The notes under the pieces are model-generated. The model saw nothing but the letters and a program-made list of their open reading frames with translations. It was not told the origin of the DNA and ran no database searches. From the NCBI GenBank assembly GCA_965242965.1, contig OZ251518.1, forward strand, positions 1,408,001 through 1,472,000: 64,000 nt of DNA, written 5' to 3'. Shown here piece by piece: positions 1 to 64,000 of the stretch. The position numbers and the translations under genes are program-made. This DNA comes from Candidatus Poribacteria bacterium (lineage in GTDB: Bacteria > Poribacteria > WGA-4E > WGA-3G). Positions within the stretch are counted from its first letter, which is position 1. Each line of letters begins with the position of its first letter.

Positions 1-1151
1 CCGTTGACATGATGCACCACAGCGTTGCCGTTTGCGTCGGCTTCAAACTGAAACGTTTTTCTCCCGAACCCGTGGCGTTCCATCTCGTCGGCATAGAAAC
101 GCTGGGCTCCCTTGATGAGTGCATCAATTGTTGCGTCTACGCTAGGACGGACAGGTCTGTCGCTGGGCCGGAAGTAGATGAGGGACACAAGGCTTGGAAC
201 CCCCGGTAAGTGGATTGGCTTAAACGGATCGAATTCAACTTGTGTTCCGTTTAGTTGGATGGCTGGGATATGCGTTTGGTGTGCCGCTGCATTTAACGGG
301 CAGTCCCTGAGATCCAGTTGTTCCAAGTTTGTAAGGCGTACCAGCACCGAGACATCCGAAACTGCGGTGCCGTTGAGATACAGCCTCTGCAAGTTTGTAA
401 GGCGTGCCAGCGAAGAAACATCCGAGACATCGGTGTGCTGGAGACCCAGCCTTTCCAAGTTTGTGAGGCGTGCCAGCGCAGACACATCCGATACATCGGT
501 GGTGCTGTGGAGATACAACCTCTCCAAGTTTGTAAGGGGTGCCAGCGCAGACACATCCGAGACTAAAGTGGCGGTGAGCTCAAGCGTCCTCAAGTTTGTG
601 AGGGTTGCCAGCGCAGACACATCCGATACATCGGTGCCGCCGAGCTCAAGCGTCCTCAAGTTTGTGAGATGTGCCAGCGAAGAGACATCTGATACACCGG
701 TGTTGAGGAGCCGCAGCCTTTCCAAGTTTGTGAGGTGCGCCAGCGCAGACACATCCGAGACTGCGGTGCCGTAGAGATCCAGTTCCTCCAAGTTTGTAAG
801 GGATACCAGGGGCGACAAATTGGATATCGGATTATGATGCAACTCATTGTTAACGTTATCCCAAATCCCGCCAAGATACAACTCTGTCAGATTGACTGCG
901 TATTCCAGGCCGGTGAGAGCTGCTATCCCACGGCCTGGTGCATCAAGCCGCGTTAAATTGCGCAGTTCATCCGACGTGATTGCTGCGCCGGGTGGCAGGC
1001 CGAGGGTTTCACGAATGGCTGCGGCTAAGTTGGCATCCGGAATGGACACCACTTCCCCTGCCGCTTCTACTTGGGCAGTGGTGTTCGTGACGCTCAGCAA
1101 AAGTGTGGTCGTTAAGAGTAGTGCCAAGACGGTAATGAGGTTCTTTTTCAT
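1..1151 (-). CDS. Secreted internalin-type leucine-rich-repeat protein, probably with a downstream metallopeptidase-like domain (3' end runs off the window)
   Basis: Absent from the ORF track because there is no stop in the window. Manual translation from ATG at 1151: signal peptide MKKNLITVLALLLTTTLLLSVTNTTAQ, then IPDANLAAAIRETLGL...LTGLEYAVNLTELYL, about eight 22-aa repeats (LTNLERLxLxxTxVSDVSxLAR), then LIYFRPSDRP...AQRFYADEMERHGFGRKRF. Confidence 0.85.
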   Translation of the reverse strand, partial: MKKNLITVLALLLTTTLLLSVTNTTAQVEAAGEVVSIPDANLAAAIRETLGLPPGAAITSDELRNLTRLDAPGRGIAALTGLEYAVNLTELYLGGIWDNVNNELHHNPISNLSPLVSLTNLEELDLYGTAVSDVSALAHLTNLERLRLLNTGVSDVSSLAHLTNLRTLELGGTDVSDVSALATLTNLRTLELTATLVSDVSALAPLTNLERLYLHSTTDVSDVSALARLTNLERLGLQHTDVSDVSSLARLTNLQRLYLNGTAVSDVSVLVRLTNLEQLDLRDCPLNAAAHQTHIPAIQLNGTQVEFDPFKPIHLPGVPSLVSLIYFRPSDRPVRPSVDATIDALIKGAQRFYADEMERHGFGRKTFQFEADANGNAVVHHVN

Positions 1152-1287
1152 TTGCGTGGATTTTCTTGTGAGTTGTCGCGGCAACGGTTTTGGACGCGTG
1201 CCGCGGGGTTTCGGATAAAGGTTTTATGAAAAGATAACAAATTCCGCAATTAAAATCCAGATTTTTTATTGCGTTGCCAAGGCAGAC

Positions 1288-1765
1288 CGGTAGGAGAGAC
1301 CTCCTGGTCTCGATTTTTCCAGTCGGTGCGCCGTCCCGCTCACGATGCAAGCGATGTCCCCGTAGGAGAGACCTCCCGGTCTCGATGCAATAGGGCGGCG
1401 CGCCTACCGGGGCAGCGGCGGCAGAAGCCACCTTGAAAAAACGTCTTTAAGGTCCGTAGGACCTTAATGTCTATAGCACGCGCACCTGCGAAGAATCCTA
1501 AGGTCCTTTAGGTCCTTAATAGCTTTTGCCATGCGGCGCGTGTTTTTATTAAGGACCTAAAGGACCTTGAAAACGGAACGACACGTGTTTCTATAGACAG
1601 GTAGGACCTAAAGGACTTAAAACGCTACCTCTTGACGATGGAGTTCGCGGGGGCCTGTCCCCCGCGCTACGGGAACATCGAGACCAGGAGGTCTCTCCTA
1701 CGGGAAAGACATCGAGACCAGGAGGTCTCTCCTACGGGAAAGACATCAATATATGAAACACACTC
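1288..1765. repeat. Mosaic REP array (A-type x4, C-type, ~170-bp four-hairpin element) with an inverted end at the right edge
   Basis: GTAGGAGAGACCTCCyGGTCTCGAT copies; AGGTCC..AGGACCT hairpins at 1450-1618; ATATGAAACACACTC at 1751-1765. Confidence 0.9.
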
Positions 1766-1772
1766 AGGTTAT

Positions 1773-3443
1773 CTACGCAAAACACCGTTCCCAGCGCGGG
1801 AGGAATCCCTCTGTCACAAACTTGTCAAGCTGCCAGAGATGCTTTTGCGGTGCCCTCTGAAAAAAGGTGCCCATTGCCAAGACGAGCGTATCGCTGAAAC
1901 CGTGCGCGCTTTCAACTTGGGACAGCGTTTCATAAGTCTGCAAAAGTGCCGTGTGGATGCGGAGAAAATTCAACGCGGCGAGGCTGAAAGCGTTCAGTTT
2001 CAGGTGCCCATCCGCGGTCTTCTCCCAATGCCATTCAGGTTGATAGAGCCTCTCCAGTCGCACTTTACAGCATTGCACGGCTTCCGCAATCACCTCGGTT
2101 GCAACAGGTTTTTGCAATTGGCTTGCCAACTTTTGCTGTAAAGTGCGCTGCGCCGCCGCGCAGGTTATCCACTTCTGGAATCCCTCCGATGCATGCGCGA
2201 AGCACTTGCGAAGATCAGCGAGAGTTAAGTCCAACTTACTCGGAAAAGCCTTGAGCAGCGAGGAACTTGGCAGCAGATGCGCCTGTTCGGGATATTGCAT
2301 CAAAAACTTATACTCCACTGCATCCGCTAAAAGTTCCGCGACGATGGGCGTGAAAGCGACAATGGAACGTTCATAAAACTCGGCATCTATGAATTGCCGG
2401 AGTTTCGTCCGATTAAGGCAGACTTCTCCCGAATCGGTGGTGGTGAACGCCTCAGCAAAAGTGGTGGGCTCGCCTAAAACCGAAGCTTCCTCAGCCAAAG
2501 AGAGCGGCCGATGAAAACTCGCCAATTGCCGATACGGCTCTTCAAAATCAAGAAGACATTCCTGCCACTGATGCCCCCAAGTATCGTGAATGAGGAACTG
2601 ATCCAGCGTATCTAACGGCAGGAAGCCTATCATCCGCGTCAGCAGGAGTGTGGTTAATTCAACCGAGAGCCCCGCATTCTCGGCGAGGCACTGCCGCAAA
2701 GCGAAGTCCACCTTTTCGGCATCAAAGGTGCTGAAAACGGGGAAGTGCGCGAAGGGCTCTACCTCCCAAATTCTTTGGAGAAATTGGACAGTCGCTGCAG
2801 GTAAACCCTCCTTCTTTGCACTTGCTACCGTGGGCAGACAGAAATAGAGCGCGGAGGCAGTTTTGACTAGTTTTACCTCGCCTGCATGAAAAGGCGCGTC
2901 GGGGAACAAACACCGAAAAAAGCGCAAGACTGCGGCATCTAAATCGGCGGCATCGGATACCAGCTCGAACCGCGTCTCTAACCCTCGCATAATCTGGTGC
3001 CGCCAGGCAAGCGGCGCGGTGCGGCCAGTGAGTTGCCACGCCAACGCATCCATCGCTGTTGCATCCAGTCCAAATACCTGTTGGAGCCGGTGCTTCAGTT
3101 TCTCCCTTTCGGTTGGATTCGCGGGTGCATCGGGTGTAAAGCGGCAGAAAATTTGAGAGCCCGCCGTATCAAGATTTTCAATCTCTGGATGATGGACAAG
3201 TGCCGGATACCGCTCAAGCGATAGCCAGACAGCTTCAACAAAAGCAGCGTCAACATCAGGAACGCTAACGCACTGCCTTGTATCGCGGCGCATGACTTCG
3301 GAGGAGGCAGACACCAAATCAGCATGCGTCTCAAGCACGTCGGCTTTCTTCTCCTGCGCGCTTGTCTCAAACGCCTTCAAATGCTCTAAGACATTTTCCC
3401 AATGGCAGGAGATATGATGCGCGCGCGAAGTATAGGTGTTCAT
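1773..3443 (-). CDS. Hypothetical protein (556 aa), possible metal-binding motif HDTWGHQWQE
   Basis: Long ORF; GGAGG RBS before ATG at 3443 (MNTYTSRAHH); no family recognised. Confidence 0.8.
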   Translation of the reverse strand: MNTYTSRAHHISCHWENVLEHLKAFETSAQEKKADVLETHADLVSASSEVMRRDTRQCVSVPDVDAAFVEAVWLSLERYPALVHHPEIENLDTAGSQIFCRFTPDAPANPTEREKLKHRLQQVFGLDATAMDALAWQLTGRTAPLAWRHQIMRGLETRFELVSDAADLDAAVLRFFRCLFPDAPFHAGEVKLVKTASALYFCLPTVASAKKEGLPAATVQFLQRIWEVEPFAHFPVFSTFDAEKVDFALRQCLAENAGLSVELTTLLLTRMIGFLPLDTLDQFLIHDTWGHQWQECLLDFEEPYRQLASFHRPLSLAEEASVLGEPTTFAEAFTTTDSGEVCLNRTKLRQFIDAEFYERSIVAFTPIVAELLADAVEYKFLMQYPEQAHLLPSSSLLKAFPSKLDLTLADLRKCFAHASEGFQKWITCAAAQRTLQQKLASQLQKPVATEVIAEAVQCCKVRLERLYQPEWHWEKTADGHLKLNAFSLAALNFLRIHTALLQTYETLSQVESAHGFSDTLVLAMGTFFQRAPQKHLWQLDKFVTEGFLPRWERCFA

Positions 3444-3537
3444 GAACGCCTCCAAAGCACTGCAGTAAACGGGTTCTCCCCGTGCAGGGAGAACCCGCCT
3501 ACCGTAACGAACCGTTTCAGAGCGAGCCTTACGGTAT

Positions 3538-4380
3538 TCACAGCGGTAACTCCGAATCGGTACTCGCCGGTTGCTTCTGTGGTTCAGTTTTCTGCGCCGG
3601 GGCGGTGTCCGTCTGCTGCGCGCCGAAGATGAGGGAGTCGAATTCATCGGAGGCGGCCGTTGTGCGTGCAGCGGTGAGGAATTCTTCCTCTTCGGTGCGC
3701 GTATCGGTGCCGGCCAACTCCTGCGCTACTTTCGAGCGTCCCTTCGCCTTCTCGCGAATCTCGCGCATCCGCGTCAACTCCGCCGAGGTGCCATCCATAC
3801 TGATACCGGAGAGCATGTCGGCGATATCCTCCTGCTCGCGGGCGGTAATCAGATCGGCGACAGCCTCAGACTGCTCTGTCTTAATCTTATTCAGATCGCG
3901 ATGGAGCGACGTTATCTGAAGTTTATGCGCTTCGATATCCTCCTGGGCGCGCTCAATATCCGCCTCCAACTCAATAACGCGCGCGTTTTTCTCCTCCAAC
4001 GTGGAGTGAAAATCGTTGTAGGCGGTGACACAGCGGACGTATTCCGAATCCTGCTTGACTTCCTCCGGGCCCATCCCGGAACGCTGCAGTTCGGTAGCCG
4101 TAGTCTTCGCCTTAGCAATCGCGCCCGATTTCAGGTCTTCCAGACGGTTAATGTCGTCTGTCAGACCCTTGAGCGTGCCTTTTTTCTGTTCCACAAGTGC
4201 CATGAGCTGGCCGATGGCCTGCTTATAGCGTTGGACATTCCCCTGCTTCTCGCGGATAATATCTTCATACGCGCCGCGCACGGCTTCGGGGTTCTCCATC
4301 ATCCTATCGGCCGATTCGTGTGCGCGGCCGGTAAGCGTATACCAAATCGCTTTGAAAAAACGGGTGATTCCGTTTGACAT
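3538..4380 (-). CDS. PspA/IM30 (bacterial ESCRT-III-like) coiled-coil protein
   Basis: Amphipathic N-terminal helix MSNGITRFFKAIW, 'DRMMENPEAV' matching the PspA 'D..EDPE..L' motif, long coiled coil; AAGGAG RBS. Confidence 0.65.
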   Translation of the reverse strand: MSNGITRFFKAIWYTLTGRAHESADRMMENPEAVRGAYEDIIREKQGNVQRYKQAIGQLMALVEQKKGTLKGLTDDINRLEDLKSGAIAKAKTTATELQRSGMGPEEVKQDSEYVRCVTAYNDFHSTLEEKNARVIELEADIERAQEDIEAHKLQITSLHRDLNKIKTEQSEAVADLITAREQEDIADMLSGISMDGTSAELTRMREIREKAKGRSKVAQELAGTDTRTEEEEFLTAARTTAASDEFDSLIFGAQQTDTAPAQKTEPQKQPASTDSELPL

Positions 4381-4449
4381 TTTTCTTAACTCCTTATATC
4401 TGATACTAAATTGCGTTCTATGAATAGTCGGCGCAAAGCCGTCTTTAAC

Positions 4450-4512
4450 CATCGAGACCAGGAGGTCTCTCCTACCGGAATGCATCGAGACCAGGAGGTC
4501 TCTCCTACCGGT
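4450..4512. repeat. Tandem pair of A-type REPs
   Basis: CATCGAGACCAGGAGGTCTCTCCTACCGG twice. Confidence 0.9.
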
Positions 4513-5283
4513 CTATGCGTCTAATTCGGCACCTGATTCATCGGGCGCGAGGGAACGAATCTGTTCATCAACCTGCTTTGCAAAAGCGAGGCTTTTGTCT
4601 AGTTCATCCCGGAGCCGCGCGAGTTCTGTCTCTTTGCTCTCAGGACCGAGGGTTAGCACCCGCGCGTAGAGCTCGGAGAGTTGCAAAATCGTCTGCTGAA
4701 CGTCCGCGATTTGCTGTTCCCTGTGGTGCGCTAGCACACTTTTGACGGTAGCCCCTAACTGCGCGTTTCTCGTCTTTTCGTGCATTTTAAGCGAATCTTT
4801 CAGGCATTGCACCGCCTGCGCAAAGAGCTGAGAGACTTTATCGGTAATCTCCGCGGAAACGAGGAGCGGCAGCGTTCCCATCCACGTCCCACTGCGCGCC
4901 TCTTCCTGAAAAGACTGATGCAAGGCGCGGAGTTCTTGGAGCATCATCTCCGTTCGCGCATCGCCATCCGCCGCCAATTGCTGATGTAAGGCGTTCAGTT
5001 CCGCCTCCTGCTTCTGGTTTACCTCGTTAAGGAGCTCCTCATGCACCTGCTTGGCGATGTCATCGGTGCCGGTGGCCCACTTGGTAATTATCGCACCTAT
5101 TGGCACACAGATACCGAGCACCGCGCTTGCAAAAGCGTAGAGAATCCCCGGCTCTAAATTGAGCACCCAAGAGGCAAATGCGATGGATACCCCCGCAGCA
5201 AACGGGAAGACGACGTAAGAATTGCCGATAAAGTGCAGTAGGAATTTCTTCCGGAACAACTTCTGATCGATCACCTTTTTCAC
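4513..5283 (-). CDS. Membrane protein with 2 N-terminal TM helices and a helical C-terminus, PspA-associated
   Basis: Two hydrophobic segments then coiled-coil-like sequence; GTG start; same strand and directly upstream of the PspA-like gene. Confidence 0.8.
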   Translation of the reverse strand: MKKVIDQKLFRKKFLLHFIGNSYVVFPFAAGVSIAFASWVLNLEPGILYAFASAVLGICVPIGAIITKWATGTDDIAKQVHEELLNEVNQKQEAELNALHQQLAADGDARTEMMLQELRALHQSFQEEARSGTWMGTLPLLVSAEITDKVSQLFAQAVQCLKDSLKMHEKTRNAQLGATVKSVLAHHREQQIADVQQTILQLSELYARVLTLGPESKETELARLRDELDKSLAFAKQVDEQIRSLAPDESGAELDA

Positions 5284-5376
5284 CGAGCTCTAACGTTTTT
5301 TTGCAACTTGCAAATCCATTATGACACATTATCGCATATTGTTTAGAAAATTGCAAGGAAAATTGCAAAAAACAAC

Positions 5377-5405
5377 TTGACAAGCATCAGAATTTCTGAT
5401 TAAAT
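5377..5405 (+). promoter_or_regulatory. Putative sigma70 promoter
   Basis: TTGACA-17 nt-TTAAAT in an AT-rich divergent intergenic region. Confidence 0.5.
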
Positions 5406-5449
5406 AAAGGTAGCGAATGCAACAAAGAAGAAACAGGACTAACCTAATT

Positions 5450-5800
5450 GAGGGTGTTTCATAAATTGCTCAACGTCGCGGGCGAAACTCTCTCGGATGC
5501 GCGTGTGGCATCCGAGGCCCCCCGCGCTACGATGAAAAAACGTCTCCCCTTCCCGTAGGGCGAGGGCCTGTCCCTCGCCATGCGTTTTGGTGTCAGACCG
5601 CATCCCCCTGTAGATCAGGATCGCCTGATCCTGATCCGTTCGGGATCTGGCGATCCCGAACTACAGAGGTGGGCCCGATGCCTGCCGGTAGGAGAGGCAC
5701 AACCCTCTAGTTTGCGAGCACCTAACGTCTGGCAGCATTGGGACTAGGAGGGCTCTCCTACGGGGAAGCCATCGAGACCGGGAGGTCTCTCCTACCGGGG
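5450..5800. repeat. Mosaic REP array beginning with the inverted end GAGGGTGTTTCATAAAT
   Basis: End motif at 5450, followed by C, B, GATCGCC-loop and A-type REPs. Confidence 0.9.
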
Positions 5801-5828
5801 ACGTTCTGCGTCCGTCCCAGAAAATGAC

Positions 5829-8186
5829 ATGATTTACAAAACTTTTACCTTTTGGCTATGCTTCATCGGCTTCAGCGTGCTGGCACTCATCCTAGCGAAC
5901 GTGCCGCTGTTTAACCTGCTCGGATATGAGTTCTCCGCCGTGCTGGCACTCGGCATCGCGTTCGCAGGCGCGTTTATTGCGATAACAGTGCGACAGCAGA
6001 TGAAACGCGACCCGGGCGCGACAATCGGTTCGCCCGCGCAGCGCGTGATGCGCTGTTTCTGGCGCGCTCTATCGGCGAACGTTGTTATCCTGATGGCACC
6101 CCTCAGCATCATACTGCTGAACGCGTTCCGGGTGCAGAATTGCAATATCGGCGAAGGGCTCCTCTTCTTCGGATTATTGCCCGGGGTCAGCTGCCTTTAC
6201 GCCACTGCCGCGGGTGTCTTCTTCGGGACATGGCTGCACAACCGGTGGAAGGCGTTTTTGTCTTACATCGGCTACATTGTCCTCACCTATATTCCGCTGG
6301 TGATAAACCTCGTGTGGCATCCGCCGGTATTCGCGTATCACGCGACGTTCGGCTATTTCCCGGGTCCGATTTACGATGAGCGGATTGTAATAACGGGAAC
6401 GCTGCTCATCGCGCGGGCATGCACGTTGATGGGGGCACTGTTGTTCTTAAGCATCGCCGTGAATACCTGCGAGGTGAGCCGAGAAAGCGGATGGTTGCCG
6501 CGCCTGAAGTGGCATGCCTTGTTGCATTTTCGTTCAATGAGACACCTGTCTATCTATTTCCTCGCTATCATGGTCTTCGGGACGTATCTCTACGCCGGCG
6601 AATTAGGGATGCGGCCCTCACGAGACGATATCGCGCGGAAACTAGGCGGCTTCCGCGAAACGGAACATTTTGAAATCTACTACGCCACATCGTTAGAAGG
6701 GCACATTGAACTTATTGCACAAGATTGCGAGTTTCAATACGCGGAAGTAGCGAATTATCTGGGCACAGAAACGCAGCAGAAAGTGCGCGCCTATATTTAC
6801 GCATCGCCTGAGCAGAAAAAGCGGTTGATTGGCGCAGGCAGCACTTCCGTAGAAGACCCGGGGGGACACGGCTTCCACATCCATGCACAAGGATTTCCGC
6901 ATCCGGTGCTGAAGCATGAACTCGCACACGTCTTTACCGTGCCCTGGTCCCCCTTGAAGGTGAGTCTCAAGATAGGGCTGCACGAGGGCATCGCCGTTGC
7001 AGCCGATTGGGAGGAGGGAAGATTGACACCGCATCAGTGGGCAAAGGCGATGCGGCAGCTGCAACTCGCGCCATCGCTTTCGGACATCATGGGCATCGGG
7101 TTTTGGGGACAGGCAGGTTCGCGGAGTTATCTGCTGACAGGCTCGTTCGTGCGGTTCCTCGTGGATACTCACGGCATTGAGAAGTTCATCCGTGTTTTTC
7201 CAACGGGCAATTTTGAAAAGCATTACGGCAAAGCGTTGCATCAGTTAGAGGCGGAGTGGGCAACATTTTTAGACAGCGTTCCGTTGTCAGATTCGGCGGT
7301 GGTGTATGCGAAGACCCGTTTACAGCCGGGCGGTATCTTTGAAAAGCACTGCGCTCACGAGATTGCGGCTTTGCGGCACGATGCATGGCAGGCATACCGC
7401 CGAAGAGATTTTGCCACCGCCGCGAAAACCTTTGAACAGATGCTCGCTTTTGAACCGGATAATGTGAGAAGTGTGCGCGGGCTGATGTTCAGCGCATATC
7501 GGCTGAAAGATTACGAACGCGCGCGCTCGCTCGCGAATAACCTCGCCGCAGACCTGGTTCATCAAAACGTAGGGCGCGGGCCTGTCCCGCGCCATGTTGA
7601 AAGCACCCAGGAGAACGTAGGGCGCGGGCCTGTCCCGCGCCATGTCGGAAGTACCCAGAGGGCAGAAGCCCAAATATTAATCGGCGACATCCACTGGCTG
7701 AAAGACGAACCAGCGGCAGCAACGCAGGCATACCTCGCTGTCCAAACGGTAGATGCCCGGATGCAGCGCAACGTTACCAAACGGCTCGCCGCACTCTCAG
7801 AGGAAAGCGGACAAAAGCACCTCCGCAGTGTGCTTCTAGCGCAGGAAAGTAACGCAGAAAAGATGGCGCGTTTATCTGCCTGCAAGGCGAGCTTTTTGAC
7901 ACATTTCCTCGCCGGTGAACTGCTTCACAGAGAAGGCGCATGGGAGATGAGCAATCAACATCTCAAACAAGCAGTAGCACTCAATGAAAACACCACTTCA
8001 CGTTTTCCGCAACTGATGTTGGAAGCGACAAGATTAATAGGGCTCAACGCCTATCGTTTGGGGGATTACGCAACTGCCGAAAACGCCTTCTCGGCGATAG
8101 CAGAAGATGAGACTTTACCGCTGGGCACCGTCCTGAACGCGCAAACGTGGATTCGTAGGTGCCAGTGGAGTGCAGGAACCCAGTAG
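5829..8186 (+). CDS. Multi-pass membrane protein with a zinc metallopeptidase (gluzincin/MA-like) domain and C-terminal TPR-like repeats
   Basis: About 7 TM segments, HELAH with downstream EGIA, helical TPR-like C-terminus. Confidence 0.8.
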   Translation: MIYKTFTFWLCFIGFSVLALILANVPLFNLLGYEFSAVLALGIAFAGAFIAITVRQQMKRDPGATIGSPAQRVMRCFWRALSANVVILMAPLSIILLNAFRVQNCNIGEGLLFFGLLPGVSCLYATAAGVFFGTWLHNRWKAFLSYIGYIVLTYIPLVINLVWHPPVFAYHATFGYFPGPIYDERIVITGTLLIARACTLMGALLFLSIAVNTCEVSRESGWLPRLKWHALLHFRSMRHLSIYFLAIMVFGTYLYAGELGMRPSRDDIARKLGGFRETEHFEIYYATSLEGHIELIAQDCEFQYAEVANYLGTETQQKVRAYIYASPEQKKRLIGAGSTSVEDPGGHGFHIHAQGFPHPVLKHELAHVFTVPWSPLKVSLKIGLHEGIAVAADWEEGRLTPHQWAKAMRQLQLAPSLSDIMGIGFWGQAGSRSYLLTGSFVRFLVDTHGIEKFIRVFPTGNFEKHYGKALHQLEAEWATFLDSVPLSDSAVVYAKTRLQPGGIFEKHCAHEIAALRHDAWQAYRRRDFATAAKTFEQMLAFEPDNVRSVRGLMFSAYRLKDYERARSLANNLAADLVHQNVGRGPVPRHVESTQENVGRGPVPRHVGSTQRAEAQILIGDIHWLKDEPAAATQAYLAVQTVDARMQRNVTKRLAALSEESGQKHLRSVLLAQESNAEKMARLSACKASFLTHFLAGELLHREGAWEMSNQHLKQAVALNENTTSRFPQLMLEATRLIGLNAYRLGDYATAENAFSAIAEDETLPLGTVLNAQTWIRRCQWSAGTQ

Positions 8187-8412
8187 GAGGAACATCCCGT
8201 TTGTGCTCAGGCGAGCACAAACTACAGAGGAGGCGGGCGCGCAGGAACCCAGTAGGAGGGACATCCCTGTCCCGATATGCTTTTTCAAAAATGCATCGAG
8301 ACCGGGAGGTCTCTCCTACCGCAGCGGGACATCCTTGTCCCGATATACCTCTTCGGTAGGAGGGACATCCCTGTCCCGATAGGCACATCGAGACCAGGAG
8401 GTCTCTCCTACA
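8183..8412. repeat. REP array (F-type GTAGGAGGGACATCCyTGTCCCGAT and A-type)
   Basis: Repeated hairpin units seen directly in the sequence. Confidence 0.85.
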
Positions 8413-8478
8413 GCGGCAGAAATCGAGACAGGGAGGGCCCGGCGGCCCGTCTACGGCGGAAAAGGAGACATAGACATA

Positions 8479-10416
8479 ATGAAACTTTTTGTTCCAGGGC
8501 GAATCTGCCTCTTCGGCGAACATAGCGACTGGGCAGGCGGACATCGCCGCAGCAACGCACAACTTGAAAAAGGTTATACGCTCATTACCAGCACAAACCA
8601 GGGTGTCTACGCCGATGTCCAACCGCACCCAACATCGCTGAAACTGAAAACCACTCTGAGCGACGGCACGCGCCAAGGGCCTTATACTTTGCCGATGGAG
8701 CAAGACGCGCTCCTCGCCGAAGCGGAGAAAGGCGGCTTCTTTAGTTACGCCGCCGGTGTGGCATACCAAATCTTGACCAATTATCGCGTGCGAGGACTTG
8801 AAATCGACAACTACCTCACCGATCTGCCGGTAAAGAAGGGGCTCTCTTCTAGTGCAGCCATCTGTGTCATGGTTGCGCGCGCGTTTAATCGCATCTATGA
8901 TCTGAAGATGACGACGCGCGGCGAGATGGAATACGCCTACAGAGGCGAAACGACGACACCCTCGCGCTGCGGACGGATGGACCAGGGATGCGCCTACACG
9001 CACCCTATCTTAATGACATTTGACGGAGACAGGGTGGATGTCAGCGAGGTGAGCGTTCCCGAAGCCCTATATCTCGTCATCGTAGACCTGGGCGCGGGAA
9101 AAGATACACGACTTATCCTGAATCAACTCAACCACTGCTACCCGTTCGCTGAAACGCAGCTGGACAGAAATGTGCAGCATTACCTCGGGCCGCTGAGTGC
9201 CGAAATTACGCAGGCAGCCTATCAGGCACTCCGCGCAGGCGATGCAGCGGCAGTCGGTGCCTTAATGCGCCGCGCACAAGAAGAGTTTGATAAACACCTC
9301 ATCCCCGCCTGTCCCTCCGAATTGAAGGCTCCTGTCCTCCATCAGGTGCTTAACTATGAACCTATCCAGCCTTACATTTGGGGTGGCAAAGGTGTCGGTT
9401 CGCAAGGCGACGGGTCTGCGCAATTCATCGCCAAAGACGAAGAGAGCCAACGGAAGGTTATTGAAATTATTGAGCGCGATTTAGGAATGTCGTGTCTCAA
9501 GCTGGTCATCGAGGCAGGGCGGCATATCCGCAAGGCAGTGATTCCCGCGGCAGGATTTGGCACACGTCTCTTCCCCGCCTCCAAGGCACTCAAAAAGGAG
9601 TTGTTTCCTGTGATTGACAGCACCGGGCGCGCGAAACCGGCGATTATGGCTATCGTCGAAGAGGCGGTGAACGCCGGGATTGAGGAAGTCTGCCTCATTG
9701 TCCAGAAAAGCGATACGGCACTTTTTGAATCCTTCTTCAAGACACCGCCGCGCATCGAACACTACAATAAACTCAGCACAGAAAACAAGGCATATTGCGA
9801 CTACGTGCTGGAACTCGGCAGGCGCGTGACGTTCGTTACGCAAGACGTGCAGGAGGGATTCGGACACGCCGTTTATTGCGCCTGCGACTGGGTAGGCAAC
9901 GAACCGTTCCTGTTGATGCTCGGGGACCATCTCTACGGTTCCGATGAGGAGAGCTCTTGCGCGAAGCAGGTTTTGGACGCGTATGCGCGCGTCCGACACA
10001 GCGTCGTCGGACTAAAGGTTACGCCGATTGAGGAGTTGTCTAACTTCGGATGCGTCGCAGGGGTATGGCAGGAAGAAAAGGGCAGCCGAGAACAACATTC
10101 CCTCTTGCAGGTGACAGAGTTTTACGAGAAACCGGATGCGGACTACGCGCGCGAGTATCTGCACGTTGACGGGATGGCACCGGACGAATTCCTATCCGTT
10201 TTCGGCATTTACGCGCTCACGCCGCAGATATTTGCGTTCCTTGAACAGAACATCACGCACAACCACCGCGAGCACGGCGAATTCCAACTCACTTCTTGTT
10301 TAGATGAGTTGCGGAAATCGGAGGGGTTTTCGGGCTATCTCGTCAAGGGGAGACGCTTTGACATTGGGCTGCCAGAGGAGTATCGGCAGACAGTCATCGA
10401 TTTTCGGAATGCCTGA
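8479..10416 (+). CDS. Bifunctional GHMP (galactokinase-like) sugar kinase / GalU-like UTP-sugar-1-phosphate uridylyltransferase
   Basis: N-terminal PGRICLFGEHSD and LPVKKGLSSSAA (GHMP motifs); C-terminal KAVIPAAGFGTRLFPASKALKKELFP and EGFGHAV (GalU motifs). Confidence 0.9.
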   Translation: MKLFVPGRICLFGEHSDWAGGHRRSNAQLEKGYTLITSTNQGVYADVQPHPTSLKLKTTLSDGTRQGPYTLPMEQDALLAEAEKGGFFSYAAGVAYQILTNYRVRGLEIDNYLTDLPVKKGLSSSAAICVMVARAFNRIYDLKMTTRGEMEYAYRGETTTPSRCGRMDQGCAYTHPILMTFDGDRVDVSEVSVPEALYLVIVDLGAGKDTRLILNQLNHCYPFAETQLDRNVQHYLGPLSAEITQAAYQALRAGDAAAVGALMRRAQEEFDKHLIPACPSELKAPVLHQVLNYEPIQPYIWGGKGVGSQGDGSAQFIAKDEESQRKVIEIIERDLGMSCLKLVIEAGRHIRKAVIPAAGFGTRLFPASKALKKELFPVIDSTGRAKPAIMAIVEEAVNAGIEEVCLIVQKSDTALFESFFKTPPRIEHYNKLSTENKAYCDYVLELGRRVTFVTQDVQEGFGHAVYCACDWVGNEPFLLMLGDHLYGSDEESSCAKQVLDAYARVRHSVVGLKVTPIEELSNFGCVAGVWQEEKGSREQHSLLQVTEFYEKPDADYAREYLHVDGMAPDEFLSVFGIYALTPQIFAFLEQNITHNHREHGEFQLTSCLDELRKSEGFSGYLVKGRRFDIGLPEEYRQTVIDFRNA

Positions 10417-10461
10417 GGGAAGAGACTCGTCTACCTGTTGTTCACATCTTAGTTTCACGAG

Positions 10462-10920
10462 CGTAGGGCGAGGGCCTGTCCCTCGCCGCGCCTTGCTTGA
10501 TGTCTTCCCGGTAGGAGAGACCTCCCGGTCTCGATGCTGCCTGACCCGTTCGGGTGCAGGCGATCGCGAACTACGGTCTCTGAGCCGCCCTCTTCTGTAG
10601 GGCAAGATCGCCTGATTTTGACCTGTTTTACCGGGGTGGAAGTAGCGCGGGGGCCTGTCCCCCGCGATCGCTGCATGGCGAGGGAAACCCGCTCGCATGC
10701 GCGTGGGGCATGCGAGGGCCCACGCCCTACGGTATTTTACAAGGTCTAGGCACGGCGAGGGACAGGCCCTCGCCCTACGGTGAAAAGGGCAGACTAAGCC
10801 CCGTAGCGCGGGGGCCTGTCCCCCGCGATCGCTGCATGGCGAGGGACAGGCCCTCGCCCTACGACGAAAAGGGGTCAGTCTGAGCCGTAGCGCGGGGGCC
10901 TGTCCCTCGCGATCGCTGCC
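10462..10920. repeat. Mosaic REP array (B, C, A and GATCG-loop types)
   Basis: Alternating GTAGGGCGAGGGCCTGTCCCTCGCC and GTAGCGCGGGGGCCTGTCCCCCGCG units. Confidence 0.9.
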
Positions 10921-10933
10921 TCATCATCCAATT

Positions 10934-11842
10934 CTAACTGGTAGCATCAGCATCAAGCTGCCGAAGGACCTCCTCAATTCTCTCGATGTTGACTTCATCG
11001 CCATCCTGTTGGGCGAGTCGCAAGGCAGTGTGGAGTTCTTCCTTCGCCTCCGAAATACGCCCGAGCAAAGCTTTCATTAAACCCCGCCCGAGATACGCTA
11101 ATACGAAATGCGGTCTGAGCTCAATCGCCCGGTCGAAATCGACTAGGGCATCAACAGGTTTCCCCATATCATACTTTAACTCGCCCCGATTGTAGTAAGC
11201 CTCGGCATCCTGCGGGTTGAGTTCGATGGCTCTGCTGAAATCAGCCAAGGCGGCATCGTGTCTGCCCAAAATTGCCTTCACAACGCCGCGATTGTCAAAG
11301 GCTCTACCCTCCTCCGGCTCAAGCAGGATGGCTCTGTCGTAATCGGCGATAGCGGCAGTGTATTTGCCCAACTTCCGCTTGGCAACGCCGCGGTTAAGAT
11401 AGGCATGCGCGAACTCCGGAGCGATTTGGAGCGCAAGGTTAAAATCTTCGATGGCGGCCAGCTGCTCGCCTAGGGCATCCTTCAAAACACCGCGATTGAC
11501 ATAGGCAGGCGCAAGCTCGGGGGCGAGACGGATTGCCGCGTCGTAATCGTCAATAGCAGCATGGTAACGCCCCAAAGCAGTCTTCGCAGTCCCCCGATTG
11601 ACATACGTTCCGATATCCTCAGGGTTGAGTTTGAGTGCCCTATCAAAATCCGAAATAGCGGCGGCAGGCTCCCCGAGGAGGGCTTTCGCGAGCCCACGGC
11701 TCCCGTACGCCTCGGCGAAATCAGGTTTGAGACGGATGGCTTTGGTGTAAGCCTCAATAGAACCCTGGTAGTCGCCTAGTCTGTCTTTCACGTTTCCGGA
11801 TTTGAAATAGGTTTTGGCAGAAGTTTTTTTAGAACGTTTCAT
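10934..11842 (-). CDS. Tetratricopeptide repeat protein (about 8 TPRs)
   Basis: 34-aa repeats AY.NRG..K..LG....AI.D...A..L.P; the ORF-track N-terminal extension is translated REP sequence. Confidence 0.92.
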   Translation of the reverse strand: MKRSKKTSAKTYFKSGNVKDRLGDYQGSIEAYTKAIRLKPDFAEAYGSRGLAKALLGEPAAAISDFDRALKLNPEDIGTYVNRGTAKTALGRYHAAIDDYDAAIRLAPELAPAYVNRGVLKDALGEQLAAIEDFNLALQIAPEFAHAYLNRGVAKRKLGKYTAAIADYDRAILLEPEEGRAFDNRGVVKAILGRHDAALADFSRAIELNPQDAEAYYNRGELKYDMGKPVDALVDFDRAIELRPHFVLAYLGRGLMKALLGRISEAKEELHTALRLAQQDGDEVNIERIEEVLRQLDADATS

Positions 11843-11874
11843 CGTTTTGCACCTCATCAACTGAAAAGGGAAGC

Positions 11875-12113
11875 ATGGCGAGGGCCTGTCCCTCGCCCTA
11901 CGGTGAAAAAAGATCAGCCTGAACCGTAGCGCGGGGGACAGGCCCCCGCGATCGCTGCATGGCGAGGAATTGTCCCTCGCCCTACAGTGAAAAAGATCAG
12001 CCTGAACCGTAGCGCGGGGGACAGGCCCCCGCGATCGCTGCATGGCGAGGGACAGGCCCTCGCCCTACGGTAACTGTAAAGGGACAGGTGGCGAGGGACA
12101 GACCCTCCTCCTA
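11875..12113. repeat. BIME-like tandem B/C REP doublets
   Basis: ~85-bp unit including the spacer GAAAAAGATCAGCCTGAACC, repeated. Confidence 0.88.
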
Positions 12114-13547
12114 CGGTAAAGGAGAAAGGGAACCATACTGGAACGCGCGCTGCTTATAGAGATGCTCAAACAGATTCCCCTCGTGCGGGCTGTCCCAAGA
12201 AATCTGATTCGTCGGGATTGCACCGATATTCAACCTGTCAATTAAGGGGGTTGCGAGGACTTCTGAAATGAGTTTCTCATCATCGGTAATCGCAGTGGCA
12301 ACTAAAGTCTGCCCGATGGATTTAACCAGTTCTGCCTTCGGCACCTGCACAACGCTGACGAACGGAAAGGGGAATTCGGTATTTGCCAATGGATGCTCGG
12401 CATCCTCACACCAGATTACCGTCGGACGGAGGAAGGTGCAGCCATCTAACGCCACCAACCGTTCGCCGGGTGTCATCTCCGTTGCGCCCGATATTTTCAG
12501 GTTTGCATCGATAGACGCGGATATGGCTTGGGCGGCTTTCGGATTCGCCCACGCTGCGATTTGCGCTTCGGGATGTTCCAGCGGCTTCGGTTCAATGCGC
12601 AATAAACGTTCGGCTACCGCCGCCGCAATCTCTTTTCCGTGTGTGGTTACCCATACCCCGGAAGCATTAATGCATGAGCGTCCGCCGTTTTTGGCAACAG
12701 ATTCCACGATGATGTCCAGATACTTCTCCCATCCGCCTGCCTGACACTGCGCTTCATCCATGACGATTTTGCTGCGCCCCGGTCCGTGAATTTCAACGCT
12801 CGGGGTGTTCACCCATGCGGCAATTGTAGGGCCGCTGCCGAAAAGCATAGCCCTGCCGCAACGGAACAAGATGTCGTTTGCGCCGGCATAATCGGTAGGA
12901 TAGAAACTGAACGCCTCCGGTGCGCATCCGGCTTTCATAAACGCCTGCGCTATCCGATAGGGTGTCCACGGCTCTTCGCGTCCCGGTTTTAGCACGAGCG
13001 GGACTTTCAACGGAATAGCGGGGAGCCAGAGTGAATGCACGCCGGGAGAATTGCTTGGCAACACCGCGCCTAGCGCGTCGGTTTCACAAACATACATCAA
13101 CGTTCGCCTTTCTTGCGCGCCCCATCCTCGGCCCGCATCAAAAATGCGCATATCCAGGCCTCGCGTCAGCCCGGCTAGCACTGCCTCCATCTCCTCTAAA
13201 ACAGTCTGAATCTTCCGCATATTTTGGAGACAGAGGGATTCGGGCATCCCTGTCGTGCCGGAGACATGCCGGATATACTCTTCAGGCGATTGCGACGTTC
13301 CATGAAGTGGAAGTTCCGCTGTCGTGAAAAGGCGCGCCGCCTCCTTGCACATCGCTATCAATTCCGCAAAGGTGTGGTTTCCAAGCACCTTCTTGTGGCG
13401 CGCCGTTTCCGCCAAGTCTTTCGCTATCAACCCGCGGTTGGCTTGGCTCACCTCGGCGAACGGTTCACCGGTTTTGATATGTGATAGGCGGACGGTGTTC
13501 AAACTTCTATAGGAACGGCCCGCCCGCAAAAGTGGGATGTGTATCAT
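12111..13547 (-). CDS. Aldehyde dehydrogenase / acyl-CoA reductase (LuxC-like) family protein
   Basis: LPSNSPG, LKPGREEP, HGPGRSK, NGGRSCIN (catalytic Cys) and EFPFPFV motifs. Confidence 0.85.
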   Translation of the reverse strand: MIHIPLLRAGRSYRSLNTVRLSHIKTGEPFAEVSQANRGLIAKDLAETARHKKVLGNHTFAELIAMCKEAARLFTTAELPLHGTSQSPEEYIRHVSGTTGMPESLCLQNMRKIQTVLEEMEAVLAGLTRGLDMRIFDAGRGWGAQERRTLMYVCETDALGAVLPSNSPGVHSLWLPAIPLKVPLVLKPGREEPWTPYRIAQAFMKAGCAPEAFSFYPTDYAGANDILFRCGRAMLFGSGPTIAAWVNTPSVEIHGPGRSKIVMDEAQCQAGGWEKYLDIIVESVAKNGGRSCINASGVWVTTHGKEIAAAVAERLLRIEPKPLEHPEAQIAAWANPKAAQAISASIDANLKISGATEMTPGERLVALDGCTFLRPTVIWCEDAEHPLANTEFPFPFVSVVQVPKAELVKSIGQTLVATAITDDEKLISEVLATPLIDRLNIGAIPTNQISWDSPHEGNLFEHLYKQRAFQYGSLSPLP

Positions 13548-13596
13548 GATTTCGAGGAAGAAATCGAGACCAGGAGGTCTCTCCTACTTCTTAGTC

Positions 13597-14298
13597 CTAA
13601 ACCTCTATCTTCGCTACCCACCCGGAGGCGGCATCGCAATAGAGGAAATCGTCGCCGTAGATGGAGAGTCCATGCGGTTCAGGATGTGCTTCAGGCACCT
13701 TAATTTCGTCTAAAATGGTGCCATCCTCCAGATCGAGTTTGGCGATAACCCGGTCGGACGTGTGCGTTACCCAGAGTCCATCTTCTACACGAACGGTCCC
13801 GTGTCCTCTGTCATAAGGCAGCGGCAGCGTGTGTTGGACGGACCAGTCGGAAATCCGCACCTTGTGTATCTCCCGATTTTTGAGGGTTTGCACCCAGAGA
13901 TGACCTTTGTCGTAGTTGTCATATTCTACGCCGTGCGTGCCACCGCCATCAGGCACCGGATACCGCGCGAGGGTTTCGCCGGTAGCAGGATGCACCTTGA
14001 AAATCTCGCCTGCACCGGGTTTCGCATCGGTATCTCGGACGGGCCGCCAGCGTTCCCCGGGTCCATTTGCGGCTAACCAGAGGGCACCACCGCCGTATGC
14101 CATGCCGCTGGTGTTGGAAGACTCACTCGGTATATCACGGATGAGTTTCGGCACGGTATAGTCCGGATCTGCGCCTATCTCCACTAGCGCGACTCTGTCG
14201 GTAATCTGATCGGCAATCCACAGGCCGTCGTCTGTAACCTGAAGCCCATTCGGCACCGCATAAGGTGACCGGAAAAGTTTTTCGATTGTTGTTTTCAT
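13597..14298 (-). CDS. Beta-propeller protein (Vgb/glutaminyl-cyclase-like)
   Basis: Repeated blades PNGL..DGLW, SGMAYGGGALW, HGVEY, PHGLS. Confidence 0.7.
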   Translation of the reverse strand: MKTTIEKLFRSPYAVPNGLQVTDDGLWIADQITDRVALVEIGADPDYTVPKLIRDIPSESSNTSGMAYGGGALWLAANGPGERWRPVRDTDAKPGAGEIFKVHPATGETLARYPVPDGGGTHGVEYDNYDKGHLWVQTLKNREIHKVRISDWSVQHTLPLPYDRGHGTVRVEDGLWVTHTSDRVIAKLDLEDGTILDEIKVPEAHPEPHGLSIYGDDFLYCDAASGWVAKIEV

Positions 14299-14349
14299 AT
14301 TGATAACCTATCCCTTCACGTAGGGCGAGGGCCTGTCCCTCGCCATTAT

Positions 14350-14686
14350 GAGGGTGTTTCCTAAATCACTCAACGTCGCCGGGGAAACCCGCTCGCATGC
14401 GCGTATGGCATCCGAGGGCCCCCGCGCTACGATAAAAAACGCTTCCCCTTCACGTAGGGCGAGGGCCTGTCCCTCGCCATCGTCCGTGCACTCCAATGCT
14501 CGCGGGGGACAGGCCCCCGCGCTACGGTGAAAATCAAGACTCACCACCCCTGTAGGTCAGGATCGCCTGATCCTGACCCGTTTGTGATCAGGCGATCACA
14601 AACTACAGAGGGGGCCAATGCCTTCCGGTATTCGCCCGCCTTCCAAGGCGGGATAAATACCGAAACGGAAGTTATGAAACACCCTC
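14350..14686. mobile_element. MITE-like element: inverted ends enclosing REP cargo
   Basis: GAGGGTGTTTCCTAA at 14350 and TTATGAAACACCCTC at 14672-14686; interior C, B and GATCGCC-loop REPs. Confidence 0.6.
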
Positions 14687-14896
14687 AAAATGGTTCAGTT
14701 TCCGCGCGGCGAATTGGATAGAGGCGACAATGTCCTCCGGCTCCAGATCTGGCATTTCCACCAGAATCTCGTCAAAAGAGAGTCCGGCAGCCAGCAAATC
14801 CAAGACATCTGTCACCCGAATTCGCATGCCTCGGATGCAAGGTCGCCCGCCACACTGGCGTGGATTAAAAGTAATTCTGCTCATTGGATTTGACAT
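14672..14896 (-). CDS. DUF433 family protein (putative antitoxin)
   Basis: RITFNPRQCGGRPCIRGMRIRVTDVLDLLAAG...LEPEDI signature. Confidence 0.9.
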   Translation of the reverse strand: MSNPMSRITFNPRQCGGRPCIRGMRIRVTDVLDLLAAGLSFDEILVEMPDLEPEDIVASIQFAARKLNHFEGVS

Positions 14897-14977
14897 GTTC
14901 GTATTCCGCAATGCGTCCGATGAGGGTTTCTAATCCGCATGCCCCCTTGTTCCATTGCCGCCAAAGGGAGAAAGCCG

Positions 14978-16066
14978 TTAATAAATTCCTACAACCACGC
15001 TCTCCTGAAGTTCGGTGAGCAAGCGCACGTTTTCAACGCCGTCCCACGGGTAACGCGCGATCGGTTTCGCGCGTTCCGCTTCGTCACGTTCAAGAAAGCG
15101 CGGCATGAAGAATTCCTTCGTCAATGTCGTTAGCATGACGCGCCCAGTTTCGCCGTAATCGACAGGTTCATCGGGATTCTCCGGGTTTACCAATTCTGTC
15201 ACGGCGCGCGGTTGCGGCGGATAATAGATAATCGCGTAGTTATCCGCCAGATCGAACGGTTTGCACGCGGCGAGCCCCATCAGTGTATTGCCGTAGGTGG
15301 GGACAAAATCGATGCCCGGCACGAGTTCTTCGCGCGCAAAACGGTGGAACTGCGCGTCCATCTCTGTCCCACCGCAGAAAATGCCCTTAATGCCAACCTT
15401 ATTCAGCGAAATTTTCTCACACAATGCCTCCAGCAGTTTCGGCGTGGTAAAGAGACACTGGACGTTTTCATGCGCCCGGAGGACATTGAGTCCCTGCGCA
15501 ACAACGTGATTTTTGTAGTCCTCTAAATCCTGATGTTTGCCATACCGCACGAGGCGGTTTACCCAGCGAGGATCCATGTCAACACAGAAGCATATCCCGC
15601 CGCGGTGTTGGGCAAGATGTTCAACGGCAAGCCGCAACCGCCGAGGCCCCGTAGGACCGAGCATTAAGAAATCGCTCCCCGGTGGAAATCCATCATCGGA
15701 CAACATCTCGCTAAACTGCTCATAATCCGTTTGGAAATCGCGGATGTTAATCCGACACTTCGGGATGCCGGTGGAGCCGCCCGTTTCAAAAACGTAAATA
15801 GGCTCATTCGCGTAAGCCTTAGGCACCCATCGTCGCACGGGACCGCCGCGCAGCCATTCGTCTTGGAAATGTCCGAGACGTTCCAGGTCTGCGTAGCCGC
15901 CAATCTCTTTTCCCGGGTCAAAATCGAGATTTTCGGCGAATTCTAGCCAGAAGGGGCACCCGGTTTTCGGACTGAAGTGCCAGTTGACAATGTCCCTGAC
16001 ATGCGCGTCAAGTTTCGCTTGAGCCTTCGCAATGTTTTGAGAGAGTTCTCGGTTTAAAATGTCCAT
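14978..16066 (-). CDS. LuxE/PaaK/EhpF-like acyl-adenylate-forming enzyme
   Basis: ETGGSTG P-loop, YGNTLMG, GRVMLTTL and RFLERD motifs; GGAG RBS. Confidence 0.75.
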   Translation of the reverse strand: MDILNRELSQNIAKAQAKLDAHVRDIVNWHFSPKTGCPFWLEFAENLDFDPGKEIGGYADLERLGHFQDEWLRGGPVRRWVPKAYANEPIYVFETGGSTGIPKCRINIRDFQTDYEQFSEMLSDDGFPPGSDFLMLGPTGPRRLRLAVEHLAQHRGGICFCVDMDPRWVNRLVRYGKHQDLEDYKNHVVAQGLNVLRAHENVQCLFTTPKLLEALCEKISLNKVGIKGIFCGGTEMDAQFHRFAREELVPGIDFVPTYGNTLMGLAACKPFDLADNYAIIYYPPQPRAVTELVNPENPDEPVDYGETGRVMLTTLTKEFFMPRFLERDEAERAKPIARYPWDGVENVRLLTELQESVVVGIY

Positions 16067-16130
16067 TTTTCTCCGTGACACGGGCGGATAGAGACAGCCG
16101 CCCTTACAGTTCTAAGCCGTTGGCGGAACC

Positions 16131-16736
16131 TCACGCTGTCTGTGCCACCATGCTCGCGAGGATGCCGAGGATTTTGTCGCACTGCGCGATGGGGTAGACT
16201 GCCATGTCAATGAGGAGTTTCTGCGCCTCCAATTTGAGGAAGAGCCACTCTGTTCCTGATGTAACAGTCCCATAGACGCGGGGAATGTCATTTCCTTCTG
16301 CTGCGTTAAAGCGTTGTGCGGCAACCATTTCCGCCGCGCACTGCCCGAACCCTTCGGTCAGATTGTCCCTTTTCGCCTCCACGAGAACGATGACAGGTGC
16401 CTCCAATTCAAATTGCCATGAGGACAAACTTACGACAAAATCACATACCCCGGTCAGGTCGTTTGCGGCATCAACGTTAAAGTCAATGCCCGAGAAGAGA
16501 CTGATGCGGCGCTCAAAATGCTCGCGGAGTTCAACGAGAACGTCGGTGACAATCAGTTCTGACTTCGCTTTTTCGGTGCCGATGGCGGCGGCTAACGACA
16601 CATTTCGCTCCAACTCTGTTATGAGATGTGCACTCGGATTCACCGGGGCGATGCCAGAAAAGAGCCCTTCGGTGTTAACCCTTTCAAGTTGAAACGCTTT
16701 CCGTGCTGCCGCTAAGGTAAAGTTGCTGTATGCCAT
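16131..16736 (-). CDS. PD-(D/E)xK nuclease-fold protein (HsdR_N-like), copy 1
   Basis: EKAKSELIV, GVCDFVVS, VEAKRDN, GQCAAEM and YGTVTSG..W motifs. Confidence 0.8.
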   Translation of the reverse strand: MAYSNFTLAAARKAFQLERVNTEGLFSGIAPVNPSAHLITELERNVSLAAAIGTEKAKSELIVTDVLVELREHFERRISLFSGIDFNVDAANDLTGVCDFVVSLSSWQFELEAPVIVLVEAKRDNLTEGFGQCAAEMVAAQRFNAAEGNDIPRVYGTVTSGTEWLFLKLEAQKLLIDMAVYPIAQCDKILGILASMVAQTA

Positions 16737-16868
16737 CTGATAACCCTCCGTCCACGGGACTATTTTGGTATAAAACACCGGGGATGCATCGAGACCGGGA
16801 GGTCTCTCCTACCCGTCCACGGGACCATTTTGGTATAAAACGGCTATCCGCCTGCCGCTGGGGAAACC

Positions 16869-17474
16869 TCACGCTGTCTGTGCGACCATGCTCGCGAGGA
16901 TGCCGAGAATTCTGTCGCACCGTTCAATCGTATAGCCCCCCAAATCAATGTAAAGTTTTTGTCTCTCCAATTTGAGGAAAAGCCACTCAACACCTGACGT
17001 GATAGCCCCATAGATGCAGGGAATATCGTTGCCTTTTTCGGCATTAAAGCGTTGCGCTGCCACCATCTCCGCCGCGCACTGCCCAAGGCCGCCGATTAGA
17101 TCTTCCTTTTTCGCCACCACAAGCACGATGACAGGTGCCTTCAGCGAAGATTGCCGTGGCGACAGGCTCACCAAAAAATCACACACGCCAACCAAACTTG
17201 CATCGGCATCAACGTTGAAGTCAATCCCAGAGAAGAAACTGATGCGCAGGTCTAACTGCTCGCGAAGTTCGGCGAGGACACCGGCGACAATCAACTCCGA
17301 CTTTGCTTTCTCGGTGCCGATAGCAATAGCTAACGGGACATGCCGTTCAAGCAGTGTCGTGAAAAAATCACTCGGCGGCATCGGCTCAATATCCGCAAAG
17401 ACTCTCGCGGTATCAATAACCTCTAAGTGAAACGCTTCTTGCACTGCGTCCAAAGTGAAACTGCTATACGCCAT
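16869..17474 (-). CDS. PD-(D/E)xK nuclease-fold protein, tandem paralog with catalytic E->V
   Basis: Same 606-nt length and same motifs as copy 1, but VVAKK replaces VEAKR. Confidence 0.8.
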   Translation of the reverse strand: MAYSSFTLDAVQEAFHLEVIDTARVFADIEPMPPSDFFTTLLERHVPLAIAIGTEKAKSELIVAGVLAELREQLDLRISFFSGIDFNVDADASLVGVCDFLVSLSPRQSSLKAPVIVLVVAKKEDLIGGLGQCAAEMVAAQRFNAEKGNDIPCIYGAITSGVEWLFLKLERQKLYIDLGGYTIERCDRILGILASMVAQTA

Positions 17475-17523
17475 TTTTCGTATCTCGCAATGCGCCCGAT
17501 TCGGGGTTCTGAGCACCGCAGCC

Positions 17524-17885
17524 CGTAGGAGAGACCTCCCGGTCTCGATTCTTCCGGTAGGAGAGACCTCCTGGTCTCGAATTCTTCTTCCCCGTAGGAG
17601 AGACCTCCCGGTCTCGAATTCTTCCCCGGTAGGAGAGACCTCCCGGTCTCGATGCACCACCCTATCGGGACAAGGATGTCCCTCCTACCGGAAAACCTAT
17701 CGGGACAAGGATGTCCCTCCTACCGGGGGAGCGAAGTCAAGATCGATGCACTACCCTATCGGGACAAGGATGTCCCGCCTACAGGCTTATCGGGACAAGG
17801 ATGTCCCTCCTACGGGGAAACCTATCGGGACAAGGATGGCCCTCCTACCAGAAAACCTATCGGGACAAGGATGTCCCTCCTACCC
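17524..17885. repeat. Head-to-tail REP arrays: 4x A-type, then 6x F-type in the opposite orientation
   Basis: GTAGGAGAGACCTCCyGGTCTCGA x4; TATCGGGACAAGGATGTCCCTCCTAC x6 (minor variants) with short spacers. Confidence 0.92.
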
Positions 17886-17887
17886 GC

Positions 17888-19480
17888 CTATTCCGATATT
17901 GCAACCAGCGTATTCCGAGTCGCGATGTAAAGCACACCGTCTTTGGCGACAGGTGTCGTATAAACCGCGCTCCCCATGTTGATTTCAGTCAGCACCTGCA
18001 TGGTTTTCCCTGCCTTCAGAATGACGACATCGCCATCTTCATCGCCGAGGTAGACCTTACCATCCGCTACGAAAGGTGAACCCCAAATCGCCGCGAAAGT
18101 ATCGTGCGTCCAATAGAGGTCACCGGTGTTGGCATCAAGACAATAGAGGAATCCGCTTAAATCCGAGATGTAGAGCAACCCATCAACAATCGCGGCGGTG
18201 GACATAGTGCGGTTGAATTGTTCATCGCCGAAGTGCCAGACAATAGCACTCTCGGTAGTATCGCCGGTTTGCGTCGCGTCAATGCACCAGAGATGCCCGA
18301 CACCTTCGCCGTGCTCGGGGTCTTGCCCAACACCGATGTAGACATAATTTCCGTAGATGACAGGCGTAGAGATGATATTATTGCGCGTGCCGCGGCCGCC
18401 TAATTCCCAGACAGAATCCTTCGGATTGCAGTCAAACTTCCAGATGATTTCCCCGGTCTCCGGCTCAAACGCGTAGACCCAACCGTCGCCGCCGGGAATG
18501 ATAACCTGCGGCACACCGTTAATCACACCGTAAGCCGGGTTTGACCATTGGCCGTGCAAGATGTTTTCCCCCGGAGATGCATCTTCCCAAACGAGTTCAC
18601 CTGTGTGTTTATTAAGCGCGATGAAACTCGGCGCGTCGGGTGAAGGAATGTGGATATGCCCCTCATCAACGCCGTTGCTTGTCTCCAAAAAGAGCAGATC
18701 TCCCACCACAAGCGGCGAACAAGTGGCGAGATTGTGAGGAAAGACATCCAACTCCTCCATCATATCGTAACTCCAAATGATGTCGGCATCAATCTCACTC
18801 GTCTCTGCCTCATCGGTGAAGGGGCCGTCGTTTTCGCCATCGAGGAACGCCTCGGTATCAATACACACCACCTCACAGCGATTGGAAATGTAATAGAGCC
18901 TGTCTCCCTCAATAAACGGGGTTGAGCAGACCCCCTGCTGGGGCCAATCGTTCACGCGCCCTGAAGGAAGTTTCGTGTGTGTAGATTGCCACAAGAATTC
19001 GCCATCTGATTCCCGAAACGCCATGATAACACCGCGGTCGCGCGTCAGTTTCGGATTGCGAAGTGCCTGGTTGTTCGTGCCGACGAAGACTTTGCCGCCG
19101 ATAACGAGCGGGCCGGCGTAAGTCTGCGAACCGAGCTCCGCTGTCCATTTGATATTCTCGCCTGTCTCCATGTCCCACGTCTCGGGCAAATTTTTCTCAT
19201 CCGATACCATGTTCCGGCTGAGTGTGCCACCCCATAGGGCAATCTCTGTCCCAGCGAGAGCGTTAAGAGTTGGAAGGGAGAAAAGTGCCAAAGTCAATAA
19301 AATGGATAAGATTCCAACGTAGCTTGGCGAGGGACAGGCCCTCGCCCTACGCAGAGAAACCGCATTAGTTCCGTAGACGTGTAGGAGAGACCTCCCGGTC
19401 TCGATGCATCCCCGTAGACGCGGAGAAACCCCATTAATTCCGTAGGCGCGCTCTGAAAGCGCGCACCTCTGTTTTTGCAT
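17888..19480 (-). CDS. PQQ-type (BamB-like) beta-propeller secreted protein
   Basis: Repeated tryptophan-docking motifs (TGELVW, TGEIIW, TGDLYW; SSP/STP blades) and a signal peptide. Confidence 0.88.
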   Translation of the reverse strand: MQKQRCALSERAYGINGVSPRLRGCIETGRSLLHVYGTNAVSLRRARACPSPSYVGILSILLTLALFSLPTLNALAGTEIALWGGTLSRNMVSDEKNLPETWDMETGENIKWTAELGSQTYAGPLVIGGKVFVGTNNQALRNPKLTRDRGVIMAFRESDGEFLWQSTHTKLPSGRVNDWPQQGVCSTPFIEGDRLYYISNRCEVVCIDTEAFLDGENDGPFTDEAETSEIDADIIWSYDMMEELDVFPHNLATCSPLVVGDLLFLETSNGVDEGHIHIPSPDAPSFIALNKHTGELVWEDASPGENILHGQWSNPAYGVINGVPQVIIPGGDGWVYAFEPETGEIIWKFDCNPKDSVWELGGRGTRNNIISTPVIYGNYVYIGVGQDPEHGEGVGHLWCIDATQTGDTTESAIVWHFGDEQFNRTMSTAAIVDGLLYISDLSGFLYCLDANTGDLYWTHDTFAAIWGSPFVADGKVYLGDEDGDVVILKAGKTMQVLTEINMGSAVYTTPVAKDGVLYIATRNTLVAISE

Positions 19481-19482
19481 GA

Positions 19483-20490
19483 TTACCATACCTTTAAATT
19501 ATCGTAATAGATTTCAGTCGGCGAGTAGCCGTAGATACCAGGGCTGCCTTCACGGTTCGGCCTCGGGTCCTCGGCAACCAGTGTCCAATCTTCAGGTTCA
19601 GGCTCCCCAGTGCGCCAGACTTTCCCGCGGATGATTGCCGTGTCGTCAACCACCTCTACCTGCATTTTCATCGTATACCAGACATCGATCTCCCATGGAA
19701 AATCGATCGTCTTCGCCATGCGCAGATCGGATGCCCACGAACGGATTTGCAACCGCTGATGCCTCCCCTGCATATCTAACGTGTAGCGATTGGCGATTAA
19801 GCCCATGTCTGGCAGTCTGCGCTTGGTTTTCGTGCCCATCAGATCGACCTGGATTGTATAGTCCCTCATCATCGGCGGACCGAGGTAGACGTTTGAACGG
19901 TTCAATCCGCGCTGCACAGGCGTTTTGACAAGCACCTTGTTGCTTGCGCTGGAAGTCGGATCCTCTCTGACAAAAAACTTCCCTGTCGCGCCTATCCAGT
20001 GAGTTGGGATTTTTTCGAGCGTAATCCCTTCAAAATCCTCTGTCCATGGCATCGCGGGAATGACGCGGATCCTCGCAGTCGCCTTCATCTCTCCAACTTG
20101 CGCAGAGACTATACCTGCCTGCGCACCCGCGTTTTTATCCGGAGTGAAACTGGCGGTAGGAGAGACCTCCCAGTCTCGATGCATGCCGGTAGGAGAGACC
20201 TCCCGGTCTCGATTACTCTCCCGGTCGCGATTCTCAATAGAACCGGTGAGCCCATCAAGCATCCACGTAACGTCTCCAACATTTTCGGTGCGTTTGCCGC
20301 TCGCATCGAAACCGATGACGCGCAGCTGAACCGCCTCACCTGCTGTAACCGATTCCGCTGGCGCGAGCAAGATGGAAACAGCAGGCTCAGCCATTTGCAT
20401 CGGTTGGCTTGGCGGCAACTCTTTGCTAGCACAACCGAAGAAGCAACCGGCCATCAGGAGAACAGCAAGTCCGTAAACAACTTTCATCAT
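19483..20490 (-). CDS. Lipoprotein with Ig-like and concanavalin/DUF1080-like domains
   Basis: Lipobox-like FFGC; C-terminal beta-sandwich (WYTMK..V...IRGKVW...EP..W, YYDNLKV); stop/start overlaps with neighbours. Confidence 0.75.
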   Translation of the reverse strand: MMKVVYGLAVLLMAGCFFGCASKELPPSQPMQMAEPAVSILLAPAESVTAGEAVQLRVIGFDASGKRTENVGDVTWMLDGLTGSIENRDRESNRDREVSPTGMHRDWEVSPTASFTPDKNAGAQAGIVSAQVGEMKATARIRVIPAMPWTEDFEGITLEKIPTHWIGATGKFFVREDPTSSASNKVLVKTPVQRGLNRSNVYLGPPMMRDYTIQVDLMGTKTKRRLPDMGLIANRYTLDMQGRHQRLQIRSWASDLRMAKTIDFPWEIDVWYTMKMQVEVVDDTAIIRGKVWRTGEPEPEDWTLVAEDPRPNREGSPGIYGYSPTEIYYDNLKVW

Positions 20491-21815
20491 TATTCCATCC
20501 TCCCGATACAGTATAGGTATTCTTCTGTGGTAAAATAGATCCGTCCATCAGCCACAGCGGGTGAGCCGTAAATTTCAACGTAGTGTTCGTCATCCTCGGC
20601 ACGGTTGAGCTGCTGAACGCTCAGCGTCTCGCACGCATCCGCGCCAGGGCGAAGGATGTGGAATTTGCCGTTGACTTCTGTCACATACAACTTTCCATCA
20701 GCCCACACCGGTGAACCTTTGCCAACGGTGCCGATGCTGTGCTCCCAGTATAATTCGCCGGTTGCGGCATCAAGGCAGTGCAAGTTCGCGGAGTTATCGG
20801 CGATATAGAGCCTTCCGCCGTGCAACGCAGGCGACACATAACCGAAGTTCACGCCATCATATCGCCACACTTCGTGGGTTTGGGTGACATCACCGGTGCC
20901 GGTGGCATCGATGCAGACAACGCGCCCCATCGCGGTGGTATCTATATTTTCCTCCCCGTGCGAGGCGTAAACCCTCTTGTTGCGCGCATCAACGACAACG
21001 GAGGTGTTAATGCCGCGCAGACTCAGGTTAAAGCCCCAGACCCTCTCCCCGGTCGGCTGTTTCATGGCATAGATGCTGCCATCAGCATTGCCGCCGATGA
21101 TATAGGATTGTCCATCAATTTCAGCGACAACCGGGGTAGAGTAGGTAGTATCCAGCGGTCTGCCGCCGGGCGTGGCTACCCAGATGAGTTCTCCGGTGCG
21201 TTTATCAAAAGCGAAATAGCGATGCCGCGTCGCCGCCTGTTCCCCCCAACTCGCATTGAGATAACTGATAACCACCAGGTCTCCGGCGATAATCGGCGTG
21301 TGGATGCGGCCGCCGTAGCCAGAGATGCGGCCATACTCCTCCGTCAGCGAACGAGACCAGACGATTTTTCCATCTCTATCAAAACAGAAAAACAGCCCTT
21401 GAACGCCGTGGACATAGACGTTTCCGGTCTCCACATCGCCGGCAGGACTTGCCCATCCGACGCGATTAAAGGAGATAGTCGTATGGAAGACGTTGAATTG
21501 ATGGTTCCAGAGCAATTCGCCAGTCTTCGCGTCAAAGCAGGCGACGCGTTCCTGTTCCGTGATATCTTGCCCGACGCGCCCGATGACGTAGACGCGTCCG
21601 TTCATCACAATCGGCGTGGAACGCCCGATAAAATCCGCCTTCCAGAGAAGGTTCTCTCCCTCGGCAGACCAGGTTGAAACGAGGTTAGTTTCCGGGGAGG
21701 TGCCATCTTGATCTGGTCCTCGCCATGTGGGCCATGCATCGGCGTGCGCCGCATTCGTCCCGCACGCGATGATGAGACATAAGATTATATAGCAAATCTG
21801 TTTGTGTTGGTTCAA
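20490..21815 (-). CDS. PQQ-type beta-propeller secreted protein
   Basis: Signal peptide, WPTWRGP, repeated propeller motifs; TTG start with GGAGG RBS. Confidence 0.88.
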   Translation of the reverse strand: MNQHKQICYIILCLIIACGTNAAHADAWPTWRGPDQDGTSPETNLVSTWSAEGENLLWKADFIGRSTPIVMNGRVYVIGRVGQDITEQERVACFDAKTGELLWNHQFNVFHTTISFNRVGWASPAGDVETGNVYVHGVQGLFFCFDRDGKIVWSRSLTEEYGRISGYGGRIHTPIIAGDLVVISYLNASWGEQAATRHRYFAFDKRTGELIWVATPGGRPLDTTYSTPVVAEIDGQSYIIGGNADGSIYAMKQPTGERVWGFNLSLRGINTSVVVDARNKRVYASHGEENIDTTAMGRVVCIDATGTGDVTQTHEVWRYDGVNFGYVSPALHGGRLYIADNSANLHCLDAATGELYWEHSIGTVGKGSPVWADGKLYVTEVNGKFHILRPGADACETLSVQQLNRAEDDEHYVEIYGSPAVADGRIYFTTEEYLYCIGRME

Positions 21816-21980
21816 ATTTTTATTTTCTCCTCCCTTATTGAATCGTAGCGTGTCTTATTTTTTTAGACGATGCAAACGTCCTAACGTTTAAATCGGTGGC
21901 TGGCTAGAGACTATTATCGCATTTTTGGCATTTTTTTGCAAGTTAATTTTAGAAGACAGGCAGAAATCCCCACGCGAAAC

Positions 21981-22204
21981 GTAGGGGTGGGAAAACCTGT
22001 CCCTCGCCATCGTTCGCGCAATCCAACCTGCGCGGAGGACAGCACGCCGCCTCCACGCCTGTAGGTCAGGATCGCCTGATCCTGAACTGTTTGTGATCAG
22101 GCGATCACAAACGACAGAGAGCACGAAACCCCTCCGTTTCACCGTAGGGCGAGGGCCTGTCCCTCGCCGTGCAACGATCGCGGGGGACAGGCCCCCGCGC
22201 TACG
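21981..22204. repeat. Mosaic REP array
   Basis: B, GATCGCC-loop pair, B and C units. Confidence 0.88.
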
Positions 22205-22253
22205 ATAAGGCAGCAACCCGCCGCTTCACCACCGTTCCGATCTCCAAAAAACC

Positions 22254-22457
22254 TTGACAAAAAATGCACATTTTGCTAAAATAAAATCACTTTCAACCAT
22301 TTTTGGCAATTTTTCGCGGGAATTTGACAATTTTCACGAATTTCCGCAAAAAAAACTTGACAATAAAACTGAAATTCGCTAAAATAAGACCAGTTTTAAC
22401 GGTTTTAGCGAATTTCTCGCAAAAAAATTTGACATTTTTCACGTTTTTGTGTATAAT
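22254..22457 (+). promoter_or_regulatory. Three tandem sigma70 promoters
   Basis: TTGACA-17-TAAAAT (22254/22277), TTGACA-17-TAAAAT (22357/22380), TTGACA-17-TATAAT (22429/22452); A-tracts upstream; the first and third have an extended TG. Confidence 0.8.
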
Positions 22458-22463
22458 TAATGC

Positions 22464-22797
22464 AAACGTGGTGATACGCGCGAAAAAATCGCGCCACCGC
22501 GAGACCGAAACCGAACAGAGGAACGATACCGTGAACCAGCGAATTGATTATGCCATTGCTAATGAGGTCACCGTAGACCTGCCCGGGCCCCGCGAGATGC
22601 CGCACATCCGGTGCACGTCTGGCCCGTTTGTCGCGCCGTCACGACGAGTTCCCGTTCGGCTTAATGCCCAGAGGGGAGGCTCGACCCCCCCTGACACCCA
22701 CAGGCGTTAAGCAAAGTTTATTCACTTGACAGCGGCGACTTTCGTCGTCTTGTTGTCTTCTACCCCGCACGCATTCTTTGCGTGGCGGGTTCTTTTC
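22464..22797 (+). other. Candidate ~330-nt transcript: structured ncRNA and/or a 59-aa small ORF (GTG 22531..22710)
   Basis: Lies between consensus promoters and a terminator-like hairpin; AGAGGA precedes the GTG; no family recognised. Confidence 0.35.
22764..22797 (+). terminator. Putative intrinsic terminator
   Basis: CCCGCACGCA-TTCTT-TGCGTGGCGGG stem followed by TTCTTTT. Confidence 0.5.
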
Positions 22798-23087
22798 GTT
22801 GCATTGGGACTGGCCCGATGCATTTCCCTGCCACATTTCTGGTTGCCCCCGTTTCCCTTGTTATTCTCCCTATTTGTCCATACGAGATTTCCGCGCGCCG
22901 CTTTTGGTGGTGCGGATTTCTGTTGCTGTCTATTCTTGATGGCGGGCAAATGGAGGAGGATGGGGACCAACAGGATAGCGATGGGATAGTGGTAGGATTT
23001 TCACTGAATACCGCGCAGCACCTCCCACCGGAGGAGCCGCGCAACATCTGTCTCATGTGGAATGAGGCAGCAATTTGACAGGAGTAT

Positions 23088-23420
23088 ATGATGCCAATTT
23101 GCAGAGTGCTTCGCATCACATGCCATGAACAAGAAGATTGGACAGGCGATGATGATGCTTACATAACGATCAATGGCGAAAATTTCTGGGGGCCGAAAAG
23201 TATGGATACGGGCCAAACCCGCGAGATTCGCCGCGATTATCAGTTCCGCCGCCGCGCCAGGATAGCCCTGTACGAAGCCGATCTTGACCCCGACGACTTC
23301 CTTGGTGAGCAAGTTATCACCCGGGCGGATATCGGCAGCGGGGAACAGGACTTACCCTTCAGAGAGGATGGCGCGAACTACACGATCCGGGTTATCGCGC
23401 TCAAGCACCAGGATGAGTAA
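23088..23420 (+). CDS. Small acidic beta-sandwich (C2-domain-like) protein
   Basis: AGGAG RBS; D.TG.DDAYI and LYEADLDPDDFLG resemble C2-type Ca-binding loops. Confidence 0.7.
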   Translation: MMPICRVLRITCHEQEDWTGDDDAYITINGENFWGPKSMDTGQTREIRRDYQFRRRARIALYEADLDPDDFLGEQVITRADIGSGEQDLPFREDGANYTIRVIALKHQDE

Positions 23421-23557
23421 GCCTGCTGACCCCGGGCCGCGCTTCATGGCGGCTCCGGTGGGGTTTGGATGTTTGAGAGTTGCGGCGGACGCGGGTGTGT
23501 CGAATAGTGTCGGCACCCTCCGCCGCAACCAACTTTTATTCTGAGGAGGAATGAACG

Positions 23558-23815
23558 ATGAGCGAAGCTGCCATTTCCAATATGATTACGGAAATTCGCA
23601 AAAAGGCAGATCGAGTCAAGCGAGACCTCGGACATGTCCTTGATGGTAACTTTGACAAGGTAAGCAAGGAAACAAAACGGGAATTTGGCGAGATCGCAAC
23701 GGAAGCTCTGAAGAGGAACGTTCGGGTTGAGATTCCTTTCAACGATCGAGTCACGATTATCGTTCGCCGCAAGAGCGATGGTTCAATCGGTGTTGGTATC
23801 AATGCTGAATTCTAG
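23558..23815 (+). CDS. Hypothetical protein (85 aa)
   Basis: GAGGAGG RBS and a protein-like composition. Confidence 0.65.
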   Translation: MSEAAISNMITEIRKKADRVKRDLGHVLDGNFDKVSKETKREFGEIATEALKRNVRVEIPFNDRVTIIVRRKSDGSIGVGINAEF

Positions 23816-24231
23816 GTGCCGATATCGAAGCACTTTACCGCGATCCAGAAATGCATCTGGAATCAAGCATCGTTTATTGGGCGAGTGCAGCGGACTGCCT
23901 AGGTTTCCGCACGGCATGGAAACCCACCGCCGCGGCTTACATCCCTGAGACAGGATAAGAACAGCCGCACCCCGATAGTTTTCCGAGTTATCAACGGAGA
24001 CTGCTGGACAACAAAACAGTGGCCGCCCGTTGGGAGATATTTTTCACCGAATACCGTGCACACCTCTTATAAAGATTAAGGAATTAAATAGGTTATTTTT
24101 CCGCGGGAAAACAGGCGGCTATAGAAATACGCCCTTACGCTCGCTCGGCGCGCAGGCGTTCTGAAAATAACCCCATTAGTTGCTGAAATTCATACGAGGT
24201 GTGCTACGGCAAACGAAAAGGAGTTACAACC

Positions 24232-24594
24232 ATGAACCAAGACTTCACCCTATCCTCTCCTACTCAAGGGGCAAAAGCAATAGTCTATTCTGTCAGTTCC
24301 GTGCAGTTGTTCCCTATTAAGAGCGATGACGGTTCTGACGCGCTTCTGATTGTTGCCGAAGGCGAAGTGATATCAACGGGATGGACGAATCCGAAACTCC
24401 TCCCTTACACGTACACTCAAGAGCCGCCGGATGGCATCTGGGACTTCGTCTTCGCCGCAGACCCACCGCGAGACATTTCGTCTCCCATGTTAACCCCTAT
24501 CCGGGTGAAACATATCGTGACCGATGTGCCCGAAGGGTTCTGGGGCGTTCGTGTTCGCGCGGCGACGAACAGCGTTGAAACTGCGACGCAATAG
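24232..24594 (+). CDS. Hypothetical protein (120 aa)
   Basis: AAGGAG RBS; motif-like AEGEV.STGWTNPKL...PPDGIWDFVF.ADPP. Confidence 0.75.
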   Translation: MNQDFTLSSPTQGAKAIVYSVSSVQLFPIKSDDGSDALLIVAEGEVISTGWTNPKLLPYTYTQEPPDGIWDFVFAADPPRDISSPMLTPIRVKHIVTDVPEGFWGVRVRAATNSVETATQ

Positions 24595-24689
24595 GACAGC
24601 GGCACCGCGCCCAAGGATATCCTGAAAAGATGGACAGGCACGGTGCCCATCCATACACCACACATGGAAGAGCGCGCTTGCAAACCACG

Positions 24690-24800
24690 CCTACCATGTT
24701 GATTACTGGCACCTCAACCGGCGGCATCCTCGCGCTGGAATTGAGTAGGCGGGAGGGGCCTAAGGGACCACCGCGGTATTCCGCCGCTAACGAAGAAGGA
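24690..24800 (+). pseudogene. Patatin-like phospholipase remnant
   Basis: LITGTSTGGILALEL...PRYSAA is the patatin nucleophile elbow; no intact DGGG or DGG motifs around it. Confidence 0.55.
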
Positions 24801-24964
24801 GTGTTTATCATATTGAAACACTTAGCAACGTTCGCGGTTCTTGCAGTCTGTCTTTTTGCTATCGCTACAGACACGATAGGCGAGACCTCGGGGTCTCGAT
24901 GCTTCCATCGGTTCGCGTAGACATCGCGACCCGGAGCATGCGAAAAACAACAGGAGATTTTTTG

Positions 24965-26086
24965 ATGAAAACGCAATTTACACTGTGCAGCTGGCTCCTT
25001 GTCTACCTCTGCTGCGCATTCGGCATCATCGGCATCAACGGTTGTGGTGGTGATGATGATGACGAAGAAGAGGTTGAAGAGGTAAAAGTAGAATTTGTCT
25101 CAGCCAGTCCTACACCGGGGAGCACCCTGGCACCCGACGCAACAATTCTCTTAACCTTTAACGGCACTCCGACAGGGGTCAGTGTGAATGAAGGGCAAGC
25201 CACGGTCACCGGTAACACCGTGACGCTATCGGGGCCGTTTCGACTTGGAGACCGAGATCTGGTTGTCACGTGGGACGATGGCAGGCAACCTTTCACCTAC
25301 ACCGTCAACGTTGAAACCCCCGAGGGCATGGTGTTCATCCCCGCCGGGGAATTCCAAATGGGCAGCATCGACGATGAAGCATCAAATAACGAACAACCCG
25401 TGCATACCGTCCACTTAGACGCATTCTTCATGGACGAATATGAAGTCACCAACTTGGAATACAAGGAATTCCTCTTGGAGAATCCGCGGTGGCAAAAAAG
25501 TCGGATTGATAAGCGATTCCACAATGGAGATTACCTCAAACACTGGAGTGGCAATAACTATCCCTCTGGCAAAGCGAACCATCCGGTAACCTATGTGAGT
25601 TGGTATGCGGCGATGGCGTATGCGGAATGGGCAGGGAAACGGCTGCCGACAGAGGCGGAATGGGAATACGCCGCACGCGGGGGCGTTGCTGGGAAAAAGT
25701 ATCCCTCAGGCAAGAACACGATTTCCACCCGCGAGGCCAACTACAAGGGTCATGTCGGGGACACTACAGCTGTCGGACGTTATGCGGCGAACGGCTACAA
25801 CCTCTACGATATGGCAGGCAATGTCTGGGAATGGTGTCTTGATGAATATGATGCCGATTTCTACTTTGTCTCTCGCAACAGTCGGAATCCGATTTCGGGT
25901 GCGCGGACGATCCAATGGATACTTGATAACTTCGCGAGTATCCCGACCAACAGTTCGCGCGTGTTGCGCGGCGGCGGTTGGCCCGGTCCAGCGCCGAATT
26001 TGCGCGTCGCCAATCGCAACGACACTACGCCAGCGTACACGGGCTCGTACAGCGGTTTTCGTTGCGCGAGGGCTGTTACACCTTAA
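24965..26086 (+). CDS. Lipoprotein with Ig-like domain and FGE-sulfatase (CLec-fold) domain; candidate DGR target
   Basis: INGCGG lipobox, RLPTEAEWEYAARGG, YDMAGNVWEWC, RVLRGGxW...GFRC. Confidence 0.9.
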   Translation: MKTQFTLCSWLLVYLCCAFGIIGINGCGGDDDDEEEVEEVKVEFVSASPTPGSTLAPDATILLTFNGTPTGVSVNEGQATVTGNTVTLSGPFRLGDRDLVVTWDDGRQPFTYTVNVETPEGMVFIPAGEFQMGSIDDEASNNEQPVHTVHLDAFFMDEYEVTNLEYKEFLLENPRWQKSRIDKRFHNGDYLKHWSGNNYPSGKANHPVTYVSWYAAMAYAEWAGKRLPTEAEWEYAARGGVAGKKYPSGKNTISTREANYKGHVGDTTAVGRYAANGYNLYDMAGNVWEWCLDEYDADFYFVSRNSRNPISGARTIQWILDNFASIPTNSSRVLRGGGWPGPAPNLRVANRNDTTPAYTGSYSGFRCARAVTP

Positions 26087-26105
26087 CGCTTAACCGTTCA
26101 ACTAC

Positions 26106-26131
26106 CCCGGCCGCGGCGCGCCGCGGCCGGG
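26106..26131. repeat. Perfect 26-bp all-GC palindrome (cruciform)
   Basis: CCCGGCCGCGGCG|CGCCGCGGCCGGG, starting 20 nt after the FGE stop, with no U-tract. Confidence 0.9.
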
Positions 26132-26157
26132 TCCTCTTAAAAAAGGAGACATCCAAA

Positions 26158-26652
26158 ATGAACCGCAACATCATTTGCATCCTCATCGCACTGATGGTTT
26201 TAAGCATCAGTGCAATCCTCATTGCAAACCACGTTGAGGTTATCGCAAAAATCGCAAGCACCTTGAACGGAACGCCCATGACCGTCACACTCGCTGGAGA
26301 CGCTGACGATACCATTAAGACCCTCGACCTTAAAGAACTCCGGGACAACTGGGCAGACCACGACAGAAAGTTCGTCCGCTTCACAGGCACCGTCGTGTTT
26401 GTTCAAAAAGACCCTCGAACAGAAAAAGTCCGACGGTTAACATTGAAAGGAAACACAACCCACGTGTACCCGCTCGATGCACAGGACCTGCTCTTAGCAC
26501 GGCTGCTGCCCGAAACCTACGAACTCGGAAACACATACGAATTCACAGGACTCCTCATCAGAGACGGAGAACACGCACCCACGCCAAACAGCAGAAACGT
26601 GACACTCCGAATCTACGCTGTTCAGGCAAACAATCTGGGAAAAGCCAAATAA
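26158..26652 (+). CDS. Membrane-anchored or secreted hypothetical protein (OB-fold-like), paralog 1
   Basis: AAGGAG RBS, N-terminal hydrophobic helix, FVRFTGTV...VYPLD...YEFTG shared with the next gene. Confidence 0.8.
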   Translation: MNRNIICILIALMVLSISAILIANHVEVIAKIASTLNGTPMTVTLAGDADDTIKTLDLKELRDNWADHDRKFVRFTGTVVFVQKDPRTEKVRRLTLKGNTTHVYPLDAQDLLLARLLPETYELGNTYEFTGLLIRDGEHAPTPNSRNVTLRIYAVQANNLGKAK

Positions 26653-26664
26653 GGAGAATGTCTC

Positions 26665-27210
26665 ATGAAACGCAAAACACTTTGCATCCTCATCGCGCTG
26701 GCGGTCCTCAGCCTCAGCGCACTCCTCATCGGAGATCCGCCGTGGCTCATCGGAGATGAGCCGTGGCAGGAGATCGCCGATTTTAACATCACTTTTAACA
26801 GAGTGCCCATTTCCGTGCTGCTCTATCGACCGGGACACGAACTCGCTTTTGAGGCCATGGACATCCAAGAACTACTGAAGTACTCGGACATCTATGACGG
26901 ACAGTTCGTCCGCTTCACCGGCACCGTCAATTTTGACTTTACAGATTCCCACGACAAACAGCGTCGGCGGATAGAGTTGTCAAGTTACCCATCGGTGAGT
27001 TACTCATTGGCAGGTTACCCAACTGTTAACGTGTATCCGCTCGATTTACCGAATCCCCCCAAAACCTACGAACGCGGACAAAAATACGAATTCACCGGGT
27101 TCCTCGTGCGATACGAAGAACACAGGAAGAATCAGCCGCGCGGCGAAACGAAACTCCGCGTCTACGCCTTTGACATTCGGCCCCTCGACGAAAAGGAGAA
27201 CAAGAAATGA
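26665..27210 (+). CDS. Membrane-anchored or secreted hypothetical protein (OB-fold-like), paralog 2
   Basis: Same motifs as the previous gene; ATGA overlap with the next gene. Confidence 0.8.
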   Translation: MKRKTLCILIALAVLSLSALLIGDPPWLIGDEPWQEIADFNITFNRVPISVLLYRPGHELAFEAMDIQELLKYSDIYDGQFVRFTGTVNFDFTDSHDKQRRRIELSSYPSVSYSLAGYPTVNVYPLDLPNPPKTYERGQKYEFTGFLVRYEEHRKNQPRGETKLRVYAFDIRPLDEKENKK

Positions 27211-28085
27211 AAATCCAATTCACCCGGCTCTTGTTAGCCCCGCTCCTCGTCAGCCTGCTCTTTGCGCAACCACTGCTGAGTCTCGAGCCACCACTTGTTG
27301 AAGGCATGCGGCTCATTCCACCTGGCACATTCCAAATGGGCAGCGACGATGAGGACGCGGACGATGACGAACAGCCCGTGCATACTGTCTACTTGGACGC
27401 ATTCTTCATGGACATATACGAAGTCACGAACGCACAGTTCAAGACGTTCGTCGACGCAAATCCGCAGTGGTCAAAAGACAACATTGCGGACAAGTTCCAC
27501 GATGGCCGTTACCTCGCTCACTGGACTGGCACTGACTATCCCCCCGGAAAAGCAGAACATCCGGTGACTTTTGTGAGTTGGTACGCAGCGATGGCGTATG
27601 CAGAATGGGCCGGCAAACGACTCCCGACAGAAGCAGAATGGGAATACGCCGCACGCGGCGGACTCGACGGAAAGAAGTATCCCTGGGGCAACACGATTTC
27701 CCCCAACGATGCAAACTACGATAGGCATGTCGCTCATCCGACAGCCGTTGGGAATTATCCGCCGAACGGCTATGAGTTATACGACATGGCAGGCAATGTG
27801 TGGGAATGGTGTCTGGATAAATACGATGCCGATTTCTACCACGTCACCCTTAACAGTCGGAATCCGGTTTCTGTTTCGGGTGGGCAGCCGCTGGCGTGGC
27901 TGCTTGAAAACTTCAAGCAGCTTCAGGGAGACCGCGTGTTGCGCGGCGGCTCGTGGAACAACTTCGCGCAGTTCATGCGTGTCGCTAATCGCAACGGGTT
28001 TACACCCACGAACACGATCGACCGCGTCGGTTTTCGTTGCGTGATGGATGCAGTGCTGTTGGAAAACGGTGTTTTAGGTCCGTAG
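27207..28085 (+). CDS. Secreted FGE-sulfatase (CLec-fold) domain protein
   Basis: Signal peptide and full FGE motifs; the stop codon is supplied by the downstream repeat. Confidence 0.9.
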   Translation: MKIQFTRLLLAPLLVSLLFAQPLLSLEPPLVEGMRLIPPGTFQMGSDDEDADDDEQPVHTVYLDAFFMDIYEVTNAQFKTFVDANPQWSKDNIADKFHDGRYLAHWTGTDYPPGKAEHPVTFVSWYAAMAYAEWAGKRLPTEAEWEYAARGGLDGKKYPWGNTISPNDANYDRHVAHPTAVGNYPPNGYELYDMAGNVWEWCLDKYDADFYHVTLNSRNPVSVSGGQPLAWLLENFKQLQGDRVLRGGSWNNFAQFMRVANRNGFTPTNTIDRVGFRCVMDAVLLENGVLGP

Positions 28086-28400
28086 GACCTTAATGTCTAT
28101 AGCACCGTCGGTACGCATCAAACCGAGGTCCTTTAGGTCCTCAATTCTTCACGGAGTGTCGGCTAGGCATTGCGGGAAACAAGTTATTCTCACATCGGGC
28201 TGCAAAGTATCTTCCGGACATTAAGGTCCTAACGGGCCTTGAAAATGGTGACAGGCACGTTTTTCTATAGACATGTAGGACCTAAAGGACCTAAAGAAAC
28301 GGTTGAGCCAAATACCTCATCATCCTGAAAATCTTGTGAATCTTGCAAATCCTGCTTCAGACACCTGAGCGATCGCGGGGGACAGGCCCCCGCGCTACGG
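28076..28400. repeat. Four-hairpin element, AATCyTG repeat tract and C-type REP
   Basis: AGGTCCGTAGGACCTTAATGTCTATAG...CTATAGACATGTAGGACCTAAAGGACCT; ATCCTGAAAATCTTG...AATCCTGCTTCAGACA. Confidence 0.88.
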
Positions 28401-28449
28401 GACTAAGGCACCCTCGCGCTGCCTCGCTACGAAAAAAAGGAGAATCCAC

Positions 28450-29361
28450 ATGAACAACCGAACACGTCTTTTCTATTTCTTAACCCTAATCCTGTGCCTC
28501 GGGGCGACAGCGATGAACTATGGACAAGCCGTTGCCGAAGAACCCGCAATGGAGATTTCCGCACCCGACAGGATGGTGCTTATCCCCGCCGGGGAATTCC
28601 AGATGGGCAGCAACGACGATGAGGCAGACGCGGATGAACAGCCCGTGCATACCGTCCACATTGACGCCTTCTTCATGGATACCTACGAGGTGACAAACGC
28701 ACAATACAAGGCGTTCATCGACGCAAACCCGCAATGGCAAAAGGACAACATTGAGGACGAATTCCACCGGGGTTTTTACCTCTACTTCTGGGATGGCACT
28801 AACTACCCCGCCGGGAAAGCGAACTATCCGGTGACGCAGGTGAGTTGGTATGCCGCCATGGCGTATGCAGAATGGGCCGGCAAGCGGCTGCCAACGGAAG
28901 CCGAGTGGGAATATGCCGCCCGCGGTGGGCTTGCGGGACAAAAGTATCCCTGGGGCAATACCATTTCCCCCACTGATGCAAACTACGATGAGAGTGTCGG
29001 TGAGGCGACAGCCGTTGGACAGTCCGCGGCGAATGGGTATGGGTTATACGACATGGCGGGGAATGTGTGGGAATGGTGTCTAGATGAATATGATGCCGAT
29101 GTCTACGCTGCGTATCAGAATAGCCGGAATCCCCTCGCTGGTGGACAGACGCTGCAATGGCTTCTTGAGAACTTCACAAGTATCCATACCAGTAGCGCGC
29201 GGGTGTTGCGTGGCGGTTCGTGGCTCAGCGTCGCCCAGGTCTTGCGTGTCTCCAATCGCTTTCTGGAGGCTTCAGATGCAAACCATTACAAAACCTCTTC
29301 GCCTTTTCTTGACGGCAGTTTTGTGCGCCGTTTTGATGACAAGCTGCGGAGAAGACGATGA
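28450..29361 (+). CDS. Secreted FGE-sulfatase domain protein lacking the terminal GFRC strand (possibly truncated or a pseudogene)
   Basis: FGE motifs are intact to RVSNR, then the frame reads through the RBS and start of the next gene. Confidence 0.8.
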   Translation: MNNRTRLFYFLTLILCLGATAMNYGQAVAEEPAMEISAPDRMVLIPAGEFQMGSNDDEADADEQPVHTVHIDAFFMDTYEVTNAQYKAFIDANPQWQKDNIEDEFHRGFYLYFWDGTNYPAGKANYPVTQVSWYAAMAYAEWAGKRLPTEAEWEYAARGGLAGQKYPWGNTISPTDANYDESVGEATAVGQSAANGYGLYDMAGNVWEWCLDEYDADVYAAYQNSRNPLAGGQTLQWLLENFTSIHTSSARVLRGGSWLSVAQVLRVSNRFLEASDANHYKTSSPFLDGSFVRRFDDKLRRRR

Positions 29362-30409
29362 AAAAGAAATCGTTGAACCGGCGGTGTTCAAAAGCACATC
29401 ACCGCTTGAAGGTGCAGATATCGCCATTGACGAGATAATCACCGTTGAATTTGACAACTCGCCCGAGGGCGTGCGCGTCAGCATAGGACGTGCGATAACC
29501 GTCGACAACACGGTGAACATTCGGGGCGGCTTTGACTCGGGTCCCCTCTCCCTAGAAATCTCTTGGGAAAACGGCCCAGGCGGGGATGCAGCGAAAAAGA
29601 TGCTCTCCTACACCGTCATCGCACCGGATATCGAGTTGGAGGTGCTAATCCCCGCTGGCGAGTTCCAGATGGGCAGCAACAGCGACGATGAAGCAGAGCG
29701 AGATGAACAGCCTGTCCATACTGTCTACGTTGACGCGTTCTATATGGATGCTCACGAGGTGACGAACTTGGAGTACCGGCAGTTCCTATTAGAAAACCCA
29801 TCGTGGCAAAAAACGCGTATTGATGCAAACTTCCACGATGGCGCATACCTCAAAGATTGGGTAGGAAACGAGTTCCCAAGCGGCAAAGGTTACCATCCGG
29901 TAACCTACGTGAGTTGGTATGCCGCCATGGCGTATGCGCAATGGGCCGGGAAACGGCTGCCAACCGAGGCCGAGTGGGAATACGCCGCACGCGGCGGCCT
30001 AGTCGGAAAAAAGTATCCCTGGGGCGATACCTATGATGCCACTCAGGTGAACCACGGCGGATCCAGCACGACGGTTATCGGGAAGTATCCTGCCAACGGC
30101 GGGCTATACGACATGGCTGGGAATGTTGTGGAGTGGTGCCTAGATGGCTACCGTCAGAATTTCTATGCTCAATCGCCGCGTCTGAATCCACTGGCGGGTG
30201 AATACACGTTGGAAACGCTTCTGGAGAACTTCGTCAGAATTCCAAATGACCCCGAGGCTTTTCGCGTGGTGCGCGGGGGGACTTGGATCTTTGGTACAGA
30301 AGTCCGCCGCGTTTCGGAACGGTGGCTAGCTTCTGCTGGATACTCAGGGGACTATGAAAACAAAGGCGGCATTCTCGGTTTTCGGTGTGTGCGGCCTACG
30401 ACTAGGTAA
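29276..30409 (+). CDS. Lipoprotein with Ig-like domain and FGE-sulfatase domain
   Basis: GGAGG RBS, MQTITKPLRLF...MTSC lipobox, FGE motifs, GFRC. Confidence 0.88.
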   Translation: MQTITKPLRLFLTAVLCAVLMTSCGEDDEKEIVEPAVFKSTSPLEGADIAIDEIITVEFDNSPEGVRVSIGRAITVDNTVNIRGGFDSGPLSLEISWENGPGGDAAKKMLSYTVIAPDIELEVLIPAGEFQMGSNSDDEAERDEQPVHTVYVDAFYMDAHEVTNLEYRQFLLENPSWQKTRIDANFHDGAYLKDWVGNEFPSGKGYHPVTYVSWYAAMAYAQWAGKRLPTEAEWEYAARGGLVGKKYPWGDTYDATQVNHGGSSTTVIGKYPANGGLYDMAGNVVEWCLDGYRQNFYAQSPRLNPLAGEYTLETLLENFVRIPNDPEAFRVVRGGTWIFGTEVRRVSERWLASAGYSGDYENKGGILGFRCVRPTTR

Positions 30410-30665
30410 TCCCCTTCCACTTCCGGAGCCCAAGTTCGCCTGAGCCCGAATTTGCGTGTGTTCTCATGAAAATTGTGAAGTATGTCGCGGCAGAAAACAA
30501 CTGATTTTATCGGATAGACGCAAAACAATACCGTGCGGTACGGGGTGGAAACGGGCATGCAGGAAAGCCCGCAGCCGTAAACCAAGTCCACCGCACGCGT
30601 TCTCGATTTGATAGGTATCACTTCTAAATTATCTGAACGTTTTCATCTATAAACGGAGGAATCTC

Positions 30666-33422
30666 ATGAAAAGATTAACGGCCTACGCCGCTTCATTGAT
30701 TCTCTTTTTTCTCGCGTTTGCCCAATTTGTGCAGGCGCAAGGCATCGTTGTCACGCGCCCACCGAACATCCCACAAGTGGAGCCGCTTACGCTTGAACAC
30801 CACTATGTGAGTGTCTCAATCGACAACCAACTCGCCGTGACGAAGATCGACCAGGTTTTTGCAAACCCGAACGACTTGCAGCTGGAAGGCACCTATCTCT
30901 TCCCACTTGCCGATGATGTTGCCGTTTCAGACTTCGTGCTTTACATCGATGGCAAGCCCGTTACGGCGGCACTGCTTCAGAAGGACGAGGCGCGGGATGT
31001 CTACGAAGGCATCGTCCGTGCATCGCAAGATCCAGCACTGCTGGAATATGTCGGCCGCGGTGTATTTCAAGCACGGGTGTTTCCCATCCCGCCAAACGGG
31101 GAAAGACGCATCCAATTGGAATATGCACAGATTCTCAAAACCGATGCAGAACTCGCAAAGTATACTTACCCTTTGCGAACAGAAAAATTCACCCCGAATC
31201 CTGTCGGGAACGTTGCTGTCTCTTTGGAAATTGAGAGCCCGCATCCGCTCACAACCATCTACTCGCCCTCGCACAACGTCGCAATTCGCCGGGAGCACGC
31301 GAGGCACGCGAGTGTCAGTTATGAGGGTGCAAATGTCTCAGCACCCCGCGATTTCGTCTGTTACTATTCGGTTTCAGACAAAGATGTCAGCATGAGTCTC
31401 CTCACCCACCGCGGCACGCCGGACGCGGCTGGGTATTTCCTGCTCCTCATCTCGCCGAAATACGATGTGAAGAAAACCGACATCCTTGAAAAGGATTTCA
31501 TCTTCGTGCTGGACCGGTCGGGCAGCATGGAGGGTGAAAAGATTGAGCAGGCTAAGGCGGCACTCCGCTTCTGCATGCGTAATCTGAACGATGGAGACCG
31601 GTTTAACCTCATCTCGTTCCATACGGATGTTGAACCTTTCTCCGAGAAACTGGTTCCAGTAAAGGACAAACGTGAGGAGGCACTCGCGTTCATCAGCCAC
31701 ATTGATGCCCAGGGCGGTACCAACATCAACGATGCCCTTCTGACAGCCCTCGCAGCCGAGCCTGATGCAGCGCGGCCGCGTATTCTTGTTTTCTTGACAG
31801 ACGGTGAACCTACGTCCGGTGAAACGGAGCCGGTGCGCATCCTCAAAAACGTTTCGGATGCCAACCACAGACAGGGAAGACAGGCACGCATTTTTGTCTT
31901 CGGTGTAGGTGGCGATGTCAACGTTCAGCTGCTTGATAAAATCGCGGAACAAAATGGCGGCACACGTCAGTATGTTTCCCCACAGGAAAACCTTGAAATT
32001 GCTGTCACATCATTTTTTTCAAAAGTGAATGAGCCGGTGCTCGCCAATCTTGCACTAGATATGGGGCATATCCAGACAAAAAGTCTGTATCCCCGGCGGC
32101 TCCCAGATCTGTTTCGGGGTTCTCAATTAACGGTGCTTGGCCGGTTCGAGACTGCTGGTGACACGCTGCTGACATTGATAGGGGATATCGGCGGCGAAAA
32201 GCAGGAATTCTCCAACACCGGACAGTTTCCTGAGCATCAGTCCGAGCACGGGTTTCTGCCGCAGCTGTGGGCGCAACGCAAAGTGGCGTATCTCGTTGAT
32301 GAAGTCCGGCTGAACGGCGAAAACGAAGAACTCGTCAACGAAATTGTTCGCCTCAGCAAAAAATACGGGATTATGACTCCCTACACCTCATTTCTCGTTA
32401 CCGAAGAGGAGCAACATCTCCGTTTTGAGTTAGGCAAGCGTTTAGGCGCGCCGTCTCCCCAACGTTCATCCGCTTTACAAGAACTCAAACTGGGCACTAC
32501 AGAAACCGAGAGCGCGGTATCAGTGAAGCGGATCAAAAACAAGACCTTCCATCGCCGCGAAGGGGTCTGGACAGATAGCGAACACGACGAGGAAACGGAA
32601 ACAGAGAAGATTATCTTCGGCAGCGACGCGTATTTTGATCTGATTGCGACAGAATTGGAACTGAGCCATTATCTCGCAATTGGGAAGCAGGTTATTGTCT
32701 GTTATAAGGACACGTGCTACGAAATCCTGCCGATGGTGGAGTCACCTCCAACCACGCCTATGGAGAAAGCTGCGGGAACATACACGCTTGTCTCCATGGA
32801 TACGCACCTTGGTGGAGAATCTGTGACGCTCTTCCCGCCTGAAGTGAGCGGCACCATAACCTTGCAACCGGGCGGTGGTTCATGGCAGATTGACCTTACT
32901 CTGTTCGGAAAACCCATAGCGGAAAGCTCGGGCCCCTCTTGGGAGGTAGTCGATGACGCTGTTCATCTCTACCTCATTGACGGATCCGTCCGCATTCTCA
33001 ATTGGACAGATAACGAGTTGAGTGGGATAGCCGGGGAGTCTACCGATAATCCTCTCGCAATGGTCTGGAAGAAACAGCCAACAGTCGAACCACAGCCTAA
33101 GGCTATGGAGAAAGCTGCGGGAACATACACGCTTGTCTTTGTTAAGTTTGGCGAAGAATCTATGATGGCCTTCCCACCCGACGTGAGCGGTACCATGTCC
33201 TTGGAACCGGGCGGCGGTTCATGGCAGATGACCCTGGCTGTGTCCAGTGGAGAATCTATGGAGGGCTCAGGGCCTTCTTGGGAGGCAGTTGGTGACGCTG
33301 TTCACCTGCACGTCGTTGACTTGCCCAAACGCACGTTCAATTGGACAATTACAAACCATCTCCGAGGAGAGTTCGTAAGTCCCAACGGTCTTCCTATCAC
33401 AATGACTTGGAAGAAAGAATAG
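30666..33422 (+). CDS. Secreted VIT + vWA domain protein with a duplicated ~115-aa C-terminal beta domain
   Basis: VIT N-terminus, MIDAS DRSGS / GGT / LTDG, LWAQRK; two MEKAAGTYTLV...W repeats. Confidence 0.9.
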   Translation: MKRLTAYAASLILFFLAFAQFVQAQGIVVTRPPNIPQVEPLTLEHHYVSVSIDNQLAVTKIDQVFANPNDLQLEGTYLFPLADDVAVSDFVLYIDGKPVTAALLQKDEARDVYEGIVRASQDPALLEYVGRGVFQARVFPIPPNGERRIQLEYAQILKTDAELAKYTYPLRTEKFTPNPVGNVAVSLEIESPHPLTTIYSPSHNVAIRREHARHASVSYEGANVSAPRDFVCYYSVSDKDVSMSLLTHRGTPDAAGYFLLLISPKYDVKKTDILEKDFIFVLDRSGSMEGEKIEQAKAALRFCMRNLNDGDRFNLISFHTDVEPFSEKLVPVKDKREEALAFISHIDAQGGTNINDALLTALAAEPDAARPRILVFLTDGEPTSGETEPVRILKNVSDANHRQGRQARIFVFGVGGDVNVQLLDKIAEQNGGTRQYVSPQENLEIAVTSFFSKVNEPVLANLALDMGHIQTKSLYPRRLPDLFRGSQLTVLGRFETAGDTLLTLIGDIGGEKQEFSNTGQFPEHQSEHGFLPQLWAQRKVAYLVDEVRLNGENEELVNEIVRLSKKYGIMTPYTSFLVTEEEQHLRFELGKRLGAPSPQRSSALQELKLGTTETESAVSVKRIKNKTFHRREGVWTDSEHDEETETEKIIFGSDAYFDLIATELELSHYLAIGKQVIVCYKDTCYEILPMVESPPTTPMEKAAGTYTLVSMDTHLGGESVTLFPPEVSGTITLQPGGGSWQIDLTLFGKPIAESSGPSWEVVDDAVHLYLIDGSVRILNWTDNELSGIAGESTDNPLAMVWKKQPTVEPQPKAMEKAAGTYTLVFVKFGEESMMAFPPDVSGTMSLEPGGGSWQMTLAVSSGESMEGSGPSWEAVGDAVHLHVVDLPKRTFNWTITNHLRGEFVSPNGLPITMTWKKE

Positions 33423-33529
33423 CAACCCGGCCGGGAGAAGCAACACGCTTCTCCCGGCAACAACTAAAAACGAAATACTTTCTCACCAGCGCATGCATCC
33501 ATCCCTCATTATCGCAATCTGAATTAATA

Positions 33530-34230
33530 GCGGGTGTTTCATATCTCAATGGAACCTCCCGGTAGGAGAGACCTCCCAGTCTCGATGCAATAGGGCGGCG
33601 CGCCTCCCGGGGTCGCGGCGGCAGAAAGCATCCCTTCATCGTAGGGCGAGGGCCCTCGGATGCCACACGCGCAGGCGAGCGGGTTCCCCGCGCTTGCGTT
33701 CGCGCAAGCCAACCCGCGCGGAGGACAGGCCCCCGCGCTACAGGAGGGCGGCGGAAACCGCCCGGCGAAACGTAGGGCGAGGGACAGGCACTCGCTATGC
33801 CAATAATGAGAGATGTCTCCGGTCTTTAGGTCTGGAAGACCTTAATGTCTATAGTTCCTCGCAACGCGAAGACTCTTAAGGTCTGTAGGACCTTAATGTG
33901 CAGCCGCACCGCGTGGCTTACGGCCTATTTAAGTCCTAACGGAACTTGAAAACGGGCCGACATGTGTTTCTATAGACATGCAGGACCTAAAGGACCTAAA
34001 GAAGCGGGCCTTTGCAAAAACGGCCGCACCAATCACAACGGAGATAATCCTGAAAATCCTATAATCTTGAAAATCCTGCTTCAGACAACTAGAGGCATCG
34101 CGGGGGACAGGCCCCCGCGCTACGGGCCCTAAAAGCGTTCCTTCAAATCGTAGGGCTTGGGCCCTCGCATGCCACCCGCGCCTGCGAGCGGGTTTCCCTC
34201 GCCATCGTTCGCGCGACCCAACCCGCGCGA
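33530..34230. repeat. Mosaic REP array with an inverted end at the left edge
   Basis: GCGGGTGTTTCATAT at 33530; A, B, C, four-hairpin (33828-33997) and AATCCTG units. Confidence 0.9.
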
Positions 34231-34287
34231 AGCGAACACATTCGCTTTTTTCTATAAAAAAAGAGACAAATATGATATACTGATACC

Positions 34288-35010
34288 ATGATTGAAGTCC
34301 TCAATTACCCTCTCACTCAAATTCCCTCGGGTCCGTTTACGATGGGCACTCTCCCTACCGGATTACGCAAGACAGACCCGGAGGAACCGCAACGCAGCGT
34401 CACTCTCGATGCTTACGCCATCGGCACCTACCACGTCACGAACGCGCAATATGCGCAATTCGTTGAGGATACCGATTATCCCGCGCCGCTGTTTTGGGGA
34501 GACGAACGTTTCAACGGCGCAGCGTGTCCTGTCGTCGGCATCAGCTGGCACGATGCGGAGAACTTCTTGGAATGGCTTTGTGCAATCACGGGAGCGGCAT
34601 ATCGCTTGCCGACAGAAGCGGAGTGGGAAAAGGCGGCTCGCGGCACCGATGCCCGCGAATACCCATGGGGAAACGACTGGATTCTCGGAAAGGCAAATAC
34701 CTCAGAGGCGCGACTGAAACGTTTAACCCCGGTCGGCAGCTATCCGGAAGGGGTCAGTCCCTACGGTTGCCATGACATGGCAGGCAATGCATACTCTTGG
34801 TGCAGCGACTGGTTTCACGCGCAAACTTACCAATACTCTCCAAATGAAAATCCGCAGGGAGCGGTTGAAGGACGGAGGAAAGTTATCAGAGGCGGTTCGT
34901 GGGTGGCGCGCGGGAAATTTGCTGCGCGATGTGCAAACCGCGCCGCTTATGAACCCATCCGCGCCGTGCATAACGTGAGTTTCAGAATCGCAATAGACAA
35001 CCCAGGCTAA
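34288..35010 (+). CDS. Cytoplasmic FGE-sulfatase (SUMF1/EgtB/PvdO family) protein
   Basis: RLPTEAEWEKAARG, DMAGN, RGGSW; no signal peptide. Confidence 0.88.
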   Translation: MIEVLNYPLTQIPSGPFTMGTLPTGLRKTDPEEPQRSVTLDAYAIGTYHVTNAQYAQFVEDTDYPAPLFWGDERFNGAACPVVGISWHDAENFLEWLCAITGAAYRLPTEAEWEKAARGTDAREYPWGNDWILGKANTSEARLKRLTPVGSYPEGVSPYGCHDMAGNAYSWCSDWFHAQTYQYSPNENPQGAVEGRRKVIRGGSWVARGKFAARCANRAAYEPIRAVHNVSFRIAIDNPG

Positions 35011-35072
35011 AAGGTGCCGGTAGGAGGGACATCCTTGTCCCGATACTAGAACGCATCGCGCAGGACAAAAAT

Positions 35073-36194
35073 ATGAAGAAAAAAGACTACCCTCACTTCC
35101 AAACTGCGCTGTTGGAATGGTTCAAAACTTACCAGCGCGAAATGCCGTGGCGGAACACTCGCAACGCTTACTATATCTGGGTATCGGAGGTGATGCTACA
35201 GCAGACGCAGGTCAAGAAAGTGATGGAATACTATCAGAAATTCATTGATAGGTTTCCCACCGTTCAGCATCTGGCAGAAGCGGAACTGCAAACCGTGCTG
35301 AAACTCTGGGAAGGATTGGGCTACTATACGAGAGCCCGAAACCTCCACAAAGCGGCGAAAATTATCGTAGCAGAATTGGATGGAAAAATCCCGAACGACT
35401 ACGCCGATTTCAGGAAACTGCCGGGTGTCGGAGATTATAGTGCCGCCGCCGTGCAAAGCATCGCCTTTAACGCGCCGTATGCTGCCGTAGATGGGAACGT
35501 CAAACGCGTTCTGGCGCGCCTGTTTTACATGAAAAACCCCATCAACGATTCTGCCTCAACGAAGCAATTTCAGGAAAAGGCGGATGCACTGCTCGCGGCA
35601 GAGGCACCGGGAGATTTCAATCAAGCGATGATGGAATTGGGGGCAACAGTCTGCCGCCCACAATCTCCAACCTGCATTGTGTGTCCGGTGCATTCGTTCT
35701 GTCAAGCGTTCCAAACGGCGCGCCAAGACGAGGTGCCTGTCCGCCGGAAATCCAAACCGATACCGGAATATCATCTCGCTGTCGGCGTTATCCACAAAGT
35801 AGGCACCGCCGGAGTTTTGGCGGAATCATCGGCGGAGCCACAAGGCGAAATGTTGATAACGCAGCGGCCTTTAGACGGTTTGCTCGGGGGGCTTTGGGAA
35901 TTTCCGGGCGGAAGACTCGCCGAGGGAGAAACCGCCGAAGATGCCTGCCGCCGAAACATCGCTGAGACAGTCAACCTCTCCGTTGACAATCTGACATACC
36001 TCACCCGCGTACGGCACGCTTTCACCCACTTCAAAATTGTCGTTGATGTCTTCCAATGCGATTATCTAGCAGGTGAGGTTGCGTTGAACGGGCCGATAGA
36101 CGCAAAGTGGATTCGGTTTGAGGAAATTGAGGAATATCCGTTCCCGCGCTCAAATCATAAATTTATTCCGATGTTGAAGGAAAGAAACGGATGA
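35073..36194 (+). CDS. mutY: A/G-specific adenine DNA glycosylase
   Basis: WVSEVMLQQTQV, HhH LPGVGDY, VDGNVKRV, 4Fe-4S motif CRPQSPTCIVCPV..FC, C-terminal NUDIX-like domain. Confidence 0.96.
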   Translation: MKKKDYPHFQTALLEWFKTYQREMPWRNTRNAYYIWVSEVMLQQTQVKKVMEYYQKFIDRFPTVQHLAEAELQTVLKLWEGLGYYTRARNLHKAAKIIVAELDGKIPNDYADFRKLPGVGDYSAAAVQSIAFNAPYAAVDGNVKRVLARLFYMKNPINDSASTKQFQEKADALLAAEAPGDFNQAMMELGATVCRPQSPTCIVCPVHSFCQAFQTARQDEVPVRRKSKPIPEYHLAVGVIHKVGTAGVLAESSAEPQGEMLITQRPLDGLLGGLWEFPGGRLAEGETAEDACRRNIAETVNLSVDNLTYLTRVRHAFTHFKIVVDVFQCDYLAGEVALNGPIDAKWIRFEEIEEYPFPRSNHKFIPMLKERNG

Positions 36195-36198
36195 TGCC

Positions 36199-37033
36199 GG
36201 TAGGAGAGACCTCCCGGTCTCGATGCAATAGGGCTCGCCATCATCCGCGTACTCCAACGATCGCGGGGGACAGGCCCCCGCGCTACGGGAAAAAACGCCC
36301 CTCATCGTAGGGCGAGGGCCTGTCCCTCGCCATCGCTCGCGCTAGGGAAAAACGTCTCTTGTTCTCTTAGGTCCTTTAGGTCCTTAATGTCTATAGCCTG
36401 CGCGCCCGCGAAGAACGCTAAGGTCCTTTAGGTCCTTAATGTGTTTTGATGTGCCGTGTGTTTTCCCATTAAGGACCTAAAGGACCTTGAAAACGGGCAG
36501 ATACGTTTTTCTATAGACATTAAGGTCCTAACGGACCTAAAACGCTACCGCTTGACGATGGAGATCGCGGGGGACAGGCCCCCGCGCTACGGAAAAAACG
36601 GCGTGCGTACCGTAGGGCGAGGGCCCTCGCATGCCACACGCGCATCCGAGCGGGTTTCCCTCGCCATCGTTCGCGCGCAAGGTTCTGTAGGTCAGGATCG
36701 CCAGATCCTGAACCGTTTGTGATCAGGCGATCACAAACTACAGCGGAGAAAACACACATCGGGACGTTAGAGATCGCGGGGGACAGGCCCCCGCGCTACG
36801 ATAAAAAACGGCGTGCGTTACCGTAGGGCGAGGGCCTGTCCCTCGCCATGCCTCGGTCCACCGAACGATCGCGGGGGACAGGCCCCCGCGCTATGATAAA
36901 AACGTCCCCTCACCGTAGGGCGAGGGCCTGTCCCTCGCCATGCCTCGGTCCACCGAACGATCGCGGGGGACAGGCCCCCGCGCTACGGAAAAAAACGGCA
37001 CGTCATCGTAGGGCGAGGGCCTGTCCCTCGCCA
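36199..37033. repeat. Large mosaic REP array between convergent genes
   Basis: A, C, B, four-hairpin (36369-36538) and GATCGCC-loop units, plus tandem B/C doublets. Confidence 0.92.
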
Positions 37034-37048
37034 TCGTCCTCCTACCAA

Positions 37049-37996
37049 TTACTGAAAACCGAACCGCTCTTCATATTTCTCCCACACTTCATCGGGGATA
37101 GGCGTGCTTGCGGCGCGGACATTCGCTTCCAACTGCTCAACGTTCAGATTGCCGATGTTATTGCCGTGGATGCGCTCTTCGCGTAGACAGAACTGAAGCG
37201 CGAGCTGGAGCAGATTCACATCTTCTTGGAGGCACCACTGCCAGATTTCACGTGCGCGAGGCACATCGCCATCGTTGCGCCAACGTCCCCGCGCAATCTC
37301 GGCATCAATATCCACCCCGGTCAGGATGCCACGCAGGATGGACCAGCCGTTCATCACACCGATATCCGCTTCGGCGGCGACAGGGAGGATCTCATCAACA
37401 GCTGTCTGCCGAACAAGATTGTAGTCGTTGAAGCACAAAATAAGATCGACATCGCCGGTGGCCATCGCCTTCAGATGGAAATCGTGCGGACGCATCCCGT
37501 AGCCGAGGAAGTGGACTAAGCCGCGCGCTTTGCACTGCAGCAGCCCATCCAACGTTCCCCCTTTCTCTAGCGTCGGATCGATTTCACCCGGGTCGTGAAT
37601 AAGCATGCCGTCTAAGTAGTCCGTGCCGAGTAATTCCAGCTGATCTTCCAGATCTGCAATTGCGCGGTCGGCTGAATAATCCGGTCTGCCCTGGCCGTAG
37701 CCTCCCCATTTCGCCGCGGAATGGCAGCAGAGTCTTGCGGTAATGATGACATCTTCGCGCGGGATTTCCTTGAGTGCCAATCCGAGTTTCCGCATCGAGT
37801 CGCCGTAACAGCGCGCGCAATCGAAATGGTTCACACCGATAGATACGGCGTGTTTGACAAGTGCAACGGCATCCTCATCAGAAACGAACCCGAAGTTGTT
37901 GCCAAACCCCTGCGTGCCAAACGGAATAACCGGGATGCTCAATTCGGTTCTCCCTAAACGCCGTCGAGGGAGTGTGGGTAAAGTCTGATGTGTCAT
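37049..37996 (-). CDS. Aldo/keto reductase
   Basis: RRLGRTELS, GVNHFDCARCYG, LELLGTDYLD..LIHDP. Confidence 0.9.
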   Translation of the reverse strand: MTHQTLPTLPRRRLGRTELSIPVIPFGTQGFGNNFGFVSDEDAVALVKHAVSIGVNHFDCARCYGDSMRKLGLALKEIPREDVIITARLCCHSAAKWGGYGQGRPDYSADRAIADLEDQLELLGTDYLDGMLIHDPGEIDPTLEKGGTLDGLLQCKARGLVHFLGYGMRPHDFHLKAMATGDVDLILCFNDYNLVRQTAVDEILPVAAEADIGVMNGWSILRGILTGVDIDAEIARGRWRNDGDVPRAREIWQWCLQEDVNLLQLALQFCLREERIHGNNIGNLNVEQLEANVRAASTPIPDEVWEKYEERFGFQ

Positions 37997-38056
37997 GAGA
38001 TTCCTCCACATTTTGCCGATAGGCGCGGTTTGACACCGCGCCTACAGGGTTCGTTT

Positions 38057-38683
38057 TTAGTATTTATCCGAACCTTCCAAGGGCAACGGGACTGCCCAGA
38101 TGTTCCTGAACTTCACGAGGTTACCGTGGTCTTGGAGCAACAGCGGACCTGGTTCTCCAACGCCGCCGCCGAGGTTCGCGACAGTTGCGCTGGACAAGAT
38201 GACGTTGTTGAGGATGACGAGGCCGTTCTGTAGCGCGGTCACGCGCGTGTTTTCAACGATTTCGCCTTCATCGTTGAGGCGCGGGGCGCGGAAAATGACA
38301 TCGTAGGACTGCCATTCCAACGGCGGTTTGCAGGCGTTGACAAGCGGCGCGAACTGGTTGTAAATCGCACCGCAATCGCCCATGCCCGGCACCTCAATCC
38401 CGTATGAATCCAAGACCTGGATTTCATACCGGCCTTGCAGGAACACACCGCTGTTGCCCTTGGCTTGTCCGGTGGCATCAGGCATATCGGGTGTCATAAA
38501 TTCAAGGTGCAGGAAATGGTCGGTAAACCGTTCGGTTGTCATAATATCGCCGGTGCGCGGGACGACAGCCATTACGCCGTCTTCCACTGCCCAGCCGGGC
38601 GCGCCGCCATCTCGGGCCGTCCAATTGCTCAAATCATTGCCGTTAAAGAGGACTACGGCGGATTCGGGTGGTGTATGAATCAT
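38057..38683 (-). CDS. DUF1080 (3-keto-disaccharide hydrolase) domain protein
   Basis: LFNGNDLSNW, GNSGVFLQGRYEIQVLD, LQDHG..VKFRNIW. Confidence 0.92.
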   Translation of the reverse strand: MIHTPPESAVVLFNGNDLSNWTARDGGAPGWAVEDGVMAVVPRTGDIMTTERFTDHFLHLEFMTPDMPDATGQAKGNSGVFLQGRYEIQVLDSYGIEVPGMGDCGAIYNQFAPLVNACKPPLEWQSYDVIFRAPRLNDEGEIVENTRVTALQNGLVILNNVILSSATVANLGGGVGEPGPLLLQDHGNLVKFRNIWAVPLPLEGSDKY

Positions 38684-38717
38684 CGTTTTTCCTTTCGGAT
38701 GCTAAAAATTTCCTTTC

Positions 38718-38746
38718 ATTCTAACGCTATTCGTTTTTTTTGTCAA
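38718..38746 (-). promoter_or_regulatory. sigma70 promoter of the DUF1080-AKR genes
   Basis: TTGACA-17-TAGAAT on the minus strand. Confidence 0.65.
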
Positions 38747-38783
38747 ATGGGTTGATTTTTATCGGGAAATGCGTTATTATATT

Positions 38784-39425
38784 GAAGGTGTTTCATATCT
38801 TGATACGTTCGGTAGGAGAGACCTTCTAGTCTCAATGCTGCACTGGTAGGAGAGACTTCCCGGTCTCGGTGCTGCACTGGTAGGAGAGACCTCCTGGTCT
38901 CGATGTTCCCGTAGCGCGTGGGACAGGCCCACGCGTTGTCCAGCGTCACGTTATGTTTTTAGGTCCTTTAGGACCTACATGTCTATAGATACACGTGTCA
39001 GCCCACGTCAAGGTTCTTTAGGTCATTAATAAAAAACACGCGGCCTCTCAAAGTCTATTAAGGACCTAAAGGACCTTAGCGTTCTTCGCGGGCGCGCGTG
39101 CTATAGACATTAAGGACCTAAAGGACCTAAGAGACGTTTTTTCATCGTAGTGCGGGGGCCTGTCCCCCGCGATGGTTGGATTGCGCGAGGCATGGCGAGG
39201 GACAGGCCCTCGCCCTACGACGAAGGGAAGGCGTTATTTTTTCTAGCGCGGGGGCCCCTCGGATGCCATCCGCGCATCCGAGCGGGTTTCCCCCGCGATG
39301 GTTGGATTGCGCGAGGCATGGCGAGGGACAGGCCCTCGCCCTACGATGAAGGGGGCTTTCTGCCGCCGCGCCCCCGGTAGGCGCGCTGCCCTATTGCATC
39401 GAGACCGGGAGGTCTCTCCTACGGA
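38784..39425. repeat. Mosaic REP array with an inverted end at the left edge
   Basis: GAAGGTGTTTCATAT at 38784; A x3, four-hairpin (38961-39128), C/B doublets, A. Confidence 0.9.
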
Positions 39426-39532
39426 AAGGTGTACGTTGAGACAAGGCGGGTGTCCATTGAGACCGGGAGGACGCGCCGTTTTCTTTTTCCGGAAATTTTT
39501 GATAGCCCGGCGTAAATCGGTGAGAAACAGAG

Positions 39533-41782
39533 ATGGACACGCTTCAAGGTATTCTCGAACGCATCGTTTTTGAAAACCCCGACAACGGCTATACCGTCGG
39601 CAGATTTTCCGCGCGCGGGCACCCGGAACTCGTCACCGTTGTCGGCAATCTCGTCTCCGTGAATCCCGGCGAAAGTCTGATCTTGCAAGGCACGTGGGTA
39701 GATACCGCCCGATACGGCAGACAATTCAAAATCGAACGCTACGAGACCATCTTGCCTGCTAATATCATGGGGTTGAGGAAATACTTGGGTTCTGGGCTGA
39801 TTAAAGGCATCGGCCCAAAAATGGCGGCGCGGATTGTCAACAAGTTCGGCATGGATACGATGGATGTCATTGAGCAGGCTCCGGAAAAACTGGCACGTAT
39901 CCCCGGCATCGGTAGGAAGCGCGTCACGATGATTCGGCAGGCGTGGGACGCACAGCGCGAGATTAAAAATGTGATGCTCTTCTTGCAATCGCACGATGTC
40001 AGCACGGCGCACGCCGCCAAGATTTACAAAACCTACGAGAATGACGCGATTCCGGTCGTCACCGAAAACCCGTATCGTCTCGCCGACGACATTTACGGCA
40101 TCGGGTTTGTCACGGCGGATACCATCGCACAGAAACTTGGCATGGAGAAGGACGCGCCGCAACGCGTGCAGGCAGGCATCAAATACGTGCTGAGTCAAAA
40201 AGCAGATGAAGGACACGTCTTCCAACATCGCGCGGAACTGATTGAAGCGTGCCAAGAAATTCTGGCGCAGGAACCAGAAGCAATCGAGGCTGGCATCCTC
40301 GCGCTTGCTGAAAAAGAAGAAATTATCCTACCTGTCTATAGTATTGAACAGCCTTCTCAGGAAATAGGGGAATTGGTTATCCCCATTGTTGAGGAGGAGT
40401 CACAAACCGCGCCTCCCGCCGCGGATACCGATGCTATCTACCTCGCGCCTTTCTATTATGCCGAACTAGGAGTCGCGAACCAGTTTTCGCGCCTGCTATC
40501 TAGCCGGAACCGCGAACGCAGTTCGCCGCTAAATATTGACGCGTCTTTGCGGCAGTTAGAAGCGGAGATGCGCATCCGTTTCGCGCCACAGCAACGCGAG
40601 GCGATTCACACCGCGCTCTCGGAACAAGCGATGATTCTCACAGGCGGACCCGGCACCGGTAAAACGACTACCACCGTCGGCATGATTCGGCTGTTTGAAG
40701 CGGAAGGGAGACGCATCGCCTTGACAGCCCCGACCGGGCGCGCCGCCAAACGGCTCAGCGAAACAACCGGACGCGAGGCAAAGACAATACATCGCCTGCT
40801 GGAATTCTCGCCGCAAGAAAACGGCTTTAAACGGAATCGGCGCAATCCGCTGGAAGCAGACGTGGTGATTGTCGATGAGATGTCCATGGTAGATATGGTT
40901 TTGATGAACCGGTTTATGCAGGCGATTCGTCTCGGCGCAACCCTCATCCTGATTGGTGATACGGACCAGCTGCCCTCTGTCGGCGCGGGAAATGTGTTGC
41001 GTTCGCTCATCGATTCGGGAAAGATACCGGTGATTAAACTGACAGAGATTTTCCGCCAAGCGCAGCAGAGCATGATTGTGACGAACGCGCATCGGATTAA
41101 CACGGGAGAATTGCCGCAGCTCACCGGTCCCGCGGATAGGAACTTCTTTTTTATTGAGGAGACAGAACCGGAGGCGGCGGCAGAACTCATCTGCTCGCTC
41201 ATCTCGGAACGTTTACCGCGGCACTACAATTACCATCCGATGGACGACATTCAGCTGCTGTGCCCGATGCGGCGCGGTGTCCTCGGTTCTGAAAACCTTA
41301 ACAAACGGCTTCAAGAGGTGTTGAACCCCGGAGGTGGGACTTCAAGTCCCGAAGCCATCCGTGGCTGGCAAGCATTCCGTGTCGGCGACAAAGTGATGCA
41401 AGTCCGCAACAACTACGACTACGAGGTGTTCAACGGCGACATCGGCAGGATTATCGGCATCAATTCAGTAGATAAGAAGGTCCGCGTCCAATTCCCAGAT
41501 AAACGGGTGGATTACGACATGGCAGACTTGGGCGAACTCGTCTTGGCGTATGCGACGACTATCCACAAAGCGCAAGGCAGTGAATACCCGGCAGTGGTGA
41601 TTCCGTTGCACACGCAGCACTACCTCATGTTGCAACGGAATCTACTTTACACCGGCATCACTCGTGCGAAGGAGCGAGTCGTGATCGTCGGCACGAAACA
41701 AGCACTCGGTTTGTGTATCCGCAACAATCAGGTGATGGAACGTAATAGTTATCTTGCGGAACGGATGCAATTGGAATTGTAA
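39533..41782 (+). CDS. recD2: ATP-dependent RecD2-like DNA helicase
   Basis: N-terminal HhH region, Walker A GGPGTGKTT, APTGRAAKR, DEMSM, TIHKAQGSEY, LLYTGITRAK. Confidence 0.95.
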   Translation: MDTLQGILERIVFENPDNGYTVGRFSARGHPELVTVVGNLVSVNPGESLILQGTWVDTARYGRQFKIERYETILPANIMGLRKYLGSGLIKGIGPKMAARIVNKFGMDTMDVIEQAPEKLARIPGIGRKRVTMIRQAWDAQREIKNVMLFLQSHDVSTAHAAKIYKTYENDAIPVVTENPYRLADDIYGIGFVTADTIAQKLGMEKDAPQRVQAGIKYVLSQKADEGHVFQHRAELIEACQEILAQEPEAIEAGILALAEKEEIILPVYSIEQPSQEIGELVIPIVEEESQTAPPAADTDAIYLAPFYYAELGVANQFSRLLSSRNRERSSPLNIDASLRQLEAEMRIRFAPQQREAIHTALSEQAMILTGGPGTGKTTTTVGMIRLFEAEGRRIALTAPTGRAAKRLSETTGREAKTIHRLLEFSPQENGFKRNRRNPLEADVVIVDEMSMVDMVLMNRFMQAIRLGATLILIGDTDQLPSVGAGNVLRSLIDSGKIPVIKLTEIFRQAQQSMIVTNAHRINTGELPQLTGPADRNFFFIEETEPEAAAELICSLISERLPRHYNYHPMDDIQLLCPMRRGVLGSENLNKRLQEVLNPGGGTSSPEAIRGWQAFRVGDKVMQVRNNYDYEVFNGDIGRIIGINSVDKKVRVQFPDKRVDYDMADLGELVLAYATTIHKAQGSEYPAVVIPLHTQHYLMLQRNLLYTGITRAKERVVIVGTKQALGLCIRNNQVMERNSYLAERMQLEL

Positions 41783-41803
41783 GCGAGAGCTGCGCGATGC
41801 CCA

Positions 41804-42031
41804 TTACTTCTCCGCTTTAGCGCGAACCGACGGTGATGTTAACTTTGGCGAGTCTTTTCTGGGTTGCGTCTCGGCAAACGTGTATTCGCCGGATTGGCGC
41901 AAGTTGCTTTCCAATGTTTGGCAATATGCAGCCAATAGGCTGACATCGTGCCCGAATTCTGCCGAAATTTCGTGTCGAATTTTGCGAATGTCCTTCACTT
42001 CTTTGCAGGCGAGAATTGTTTCTTTTTCCAT
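41804..42031 (-). CDS. Small protein, putative antitoxin partner of the PIN gene
   Basis: EVKDIRKIRHEISAEFGHD-type sequence; starts 2 nt after the PIN gene stop. Confidence 0.65.
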   Translation of the reverse strand: MEKETILACKEVKDIRKIRHEISAEFGHDVSLLAAYCQTLESNLRQSGEYTFAETQPRKDSPKLTSPSVRAKAEK

Positions 42032-42032
42032 T

Positions 42033-42509
42033 TTAAGGCATCCCTCCCAAAGAGTCAAGAGGTGTCGTTAATTCTGGCGTGGGTAAGCCAAATTCACGAT
42101 TAATCTGAAGAATCAAACCTAACTTATTAGGATTGGCAAGGTGCAGACAATTCCATGTGAGAATCACGTCTACCTCATGAAACGAGGCAACTGCCAAGTG
42201 AAGCGCATCACCTGTTGGGTCTTGAGGCATTATCCCCCTCCCAATATAAGTTTGCGCAATCTGAATAATTTCCACAGTGATCGGCAACATCTCAACGGAT
42301 TTGAGCAAGTTAATCCTATCTTGCGTCGCCGCGCTTTGCCCGCGTCTGAGCTCCAAAATGGTAGTCGCACTTGATGTGAGGATAAAGCGATTCGCGTATA
42401 CACTCCACCACTGACGCGTCAACCTTTTTCGAGTAAGAGCGGCTTCGCTAGTCCGCAAAGTGTAATAGTTACTGGGAATTGATGTCTCAATGTATATACG
42501 TTTTCGCAT
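42033..42509 (-). CDS. PIN-domain (VapC-like) toxin
   Basis: IYIETSIPS, E, DALHLAVA, ILTWNC.HLAN. Confidence 0.88.
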   Translation of the reverse strand: MRKRIYIETSIPSNYYTLRTSEAALTRKRLTRQWWSVYANRFILTSSATTILELRRGQSAATQDRINLLKSVEMLPITVEIIQIAQTYIGRGIMPQDPTGDALHLAVASFHEVDVILTWNCLHLANPNKLGLILQINREFGLPTPELTTPLDSLGGMP

Positions 42510-42520
42510 GGTTGCAACAA

Positions 42521-42549
42521 ATTATACCTTAAAAAAATTTAATTGTCAA
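42521..42549 (-). promoter_or_regulatory. Consensus sigma70 promoter of the TA pair
   Basis: TTGACA-17-TATAAT ending 11 nt before the ATG. Confidence 0.75.
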
Positions 42550-42582
42550 ATCCAGTGCCATCTCGTCCAGAACTATTTAGTT

Positions 42583-42975
42583 GAGGGTGTTTCATAAATA
42601 CCGATAGAAAAACGAGGGAGGACCGCGCATCGGGCTCACTCTGTAGTTCGGGATCGCCCGATCCCGAACAGGTCAGGATCAGGCGATCCTGACCTACAGG
42701 GGTGACGAGGTCTGCGAGCAAAACGCATGGCGAGGGAAACCCGCTCGCATGCGCGTGTGGAAACCTGCGAGGGACAGGCCCTCGTTCTACGGTGAAGTGC
42801 CGTTTTTTCACCGTAGCGCGGGGGCCTGTCCCCCGCGATCGTTGGAGTGCGCGAGCGATGGCGAGGGAAACCTCGCATGCGCGTGTGGCATCCGAGGGCC
42901 CAAGCCCTACGATGAAGGGGCCCTATTGCATCGAGACCGGGAGGTCTCTCCTACACGGATTTATGAACCACCCTC
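42583..42975. mobile_element. MITE-like element: inverted ends enclosing REP cargo
   Basis: GAGGGTGTTTCATAAAT ... ATTTATGAACCACCCTC (16/17 complementary). Confidence 0.62.
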
Positions 42976-42996
42976 CGTTAAACTCACCTAAGACTT

Positions 42997-43025
42997 TTGA
43001 CAAAAAACACTTTTTTTGGTATCAT
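42997..43025 (+). promoter_or_regulatory. sigma70 promoter of the methyltransferase
   Basis: TTGACA-17-TATCAT. Confidence 0.65.
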
Positions 43026-43048
43026 TTTTCCCATAAGGAGAATTAACA

Positions 43049-44503
43049 ATGCTAATCATGCCTGAAATGAATAGCCTCCACTACGGCGATAACCTCCATA
43101 TCATGCGCACATGGCGCGAGGGATGGGTAGACATCGCTTACGCGGATCCGCCGTTTAACAGCAAGGCGAACTATAACCAACTCTATCGCGTTGAAACCGA
43201 GACAAACCAAGGCACCCGCTCCGCCTCCCTCAAAGCGTTTGAGGATACATGGACATGGGGCGCGCCCGCGGTTGAACGCATTGAACGCATTAAAAATGCC
43301 CCGGCGCATCCCGCCTATAAAGCCATCACCGCGCTTCATATCCTCCTCGGAGACAGCGGCATGATGGCATATCTCAGTTATATGGCGGAACGCCTCGTCG
43401 AAATCCATCGCCTCCTCAAACCCACAGGAAGTCTCTATCTCCATTGCGATAACACCGCGGGAGCGCATCTCCAGATTTTGTTGGACGACATCTTCGGTCC
43501 CAAGCAGTTTCGGAATGCGATTCGATGGTGCTATTCCAACAGCGGCCGTTCAAAACGGTTCTTCGTCAAGAAGCACGATACCATCCTCCTCTACACCAAA
43601 ACCGACGCGGCGTATTGGGGAGATTACCGGATACCGATTAGCGACGAATATCTGGAAAGTCATTATCGGCATGTTGACGAACAAGGACGCAGATGCCGCG
43701 TTCGCGTTGACGCAGGGCAAACGCGAGTCTACTATCCCGAAGAGGGAATGACGTGCAACGATTGGTGGACAGATATTCCATCACTGAACTCTGTCGCGAA
43801 GGAGCGGCTGGGATATCCGACACAGAAGCCGGTCGCGCTGTTAGAACGCATCATTGCGGCCTCATCGAGAGAGGGAGACATTGTGCTAGATCCGTTTTGT
43901 GGCTGCGGCACGACAGTCGTCGCGGCGGATACCCTGAAGCGGCAGTGGGTTGGCGTGGACATCAACCCGATTGCGCTGGATATTATCAAGACGCATCGGT
44001 TTCCGGGACGTGACATTCCTATCACGGGCATCCCTGCGGATTTTGCGAGTGCGGAACGGCTAGCACAGGAAAATCGTCGTCATTTTGAGATATGGGCTAT
44101 CGGCTGCGTGCCGGGCCTCGCGCCGAACGAACGCGGCGGTGCCGATGGCGGGATTGACGGTGTCGGCAACACCGTCGAGAAACCGGGGGATGGTTTCAAA
44201 CCGCTGGTGCTTGCGCAAGTGAAGAGCGGCAAGTTTTCGCTGAGCCATCTCCGCGATTTTCTGCACGTGATAGAACGAGAGAAGGCCGCCCTGGGGATTT
44301 ACCTGACGCTGTTTCCGGTGACATCTCCGAGCGCGGCGGCAGAGATAGCCAACAAAGGCACGGTTATTATCGGCACGGAGACGTTTCCGCGTGTGCAATG
44401 CTATTCAATGTCGGAGCATTTTGATGGGCAGCGCGGCAGGTTGCAGTTGCCGCAGTTGACAGATCCGTATACGGGAAAGCCGTTGCAAAATTTGTTGTGG
44501 TAG
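43049..44503 (+). CDS. Beta-class N6A/N4C DNA methyltransferase fused to an Mrr-like endonuclease domain
   Basis: DPPFN, YPTQKP..LLERII, LDPFCGCGTT; C-terminal DGGIDG...AQVKSG. Confidence 0.9.
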   Translation: MLIMPEMNSLHYGDNLHIMRTWREGWVDIAYADPPFNSKANYNQLYRVETETNQGTRSASLKAFEDTWTWGAPAVERIERIKNAPAHPAYKAITALHILLGDSGMMAYLSYMAERLVEIHRLLKPTGSLYLHCDNTAGAHLQILLDDIFGPKQFRNAIRWCYSNSGRSKRFFVKKHDTILLYTKTDAAYWGDYRIPISDEYLESHYRHVDEQGRRCRVRVDAGQTRVYYPEEGMTCNDWWTDIPSLNSVAKERLGYPTQKPVALLERIIAASSREGDIVLDPFCGCGTTVVAADTLKRQWVGVDINPIALDIIKTHRFPGRDIPITGIPADFASAERLAQENRRHFEIWAIGCVPGLAPNERGGADGGIDGVGNTVEKPGDGFKPLVLAQVKSGKFSLSHLRDFLHVIEREKAALGIYLTLFPVTSPSAAAEIANKGTVIIGTETFPRVQCYSMSEHFDGQRGRLQLPQLTDPYTGKPLQNLLW

Positions 44504-44546
44504 TCGCTGAGATCCAATTCAATGCGGCAGAAATCCCCCCTTCATC

Positions 44547-45592
44547 GTAGGGCGAGGGCCTGTCCCTCGCCGTGCCTCGGTCAGCACGGGAAACGGCCTT
44601 GGACGGCGGGTGGTTTTCGCGCGGGTCGGGTGCTCGCGGGGGACAGGCCCCCGCGCTACGGGCCGGGAAAGGGTTTTAGGTCCGTAGGACCTTAATGTCT
44701 ATAGTTCGCGCGGACCGCCAAGTCCTCAAGGTCTTTTAGGACCTTAATGTTTTCTGCGGCGGTGCATCTGCTGCAGATTAAGGACCTAAAGGACCTTCGC
44801 GTTTTTTTCGGTCGGCGGGTGACTATAGACATGCAGGACCTAAAGGACCTGAAGAGATGTTTTCATGGGTGCGCTCGCGGGGGACAGGCCCCCGCGCTAC
44901 GGTTTGCAAGGCCGCCTCCGTTTCACCGTAGGGCGAGGGACGGGCCCTCGCCGTGCCATCGGGTACACGAGAGATCGCGGGGGACAGGCCCCCGCGCTAC
45001 GGGCCCGGAAAGGGTTCTCCTCGTCATGCGCCGTTCAGAATCAGGTGCTCCCGAACTACAGTCTCTTATAGGTCCGTAGGACCTTAATGTCTATAGTTCG
45101 CGCAGGCCGCCAAGTTTCTCAAGGTCCGTAGGACCTTAATGTTTTCTGCGGCGGTGCATTTGCTGCCTATTAAGGACCTAAAGGACCTTAGTTTTTTTCT
45201 GTCGGCGAGGTTCTATAGACATGCAGGACCTAAAGGACCTGAAGAGATGTTTTCACAGGCGAGATCGCGGGGGACAGGCCCCCGCGCTACGGTGAAAAAA
45301 CGGCGTGCGTTACCGTAGGGCGTGGGCCCTCGCAGGTTTCTACACGCGCATGCGAGTAGGATTCCCTCGCCCAGGCCCTGTAGGTCAGGATCGCCTGATC
45401 CTGACCTGTTTGTGATCAGGCGATCACAAACTACAGAGAGAACGAAAGAAACGCCACTTGCCGATGGAGATCGCGGGGGACAGGCCCCCGCGCTACGGTG
45501 AAAAAAACGGCGTGCGTTCCCGTAGGGCGAGGGCCTGTCCCTCGCCATCGTTCGTGCTACGGGAACATCGAGACCGGGAGGTCTCTTCTACC
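44547..45592. repeat. Largest mosaic REP array, with a duplicated four-hairpin element
   Basis: Closely similar 44678-44850 and 45070-45240; B, C, GATCGCC-loop and A units. Confidence 0.92.
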
Positions 45593-45633
45593 GGGGAAGC
45601 GGATGTCTATATCCGTTCCTCATGAAAGGCTTC

Positions 45634-46410
45634 TCATGCCTGAATCATCGCCCGGAAGTTCTTGGTAAATTCGCAGCTGCGCTTGATGCTCGCCACGTCC
45701 TCCATCTTATATTGGACGACGAGGGGACCCGCGAAGCCAATCTCTTTCAAGCCGCGCGCAAACGTCTCAAAATCAAACACACCGCCGCCCGGCTCACCGC
45801 GATTGCTTCCAGAGACATGCACATCGCCGAGGCATGCCTTCATCGCGTGTGCGGCGGCGTGCGGTGCCGCATCATCGTTGAAAAGGTGATACGTATCGCA
45901 GGTAAGATAAACAGGTAATCCTGTATCCTCAATGAACGCGATGCCTTCGCGGTAGTTGTCAAGTGGGCATCCCTTCTCGAACTCCAGCGCGATTTTGATG
46001 CCGTTTTCTTCACACGGGACAGTCATCCGCGACAGGTTTTCTGCGAGTGTATCCAATGATTCTTCTCGCGATGCATCGGCGGAAGGATTCACCCACACCC
46101 CGATGACATCAGACTCAAAACGGCGTGCAACTTCCAGCACAATCTCAAAGTGTTTGAGTGCCTCGTCTTTTTTGGAAGGTGTCGTCAAAATATGGTTGCC
46201 GAAGCCGATTGTCGGCGCGATGAGGTTGTGTTTCTCGGCGAGGTTGACTGCATCCGCTATGCCAGCGGGGTAGGAGAGTTCACCGAGAAATGCGGCATTC
46301 ACAGGGATGTTGATGCCTTCGTATCCCGCCGCCGCGACAAGATCGAAGATTTCGGCACGCGTGAATCTGCCTAAAGTGCCAGCGTAAGGGTCATAGCAAA
46401 CAGGTAGCAT
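45634..46410 (-). CDS. Sugar phosphate isomerase/epimerase (xylose-isomerase-like TIM barrel)
   Basis: AGYEGI, IALE, DTYHL, HVSGSNRGEPGGG. Confidence 0.85.
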   Translation of the reverse strand: MLPVCYDPYAGTLGRFTRAEIFDLVAAAGYEGINIPVNAAFLGELSYPAGIADAVNLAEKHNLIAPTIGFGNHILTTPSKKDEALKHFEIVLEVARRFESDVIGVWVNPSADASREESLDTLAENLSRMTVPCEENGIKIALEFEKGCPLDNYREGIAFIEDTGLPVYLTCDTYHLFNDDAAPHAAAHAMKACLGDVHVSGSNRGEPGGGVFDFETFARGLKEIGFAGPLVVQYKMEDVASIKRSCEFTKNFRAMIQA

Positions 46411-46632
46411 TTTTTCTCCTTAGAAAGATTTTTGAGGGTATGCTAGCATGAATGCAGTTCTGTGTCAAGCCATAATTTTGAAGATACCCTCTCTTGAAGT
46501 TTACTAACCTTAGTGTTGATTTACGCAGAAGAGCCCCGTTGTCGCGCTTTGGAAACGCGATAGCGGTGACATGGTGGTAGGCACGGTTGAAAACCTCGCC
46601 TATTAATTTTTCAGACTAAAGGAGCATATTTC

Positions 46633-47106
46633 ATGAATCGCATTTTTTGGAGCGGACTTTCCGTGATTGCAATGATGCTGGCGGTTTCTGTGATGAGCAG
46701 CTGCTCTCGGACAGATGACTTGCCCCTCAGCGATAACGGCGAAGAATCTAACACCGAATTCGCGCTGGATGCGCAATATGACCGGGTGCGTTACGGTGCC
46801 CGGCTCATCTTGGCATACGATGCGCAGACGAATTCCTTCAAAGGCACCGTCGAAAACACGACAAACGCAACGCTGAAGCAGGTGCGCGTGGAAGTCCACT
46901 TGTCAAACGGAATAGAACTCGGCCCGACACCGCCGGGGGATCTCGCACCCGGTGAGACAAGAGACATCGTCCTCGTCGCAACGAGCACCGACTTCAACGG
47001 ATGGACAGCACATCCTGAAGTCGGCGGTGGCGGCGAATCCGGTGAAGGCGAACATAGCGGCGAATCGGGGGAACATACCGGCGAGCAAGGAAATGAACAC
47101 AATTAG
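46633..47106 (+). CDS. Lipoprotein with an Ig-like (FxLYD-like) domain and a Gly/Glu/His tail
   Basis: MSSC lipobox; GTVENTT...VRVEV.L..G..LG...L.PGET; GEH repeats. Confidence 0.78.
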   Translation: MNRIFWSGLSVIAMMLAVSVMSSCSRTDDLPLSDNGEESNTEFALDAQYDRVRYGARLILAYDAQTNSFKGTVENTTNATLKQVRVEVHLSNGIELGPTPPGDLAPGETRDIVLVATSTDFNGWTAHPEVGGGGESGEGEHSGESGEHTGEQGNEHN

Positions 47107-47174
47107 GAGGAAGCAAAAAGGGATGGGGGAACTCGGTTATGGGGTTTCCCTATTCCTGTATCCCTAAATTCACT

Positions 47175-47786
47175 ATGAAATTCGTATTCGCGCTTATACT
47201 GCTATTCGGGAGCGCGGGGCTTGCATACACAGCGGATGCTCCCGAAAACATCCTCAAGAACGGCGACTTTGACATGAACCTTGAACATTGGGCACCTTGG
47301 ACGCACGAGAGTGCCGACGCGCTCTTCCAACCGGAAGGCAGAAAGGCGGAACCCATCGCTGGGAAGAAAGTCGCCGCTATTGAAATTAAGAAGCCGGGCA
47401 ACGCTCTCTGGCACATTCAATTCTATCAGCAGCCTTTCACGCTGGAGAAGGGCAAGACGTATACCTTCAACCTGTGGGCGAAAAGCGAAATGCCGCGCAC
47501 CGTCAGGATGCGCATCCTCCATCAGGGTGCCCCGTGGAACGAATACGCCGTCAAGGAAATCAATCTGTCTGAAACGTGGCAGGAGTTCTTTGTCACGTTC
47601 AGCATGCCTGAGGACGATTTCAATTCGCGTGCTGGCATCATCATGGGCGGCCAGAAAGGCGATGTCTGGTTAGATCATTTCCGTCTCTATGAAGGCGAGT
47701 TTGCCAGCGACATTGAAGGCGCAGCACCACAAGCAGTCAAACCTACGGGTAAATTGACAACGACGTGGGCATCCTTGAAACTGTAG
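47175..47786 (+). CDS. Secreted CBM4/9-like carbohydrate-binding protein with a C-terminal AVxPxGKLTTTWxxLK motif
   Basis: Signal peptide, NILKNGDF, W.IQ..Q...LEKGKTY, VWLD. Confidence 0.85.
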   Translation: MKFVFALILLFGSAGLAYTADAPENILKNGDFDMNLEHWAPWTHESADALFQPEGRKAEPIAGKKVAAIEIKKPGNALWHIQFYQQPFTLEKGKTYTFNLWAKSEMPRTVRMRILHQGAPWNEYAVKEINLSETWQEFFVTFSMPEDDFNSRAGIIMGGQKGDVWLDHFRLYEGEFASDIEGAAPQAVKPTGKLTTTWASLKL

Positions 47787-47921
47787 GGTGAAGACTCGTG
47801 GGGGACAGGCGTAAAGGACGAGTTCGTGAAGGCTATGTCGTTTTTTCTTGCAAATTCTGGCGCGAAATTGTATCATACCGGCAAGAAATACTATTGATAG
47901 AGGGACATTCACGTTTGCGGG

Positions 47922-48053
47922 CATCGAGACCGGGCGGTCTCGCCTACGGGGAGCAATCGAGACCGGGAGGGCTCTTCTACTGGCATGCATCGAGACCGGG
48001 CGGTCTCGCCTACGGGGACACCACTTGCATCGAGACCGGGAGGTCTCGCCTAC
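47922..48053. repeat. Four tandem A-type REP variants
   Basis: ATCGAGACCGGG(C/A)GG.CTC..CTAC x4. Confidence 0.88.
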
Positions 48054-48079
48054 CGAGAAACATTACTAGAGAGGTAAAC

Positions 48080-48253
48080 ATGCTTGTTGAATTTGAAAAC
48101 CGCTCCGGCGAATTGGAGCAAGCGGACATGGAGATTGACGAACCTTGTCCTATCTGCTGCGGCATGCTCTTCCCGATTGTGGATTCCCAACCCGAAAGTG
48201 GGTATCGGTGTAGCAGCTGCGGACTTGTTTTTGAGTCGGTGGACGAAGAATAG
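48080..48253 (+). CDS. Small zinc-ribbon protein (57 aa)
   Basis: GAGG RBS; CPICC...CSSC. Confidence 0.7.
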   Translation: MLVEFENRSGELEQADMEIDEPCPICCGMLFPIVDSQPESGYRCSSCGLVFESVDEE

Positions 48254-48340
48254 ATAAGCGCGGCACAGCATTTCAGCTGGTAGACGCGCGCCGGTTTATC
48301 GATAATCTGAAAATTGCCAACAACAGAGAGGAATTGAATC

Positions 48341-49324
48341 ATGACAAGATGCGCACTTATCAGCGGCAGAGGAATGGGCATCATGCACGGGGGCAACTTC
48401 CATGCTCATCCCGACGCAGAAGTTGTCGCTGTCTGCGACATGGATGCCGAACTCCTCGCGAAAGCAGAGGAAAAATTTGGCGTACCGGGGTATCCAACGA
48501 TTGAAGCACTCTTAGCTAACTGCGACGCGGAGCTCATGCTCCTCATCGTCAATGAAACCCGGCGCATTCCACCCCTACGGCAACTGCTCGCCGCTGGCAG
48601 GAACGTCTTCACGGAAAAACCGCTGTGTGGATTAGAGGGACAATCTCGGCTGCGTGAGGCAGACCTGGGGATTGCGGCACCCGCTATCAAAGAGTGGCGC
48701 GCCTCCGCACTCAAGTTCGGCATCGATTTTAACTATCGCTTTATGCACCACTTCCGCAAACTGCATGACGATGCAGTGGAAGGAAGATTGGGCGAAATCC
48801 GGACCGTCCGTGCCCGGGCGCATTTCAACTGCTGGTCCCACGTGATCGATCAGATTCTTTGGACGATGGGGGTGCCGGAATGGGTCAGCGTTATCGGTGA
48901 CCCGAGCGAAGCAGGCAGTTGGCAGCGACTTATTCATATAGGCTGGGCAAACGGGGCCATCGGTTCGCTGGATGGCACAAACCTGTGGGGTTACGATGGA
49001 CATCCGTTACGCGTGATGCTCGTCGGCGATAAATCCTACGCCGAGGCGCGGGGACTTGATGGCTGGTACCGCCGCCGGGCATCGAACAGTTCTGAAGAGG
49101 AAGAACTCTGGCAAAGCGAGGAAGGCAAACCGGAGATGCCCGAATCTTTCCGCAGGATGGCAGACGGTGTCATCAAAGCGATGCATGCCGATACCCCGTT
49201 CCCGGCAGATGGCGAAGCGGCGTGGAATGAGTTGCTGTTTGAGGCGGCGGTGCATCGTTCCGCCTTACAAAACGGCGCGCGTGTCTTCCTCGCGGACGTG
49301 GAAGCCGCCGCGATGAGCCTCTAA
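48341..49324 (+). CDS. Gfo/Idh/MocA family oxidoreductase
   Basis: N-terminal Rossmann fold, VVAVCD, VFTEKP, FNYRF, SHVID. Confidence 0.9.
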   Translation: MTRCALISGRGMGIMHGGNFHAHPDAEVVAVCDMDAELLAKAEEKFGVPGYPTIEALLANCDAELMLLIVNETRRIPPLRQLLAAGRNVFTEKPLCGLEGQSRLREADLGIAAPAIKEWRASALKFGIDFNYRFMHHFRKLHDDAVEGRLGEIRTVRARAHFNCWSHVIDQILWTMGVPEWVSVIGDPSEAGSWQRLIHIGWANGAIGSLDGTNLWGYDGHPLRVMLVGDKSYAEARGLDGWYRRRASNSSEEEELWQSEEGKPEMPESFRRMADGVIKAMHADTPFPADGEAAWNELLFEAAVHRSALQNGARVFLADVEAAAMSL

Positions 49325-49347
49325 CATGTTTACAGGAGGAAACGTTC

Positions 49348-52300
49348 ATGAAAACACGTCACTTACGTTTAACGAGTCTGATAGCGTTCGCGCTGTTGCT
49401 GACGATGGCACTGCAAATTCCCGCCGCCGAACGTCTCCACTTCGACCGGGATATTCGCCCGATTTTATCGGATAAGTGCTACGCCTGCCACGGGCCAGAC
49501 CCGGCGCAACGCCAAGCCGAACTCCGGTTGGACACGAAAGAGGGGGCATTCTCAGCACCTAGTGGTTATCCCATCATCGTGCCGGGAGAACCGGAGAATA
49601 GCGAGTTAGTCGCGCGCATCACACACGCAGATGTAGGACAGCGGATGCCGCCGCAGTCATCGAATCGCCAACCAACGCAGGAACAGATTGATACGCTCGT
49701 CCAGTGGATTGCTGAAGGTGCGGAATGGGAGGAGCATTGGGTATATGATTTGCCGGAACACGTCGAATTACCGACAGTTCAAAACAGTGCATGGTCCCGC
49801 AATCCTATTGACAGGTTTATCCTCGCAAGATTGGAAGCCGAAGGACTCAAACCTGCAGTAGAAGCAGACAAACGCACGCTCATCCGCCGACTGAATTTTG
49901 ATCTGACTGGGTTATTGCCACAACCTGCAGAGATAGATCAGTTCGTAAGGGATGAACGCCCCGGGACCTACGACGCACTCGTCAACCGCCTCCTGTCTAA
50001 ACCGCAGTATGGCGAACGGATGGCGATGTATTGGCTCGATCTGGTGCGTTACGCCGATACCAGCGGCTACCACGCTGACGAATCGGTTAACGTCTGGCCC
50101 TATCGTGACTACGTCATTCGCGCCTTTAATGAAAACATGCCGTTTGACCGGTTCACGCTAGAGAATCTCGCCGGCGATCTGCTGCCCAACGCAACGCGAG
50201 AACAGAAAGTGGCATCGGGATACAACCGCCTCAACCAGACTACTTCTGAAGGCGGCGCGCAGGCGAAGGAGTATCTCGCTATCTATGCCGCAGACCGGGT
50301 GCGCACCACGGCATCTGTCTGGCTCGGTGCAACCCTCGGATGCGCACAATGCCATGACCACAAGTTCGACCCTTATACTGCAAAAGACTTTTACAGTTTC
50401 GCAGCCTTCTTCGCTGACGTTGAGGGACCCGGGGTATATGGCGGCGGTAGCAAGTGGGCACCTGTCGTCATGCTCCCTACTGCCGCGCAACAGACTGCAT
50501 TACAAGAGATTGACGACGAACTCGCAAAATTGCGGAAGGTATTTGAAGCATCATCGCCTGCCTTGGAAGCGGAACAAGCACGATGGGAAGCAGAGATTCT
50601 CTCCCTGCTCCCCTCAACAGAACCTGCCGATTTCGCATGGGTAGATGACGCGCAGGACAACGGCGGTAGAACCGATGGTGCATGGGAATTCGTCGGCAAA
50701 CATGAGGCACCCGTTTTCAGCAAGTTACGTTCGCGCCGCCAGACAGCGAAACCGGAACAGACAATTCAGCACAGTTTCCGAGGGGTCAATCGGAAGTTCA
50801 CGCTGGACGAAGAAGACAGGCTCTTCGCCTATGTCTGGCTTGACCCGGGTGCACCGCCAGAAACCCTCATGCTCCAATGGAACGATGGAAATTGGGAACA
50901 TCGTGCATTCTGGGGTGCAGATAAAATTACCTTTGGCGGGATAGGCAAGGATACGCCTGCGCATAAACCGATGGGGCCCCTGCCGGCAGTTGGCGAATGG
51001 GTGCGGCTTGAAGTAGCACCTGCCGATGTGGGATTGGAGCCGGGGAGCGTTCTCAACGGGATGGCGTTCGTCCAGCACGGCGGGACAGCCTATTGGGATG
51101 TAGCCGGTATCGCAACCACGCGCGGCTCGGCAGTGAAACACACCCACACTGAACCTGTCATTGAAGCAATTCAGGTGGATGCCTTCGTCAGAACAACCAG
51201 CCAGAAAAAACAGATTGCCGATGAGTATCGCCGCATCGCACCGGCACTTGACGGTATTCGGAATCAGATAGCCGCATTAGCGCAACAGAAAGCCGCTATT
51301 GAAGCGGAGATTCCCTATTCGTTGACGACCGTCTCGGCTCAACCTCGCACTACTCGTGTGTTGCCGCGCGGGAATTGGATGGACGATTCGGGCGAAATCG
51401 TTGAACCGGCGATACCAGAATTCCTCGGCGATATGAAAATTAAAAACCGCCGGCCCACGCGCCTTGAACTCGCGCAGTGGGTAGTATCAAAGGACAATCC
51501 GTTGACAGCACGCGCCTTTGTGAATCGCCTCTGGGCACTTTTCTTTGGCACGGGGCTCTCCCGCGTTCTCGATGACCTGGGTGCGCAGGGGGAACCGCCG
51601 GTGCATCCTGAATTGCTTGACTGGCTCGCGCTGGAATTCATGGACAGCGGTTGGAATGTCAAGCACATCGTGAAACTCATCGTCACCTCAAACACCTATC
51701 GGCAGTCCTCAAAACCGACAGAGGTGTTGCGCGAACGAGACGCTTACAATCGATTGCTCGCGCGGCAATCCCGCTGGCGGCTTGATGCTGAGGTCGTCCG
51801 CGACACTGCCTTGCAACTGAGTGGGCTTCTTGTCCCCGAAATCGGCGGACCGAGTGTGAGGCCGTATCAGCCAAAAGGATATTATTCAAACCTGAACTTT
51901 CCGAAGCGGACGTACGTCCACGACAGCGGCGAAAGTCAGTATCGTCGCGGGCTGTATACGCATTGGCAACGCACCTTCTTGCATCCGAGTTTGATGGCGT
52001 TTGATGCGCCGAGTCGTCAGGAATGCACGGCGGAACGCCCCACTTCCAACACACCGATGCAGGCGTTGACGCTCCTCAACGATCCGACTTATGTTGAGGC
52101 GGCGCGGGTGTTTGCCACGCGCATTATCAACGAAGGTGGTGAAACGCCGACGGAACGCATTAACTGGGCGTATCAGTGGGCTTTGTCGCGTCTGCCGCAA
52201 CCGGAAGAGTTGGAAATTATGAACGCGCTTTACGAAAAGCACCGAGGCGAATTCACCGCTGAACTTGATGCTGCCGAAACGTTAGTCACAACCGGCGACG

Positions 52301-52398
52301 CTCCCGCAATAGAGGGAGTTGAAATCAATGAACTCGCCGCGTGGACTTCGGTGGCGCGCGTTGTCTTGAATTTGCATGAGACGATTACGCGGTATTAG
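49348..52398 (+). CDS. PSD1 (DUF1553)/DUF1549 and planctomycete cytochrome c domain protein
   Basis: CYACHG, WLDLVRYAD, CAQCHDHKFDP, NPLTARAFVNRLW, HPELLDWLA, QALTLLND. Confidence 0.95.
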   Translation: MKTRHLRLTSLIAFALLLTMALQIPAAERLHFDRDIRPILSDKCYACHGPDPAQRQAELRLDTKEGAFSAPSGYPIIVPGEPENSELVARITHADVGQRMPPQSSNRQPTQEQIDTLVQWIAEGAEWEEHWVYDLPEHVELPTVQNSAWSRNPIDRFILARLEAEGLKPAVEADKRTLIRRLNFDLTGLLPQPAEIDQFVRDERPGTYDALVNRLLSKPQYGERMAMYWLDLVRYADTSGYHADESVNVWPYRDYVIRAFNENMPFDRFTLENLAGDLLPNATREQKVASGYNRLNQTTSEGGAQAKEYLAIYAADRVRTTASVWLGATLGCAQCHDHKFDPYTAKDFYSFAAFFADVEGPGVYGGGSKWAPVVMLPTAAQQTALQEIDDELAKLRKVFEASSPALEAEQARWEAEILSLLPSTEPADFAWVDDAQDNGGRTDGAWEFVGKHEAPVFSKLRSRRQTAKPEQTIQHSFRGVNRKFTLDEEDRLFAYVWLDPGAPPETLMLQWNDGNWEHRAFWGADKITFGGIGKDTPAHKPMGPLPAVGEWVRLEVAPADVGLEPGSVLNGMAFVQHGGTAYWDVAGIATTRGSAVKHTHTEPVIEAIQVDAFVRTTSQKKQIADEYRRIAPALDGIRNQIAALAQQKAAIEAEIPYSLTTVSAQPRTTRVLPRGNWMDDSGEIVEPAIPEFLGDMKIKNRRPTRLELAQWVVSKDNPLTARAFVNRLWALFFGTGLSRVLDDLGAQGEPPVHPELLDWLALEFMDSGWNVKHIVKLIVTSNTYRQSSKPTEVLRERDAYNRLLARQSRWRLDAEVVRDTALQLSGLLVPEIGGPSVRPYQPKGYYSNLNFPKRTYVHDSGESQYRRGLYTHWQRTFLHPSLMAFDAPSRQECTAERPTSNTPMQALTLLNDPTYVEAARVFATRIINEGGETPTERINWAYQWALSRLPQPEELEIMNALYEKHRGEFTAELDAAETLVTTGDAPAIEGVEINELAAWTSVARVVLNLHETITRY

Positions 52399-52451
52399 AG
52401 ATGAATCGGTAGGCGCGGTTTGCAACCGCGCTTCCACAGGAGGGATTACAG

Positions 52452-53885
52452 ATGGCTACAGATACTCATCAAGAAACCAATCTTCGCCTCACGAGGCGCA
52501 CGTTTTTAGGAAAAGCCGTGCGGAGTGTCGGTTCACTCGCGCTGGGCTCCCTGCTGATGCCATCGCTACTCAACGCCGCGCCGAAGATTGAACGATGGCC
52601 CGGCATCATCACGGAACCGCATGTGCAGCCGACAGCAAAACGGGTAATTCACCTCTGCATGGCAGGTGGCCCCTCGCATCTGGAGACGTTGGACTACAAA
52701 CCCAAACTCGCCGAGATGCACGGCAAACCGATGCCGGAGTCGTTCACCAAAGGGCAGCCTATTGCGCAGCTCCAGAATCAGGAGCTCAAATGCCTCGGGC
52801 CGACGCACGAATTCCAAAAGTATGGGAAATCGGGACAGGAGATAAGTTCGGCGTTTCCGCACATCGGAAGCCTTGCCGATGACATTTGCATTGTCCGTTC
52901 CCTGCAAACCGAGCAGATTAATCACGACCCGGCGCATACCTTCATGAATACAGGAACGGTGATTTCCGGAAGACCGAGTATGGGCTCGTGGCTGCTCTAC
53001 GGACTCGGCAGTGAAAACGATAACCTGCCAGGCTACGTCGTGCTCATCTCTTCCGGTGGTGGGCAAGACCAGCCGATTGCGACGCGGCAGTGGCACAGCG
53101 GGTTTTTGCCGGGGCAATTCCAAGGCGTGCAGTTCCATTCAACGGGAGATCCTGTCCACTACGTCGCCAATCCTAGCGGCGTGAACACGGAACAGCAGCG
53201 CGACGTTGTCGATGCCGTGCAGACGCTGAACAGCATGCTTGACGAGACAGTCGATGACCCGGGCATTGCGACGCGCATCAGCCAATATGAGATGGCGTTC
53301 CGAATGCAGACGAGTGTGCCGGAGCTCACTGATATTTCCCAAGAGCCGCAGCATGTCTTGGATATGTATGGCGCGGTGCCAGGCGACGGGTCTTACGCTT
53401 CAAACTGCCTCCTTGCACGGCGGCTCGCTGAGCGCGACGTGCGGTTTATTCAACTCTACCACCGTGGGTGGGACCATCACGGGGGTATCCAAAACGCGAT
53501 TAAAACAACAGCCGGCTATGTGGATAAGGCGACAGCGGCTCTCGTTATGGACTTGAAACAGCGCGGTATGTTGGACGAAACCTTAGTGATATGGGGCGGT
53601 GAATTCGGACGGACCCCGATGGCACAGGGCACCGGGCGCGACCATCACATCCGCGGGTTCTCAATGTGGATGGCAGGCGGCGGTGTCCGGGGCGGCATCA
53701 GTTATGGGAACACCGATGACTTGGGGTATTACGCCGTTGAGAACATCGTGCATGTCCACGATTTCCATGCGACAATGCTACATCTCCTCGGGATCGACCA
53801 CGAGAAACTCACCTACCGCTTCCAGGGGCGGGATTTTCGTTTGACGGACGTGCATGGGCACGTCGTGCGGGATATTTTGGCTTAG
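52452..53885 (+). CDS. DUF1501 family Tat-exported sulfatase-like protein
   Basis: TRRTFL Tat motif, GGPSHLETLD, CLLARRL.E, WDHH, GEFGRTP. Confidence 0.95.
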   Translation: MATDTHQETNLRLTRRTFLGKAVRSVGSLALGSLLMPSLLNAAPKIERWPGIITEPHVQPTAKRVIHLCMAGGPSHLETLDYKPKLAEMHGKPMPESFTKGQPIAQLQNQELKCLGPTHEFQKYGKSGQEISSAFPHIGSLADDICIVRSLQTEQINHDPAHTFMNTGTVISGRPSMGSWLLYGLGSENDNLPGYVVLISSGGGQDQPIATRQWHSGFLPGQFQGVQFHSTGDPVHYVANPSGVNTEQQRDVVDAVQTLNSMLDETVDDPGIATRISQYEMAFRMQTSVPELTDISQEPQHVLDMYGAVPGDGSYASNCLLARRLAERDVRFIQLYHRGWDHHGGIQNAIKTTAGYVDKATAALVMDLKQRGMLDETLVIWGGEFGRTPMAQGTGRDHHIRGFSMWMAGGGVRGGISYGNTDDLGYYAVENIVHVHDFHATMLHLLGIDHEKLTYRFQGRDFRLTDVHGHVVRDILA

Positions 53886-53892
53886 CGTGTTC

Positions 53893-54425
53893 GGTAGGAG
53901 AGACCTCGGGGCTCGATTTTCCGGTAAGAGAGACCTCCCGGTCTCGATGCAATAGGGCGGCGCGCCTACCGGGGCCGCGGCGGGAGAAAGCTCCCGTAAA
54001 AAAACGTTTTTTAGGTCCGTAGGACCTAAGAGACGTTTTTTCATCGTAGCGGGCACGATGGCGAGGGACAGGCCCTCGCCCTACGGTAAAAGGGAGCTTT
54101 TCTCGGCCCGTAGCGCGGGGGCCTGTCCCCCGCGAGCTCCATCGTCCCGATGTGTGTTTCCCCATCTGTAGTTTGTGATCGCCTGATCACAAACGGGTCA
54201 GGATCAGGCGATCCTGACCTACAGGGCCTGGCGCACGGACGATGGCGAGGGACAGGCCCTCGCCCTATGGTGAAAGGGAGTTTTCTCCGCCCGTAGCGCG
54301 GGGGTCTGTCCCCCGCGAGCGTGGGATTACGCGGACAATATTGAGATCGGTAGGGAGCTCATACTGCATCGAGACCAGGAGGTCTCTCCTACGGGGAAAT
54401 TGAGACCAGGAGGTCTCTCCTACCG
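53893..54425. repeat. Mosaic REP array between convergent genes
   Basis: A, B, C and GATCGCC-loop units. Confidence 0.9.
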
Positions 54426-54454
54426 GAAGACATTGATATAAGGAGGACTCTCTC

Positions 54455-55540
54455 CTAAACCCGAAAATCCGGCACCGCCACCGGCATCCCCCCGTTCGCA
54501 ATAGATTCCTCCGAAACTAACCCCGGCACCGTGAAATCCATCGCCGTGTAGACATCTATCGGTGGCACGGAGTCGTTGAGGATGCTGTCCACGAAGTCGC
54601 GCACCTTGAAATACTCGCCTAAATCGCCAGCATGTTCCGCTTCGGCAGGCGGGTTTCTCCACCGTTCCGGCAAGAAATCCGCCTCAAATTCTGAAACTGG
54701 TCTCCACGTTTCAGCAGCCCCCATCTCCGATAACCAGACCTTGGCTTCTGCGCCAAACCCACGCGAACTCTCATAACACCCTTTCGTCCCCTGCAGACTA
54801 AAATAGGAATTCGCCGGACGATTGGAGAGCATGTCAATCCGAATCTTAATCAACCCGCCGCTCTCCGTTTTGCAAAGCATCATCACCGTATCCTCCATCG
54901 CATGCTCGGGGTCTGTGTGAACGCCAGTCCCTAGACAACAGACGCTGATGACGCGCTCATCAAACCACTGTAGCACCGGACCGAGGCTGTGCGTCGCATA
55001 ATTGCACCGATTAATGCCGACTTGCCAGTAGTAACGCCACGTCGGATTGCCGGTCGCGTCGTGATGGAGCGATTTGATGTTGTGGACGTATTCCCCTTCG
55101 CCAAAGTAGACATCGCCGAATAACCCTTGCGCCACCATATTTCGGATGAGCACATTGGCACGGGAATAGCAGGTGTTTTCCGCCATTGTGTATTTGGCGG
55201 AGGCGTTTCGGACAGCGTTCACCAATTGATAGCATTCGTCTAACTTGACAGCCGCGGTCACCTCGCTGATGACATGTTTGCCGGCTTCAAGTGCTTCAAT
55301 TGCCTGCGGCACGTGCAAGTTTTCGGGTGTCGCGAGGACAACCATATCTACCGCGTCCAGCATCTCCGAATAATCCGTGAACCGCCGCCGAATGCCGAAC
55401 CGTTCCGCGATGCTGTGAAGCGTGGCTTCGTTGATGTCGCACACCGCTGTAACCTCGGTTTCGGCTATCGCCGTGAAAGGTTGCACATAAGCACTTCCCC
55501 GGTGCGCGCCGACAATTCCGACTTTCAGTTGATCCGCCAT
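54455..55540 (-). CDS. Gfo/Idh/MocA family oxidoreductase
   Basis: KVGIVG, AVCD, LATP..LH, GKHVISEV, YATHSLGP. Confidence 0.9.
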   Translation of the reverse strand: MADQLKVGIVGAHRGSAYVQPFTAIAETEVTAVCDINEATLHSIAERFGIRRRFTDYSEMLDAVDMVVLATPENLHVPQAIEALEAGKHVISEVTAAVKLDECYQLVNAVRNASAKYTMAENTCYSRANVLIRNMVAQGLFGDVYFGEGEYVHNIKSLHHDATGNPTWRYYWQVGINRCNYATHSLGPVLQWFDERVISVCCLGTGVHTDPEHAMEDTVMMLCKTESGGLIKIRIDMLSNRPANSYFSLQGTKGCYESSRGFGAEAKVWLSEMGAAETWRPVSEFEADFLPERWRNPPAEAEHAGDLGEYFKVRDFVDSILNDSVPPIDVYTAMDFTVPGLVSEESIANGGMPVAVPDFRV

Positions 55541-55759
55541 GTCTGTCTCCTCCCCATGAGTGAAAGAGAGTATAGCAGCGTGTCGGGAATTTATCCACTG
55601 ATTTCCTCTTCCTCGTGGAAAAATCATTTTTTTTTGAATTTTTATGGTACCTTTTGCAGGCAATCAACGTCTATGTGTTTAAAAGCAGGCATATTATCCG
55701 GGACAACGCGGGACTTAGTAGGGGCATCCCCGTTTCCTCTGTTTTCAAAGGAGCAAATC

Positions 55760-55978
55760 ATGAAATATCTCACGTTCATTTGCGCGCTCACGGTGCTCAT
55801 TGCAACCATAGCACCGGCGAAAATCGTTTTTCAATCCCATCGGGATGGTAACGGCGAAATCTATGTGATGGAAGATAATGGCAGCAATACTGGGCCCCGG
55901 GGGCTCTCGCTGTTTCTCCGGCAGACAAATTGGGCACGCAGTGGGGGAAGGTCAAATAAGGAGCTCGGAAAGCGATGA
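55760..55978 (+). pseudogene. Truncated TolB/PD40 beta-propeller protein
   Basis: Signal peptide plus KIVFQSHRDGNGEIYVMEDNGSN (first PD40 blade), then unrelated sequence and a stop at 72 aa. Confidence 0.65.
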
Positions 55979-56754
55979 CAACCCGTAACGCCATAATTGG
56001 CGCGATTCTCCTGACGCTTGTACTAGTGGGCGGAATCTCCTTTTATGCCCACTGGGAACTGAAGCGATTCACGGCATCCCTTCCGATGCCACCGGCAGCG
56101 GTACCGACGCAGGAACATACCGGTACCGAAAAACAGCTGCCAAAAACCGGTGATGTGTCTGTTGACAGCCACTCCGAAACCGAGGCTGTCGTCGATGACA
56201 CAGTTGAACAATTAGCCGATGTCCCTGCTGCGTCGCAGGCGGAGACAGACATCGGTGAAACCGAGAGTGTTCCCTGGCTTGAGGGAACGCCAGCGGAGAT
56301 GCCAATTGAAGCGGGGCGCATTTCGCCGTTTGGGTTTGGGTCTTATCCGGACGTGCCACCAGATTTCCCACTCATCGTCTCTTGGAACCGGCCTGAAGAA
56401 GTGATGGCCAGGTTTAGTGAAGATATCCGAATGAAATTTGAACTCATGGATCGCGTTTTCATTAAACTCTGGAACCAAGGACACACTGCCCTTAGTGGTG
56501 GGACTTTTGAAAACGGATTAGTTTTACCGCTCTATCCAAACACTGCCTATGTCCGCTATGAAGAGGACTGGCAGGAGGAAGAATACGGCGACAGTTATAC
56601 TGTTAACACCCGAATCCTTGCTGACTCTAGCGTTTCGGAGCAGGAAAAGGCACGAATCCGCAAGGGCGAAAAACCTCAAAGGCTCCGCATTCTCGATTTT
56701 GATTTAGATGGGATTAATCCCTATACATTCCTAGAACTACCTGAGTTCAAATGA
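55975..56754 (+). CDS. Membrane-anchored hypothetical protein (paralog of 58198..58947)
   Basis: N-terminal TM helix, acidic linker, VFIKLWNQG...GG...PLYPNT.YVR...GINPY.FL. Confidence 0.8.
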   Translation: MTTRNAIIGAILLTLVLVGGISFYAHWELKRFTASLPMPPAAVPTQEHTGTEKQLPKTGDVSVDSHSETEAVVDDTVEQLADVPAASQAETDIGETESVPWLEGTPAEMPIEAGRISPFGFGSYPDVPPDFPLIVSWNRPEEVMARFSEDIRMKFELMDRVFIKLWNQGHTALSGGTFENGLVLPLYPNTAYVRYEEDWQEEEYGDSYTVNTRILADSSVSEQEKARIRKGEKPQRLRILDFDLDGINPYTFLELPEFK

Positions 56755-56805
56755 GGACTGACAGGGGTTTACTACCCTGCACTCTTCTGAACGGAGGATA
56801 GAACC

Positions 56806-58158
56806 ATGTTGAAAAAGAGAATCGTCACAGTGGCGGTGTTGTGCCTTGTGATGCTCGGCGGCGCGATGTTCTTCCTGCACAACCGGCATCAACCCGGCCA
56901 GAATGAATTCCAGAAACACCTCGATAAACTGCGTTCTCTCTCGGGAAAACTGACACCCGAAGAAAAACAGGTTTATTTCGATACCACGTTGGCCATCATT
57001 GAACTTGAGAAACAGCACCCCCTTTCTCAAGAACAACTTGCCCTGATGGCAGGGCCCCTTCGGGACTTACAGCGTGAAAACCCGGACCTTGTCACGGACT
57101 ATCCGTATGAGGTGCCGCATTCACATCCGACAGATCAGTCGCATCCAACTCAAGAAGAGGTGCAGGCCGAACTTGACAAACTCAATGCTGCTATTGAGGA
57201 AGTTGAGGCATCGGAACTATCACGCGGTGCCAAAGACGCAATGCTCGCTGTCCTGGAACATCGCCGCTATTTCCTGCTGCACCATGAGCGCGACGCAGCG
57301 CGGTTGCAAAGGATGGCAGAGGAACTCATGAAGACGGATCCCGACATGATCGGCTTAGAGCAAGACCTGCTTACCGGTGAGTATACCAAAGTCTATCCGC
57401 ATATGCTGACAGTCTATAGAAAGCGGATCCATCATGCTGATGGCACCGTAGTGGATAGGTGGGTTGGGACATCGTCACATGCCAGCAATCCGGAGATTGG
57501 CGCGGCGATACAGGCCTATCTGGAGGCGTTGGATAGCAAACCGGCTTGGGCACCGCCCCCGGCACCTCCCGCTTACGAGGAATTGCGGTTTTCTGTCGAA
57601 TACGAGGATGTTTATCTCAACGCGGCTGGCGAGAAAATACCCGACGGACAGCTTCAATTACCCGAGCAGTCGGAGGACGCGTCAGAGGCAGATCCCATTG
57701 AAGAGCTTCCGGTATCCCCGGCACCACGAGTGCCTGAAGCGGAGAGCGCATCGTTGCCGGATGCCTTAGAAGAATTAAAGGATTTAGACGATGCCGAAGC
57801 GTTAGAAATGCACAAACTCTTTGAGCAAGTCATGGGTATCCCTCTGGAGCGGTTCTTAGAAATGAGCGATGCAGAAATTGAGGCGGCATTGCGTAACCAA
57901 TTTTCGCCAGACCGCGAAGCAGCCGAGGCTGAACTTGAAAAACAGATTACCTCCCCGGGGACTCACCAACCCGGTGTGTCTTCTGAAGAAGGCTTCAGGG
58001 TCTCCCTTCGCGAACGCTTTTCACCAGAGCGGTTCAACCGTGCGATGCAGACATTGAATCGCTATGGGACTGAAGAAGGCATCCGTCGTCTACAAGCGTC
58101 AGACCCGGAAGTTGCTGAACATGTCACGCGGTTCCTGCGGAGACAACAAGAAGATTGA
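56806..58158 (+). CDS. Membrane-anchored hypothetical protein
   Basis: GGAGG RBS, N-terminal TM helix, acidic helical body. Confidence 0.8.
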   Translation: MLKKRIVTVAVLCLVMLGGAMFFLHNRHQPGQNEFQKHLDKLRSLSGKLTPEEKQVYFDTTLAIIELEKQHPLSQEQLALMAGPLRDLQRENPDLVTDYPYEVPHSHPTDQSHPTQEEVQAELDKLNAAIEEVEASELSRGAKDAMLAVLEHRRYFLLHHERDAARLQRMAEELMKTDPDMIGLEQDLLTGEYTKVYPHMLTVYRKRIHHADGTVVDRWVGTSSHASNPEIGAAIQAYLEALDSKPAWAPPPAPPAYEELRFSVEYEDVYLNAAGEKIPDGQLQLPEQSEDASEADPIEELPVSPAPRVPEAESASLPDALEELKDLDDAEALEMHKLFEQVMGIPLERFLEMSDAEIEAALRNQFSPDREAAEAELEKQITSPGTHQPGVSSEEGFRVSLRERFSPERFNRAMQTLNRYGTEEGIRRLQASDPEVAEHVTRFLRRQQED

Positions 58159-58197
58159 AGTCTGAAAGATACACACTTCCTAAAGGAGGTCTACGTT

Positions 58198-58947
58198 ATG
58201 TTACGCAGAAACCGATTTATACGCTATAGCATCGGCGTAGCGATTCTACTCGTAGGAGCGGTTGTGCTCTTCAGCCATTATCGGAACGCGCGTGTCCAAG
58301 AACCTATAAGAATCTATAAAGTCACTCGACCCGCGCCGCGTGTGCAGGCAGCGAAACGCGCGCCTAGCGAAGCGAGTCAACCTGATGTGACAGTTCACGC
58401 TGATGCCGAACCCGCGGACGCGCCAAACCTCAAAGCACCGCCACATCCAGAAACGGAAATGGATGTGGCAGACGGTGATGTCGGCACAGAACCGGCGATG
58501 CCCGTTGCAGTGCTTTCAGAGACACCGGCAGCGGCGGCGGTGCCAAATTTCAAGACAACTCCCGCTGGTTTTCCGCTGCCGATCTATTGGGATCAACCGG
58601 AACATAAGCAACAGTATTACCATTACGAACATAAGTTGATCGCTCATGTCCTCGTGAAACTTTGGCATCAGGGGGTGCGTGATTTTACGGGCGGTTCCAT
58701 CGGTGATGACGGTAAAGTTTATCCGCACTATAGAAATACCCTCTATGTGAGATGGAAAGAGGTTCGTCATCCGGATGGCACGCTGCGCCAGACGATTCAG
58801 AGTTGTTTTGGAGACAATGTTGGTTTCGTGCAAAAAACCCTTTTCGACCTGCCGCCTCCGGATGTGCGGCTAATCGATTTAAATTCACCTGAAGGACAAG
58901 GGATCGACCCTTATGCCTTCTTAACTTCCAAGGAGTTACCAAAATGA
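58198..58947 (+). CDS. Membrane-anchored hypothetical protein (paralog of 55975..56754)
   Basis: AAGGAGG RBS; VLVKLWHQG...GG...PHYRNT.YVR...GIDPY.FL. Confidence 0.8.
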   Translation: MLRRNRFIRYSIGVAILLVGAVVLFSHYRNARVQEPIRIYKVTRPAPRVQAAKRAPSEASQPDVTVHADAEPADAPNLKAPPHPETEMDVADGDVGTEPAMPVAVLSETPAAAAVPNFKTTPAGFPLPIYWDQPEHKQQYYHYEHKLIAHVLVKLWHQGVRDFTGGSIGDDGKVYPHYRNTLYVRWKEVRHPDGTLRQTIQSCFGDNVGFVQKTLFDLPPPDVRLIDLNSPEGQGIDPYAFLTSKELPK

Positions 58948-59005
58948 AAATCTGTCCGTTATCGTCCTTCCGATAGACAGATTTCCCGTTTGCGTCCCGA
59001 GCCCT

Positions 59006-59560
59006 ATTTCCGGTCTCGATGCTGTAGGAGAGCCCTCCTGGTCTCGATTTTTTGTCGGCGCGCCGTCCCGGTCTCAATTTTCCCGTAGCGCGGGGGCCTG
59101 TCCCCCGCGATCGTTGAATTGCGCGTGCATGAACGATGGCGAGGGACAGGCCCTCGCCCTACGATGAAAGGAAGACGTTTTTATCGTAGCGCGGGGGCCC
59201 TCGGATGCCATACGCGCATCCGAGCGGGTTTCCCCCGCGAGCTCCATCGTCACGATGTATGTTTCCCCCTCTGTAGTTTGTGATCGCCTGATCACAAACG
59301 GGTCAGGATCAGGCGATCCTGACCTACAGAGCCTGGCGAGCGAGGGATGGCGAGGGACAGGCCCTCGCCCTACGGTGAAACGGAGGCGGCCTTGACAACC
59401 GTAGCGCGGGGGCCTGTCCCCCGCGAACGTTCATGTACTCCAGGCATGGCGAGGGACAGGCCCTCGCCCTACGGTGAAACGGAGGCTTTTCTCCTACCGT
59501 AGCGCGGGGGCCTGTCCCCCGCGAGCGTTCGATCGCGCGAGCCATTTATGAAACCCCCTC
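59006..59560. repeat. Mosaic REP array with an inverted end at the right edge
   Basis: ATTTATGAAACCCCCTC at 59544-59560; C/B doublets and a GATCGCC-loop pair. Confidence 0.9.
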
Positions 59561-60026
59561 ACTTTAGCGATTTAGGCGGAGGCCCTTCAATGATAAACAA
59601 CTGGTTTTTGCCAGGGAGAGGTGTCACCTTGACACCTCTCGCCTTCAGCCCTTGAAAGTAGTCAAGTTGTGCCAAGGTTTTTGAATGCGGGTTGAGAGAA
59701 TAAAACGCATAGAGATAGAGGATCTCTTCCTCAAGCGTCCGCATGTCCTTGGCTTCTACCCGATCCAAACAAGCTTGAAGGCGTGCTGGCGTTGTCGGGT
59801 GCGGCTCGATTGTCCAAAGCGCGCAGAGGTAAAGCATCTCCTCCTCAAGCGTCCGTGCATCCTTGGTTTCTAACTGTTTCAAGGTGAACGCCGCCTCTTG
59901 AGGCGTTAAAGGGAACGGATACCGGCTCCCGGGGTCTGACACCATGGGTGCGCATCCGGAGAAAGCCGTTTGGAAGAGGAGGCATCCTATTAGCAAAAAC
60001 GGCAGGAGTCCCCATATCTTGTTCAT
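59559..60026 (-). CDS. Lipoprotein with an internal duplication
   Basis: FSGC lipobox; KDARTLEEEMLYL and KDMRTLEEEILYL repeats. Confidence 0.78.
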   Translation of the reverse strand: MNKIWGLLPFLLIGCLLFQTAFSGCAPMVSDPGSRYPFPLTPQEAAFTLKQLETKDARTLEEEMLYLCALWTIEPHPTTPARLQACLDRVEAKDMRTLEEEILYLYAFYSLNPHSKTLAQLDYFQGLKARGVKVTPLPGKNQLFIIEGPPPKSLK

Positions 60027-60046
60027 GAAAAAATCCTCCTTTAAAA

Positions 60047-60910
60047 TTAGTCATCATCCCAGTTAATGTCGTAGAATGAGATGCCTTCTGCCCGTGCCTC
60101 GCGGTATTTTCCAAGACGGTGCAACCAAACCGCGTCTAATCTTCCGATCTGGTTCACCGCTTCAAGCCGGGCGTAGGATTCATAACGTGAGGCAGGCGGT
60201 GCTGTAGAGTTTTTGCCTGCGGAAGAATAGAGTGCTAGGTATGCATGAAAAAAAGCGTGGCATTCTTGATTTGTTCGGTGGATATCCAACTCCAACTTTC
60301 GGAGAAACTTAACAACGATGTGAACATCGGGAATGTCACCATGCATCTCAATGAGGGCGGCGCGCTTGTGTTTGATCCACACCTCGGGGGATTCTCTTCG
60401 GAGCCTATCCAGAAAAAGACGTTCTTTTTCCTCTTCCATCGGCTTCTTCAGTTTTTCAACCGTCCGCCGGTTGGCTTCACTCGGGAAAAGAAAATACAAT
60501 GCCTCAAAATAAGCGATTAAGCGCGTCGGGTCGGTTGTCCACCCCTTCTCCGGCTGCCGCTCATACTCGGCAATGCAGCGCACCTGCGGGATATCGCCGA
60601 ACCGTTGAAAGAGCGTGGCAGCGAAGTATTTGTGGTATAACGCCGGGTTTGTATGCAGATAGAAATTCCAGCGTTGCGGAACCTCTAGTTGCATGAGTTC
60701 CGCCACTTCCTCTTCTGTCAACCTTATCCACGCTTCGTCCGGCGGGTAAGTAAATTCTGTTGAGTTTGCGGGCATTACCGTGATAGCGGATGCTGCCGTG
60801 GGGGTTTCCATGTCTGCCGCCTCTTCCGAGCCTCCACAGCCGATGCAGAGCAACAGACTGAGGCAGATAGCGAGAGAAAAGAATGAGCGGCAAGTGAACT
60901 GATTTTTCAT
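60047..60910 (-). CDS. Lipoprotein, hypothetical
   Basis: CIGC lipobox; internal repeat FGDIPQV / HGDIPDV; GAGG RBS. Confidence 0.78.
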   Translation of the reverse strand: MKNQFTCRSFFSLAICLSLLLCIGCGGSEEAADMETPTAASAITVMPANSTEFTYPPDEAWIRLTEEEVAELMQLEVPQRWNFYLHTNPALYHKYFAATLFQRFGDIPQVRCIAEYERQPEKGWTTDPTRLIAYFEALYFLFPSEANRRTVEKLKKPMEEEKERLFLDRLRRESPEVWIKHKRAALIEMHGDIPDVHIVVKFLRKLELDIHRTNQECHAFFHAYLALYSSAGKNSTAPPASRYESYARLEAVNQIGRLDAVWLHRLGKYREARAEGISFYDINWDDD

Positions 60911-60927
60911 CGTTTCTTCCTCTTTTT

Positions 60928-61587
60928 GAGAGTGTTTCATAAATCCGTTGGCACGCCATCCCGGTCTCGATGCGAGCGATGTCCCCCGGTAGGAGAGACC
61001 TCCTGGTCTCGATTTTTCCCGTAGCGCGAGCGATGGCGAGGGACAGGCCCTCGCCCTACGATGAGGGGGAGGCTTTTCTCCTACCGTAGCGCGGGGGCCT
61101 GTCCCCCGCGATCTCCCGCGGGGGCCTGTCCCCCGCGATCTCCCTCGTCACGAGGTGGCGTTTTAGGTCCTTTAGGTCCTATATGTCTATAGCAGCATGT
61201 GTCGTTACGTTGTCAAGGTCCTTTAGGTCTTAATAAAAAACACGCTGCGCGTCAAAGTCTATTAAGGACCTAAAGGACCTTAAATCTCTCCACGAGCGCA
61301 CGAGCTATAAACATTAAGGTCCTACGGACCTAAGAAACGTTTTTTCCCCGTAGCGCGGGGGCCTGTCCCCCGCGATCGTTGGAGTGCGCGTGCCTGAACG
61401 ATGGCGAGGGACAGGCCCTCGCCCTACGGTGAGGGTGGCGTTTTTTTCGTGCGCCTCCTCTGTAGTTTGTGATCGCCTGATCACAAACGGGTCAGGAGCA
61501 GGTGCTCCTGACCTACAGTCGGGGAGCGCAAGCTCAATAGCGCGGAGGCCTGTCCCCGCGACGTTGGGAGATTTAGGAAACACCCTC
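60928..61587. mobile_element. MITE-like element: inverted ends enclosing REP cargo
   Basis: GAGAGTGTTTCATAAAT ... ATTTAGGAAACACCCTC; interior A, B, C, four-hairpin and GATCGCC-loop units. Confidence 0.62.
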
Positions 61588-61603
61588 GCTTTATTATGCA
61601 CCC

Positions 61604-61632
61604 AGTATATACGTTGTCACGTTTTGTGTCAA
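61604..61632 (-). promoter_or_regulatory. sigma70 promoter facing into the REP element
   Basis: TTGACA-17-TATACT on the minus strand, ending 16 nt before the element end. Confidence 0.6.
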
Positions 61633-61808
61633 ACGTTACACAAAAACTTCAAAATTTCTGACTTTTTTGAATTTCGGGGTGAGAACTCGGAGCATTTTAG
61701 CATGAAAAAGAAGAATTTTCCACGATGCAACCAGAGTATTCCAAGAAGATTCAGTTGTCCTATTTCTGTCGTTTGCGAACGTTCGCAAATGGGCCAAGAC
61801 TGCATGGC

Positions 61809-62000
61809 TGTAGTTTGTGATCGCCTGATCACAAACGGGTCAGGATCAGGCGATCCTGACCTACAGTTCGGGGAGCGCACGTTAGTTCTGTAGTTCGGGA
61901 TCGCCCGATCCCGAACGGATTATGATAAGCCACGCCTTACCTCATCGAGACCAGGAGGTCTCTCCTACCAACATTGAGACCAGGAGGTCTCTCCTACCGG
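61809..62000. repeat. REP array
   Basis: GATCGCC-loop REPs x3 and A-type x2. Confidence 0.88.
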
Positions 62001-62126
62001 GATTTTTGTGCGCTATCCGCGCTTGCAAAATTCCCCTGTTTCTTGTAAAATTAAAAGAAAACGAGAGACAAGCCCTCGCGCTACATGCCACCGACAGTTT
62101 ACAAAAAAAATGCCGGTTCCCAGAAA

Positions 62127-63548
62127 ATGTCCAACAAAACGCTTAACCACCTGCTCATTGCCCTCACAATCCTCTTTGATGTCTGTTTCGTTGCCACCGC
62201 CATTCTCGTCGCTTATTGGCTGCGATTCGTATCGGGATGGTTTGAGGCAGTCGCTTTGCACAAAGGCGGCACACCGCCGCTCGCAGATTATTTCCGCCTG
62301 ATTCCGCTCATGGCAGTTATATGGTTCCTAACGTTGCGAACGTTGAAACTCTATCATCTCGATAACAACGCCAGCGTTTCGGCATTCTGGCATCTTTGCA
62401 AAGCCGCCCTCATCGCGCTGATCGCAACGTTAGGCGCGCTCTTCTTTCTCTTCCACCACGATGCCTACTCACGTTGGGTCATGCTCCTCGCAACGGGATT
62501 GAGTTTGATGTGGCTATTCCTCGGGCGCGTCGCGCTGCACCGGTTCAGGCAAGCCATCTATGCGCAAGGAGTCGGCGTGAACCGCGCCGCCATCGTCGGT
62601 TACGATGCACGCGTCCAAAAATTTATCGACGCGCTCTGTGCCAAAACGGACAGCGGTTATCAGATAGTCGGCACAATAGGAGAGCCCTCCGAGTGTCAAA
62701 CAACGCCTCGTTCTCATTGTTCTCAATTCCCGAATCTTGGGGAAACCGCGGCGGTGCTATCTCTCGTGCAAAAGCACCAACTTGACATCCTCTTTATCGC
62801 ATCGCCGACGGTGCCGAATGCGACTATTCTCCAGATTCTCCGCGACTGCGAAGGCGTGCCGGTGCAGATTCACATGCTCCCCGAACTCTCCGAATTTATC
62901 ATCGGCGGCACCGGTGTCAAATCTGTTGCCGGGATGCCAGTTATCCAACTCCGAGATACGCCGATGCAGGGGATGCAGGGCATTGTTAAACGTGCGATTG
63001 ACATCGTTTTCAGCGCGGCGGCGTTAATCGTGCTGAGCCCACTCCTGTTAACAATTGCGATTGCCATCCGTCTCACTTCCCCCGGCAAAGCGATTTTTCG
63101 GCAGGAACGCATTGGCAGAGCCGGCAAGCGGTTCCAGATGTATAAATTCCGCTCCATGCGCGCCGATGCGGAGGAGAACGTCGGGCACGTTTGGGCAAAA
63201 CCCGATGACGCACGTCAGACCGCGCTTGGCAAGTTTCTACGACGCTGGAGTCTAGATGAACTCCCCCAGTTTTTCAATGTTCTCAAAGGTGACATGAGTC
63301 TCGTCGGACCGCGCCCTGAGATGTCCGGGCTTATCCCGACGTTCAGCGAATCTATACCGCACTATCTCGCGCGGCAACGCGTGAAGGCTGGCATGACAGG
63401 ATGGGCCCAGGTCAACGGCTTGCGAGGCAATACTTCGCTTGAAGAACGCATCTGCTACGATAGAGACTATATTGAAAACTGGACGCTCGGTTTGGATATC
63501 AAAATCATTCTGAAGACGTTGTGGGCTATCAAAGCAGGCTCGCGATAG
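62127..63548 (+). CDS. wcaJ: Undecaprenyl-phosphate glucose/hexose phosphotransferase (WcaJ-like)
   Basis: 4 N-terminal TMs, KRAIDIV, FRQERIG, YKFRSM, SLDELPQFFNVLKGDMSLVGPRPE, GMTGWAQVNG.RG. Confidence 0.9.
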   Translation: MSNKTLNHLLIALTILFDVCFVATAILVAYWLRFVSGWFEAVALHKGGTPPLADYFRLIPLMAVIWFLTLRTLKLYHLDNNASVSAFWHLCKAALIALIATLGALFFLFHHDAYSRWVMLLATGLSLMWLFLGRVALHRFRQAIYAQGVGVNRAAIVGYDARVQKFIDALCAKTDSGYQIVGTIGEPSECQTTPRSHCSQFPNLGETAAVLSLVQKHQLDILFIASPTVPNATILQILRDCEGVPVQIHMLPELSEFIIGGTGVKSVAGMPVIQLRDTPMQGMQGIVKRAIDIVFSAAALIVLSPLLLTIAIAIRLTSPGKAIFRQERIGRAGKRFQMYKFRSMRADAEENVGHVWAKPDDARQTALGKFLRRWSLDELPQFFNVLKGDMSLVGPRPEMSGLIPTFSESIPHYLARQRVKAGMTGWAQVNGLRGNTSLEERICYDRDYIENWTLGLDIKIILKTLWAIKAGSR

Positions 63549-63561
63549 GTGCCTCAAACTG

Positions 63562-64000
63562 TCAGGAAAAATACCGGCGCACGAAGGGCCATGCTCCAGC
63601 CTTGTAATACCGATGCCCACCCTCACCGATGAAAAGTTCACACCGCTCTGGGACACCTGCTACCGCGTAAATCGTCTTCAACCTTTCATACGCCAATTCC
63701 ACATGAGCGATGGGGAAGATGCCGTCATCGCGGCCCGCAATTGCACAGAATGGGCGCGGCGCAATTAAACCGGCGACATCATACATCTCACCTAACCGCA
63801 TCAACCCCGGCACGTAGTTGCAATCGCAGTGATGAATGGTGCCGATGCTTCCCTCAAACGTGCAGAAATAGCAGCTCGGCACGGCGACAGCAATGCGGGT
63901 TTCACACGCGGCAGCGAAGAGGGAAACGGTGCCGCCGCCCGAATTGCCGGTAATTGCGATGCGTTTTGCATCTACCGGCAGATTCGCAATTGCCCAATCG
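63562..64000 (-). CDS. Alpha/beta hydrolase (acetyl xylan esterase/dienelactone hydrolase-like), 5' end outside the window
   Basis: The frame continues to the window edge: VDAKRIAITGNSGGG, G.DD.IFP, GGH catalytic triad motifs. Confidence 0.85.
   Translation of the reverse strand, partial: DWAIANLPVDAKRIAITGNSGGGTVSLFAAACETRIAVAVPSCYFCTFEGSIGTIHHCDCNYVPGLMRLGEMYDVAGLIAPRPFCAIAGRDDGIFPIAHVELAYERLKTIYAVAGVPERCELFIGEGGHRYYKAGAWPFVRRYFS

Follow-up and report, generated by a model that had tools for sequence, protein, structure and literature searches.

The short motif that brackets REP arrays in this Poribacteria genome is best read as the terminal inverted repeat (TIR) of a MITE family, the members of which would have been moved in trans by the distant IS982-like DDE transposase of a Poribacteria insertion sequence of ~1.1 kb. 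Judged from sequence comparison, a probability of about 0.88 is assigned to this reading. The initial annotation of a 64,000-nucleotide stretch of DNA (referred to here as the window) had inferred a non-autonomous TIR element that carries REP modules, and this is supported by the pairing of the ends, their duplications, a matching insertion sequence, empty sites, and the placement of the ends with respect to the REPs. The genome under study (G000), of the sponge-symbiont type, has 5.70 Mb in 2 contigs, with an assembly that is 94.7% complete. The sister species G001 and G002 were used for site comparison, and the related genome G022 holds the insertion sequence.

A search of the window for the 17-bp end, allowing up to 3 mismatches to GAGGGTGTTTCATAAAT, retrieved 11 sites, versus 0.18 expected by chance, and none of 100 shuffles reached 11. 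These are the same 11 ends that had been annotated initially, including the three inward-facing pairs and the five ends described as solo (Table 1), all of which were recovered at their positions; one of the latter, however, is apparently not solo, as the end at 1749-1765 would be the right TIR of a 5454-bp element. It had also been claimed that the ends sit at or near array edges and face inward, and indeed all 11 have REP-type hairpins directly inward and unique DNA outward. The shared continuation reported for three of them is found at 5450, 14350 and 61587, which run on with ...CAACGTCGC and a GC-rich REP. The same motif search, when extended to the whole of G000, yielded 1005 ends (222 exact, 350 with 1, 289 with 2, and 144 with 3 mismatches), far above the 2-10 matches given by five shuffled motifs, and most positions of the 17-bp TIR are conserved in >90% of these ends.

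Table 1. MITE ends, paired elements and associated features in the window.
Feature	Position	Strand	Details
Candidate 5454-bp TIR-bounded gene-carrying element, right-hand part	1..1765	.	Full span G000:C1:1404312-1409765
Right TIR of 5454-bp element	1749-1765	-	C-type REPs (GTAGGAGAGACC...) directly inside
Single MITE end	5450..5466	+	Exact TIR; subterminal type A (TGCTCAACGTCGC + long A-type REP); array to ~5664; unpaired within 1 kb
Paired element 1 (337 bp)	14350..14686	.	Type A + type H ends; A-type doublet, B-type doublet, H hairpin
79-aa DUF433 ORF	14672..14911	-	PF04255 DUF433, 83.6 bits; ends ...NHFEGVS (stop)
Single degenerate MITE end	33530..33546	+	3 mismatches; subterminal type C (GTAGGAGAGACC REP); from motif search
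Single MITE end (38784-38800) opening a ~700-bp G000-specific block	38784..39490	+	3 mismatches; type C; REPs together with other repeats
Paired element 2 (393 bp)	42583..42975	.	Ends: exact TIR and GAGGGTGGTTCATAAAT; no target duplication
Single MITE end (59544-59560) closing an array	59085..59560	-	1 mismatch; array of 8 A-type REPs that alternate in orientation
Paired element 3 (660 bp)	60928..61587	.	No target duplication

The ends are arranged as those of a transposable element. Across G000, neighbouring ends that face inward lie within 1 kb of each other in 291 of 355 cases, compared with 22 of 355 for outward-facing and 23 of 294 for tandem neighbours, so that inward pairing is far above chance. 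The resulting 291 paired elements are 69 to 1000 bp long, with a mode of ~255-300 bp, and represent 2.1% of the genome, while 423 of the 1005 ends have no partner. When the partner search for these single ends was relaxed to 4 mismatches, only a small excess was obtained (29 inward versus 5 outward), and ~380 remained single.

The absence of a clear target-site duplication, as initially annotated, holds for the three pairs of the window, whose flanks differ at 8, 5 and 4 of 9 positions, but not for the genome as a whole. Exact flanking direct repeats of at least 7 bp are present in 99 of the 291 pairs, whereas ~0.5 are expected from shuffled partners. They measure 8 bp in 63 of these pairs, 9 bp in 25 and 7 bp in 4, and are longer in the remaining 7. 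If one mismatch is admitted, 139 pairs show an 8- or 9-bp duplication, and the other 152 have none that is recognisable. The flanks also reveal that insertion targets are AT-rich, with a TTAA-like core. The closest family copies in G000 are only 94% alike, and, as a rough estimate, the shortfall of duplications and partners exceeds what simple decay predicts.

Empty sites also speak for mobility. Duplication-bearing copies were checked in one 20-kb stretch, and two of the three examined show precise presence or absence at the ends, with a clean empty site in a sister species. The first reads AGTTATTT-element-AGTTATTT in G000 and a lone AGTTATTT in G002; the second carries ATTTTAGT in G000, where G001 has one TTTTTAGT. 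Both empty sites are free of REPs. At the third locus, the sister sequence is too diverged to be read.

It could be argued that the motif serves the host as a regulatory or protein-binding site (an operator, promoter element or terminator flank) that borders REP arrays by coincidence. In agreement with this, 755 of the 1005 ends (~75%) fall in DNA without long-ORF cover, and some ends abut genes: the ribosome-binding site of the minus-strand ORF 60047-60940 has the left TIR of element 3 just upstream, and the right TIR of element 1 supplies the last five codons and the stop of the DUF433 ORF. This explanation is nevertheless scarcely credible in view of the duplications, the precise empty sites, and the occurrence of the same sequence at both ends of a multi-copy insertion sequence. 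Moreover, at up to 2 mismatches the motif has 861 copies in G000, against 2 in a sister genome that is nearly complete and belongs to the same genus, a distribution unlike that of a conserved regulatory site.

Within the window, element 1 exhibits the commonest combination of ends (type A plus type H), and 8 of its 9 flanking positions are mismatched. Its locus measures 679 bp in G000 (14299-14978) versus 10 bp in G001 and 64 bp in G002, a difference that exceeds the element. Element 2 contains a B-type doublet, A-type REPs (the long variant included) and one C-type REP, and its locus spans 1207 bp in G000 (41828-43035, including the ORF 42033-42509) versus 50 bp in G002. Element 3 consists of C-type REPs, A-type REPs, a ~190-bp palindromic module of the TAGGTCCTTTAGG type, a B-type doublet and a type A end; its locus is not syntenic with G001 or G002. 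Comparison with these two species therefore gave no precise empty site for the window's own three pairs, the first two lying in larger differing blocks. These pairs look rearranged, and their mobility as units would follow from the family only. At the single end at 38784, homology with G002 ceases within 3 nt of the outer TIR edge, where G002 holds an unrelated coding stretch. An Rfam scan of the window found no family at gathering score.

The candidate gene-carrying element that reaches into the window has its partner TIR 5454 bp upstream, and its flanks, AGGTTATCG and AGGTTATCT, are identical at 8 of 9 positions. It encloses a 1392-aa ORF rich in LRRs (LRR_4, 235 bits). In G002 the two flanks are separated by 18 bp and in G001 by 208 bp, and the left junction is not base-precise. 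Another TIR-bounded segment of G000, of 3.9 kb, holds a 1023-aa ORF and shows an exact 8-bp duplication. It is roughly estimated that about as many long duplication-bearing pairs as the seven found could arise by chance.

The initial annotation had proposed looking for a transposase between the same ends, and a DDE-type insertion sequence with this organisation was found in related Poribacteria genomes, not in G000. It is 1107 bp long (1106-1124 bp across relatives) and has a single 332-aa ORF. G022 contains 7 copies of 1107 bp, identical to one another, which have perfect 17-bp ends and AT-rich duplications of 7-9 bp. At 24 loci with a transposase 72-100% identical, the exact 17-mer is present at both ends in 19, up to 2 mismatches occur in 4, and the left end was undetected in 1.

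The predicted protein scores 39.3 bits on PF13612 (cut-off 27) and 26.9 bits on PF01609 (cut-off 23), and 55.2 bits on the NCBIfam IS982 equivalog NF033520, below its cut-off of 130. It shares 25% identity over 114 residues with a bona fide IS982 transposase of a relative, which reaches 249.8 bits on NF033520. According to these data, the enzyme appears to be a distant IS982-like DDE transposase. Members of the IS982 family are ~1 kb long, with one ORF and short duplications, and the 1107-bp insertion sequence fits these ranges. The true IS982 elements of relatives likewise generate 8-9-bp duplications, and their ends (ACGTGAGTTTGATAAAT) share 12 of the 17 motif positions. As the partner of the MITE, these high-scoring PF13612 elements were rejected, given that their ends differ (ACGTGAGTTTGATAAA). 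The motif also resembles the end of IS903 (IS5 family), with its 9-bp duplication; this lead was discarded, with no PF01609 match in G000 and a partner that is apparently IS982-like.

Only a relic of this insertion sequence has been located in G000, with a perfect TIR followed by transposase fragments ~45% identical and interrupted by a stop codon. Profile searches of the genome gave neither a PF01609 nor a PF13612 match, nor a full match to the transposase of the insertion sequence, an absence that refers to a 94.7%-complete assembly, in the missing part of which the gene could lie. A search for multi-copy ORFs in G000 found no insertion sequence either. An autonomous copy was also sought among inward pairs 1-6 kb apart, where 7 duplication-bearing candidates were rejected, as none held a transposase and they had only REPs in common. 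Subterminal sequence resembling the insertion sequence is kept at 39 of the 1005 MITE ends, and beyond the 17-bp end most elements show no likeness to it, so that descent by internal deletion would be speculative.

A different possibility is that the ends are recognition sites of an HUH/RAYT-type tyrosine transposase, in which case RAYT would move the whole block as a BIME-like unit. REPs always adjoin the ends, and in the available part of the report by Di Nocera et al. 2013 (PMC3733652), the long TIRs on either side of RAYT-like genes are described as making up repeat families of moderate abundance. However, the single RAYT gene of G000 (NF047646, 120.4 bits, cut-off 80) has B-type REPs on both sides, and no TIR end is present in C1:3140000-3155000 (at least 7 kb on each side). 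PF01797 gives only two matches in G000; the other one is a broken IS605-type TnpA that adjoins a TnpB gene, and neither A- nor C-type REPs were found to flank a RAYT gene. Furthermore, the portion of Nunvar et al. 2010 (PMC2817692) at hand describes IS200/IS605 elements as lacking TIRs or larger target duplications, as opposed to the 8-9-bp rule observed here, and in relatives a DDE transposase gene lies between identical ends. RAYT-driven movement of the blocks is accordingly very improbable.

The association of the MITE with REPs is strongly polarised. A REP hairpin appears within 150 bp inward of 724 of the 1005 ends and outward of 82, in contrast to the random placement relative to arrays that would have spoken against the initial annotation. 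A strict hairpin scan of G000 identified 6377 GTAG-headed REP hairpins in 2050 arrays. Of those on contig C1, 5421 of 6372 (85%) are outside the elements and ~15% inside, and 1458 of the 2050 arrays are unconnected with TIR ends, indicating that the MITE is one vehicle of REPs and does not organise their arrays. REPs thus reside in the genome independently and are, in addition, passengers of the MITE. The canonical interior reads A1- A2+ B1+ B2- (inverted doublets), and the variety of interior cargo initially annotated extends to the whole family, with 144 distinct REP architectures among the 291 paired elements.

The question of whether a TIR element captures and shuffles REP modules or REPs preferentially colonise it had been raised from the window. 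REPs could have entered simple REP-free MITEs after insertion (for instance, by RAYT-driven insertion or local duplication beside existing REPs), which would make the cargo secondary. The presence of a RAYT gene is compatible with this scenario, as are 16 of the 291 elements that lack REP hairpins, 10 of them with duplications and one a minimal copy of 69 bp. Inside the elements, REPs reach 8.0 per kb, a density only ~1.4x the 5.8 per kb of non-coding DNA elsewhere, and later colonisation could account for much of the cargo. In addition, 100 of the 211 structurally unique elements retain their duplication, and therefore interiors can change while flanks stay intact. On the other hand, 42 elements at different loci form a cluster with one four-REP architecture, in which an A doublet is joined by a B doublet, and 17 of these elements have their own duplications; the two empty sites that face REP-filled copies are REP-free; and a 263-bp REP-filled copy in G001, with the same layout, is 93.5% identical to a copy in G000. 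These observations demonstrate that the element carries REPs. Secondary colonisation as the source of the cargo is hence rather unlikely; it probably explains part of the diversity, not the REPs in the founders. As to the initial alternatives, carriage stands, later colonisation and remodelling are likely too, and shuffling as an activity of the element is unsupported.

For the MITE with its IS982-like transposase, the following sequence of events is proposed. By analogy with the family, the transposase would need only two inward-facing ends, would cut AT-rich targets with an 8-9-bp stagger, and would move along anything between those ends. Founder elements in this lineage may have held REP doublets (REPIN-like pairs of GTAG-headed hairpins), so that REPs would have spread as passengers, and occasionally whole genes too. 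The family would have grown to ~290 paired elements and ~420 single ends before the transposase was lost, leaving the relic, and the present copies, ~87% alike, would be fossils. Diverse interiors, missing duplications and single ends presumably arose later, through likely remodelling by REP gain and loss, possibly via the resident RAYT, and recombination between the many REP copies. Both the order of events and the agents of interior remodelling are inferred.

MITEs and REPs are usually seen as separate small bacterial repeats, each with its own enzyme, whereas here REPs travel inside a MITE. A literature search of openly available full texts found no DDE-type MITE with a REP-built body. It is tentatively proposed that a two-tier system exists, in which a DDE-type MITE envelope packages REPINs normally moved by HUH/RAYT enzymes and allows their RAYT-independent spread, while REPs remodel or break their carrier, and the ends also ferry whole genes, including that of a eukaryote-like LRR protein. 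If A- and C-type REPs, whose cognate RAYT was not found, owe part of their spread to hitch-hiking, this would be an undescribed interaction of two classes of selfish DNA, and a natural case for how such elements exploit one another. The genome also records a large burst, of ~1000 ends, the driver of which has since been lost. For annotation, it serves as a warning that transposon ends can bound REP arrays. The LRR protein gene in the 5.45-kb element is of a kind thought important in sponge symbiosis, and the same ends around it suggest a simple route for the movement of symbiosis-related genes within sponge-symbiont genomes.

Among known systems, MITECca01 from the Cardinium endosymbiont is an IS982-family-derived MITE with 169 copies that occupies 3.5% of the chromosome, according to the part of the source available (PMC9769881). 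Both families are short, non-coding and mostly intergenic, have inverted repeats that match a ~1-kb insertion sequence, and result from a lineage-specific burst, which in G000 left 291 pairs (2.1% of the genome) and 423 single ends. In the same text (PMC9769881), the Cardinium genome with the MITE still has the parent insertion sequence in intact form, and the MITE seems to have arisen from it by deletion. In G000, in contrast, the parent is present only as a relic, with copies in other genera, and most elements share just the 17-bp end. Moreover, the interior comes from another class of mobile repeats (REPs), in 144 layouts.

REPs, REPINs and RAYT transposases were reportedly treated by Bertels and Rainey in 2011 (PMC3116915). 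The cargo resembles the GTAG REPs, REPINs and BIMEs covered in the accessible parts of Nunvar 2010 (PMC2817692) and Di Nocera 2013 (PMC3733652) in its GTAG head, GC-rich hairpin and inverted doublets. In those parts (PMC2817692, PMC3733652), REPs and BIMEs have neither terminal inverted repeats nor 8-9-bp duplications. Other shared features are the arrays of alternating orientation, the thousands of copies, and the one RAYT gene flanked by its REPs. Unlike known REP systems, G000 has ~15% of its REPs inside a second, DDE-type envelope.

In MITE-flanked gene cassettes, paired miniature ends can move the DNA between them, host genes included. Similarly, the Tn3-derived TIMEs are, in the available text, mosaic non-autonomous transposons built from pairs of miniature ends (PMC4133298). 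The 5.45-kb LRR-gene segment and the 3.9-kb segment with the 1023-aa ORF would fit this kind of gene carriage. The family differs from TIMEs in its transposase family and in its cargo, consisting mostly of small repeats, with genes as the exception. Finally, insertion sequences that target REPs, such as IS621, IS1594 and those of Tobes and Pareja 2006, are cited in the consulted portion of Delihas 2011 (PMC3184786). In both cases, insertion-sequence ends (DDE or other) are associated with REPs; however, in those systems the REP is the target, whereas in G000 the targets are AT-rich, the empty sites are REP-free, and the REPs lie inside the ends.

The 17-bp end GAGGGTGTTTCATAAAT occurs at 11 sites in the window (up to three mismatches), against 0.18 expected by chance, and all the sites listed in the initial annotation were re-found at exactly those places. 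As had been described there, the ends face inward onto arrays of REPs: all 11 have REP-type hairpins directly inside and unique DNA outside, and three of them (at 5450, 14350 and 61587) run on into CAACGTCGC and a GC-rich REP. The five ends reported as solo are indeed single within the window, but the one at 1749-1765 has a partner 5454 bp upstream, outside it.

Features of the 17-bp ends, their elements and neighbouring loci (plain positions refer to the window; C1, the contig OZ251518.1; L001 and L054, stretches of the source genome; L052, a stretch of the sister species G002)
Feature	Position	Strand	Details
Pair 1	14350-14686		inward-facing, 337 bp
Pair 2	42583-42975		inward-facing, 393 bp
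Pair 3	60928-61587		inward-facing, 660 bp
Single end	1749-1765	-	right end of the 5454-bp segment, flanks AGGTTATCG / AGGTTATCT; left end outside the window
Single end	5450	+	
Single end	33530	+	
Single end	38784	+	
Single end	59544-59560	-	
Second long pair	C1:188873-192792		exact AATAAATT duplication; 1023-aa ORF inside
Palindromic module	61150-61340		within element 3
Palindromic module	38950-39130		in the repeat block after single end 38784
Single end with 700 bp of repeats	38780-39490		replaced in G002 by a coding stretch (L052:8821-9451, minus)
DUF433 ORF	14672-14911	-	79 aa; PF04255, 83.6 bits
ORF adjoining element 2	42033-42509	-	158 aa; sub-threshold PIN-domain match, 20.6 bits (cut-off 23.6)
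Adjacent ORFs	25300-30030		73-81% identity to at least five paralogous places in the syntenic G002 region
Insertion-sequence relic	C1:2371746-2371347	-	perfect end
IS605-type unit	C1:3124157-3125711 (L001:267-1821)		408-aa TnpB-like ORF
C-type REP doublet	C1:5517699-5517822 (L054:11200-11323)		9-nt flanks gctctccct / gttctccct, near-identical

Across the source genome (5.70 Mb, 2 contigs, 54% GC), the search proposed in the initial annotation yielded 1005 copies of the motif, 222 of them exact, against 2-10 matches for five shuffled motifs. Conservation of the end reaches a few bases beyond the motif on both sides, with an AT-rich, TTAA-like preference immediately outside it. Adjacent neighbours lie at most 1 kb apart in 291 of 355 inward-facing cases (+ then -), against 22 of 355 outward-facing and 23 of 294 tandem ones. 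The 291 paired elements are between 69 bp and 1 kb long, most commonly about 255-300 bp, and 423 of the 1005 ends are single.

The shortest pairs are flanked by direct repeats flush with the ends, such as CTTTAACT, ACTTAACCT and AATTAGAAT. Exact flanking repeats were found at 8 bp in 63 pairs, 9 bp in 25, 7 bp in four and longer in seven, so that 99 of 291 pairs carry duplications of at least 7 bp, against about 0.5 expected from a control in which the left flank of one element was matched with the right flank of another; with one mismatch allowed, the number rises to 139. The earlier statement that no clear target-site duplication was present is therefore right locally, since none was found when the flanks of the window's three pairs were compared (8, 5 and 4 mismatches of 9), but wrong for the family. 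By rough estimate, at about 6.5% divergence per copy an exact match should survive in around one third of 8-bp duplications, which fits the 34% observed, whereas at most one mismatch would be expected in about 70% and is seen in only 48%. Roughly one third of the pairs, including those of the window, may thus have lost matching flanks or never had them; recombination between copies or adjacent rearrangement could account for such a loss.

The transposase expected between such ends is present in relatives and was not found in the source genome, where a profile search for PF01609 and PF13612 gave no match and a search for multi-copy coding repeats found none. When the motif was searched in five genomes of a sister genus, seven perfect end pairs exactly 1107 bp apart were recovered, all in one genome (G022). 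They delimit seven identical copies of an insertion sequence with one 332-aa ORF each, bordered by the duplications AGATAATT, AATTAATT, AACTAATTT, AATTAAAGT, AATTATCT, AGATAACT and one imperfect repeat. Judged from its sequence, the partner enzyme is predicted to be a distant IS982-like DDE transposase outside the IS982 family proper, because it passes the Pfam cut-offs for DDE_Tnp_1_3 (39.3 bits, cut-off 27) and DDE_Tnp_1 (26.9, cut-off 23), falls below the NCBIfam IS982 equivalog cut-off (55.2 vs 130) and, across the catalytic core, is 25% identical to a true IS982 transposase. The strong PF13612 elements of relatives were ruled out as the partner; they end in ACGTGAGTTTGATAAA and are true IS982 (NF033520, 249.8 bits).

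Homologues of this transposase (E<=1e-40) occur in 35 of the 121 genomes of the order, distributed among families as 26/73 (f1), 9/29 (f3), 0/11 (f2) and 0/7 (f4); none was found at this threshold in the source genome or in G002. A public species collection holds 79 loci, 75 titled Candidatus Poribacteria and four Chloroflexota. The exact 17-mer lies at both ends in 19 of the 24 loci with 72-100% protein identity, four more have it with at most two mismatches, and in one the left end is undetectable; these elements measure 1106-1124 bp. A clade of 39-48% identity bears a different end, GAGG(G/A)GTGTGCATAA...

Traces of the insertion sequence persist in the source genome. In the relic given in the table, the end is followed by sequence resembling the left end of the insertion sequence and, next inward, by transposase fragments that cover residues 1-37 and 192-243, have about 45% identity and contain a stop codon; the sole exact end of G002 belongs to a similar relic. 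Moreover, 39 of the 1005 MITE ends retain a subterminal CGTTGTTGTCAAAA.. that resembles the same left end. At up to two mismatches, the source genome has 861 ends, the sister species of the same genus G001 and G002 have nine (in a fragmented assembly) and two (in 4 contigs), respectively, and 0-22 were counted in each of the 38 further genomes searched. REPs are abundant in both sister species despite the few ends there. The burst of ends is specific to the lineage of the source genome, and the REPs are older than the burst.

Filled and empty sites, whose comparison had also been proposed, were examined for three duplication-bearing copies in one 20-kb stretch of the source genome, and two of the three have a single-copy target in a sister. 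Opposite copy 1 (404 bp, AGTTATTT on both sides), G002 has one AGTTATTT and no element, and opposite copy 3 (302 bp, ATTTTAGT), G001 has a single TTTTTAGT; the spacer of copy 2 is too diverged for such a reading. Both empty sites are free of REPs. In addition, 42 elements of 250-304 bp form a cluster with one layout in common, consisting of an end, CAACGTCGC, an inverted A-type doublet, an inverted B-type doublet, the H hairpin and an end. Duplications flank 17 of the cluster's members; pairwise identity averages 0.87 (0.79-0.94). In G001, one copy of 263 bp matches a copy in the source genome at 93.5% identity along its whole length. This shared layout, the G001 copy and the REP-free empty sites show that REP-filled elements inserted as units, which supports the interpretation of a non-autonomous TIR element carrying REPs.

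The differing cargo noted between the same ends in the window is a property of the whole family, as 144 architectures were counted among the 291 elements. The subterminal types of the ends are A (284), C (344), H (158), IS-like (39), B (24), H2 (14) and other (142). They are combined non-randomly: A-H pairs number 66 (29 with duplications), A-C 59 (35) and C-C 49 (26), only five A-A pairs exist, none with a duplication, and there are no H-H pairs. At the chosen thresholds, 211 elements are structurally unique, 100 of them still with duplications, and 16 lack any REP hairpin. Because of this diversity, either the interiors have changed in place as well, or many different variants each moved once. 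A palindromic module of about 190 bp, rich in TAGGTCCTTTAGG / CCTAAAGGACC words, lies at two places in the window and is also a subterminal type, at 11 ends genome-wide.

The window's own elements are missing from the sister genomes, but as parts of larger differing blocks: the locus of pair 1 spans 679 bp in the source genome vs 10 bp in G001 and 64 bp in G002, that of pair 2 spans 1207 bp vs 50 bp in G002, and that of pair 3 has no synteny in the sisters. The right TIR of element 1 supplies the final five codons and the stop codon of the DUF433 ORF, and the whole block of REP, element 1 and this ORF is missing from the interval between its two neighbouring genes in both sister species. The 158-aa ORF and element 2 are both missing in G002, where the orthologous spacer is 50 bp long. 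The adjacent ORFs at 25300-30030 are a tandem gene family whose copy number differs between the source genome and G002.

Among single ends the polarity persists: 286 have a REP on the inward side and 40 on the outward side. Allowing four mismatches gives a degenerate partner to only about 25 additional ends. The single ends probably remain from elements that REP-mediated deletion or the growth of arrays split in two. Next to the one at 38784, homology with G002 breaks off no more than 3 nt from the outer edge of the end; the translation of the G002 coding stretch found there looks, by eye, like a Uma2-type endonuclease.

Two long pairs enclose genes and may be gene-carrying elements. The 5454-bp segment holds an LRR-rich ORF of 1392 aa, in which Ig-like domains and a dockerin domain were recognised, along with a secretion-tail domain match below threshold. 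The genes flanking it lie 18 bp apart in G002 and 208 bp apart in G001; in this comparison the right junction is compatible with a single target copy, and the left is not base-precise. By a rough estimate from the duplication control rates, however, a few such long pairs would arise by chance alone.

The REPs themselves constitute an independent system, of which the MITE is one further residence, since most hairpins and arrays lie away from the ends and the RAYT gene has its own REPs and no MITE end. A scan restricted to GTAG-headed hairpins whose stems measure at least 7 bp recovered 6377 hairpins in 2050 arrays. Of these arrays, 1458 are more than 150 bp away from any end; within that distance, 425 have a single end, 164 two and three arrays three. 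On contig C1, 951 of 6372 hairpins fall inside the paired elements, which make up 2.1% of the genome. The main REP families are all present both inside and outside; among the five tallied, the share inside is 24-31% for B types vs 14-16% for A types. The elements contain 8.0 REPs per kb and other DNA without long ORFs 5.8 per kb, the ORF mask being a rough proxy for coding DNA. The single RAYT gene (NF047646, 120.4 bits, cut-off 80) has B-type REPs on both sides, and no MITE ends were found around it in C1:3140000-3155000. The remaining Y1 match, a broken TnpA of the IS605 type, neighbours a TnpB gene; ahead of the TnpB-like ORF, this Y1 transposase survives as a 79-aa fragment with two TGA stops within the Pfam match.

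The C-type doublet listed in the table is missing in G001 and resembles an inserted REP unit bordered by a short repeat; it lies beside, but outside, a MITE. By the rough ORF mask, 1485 GTAG hairpins lie within ORF-covered DNA, and some REPs may be intragenic. In the source genome, 7.6% of positions belong to 25-mers occurring more than once.

A full-text literature search found no paper on a DDE MITE built of REPs, and the terms REP, RAYT and 'passenger' did not appear in a term search of the body text of a 2024 review on prokaryotic MITEs (PMC10969869), where 'Rep' turned up just twice, in journal names among the references. REPs, BIMEs and RAYTs have already been described (PMC2817692, PMC3733652), as have insertion sequences that use REPs as a target (PMC3184786). 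A burst of IS982-derived MITEs is known in Cardinium, with 169 copies (PMC9769881), and mosaic transposons formed from paired miniature ends have been reported as well (PMC4133298).
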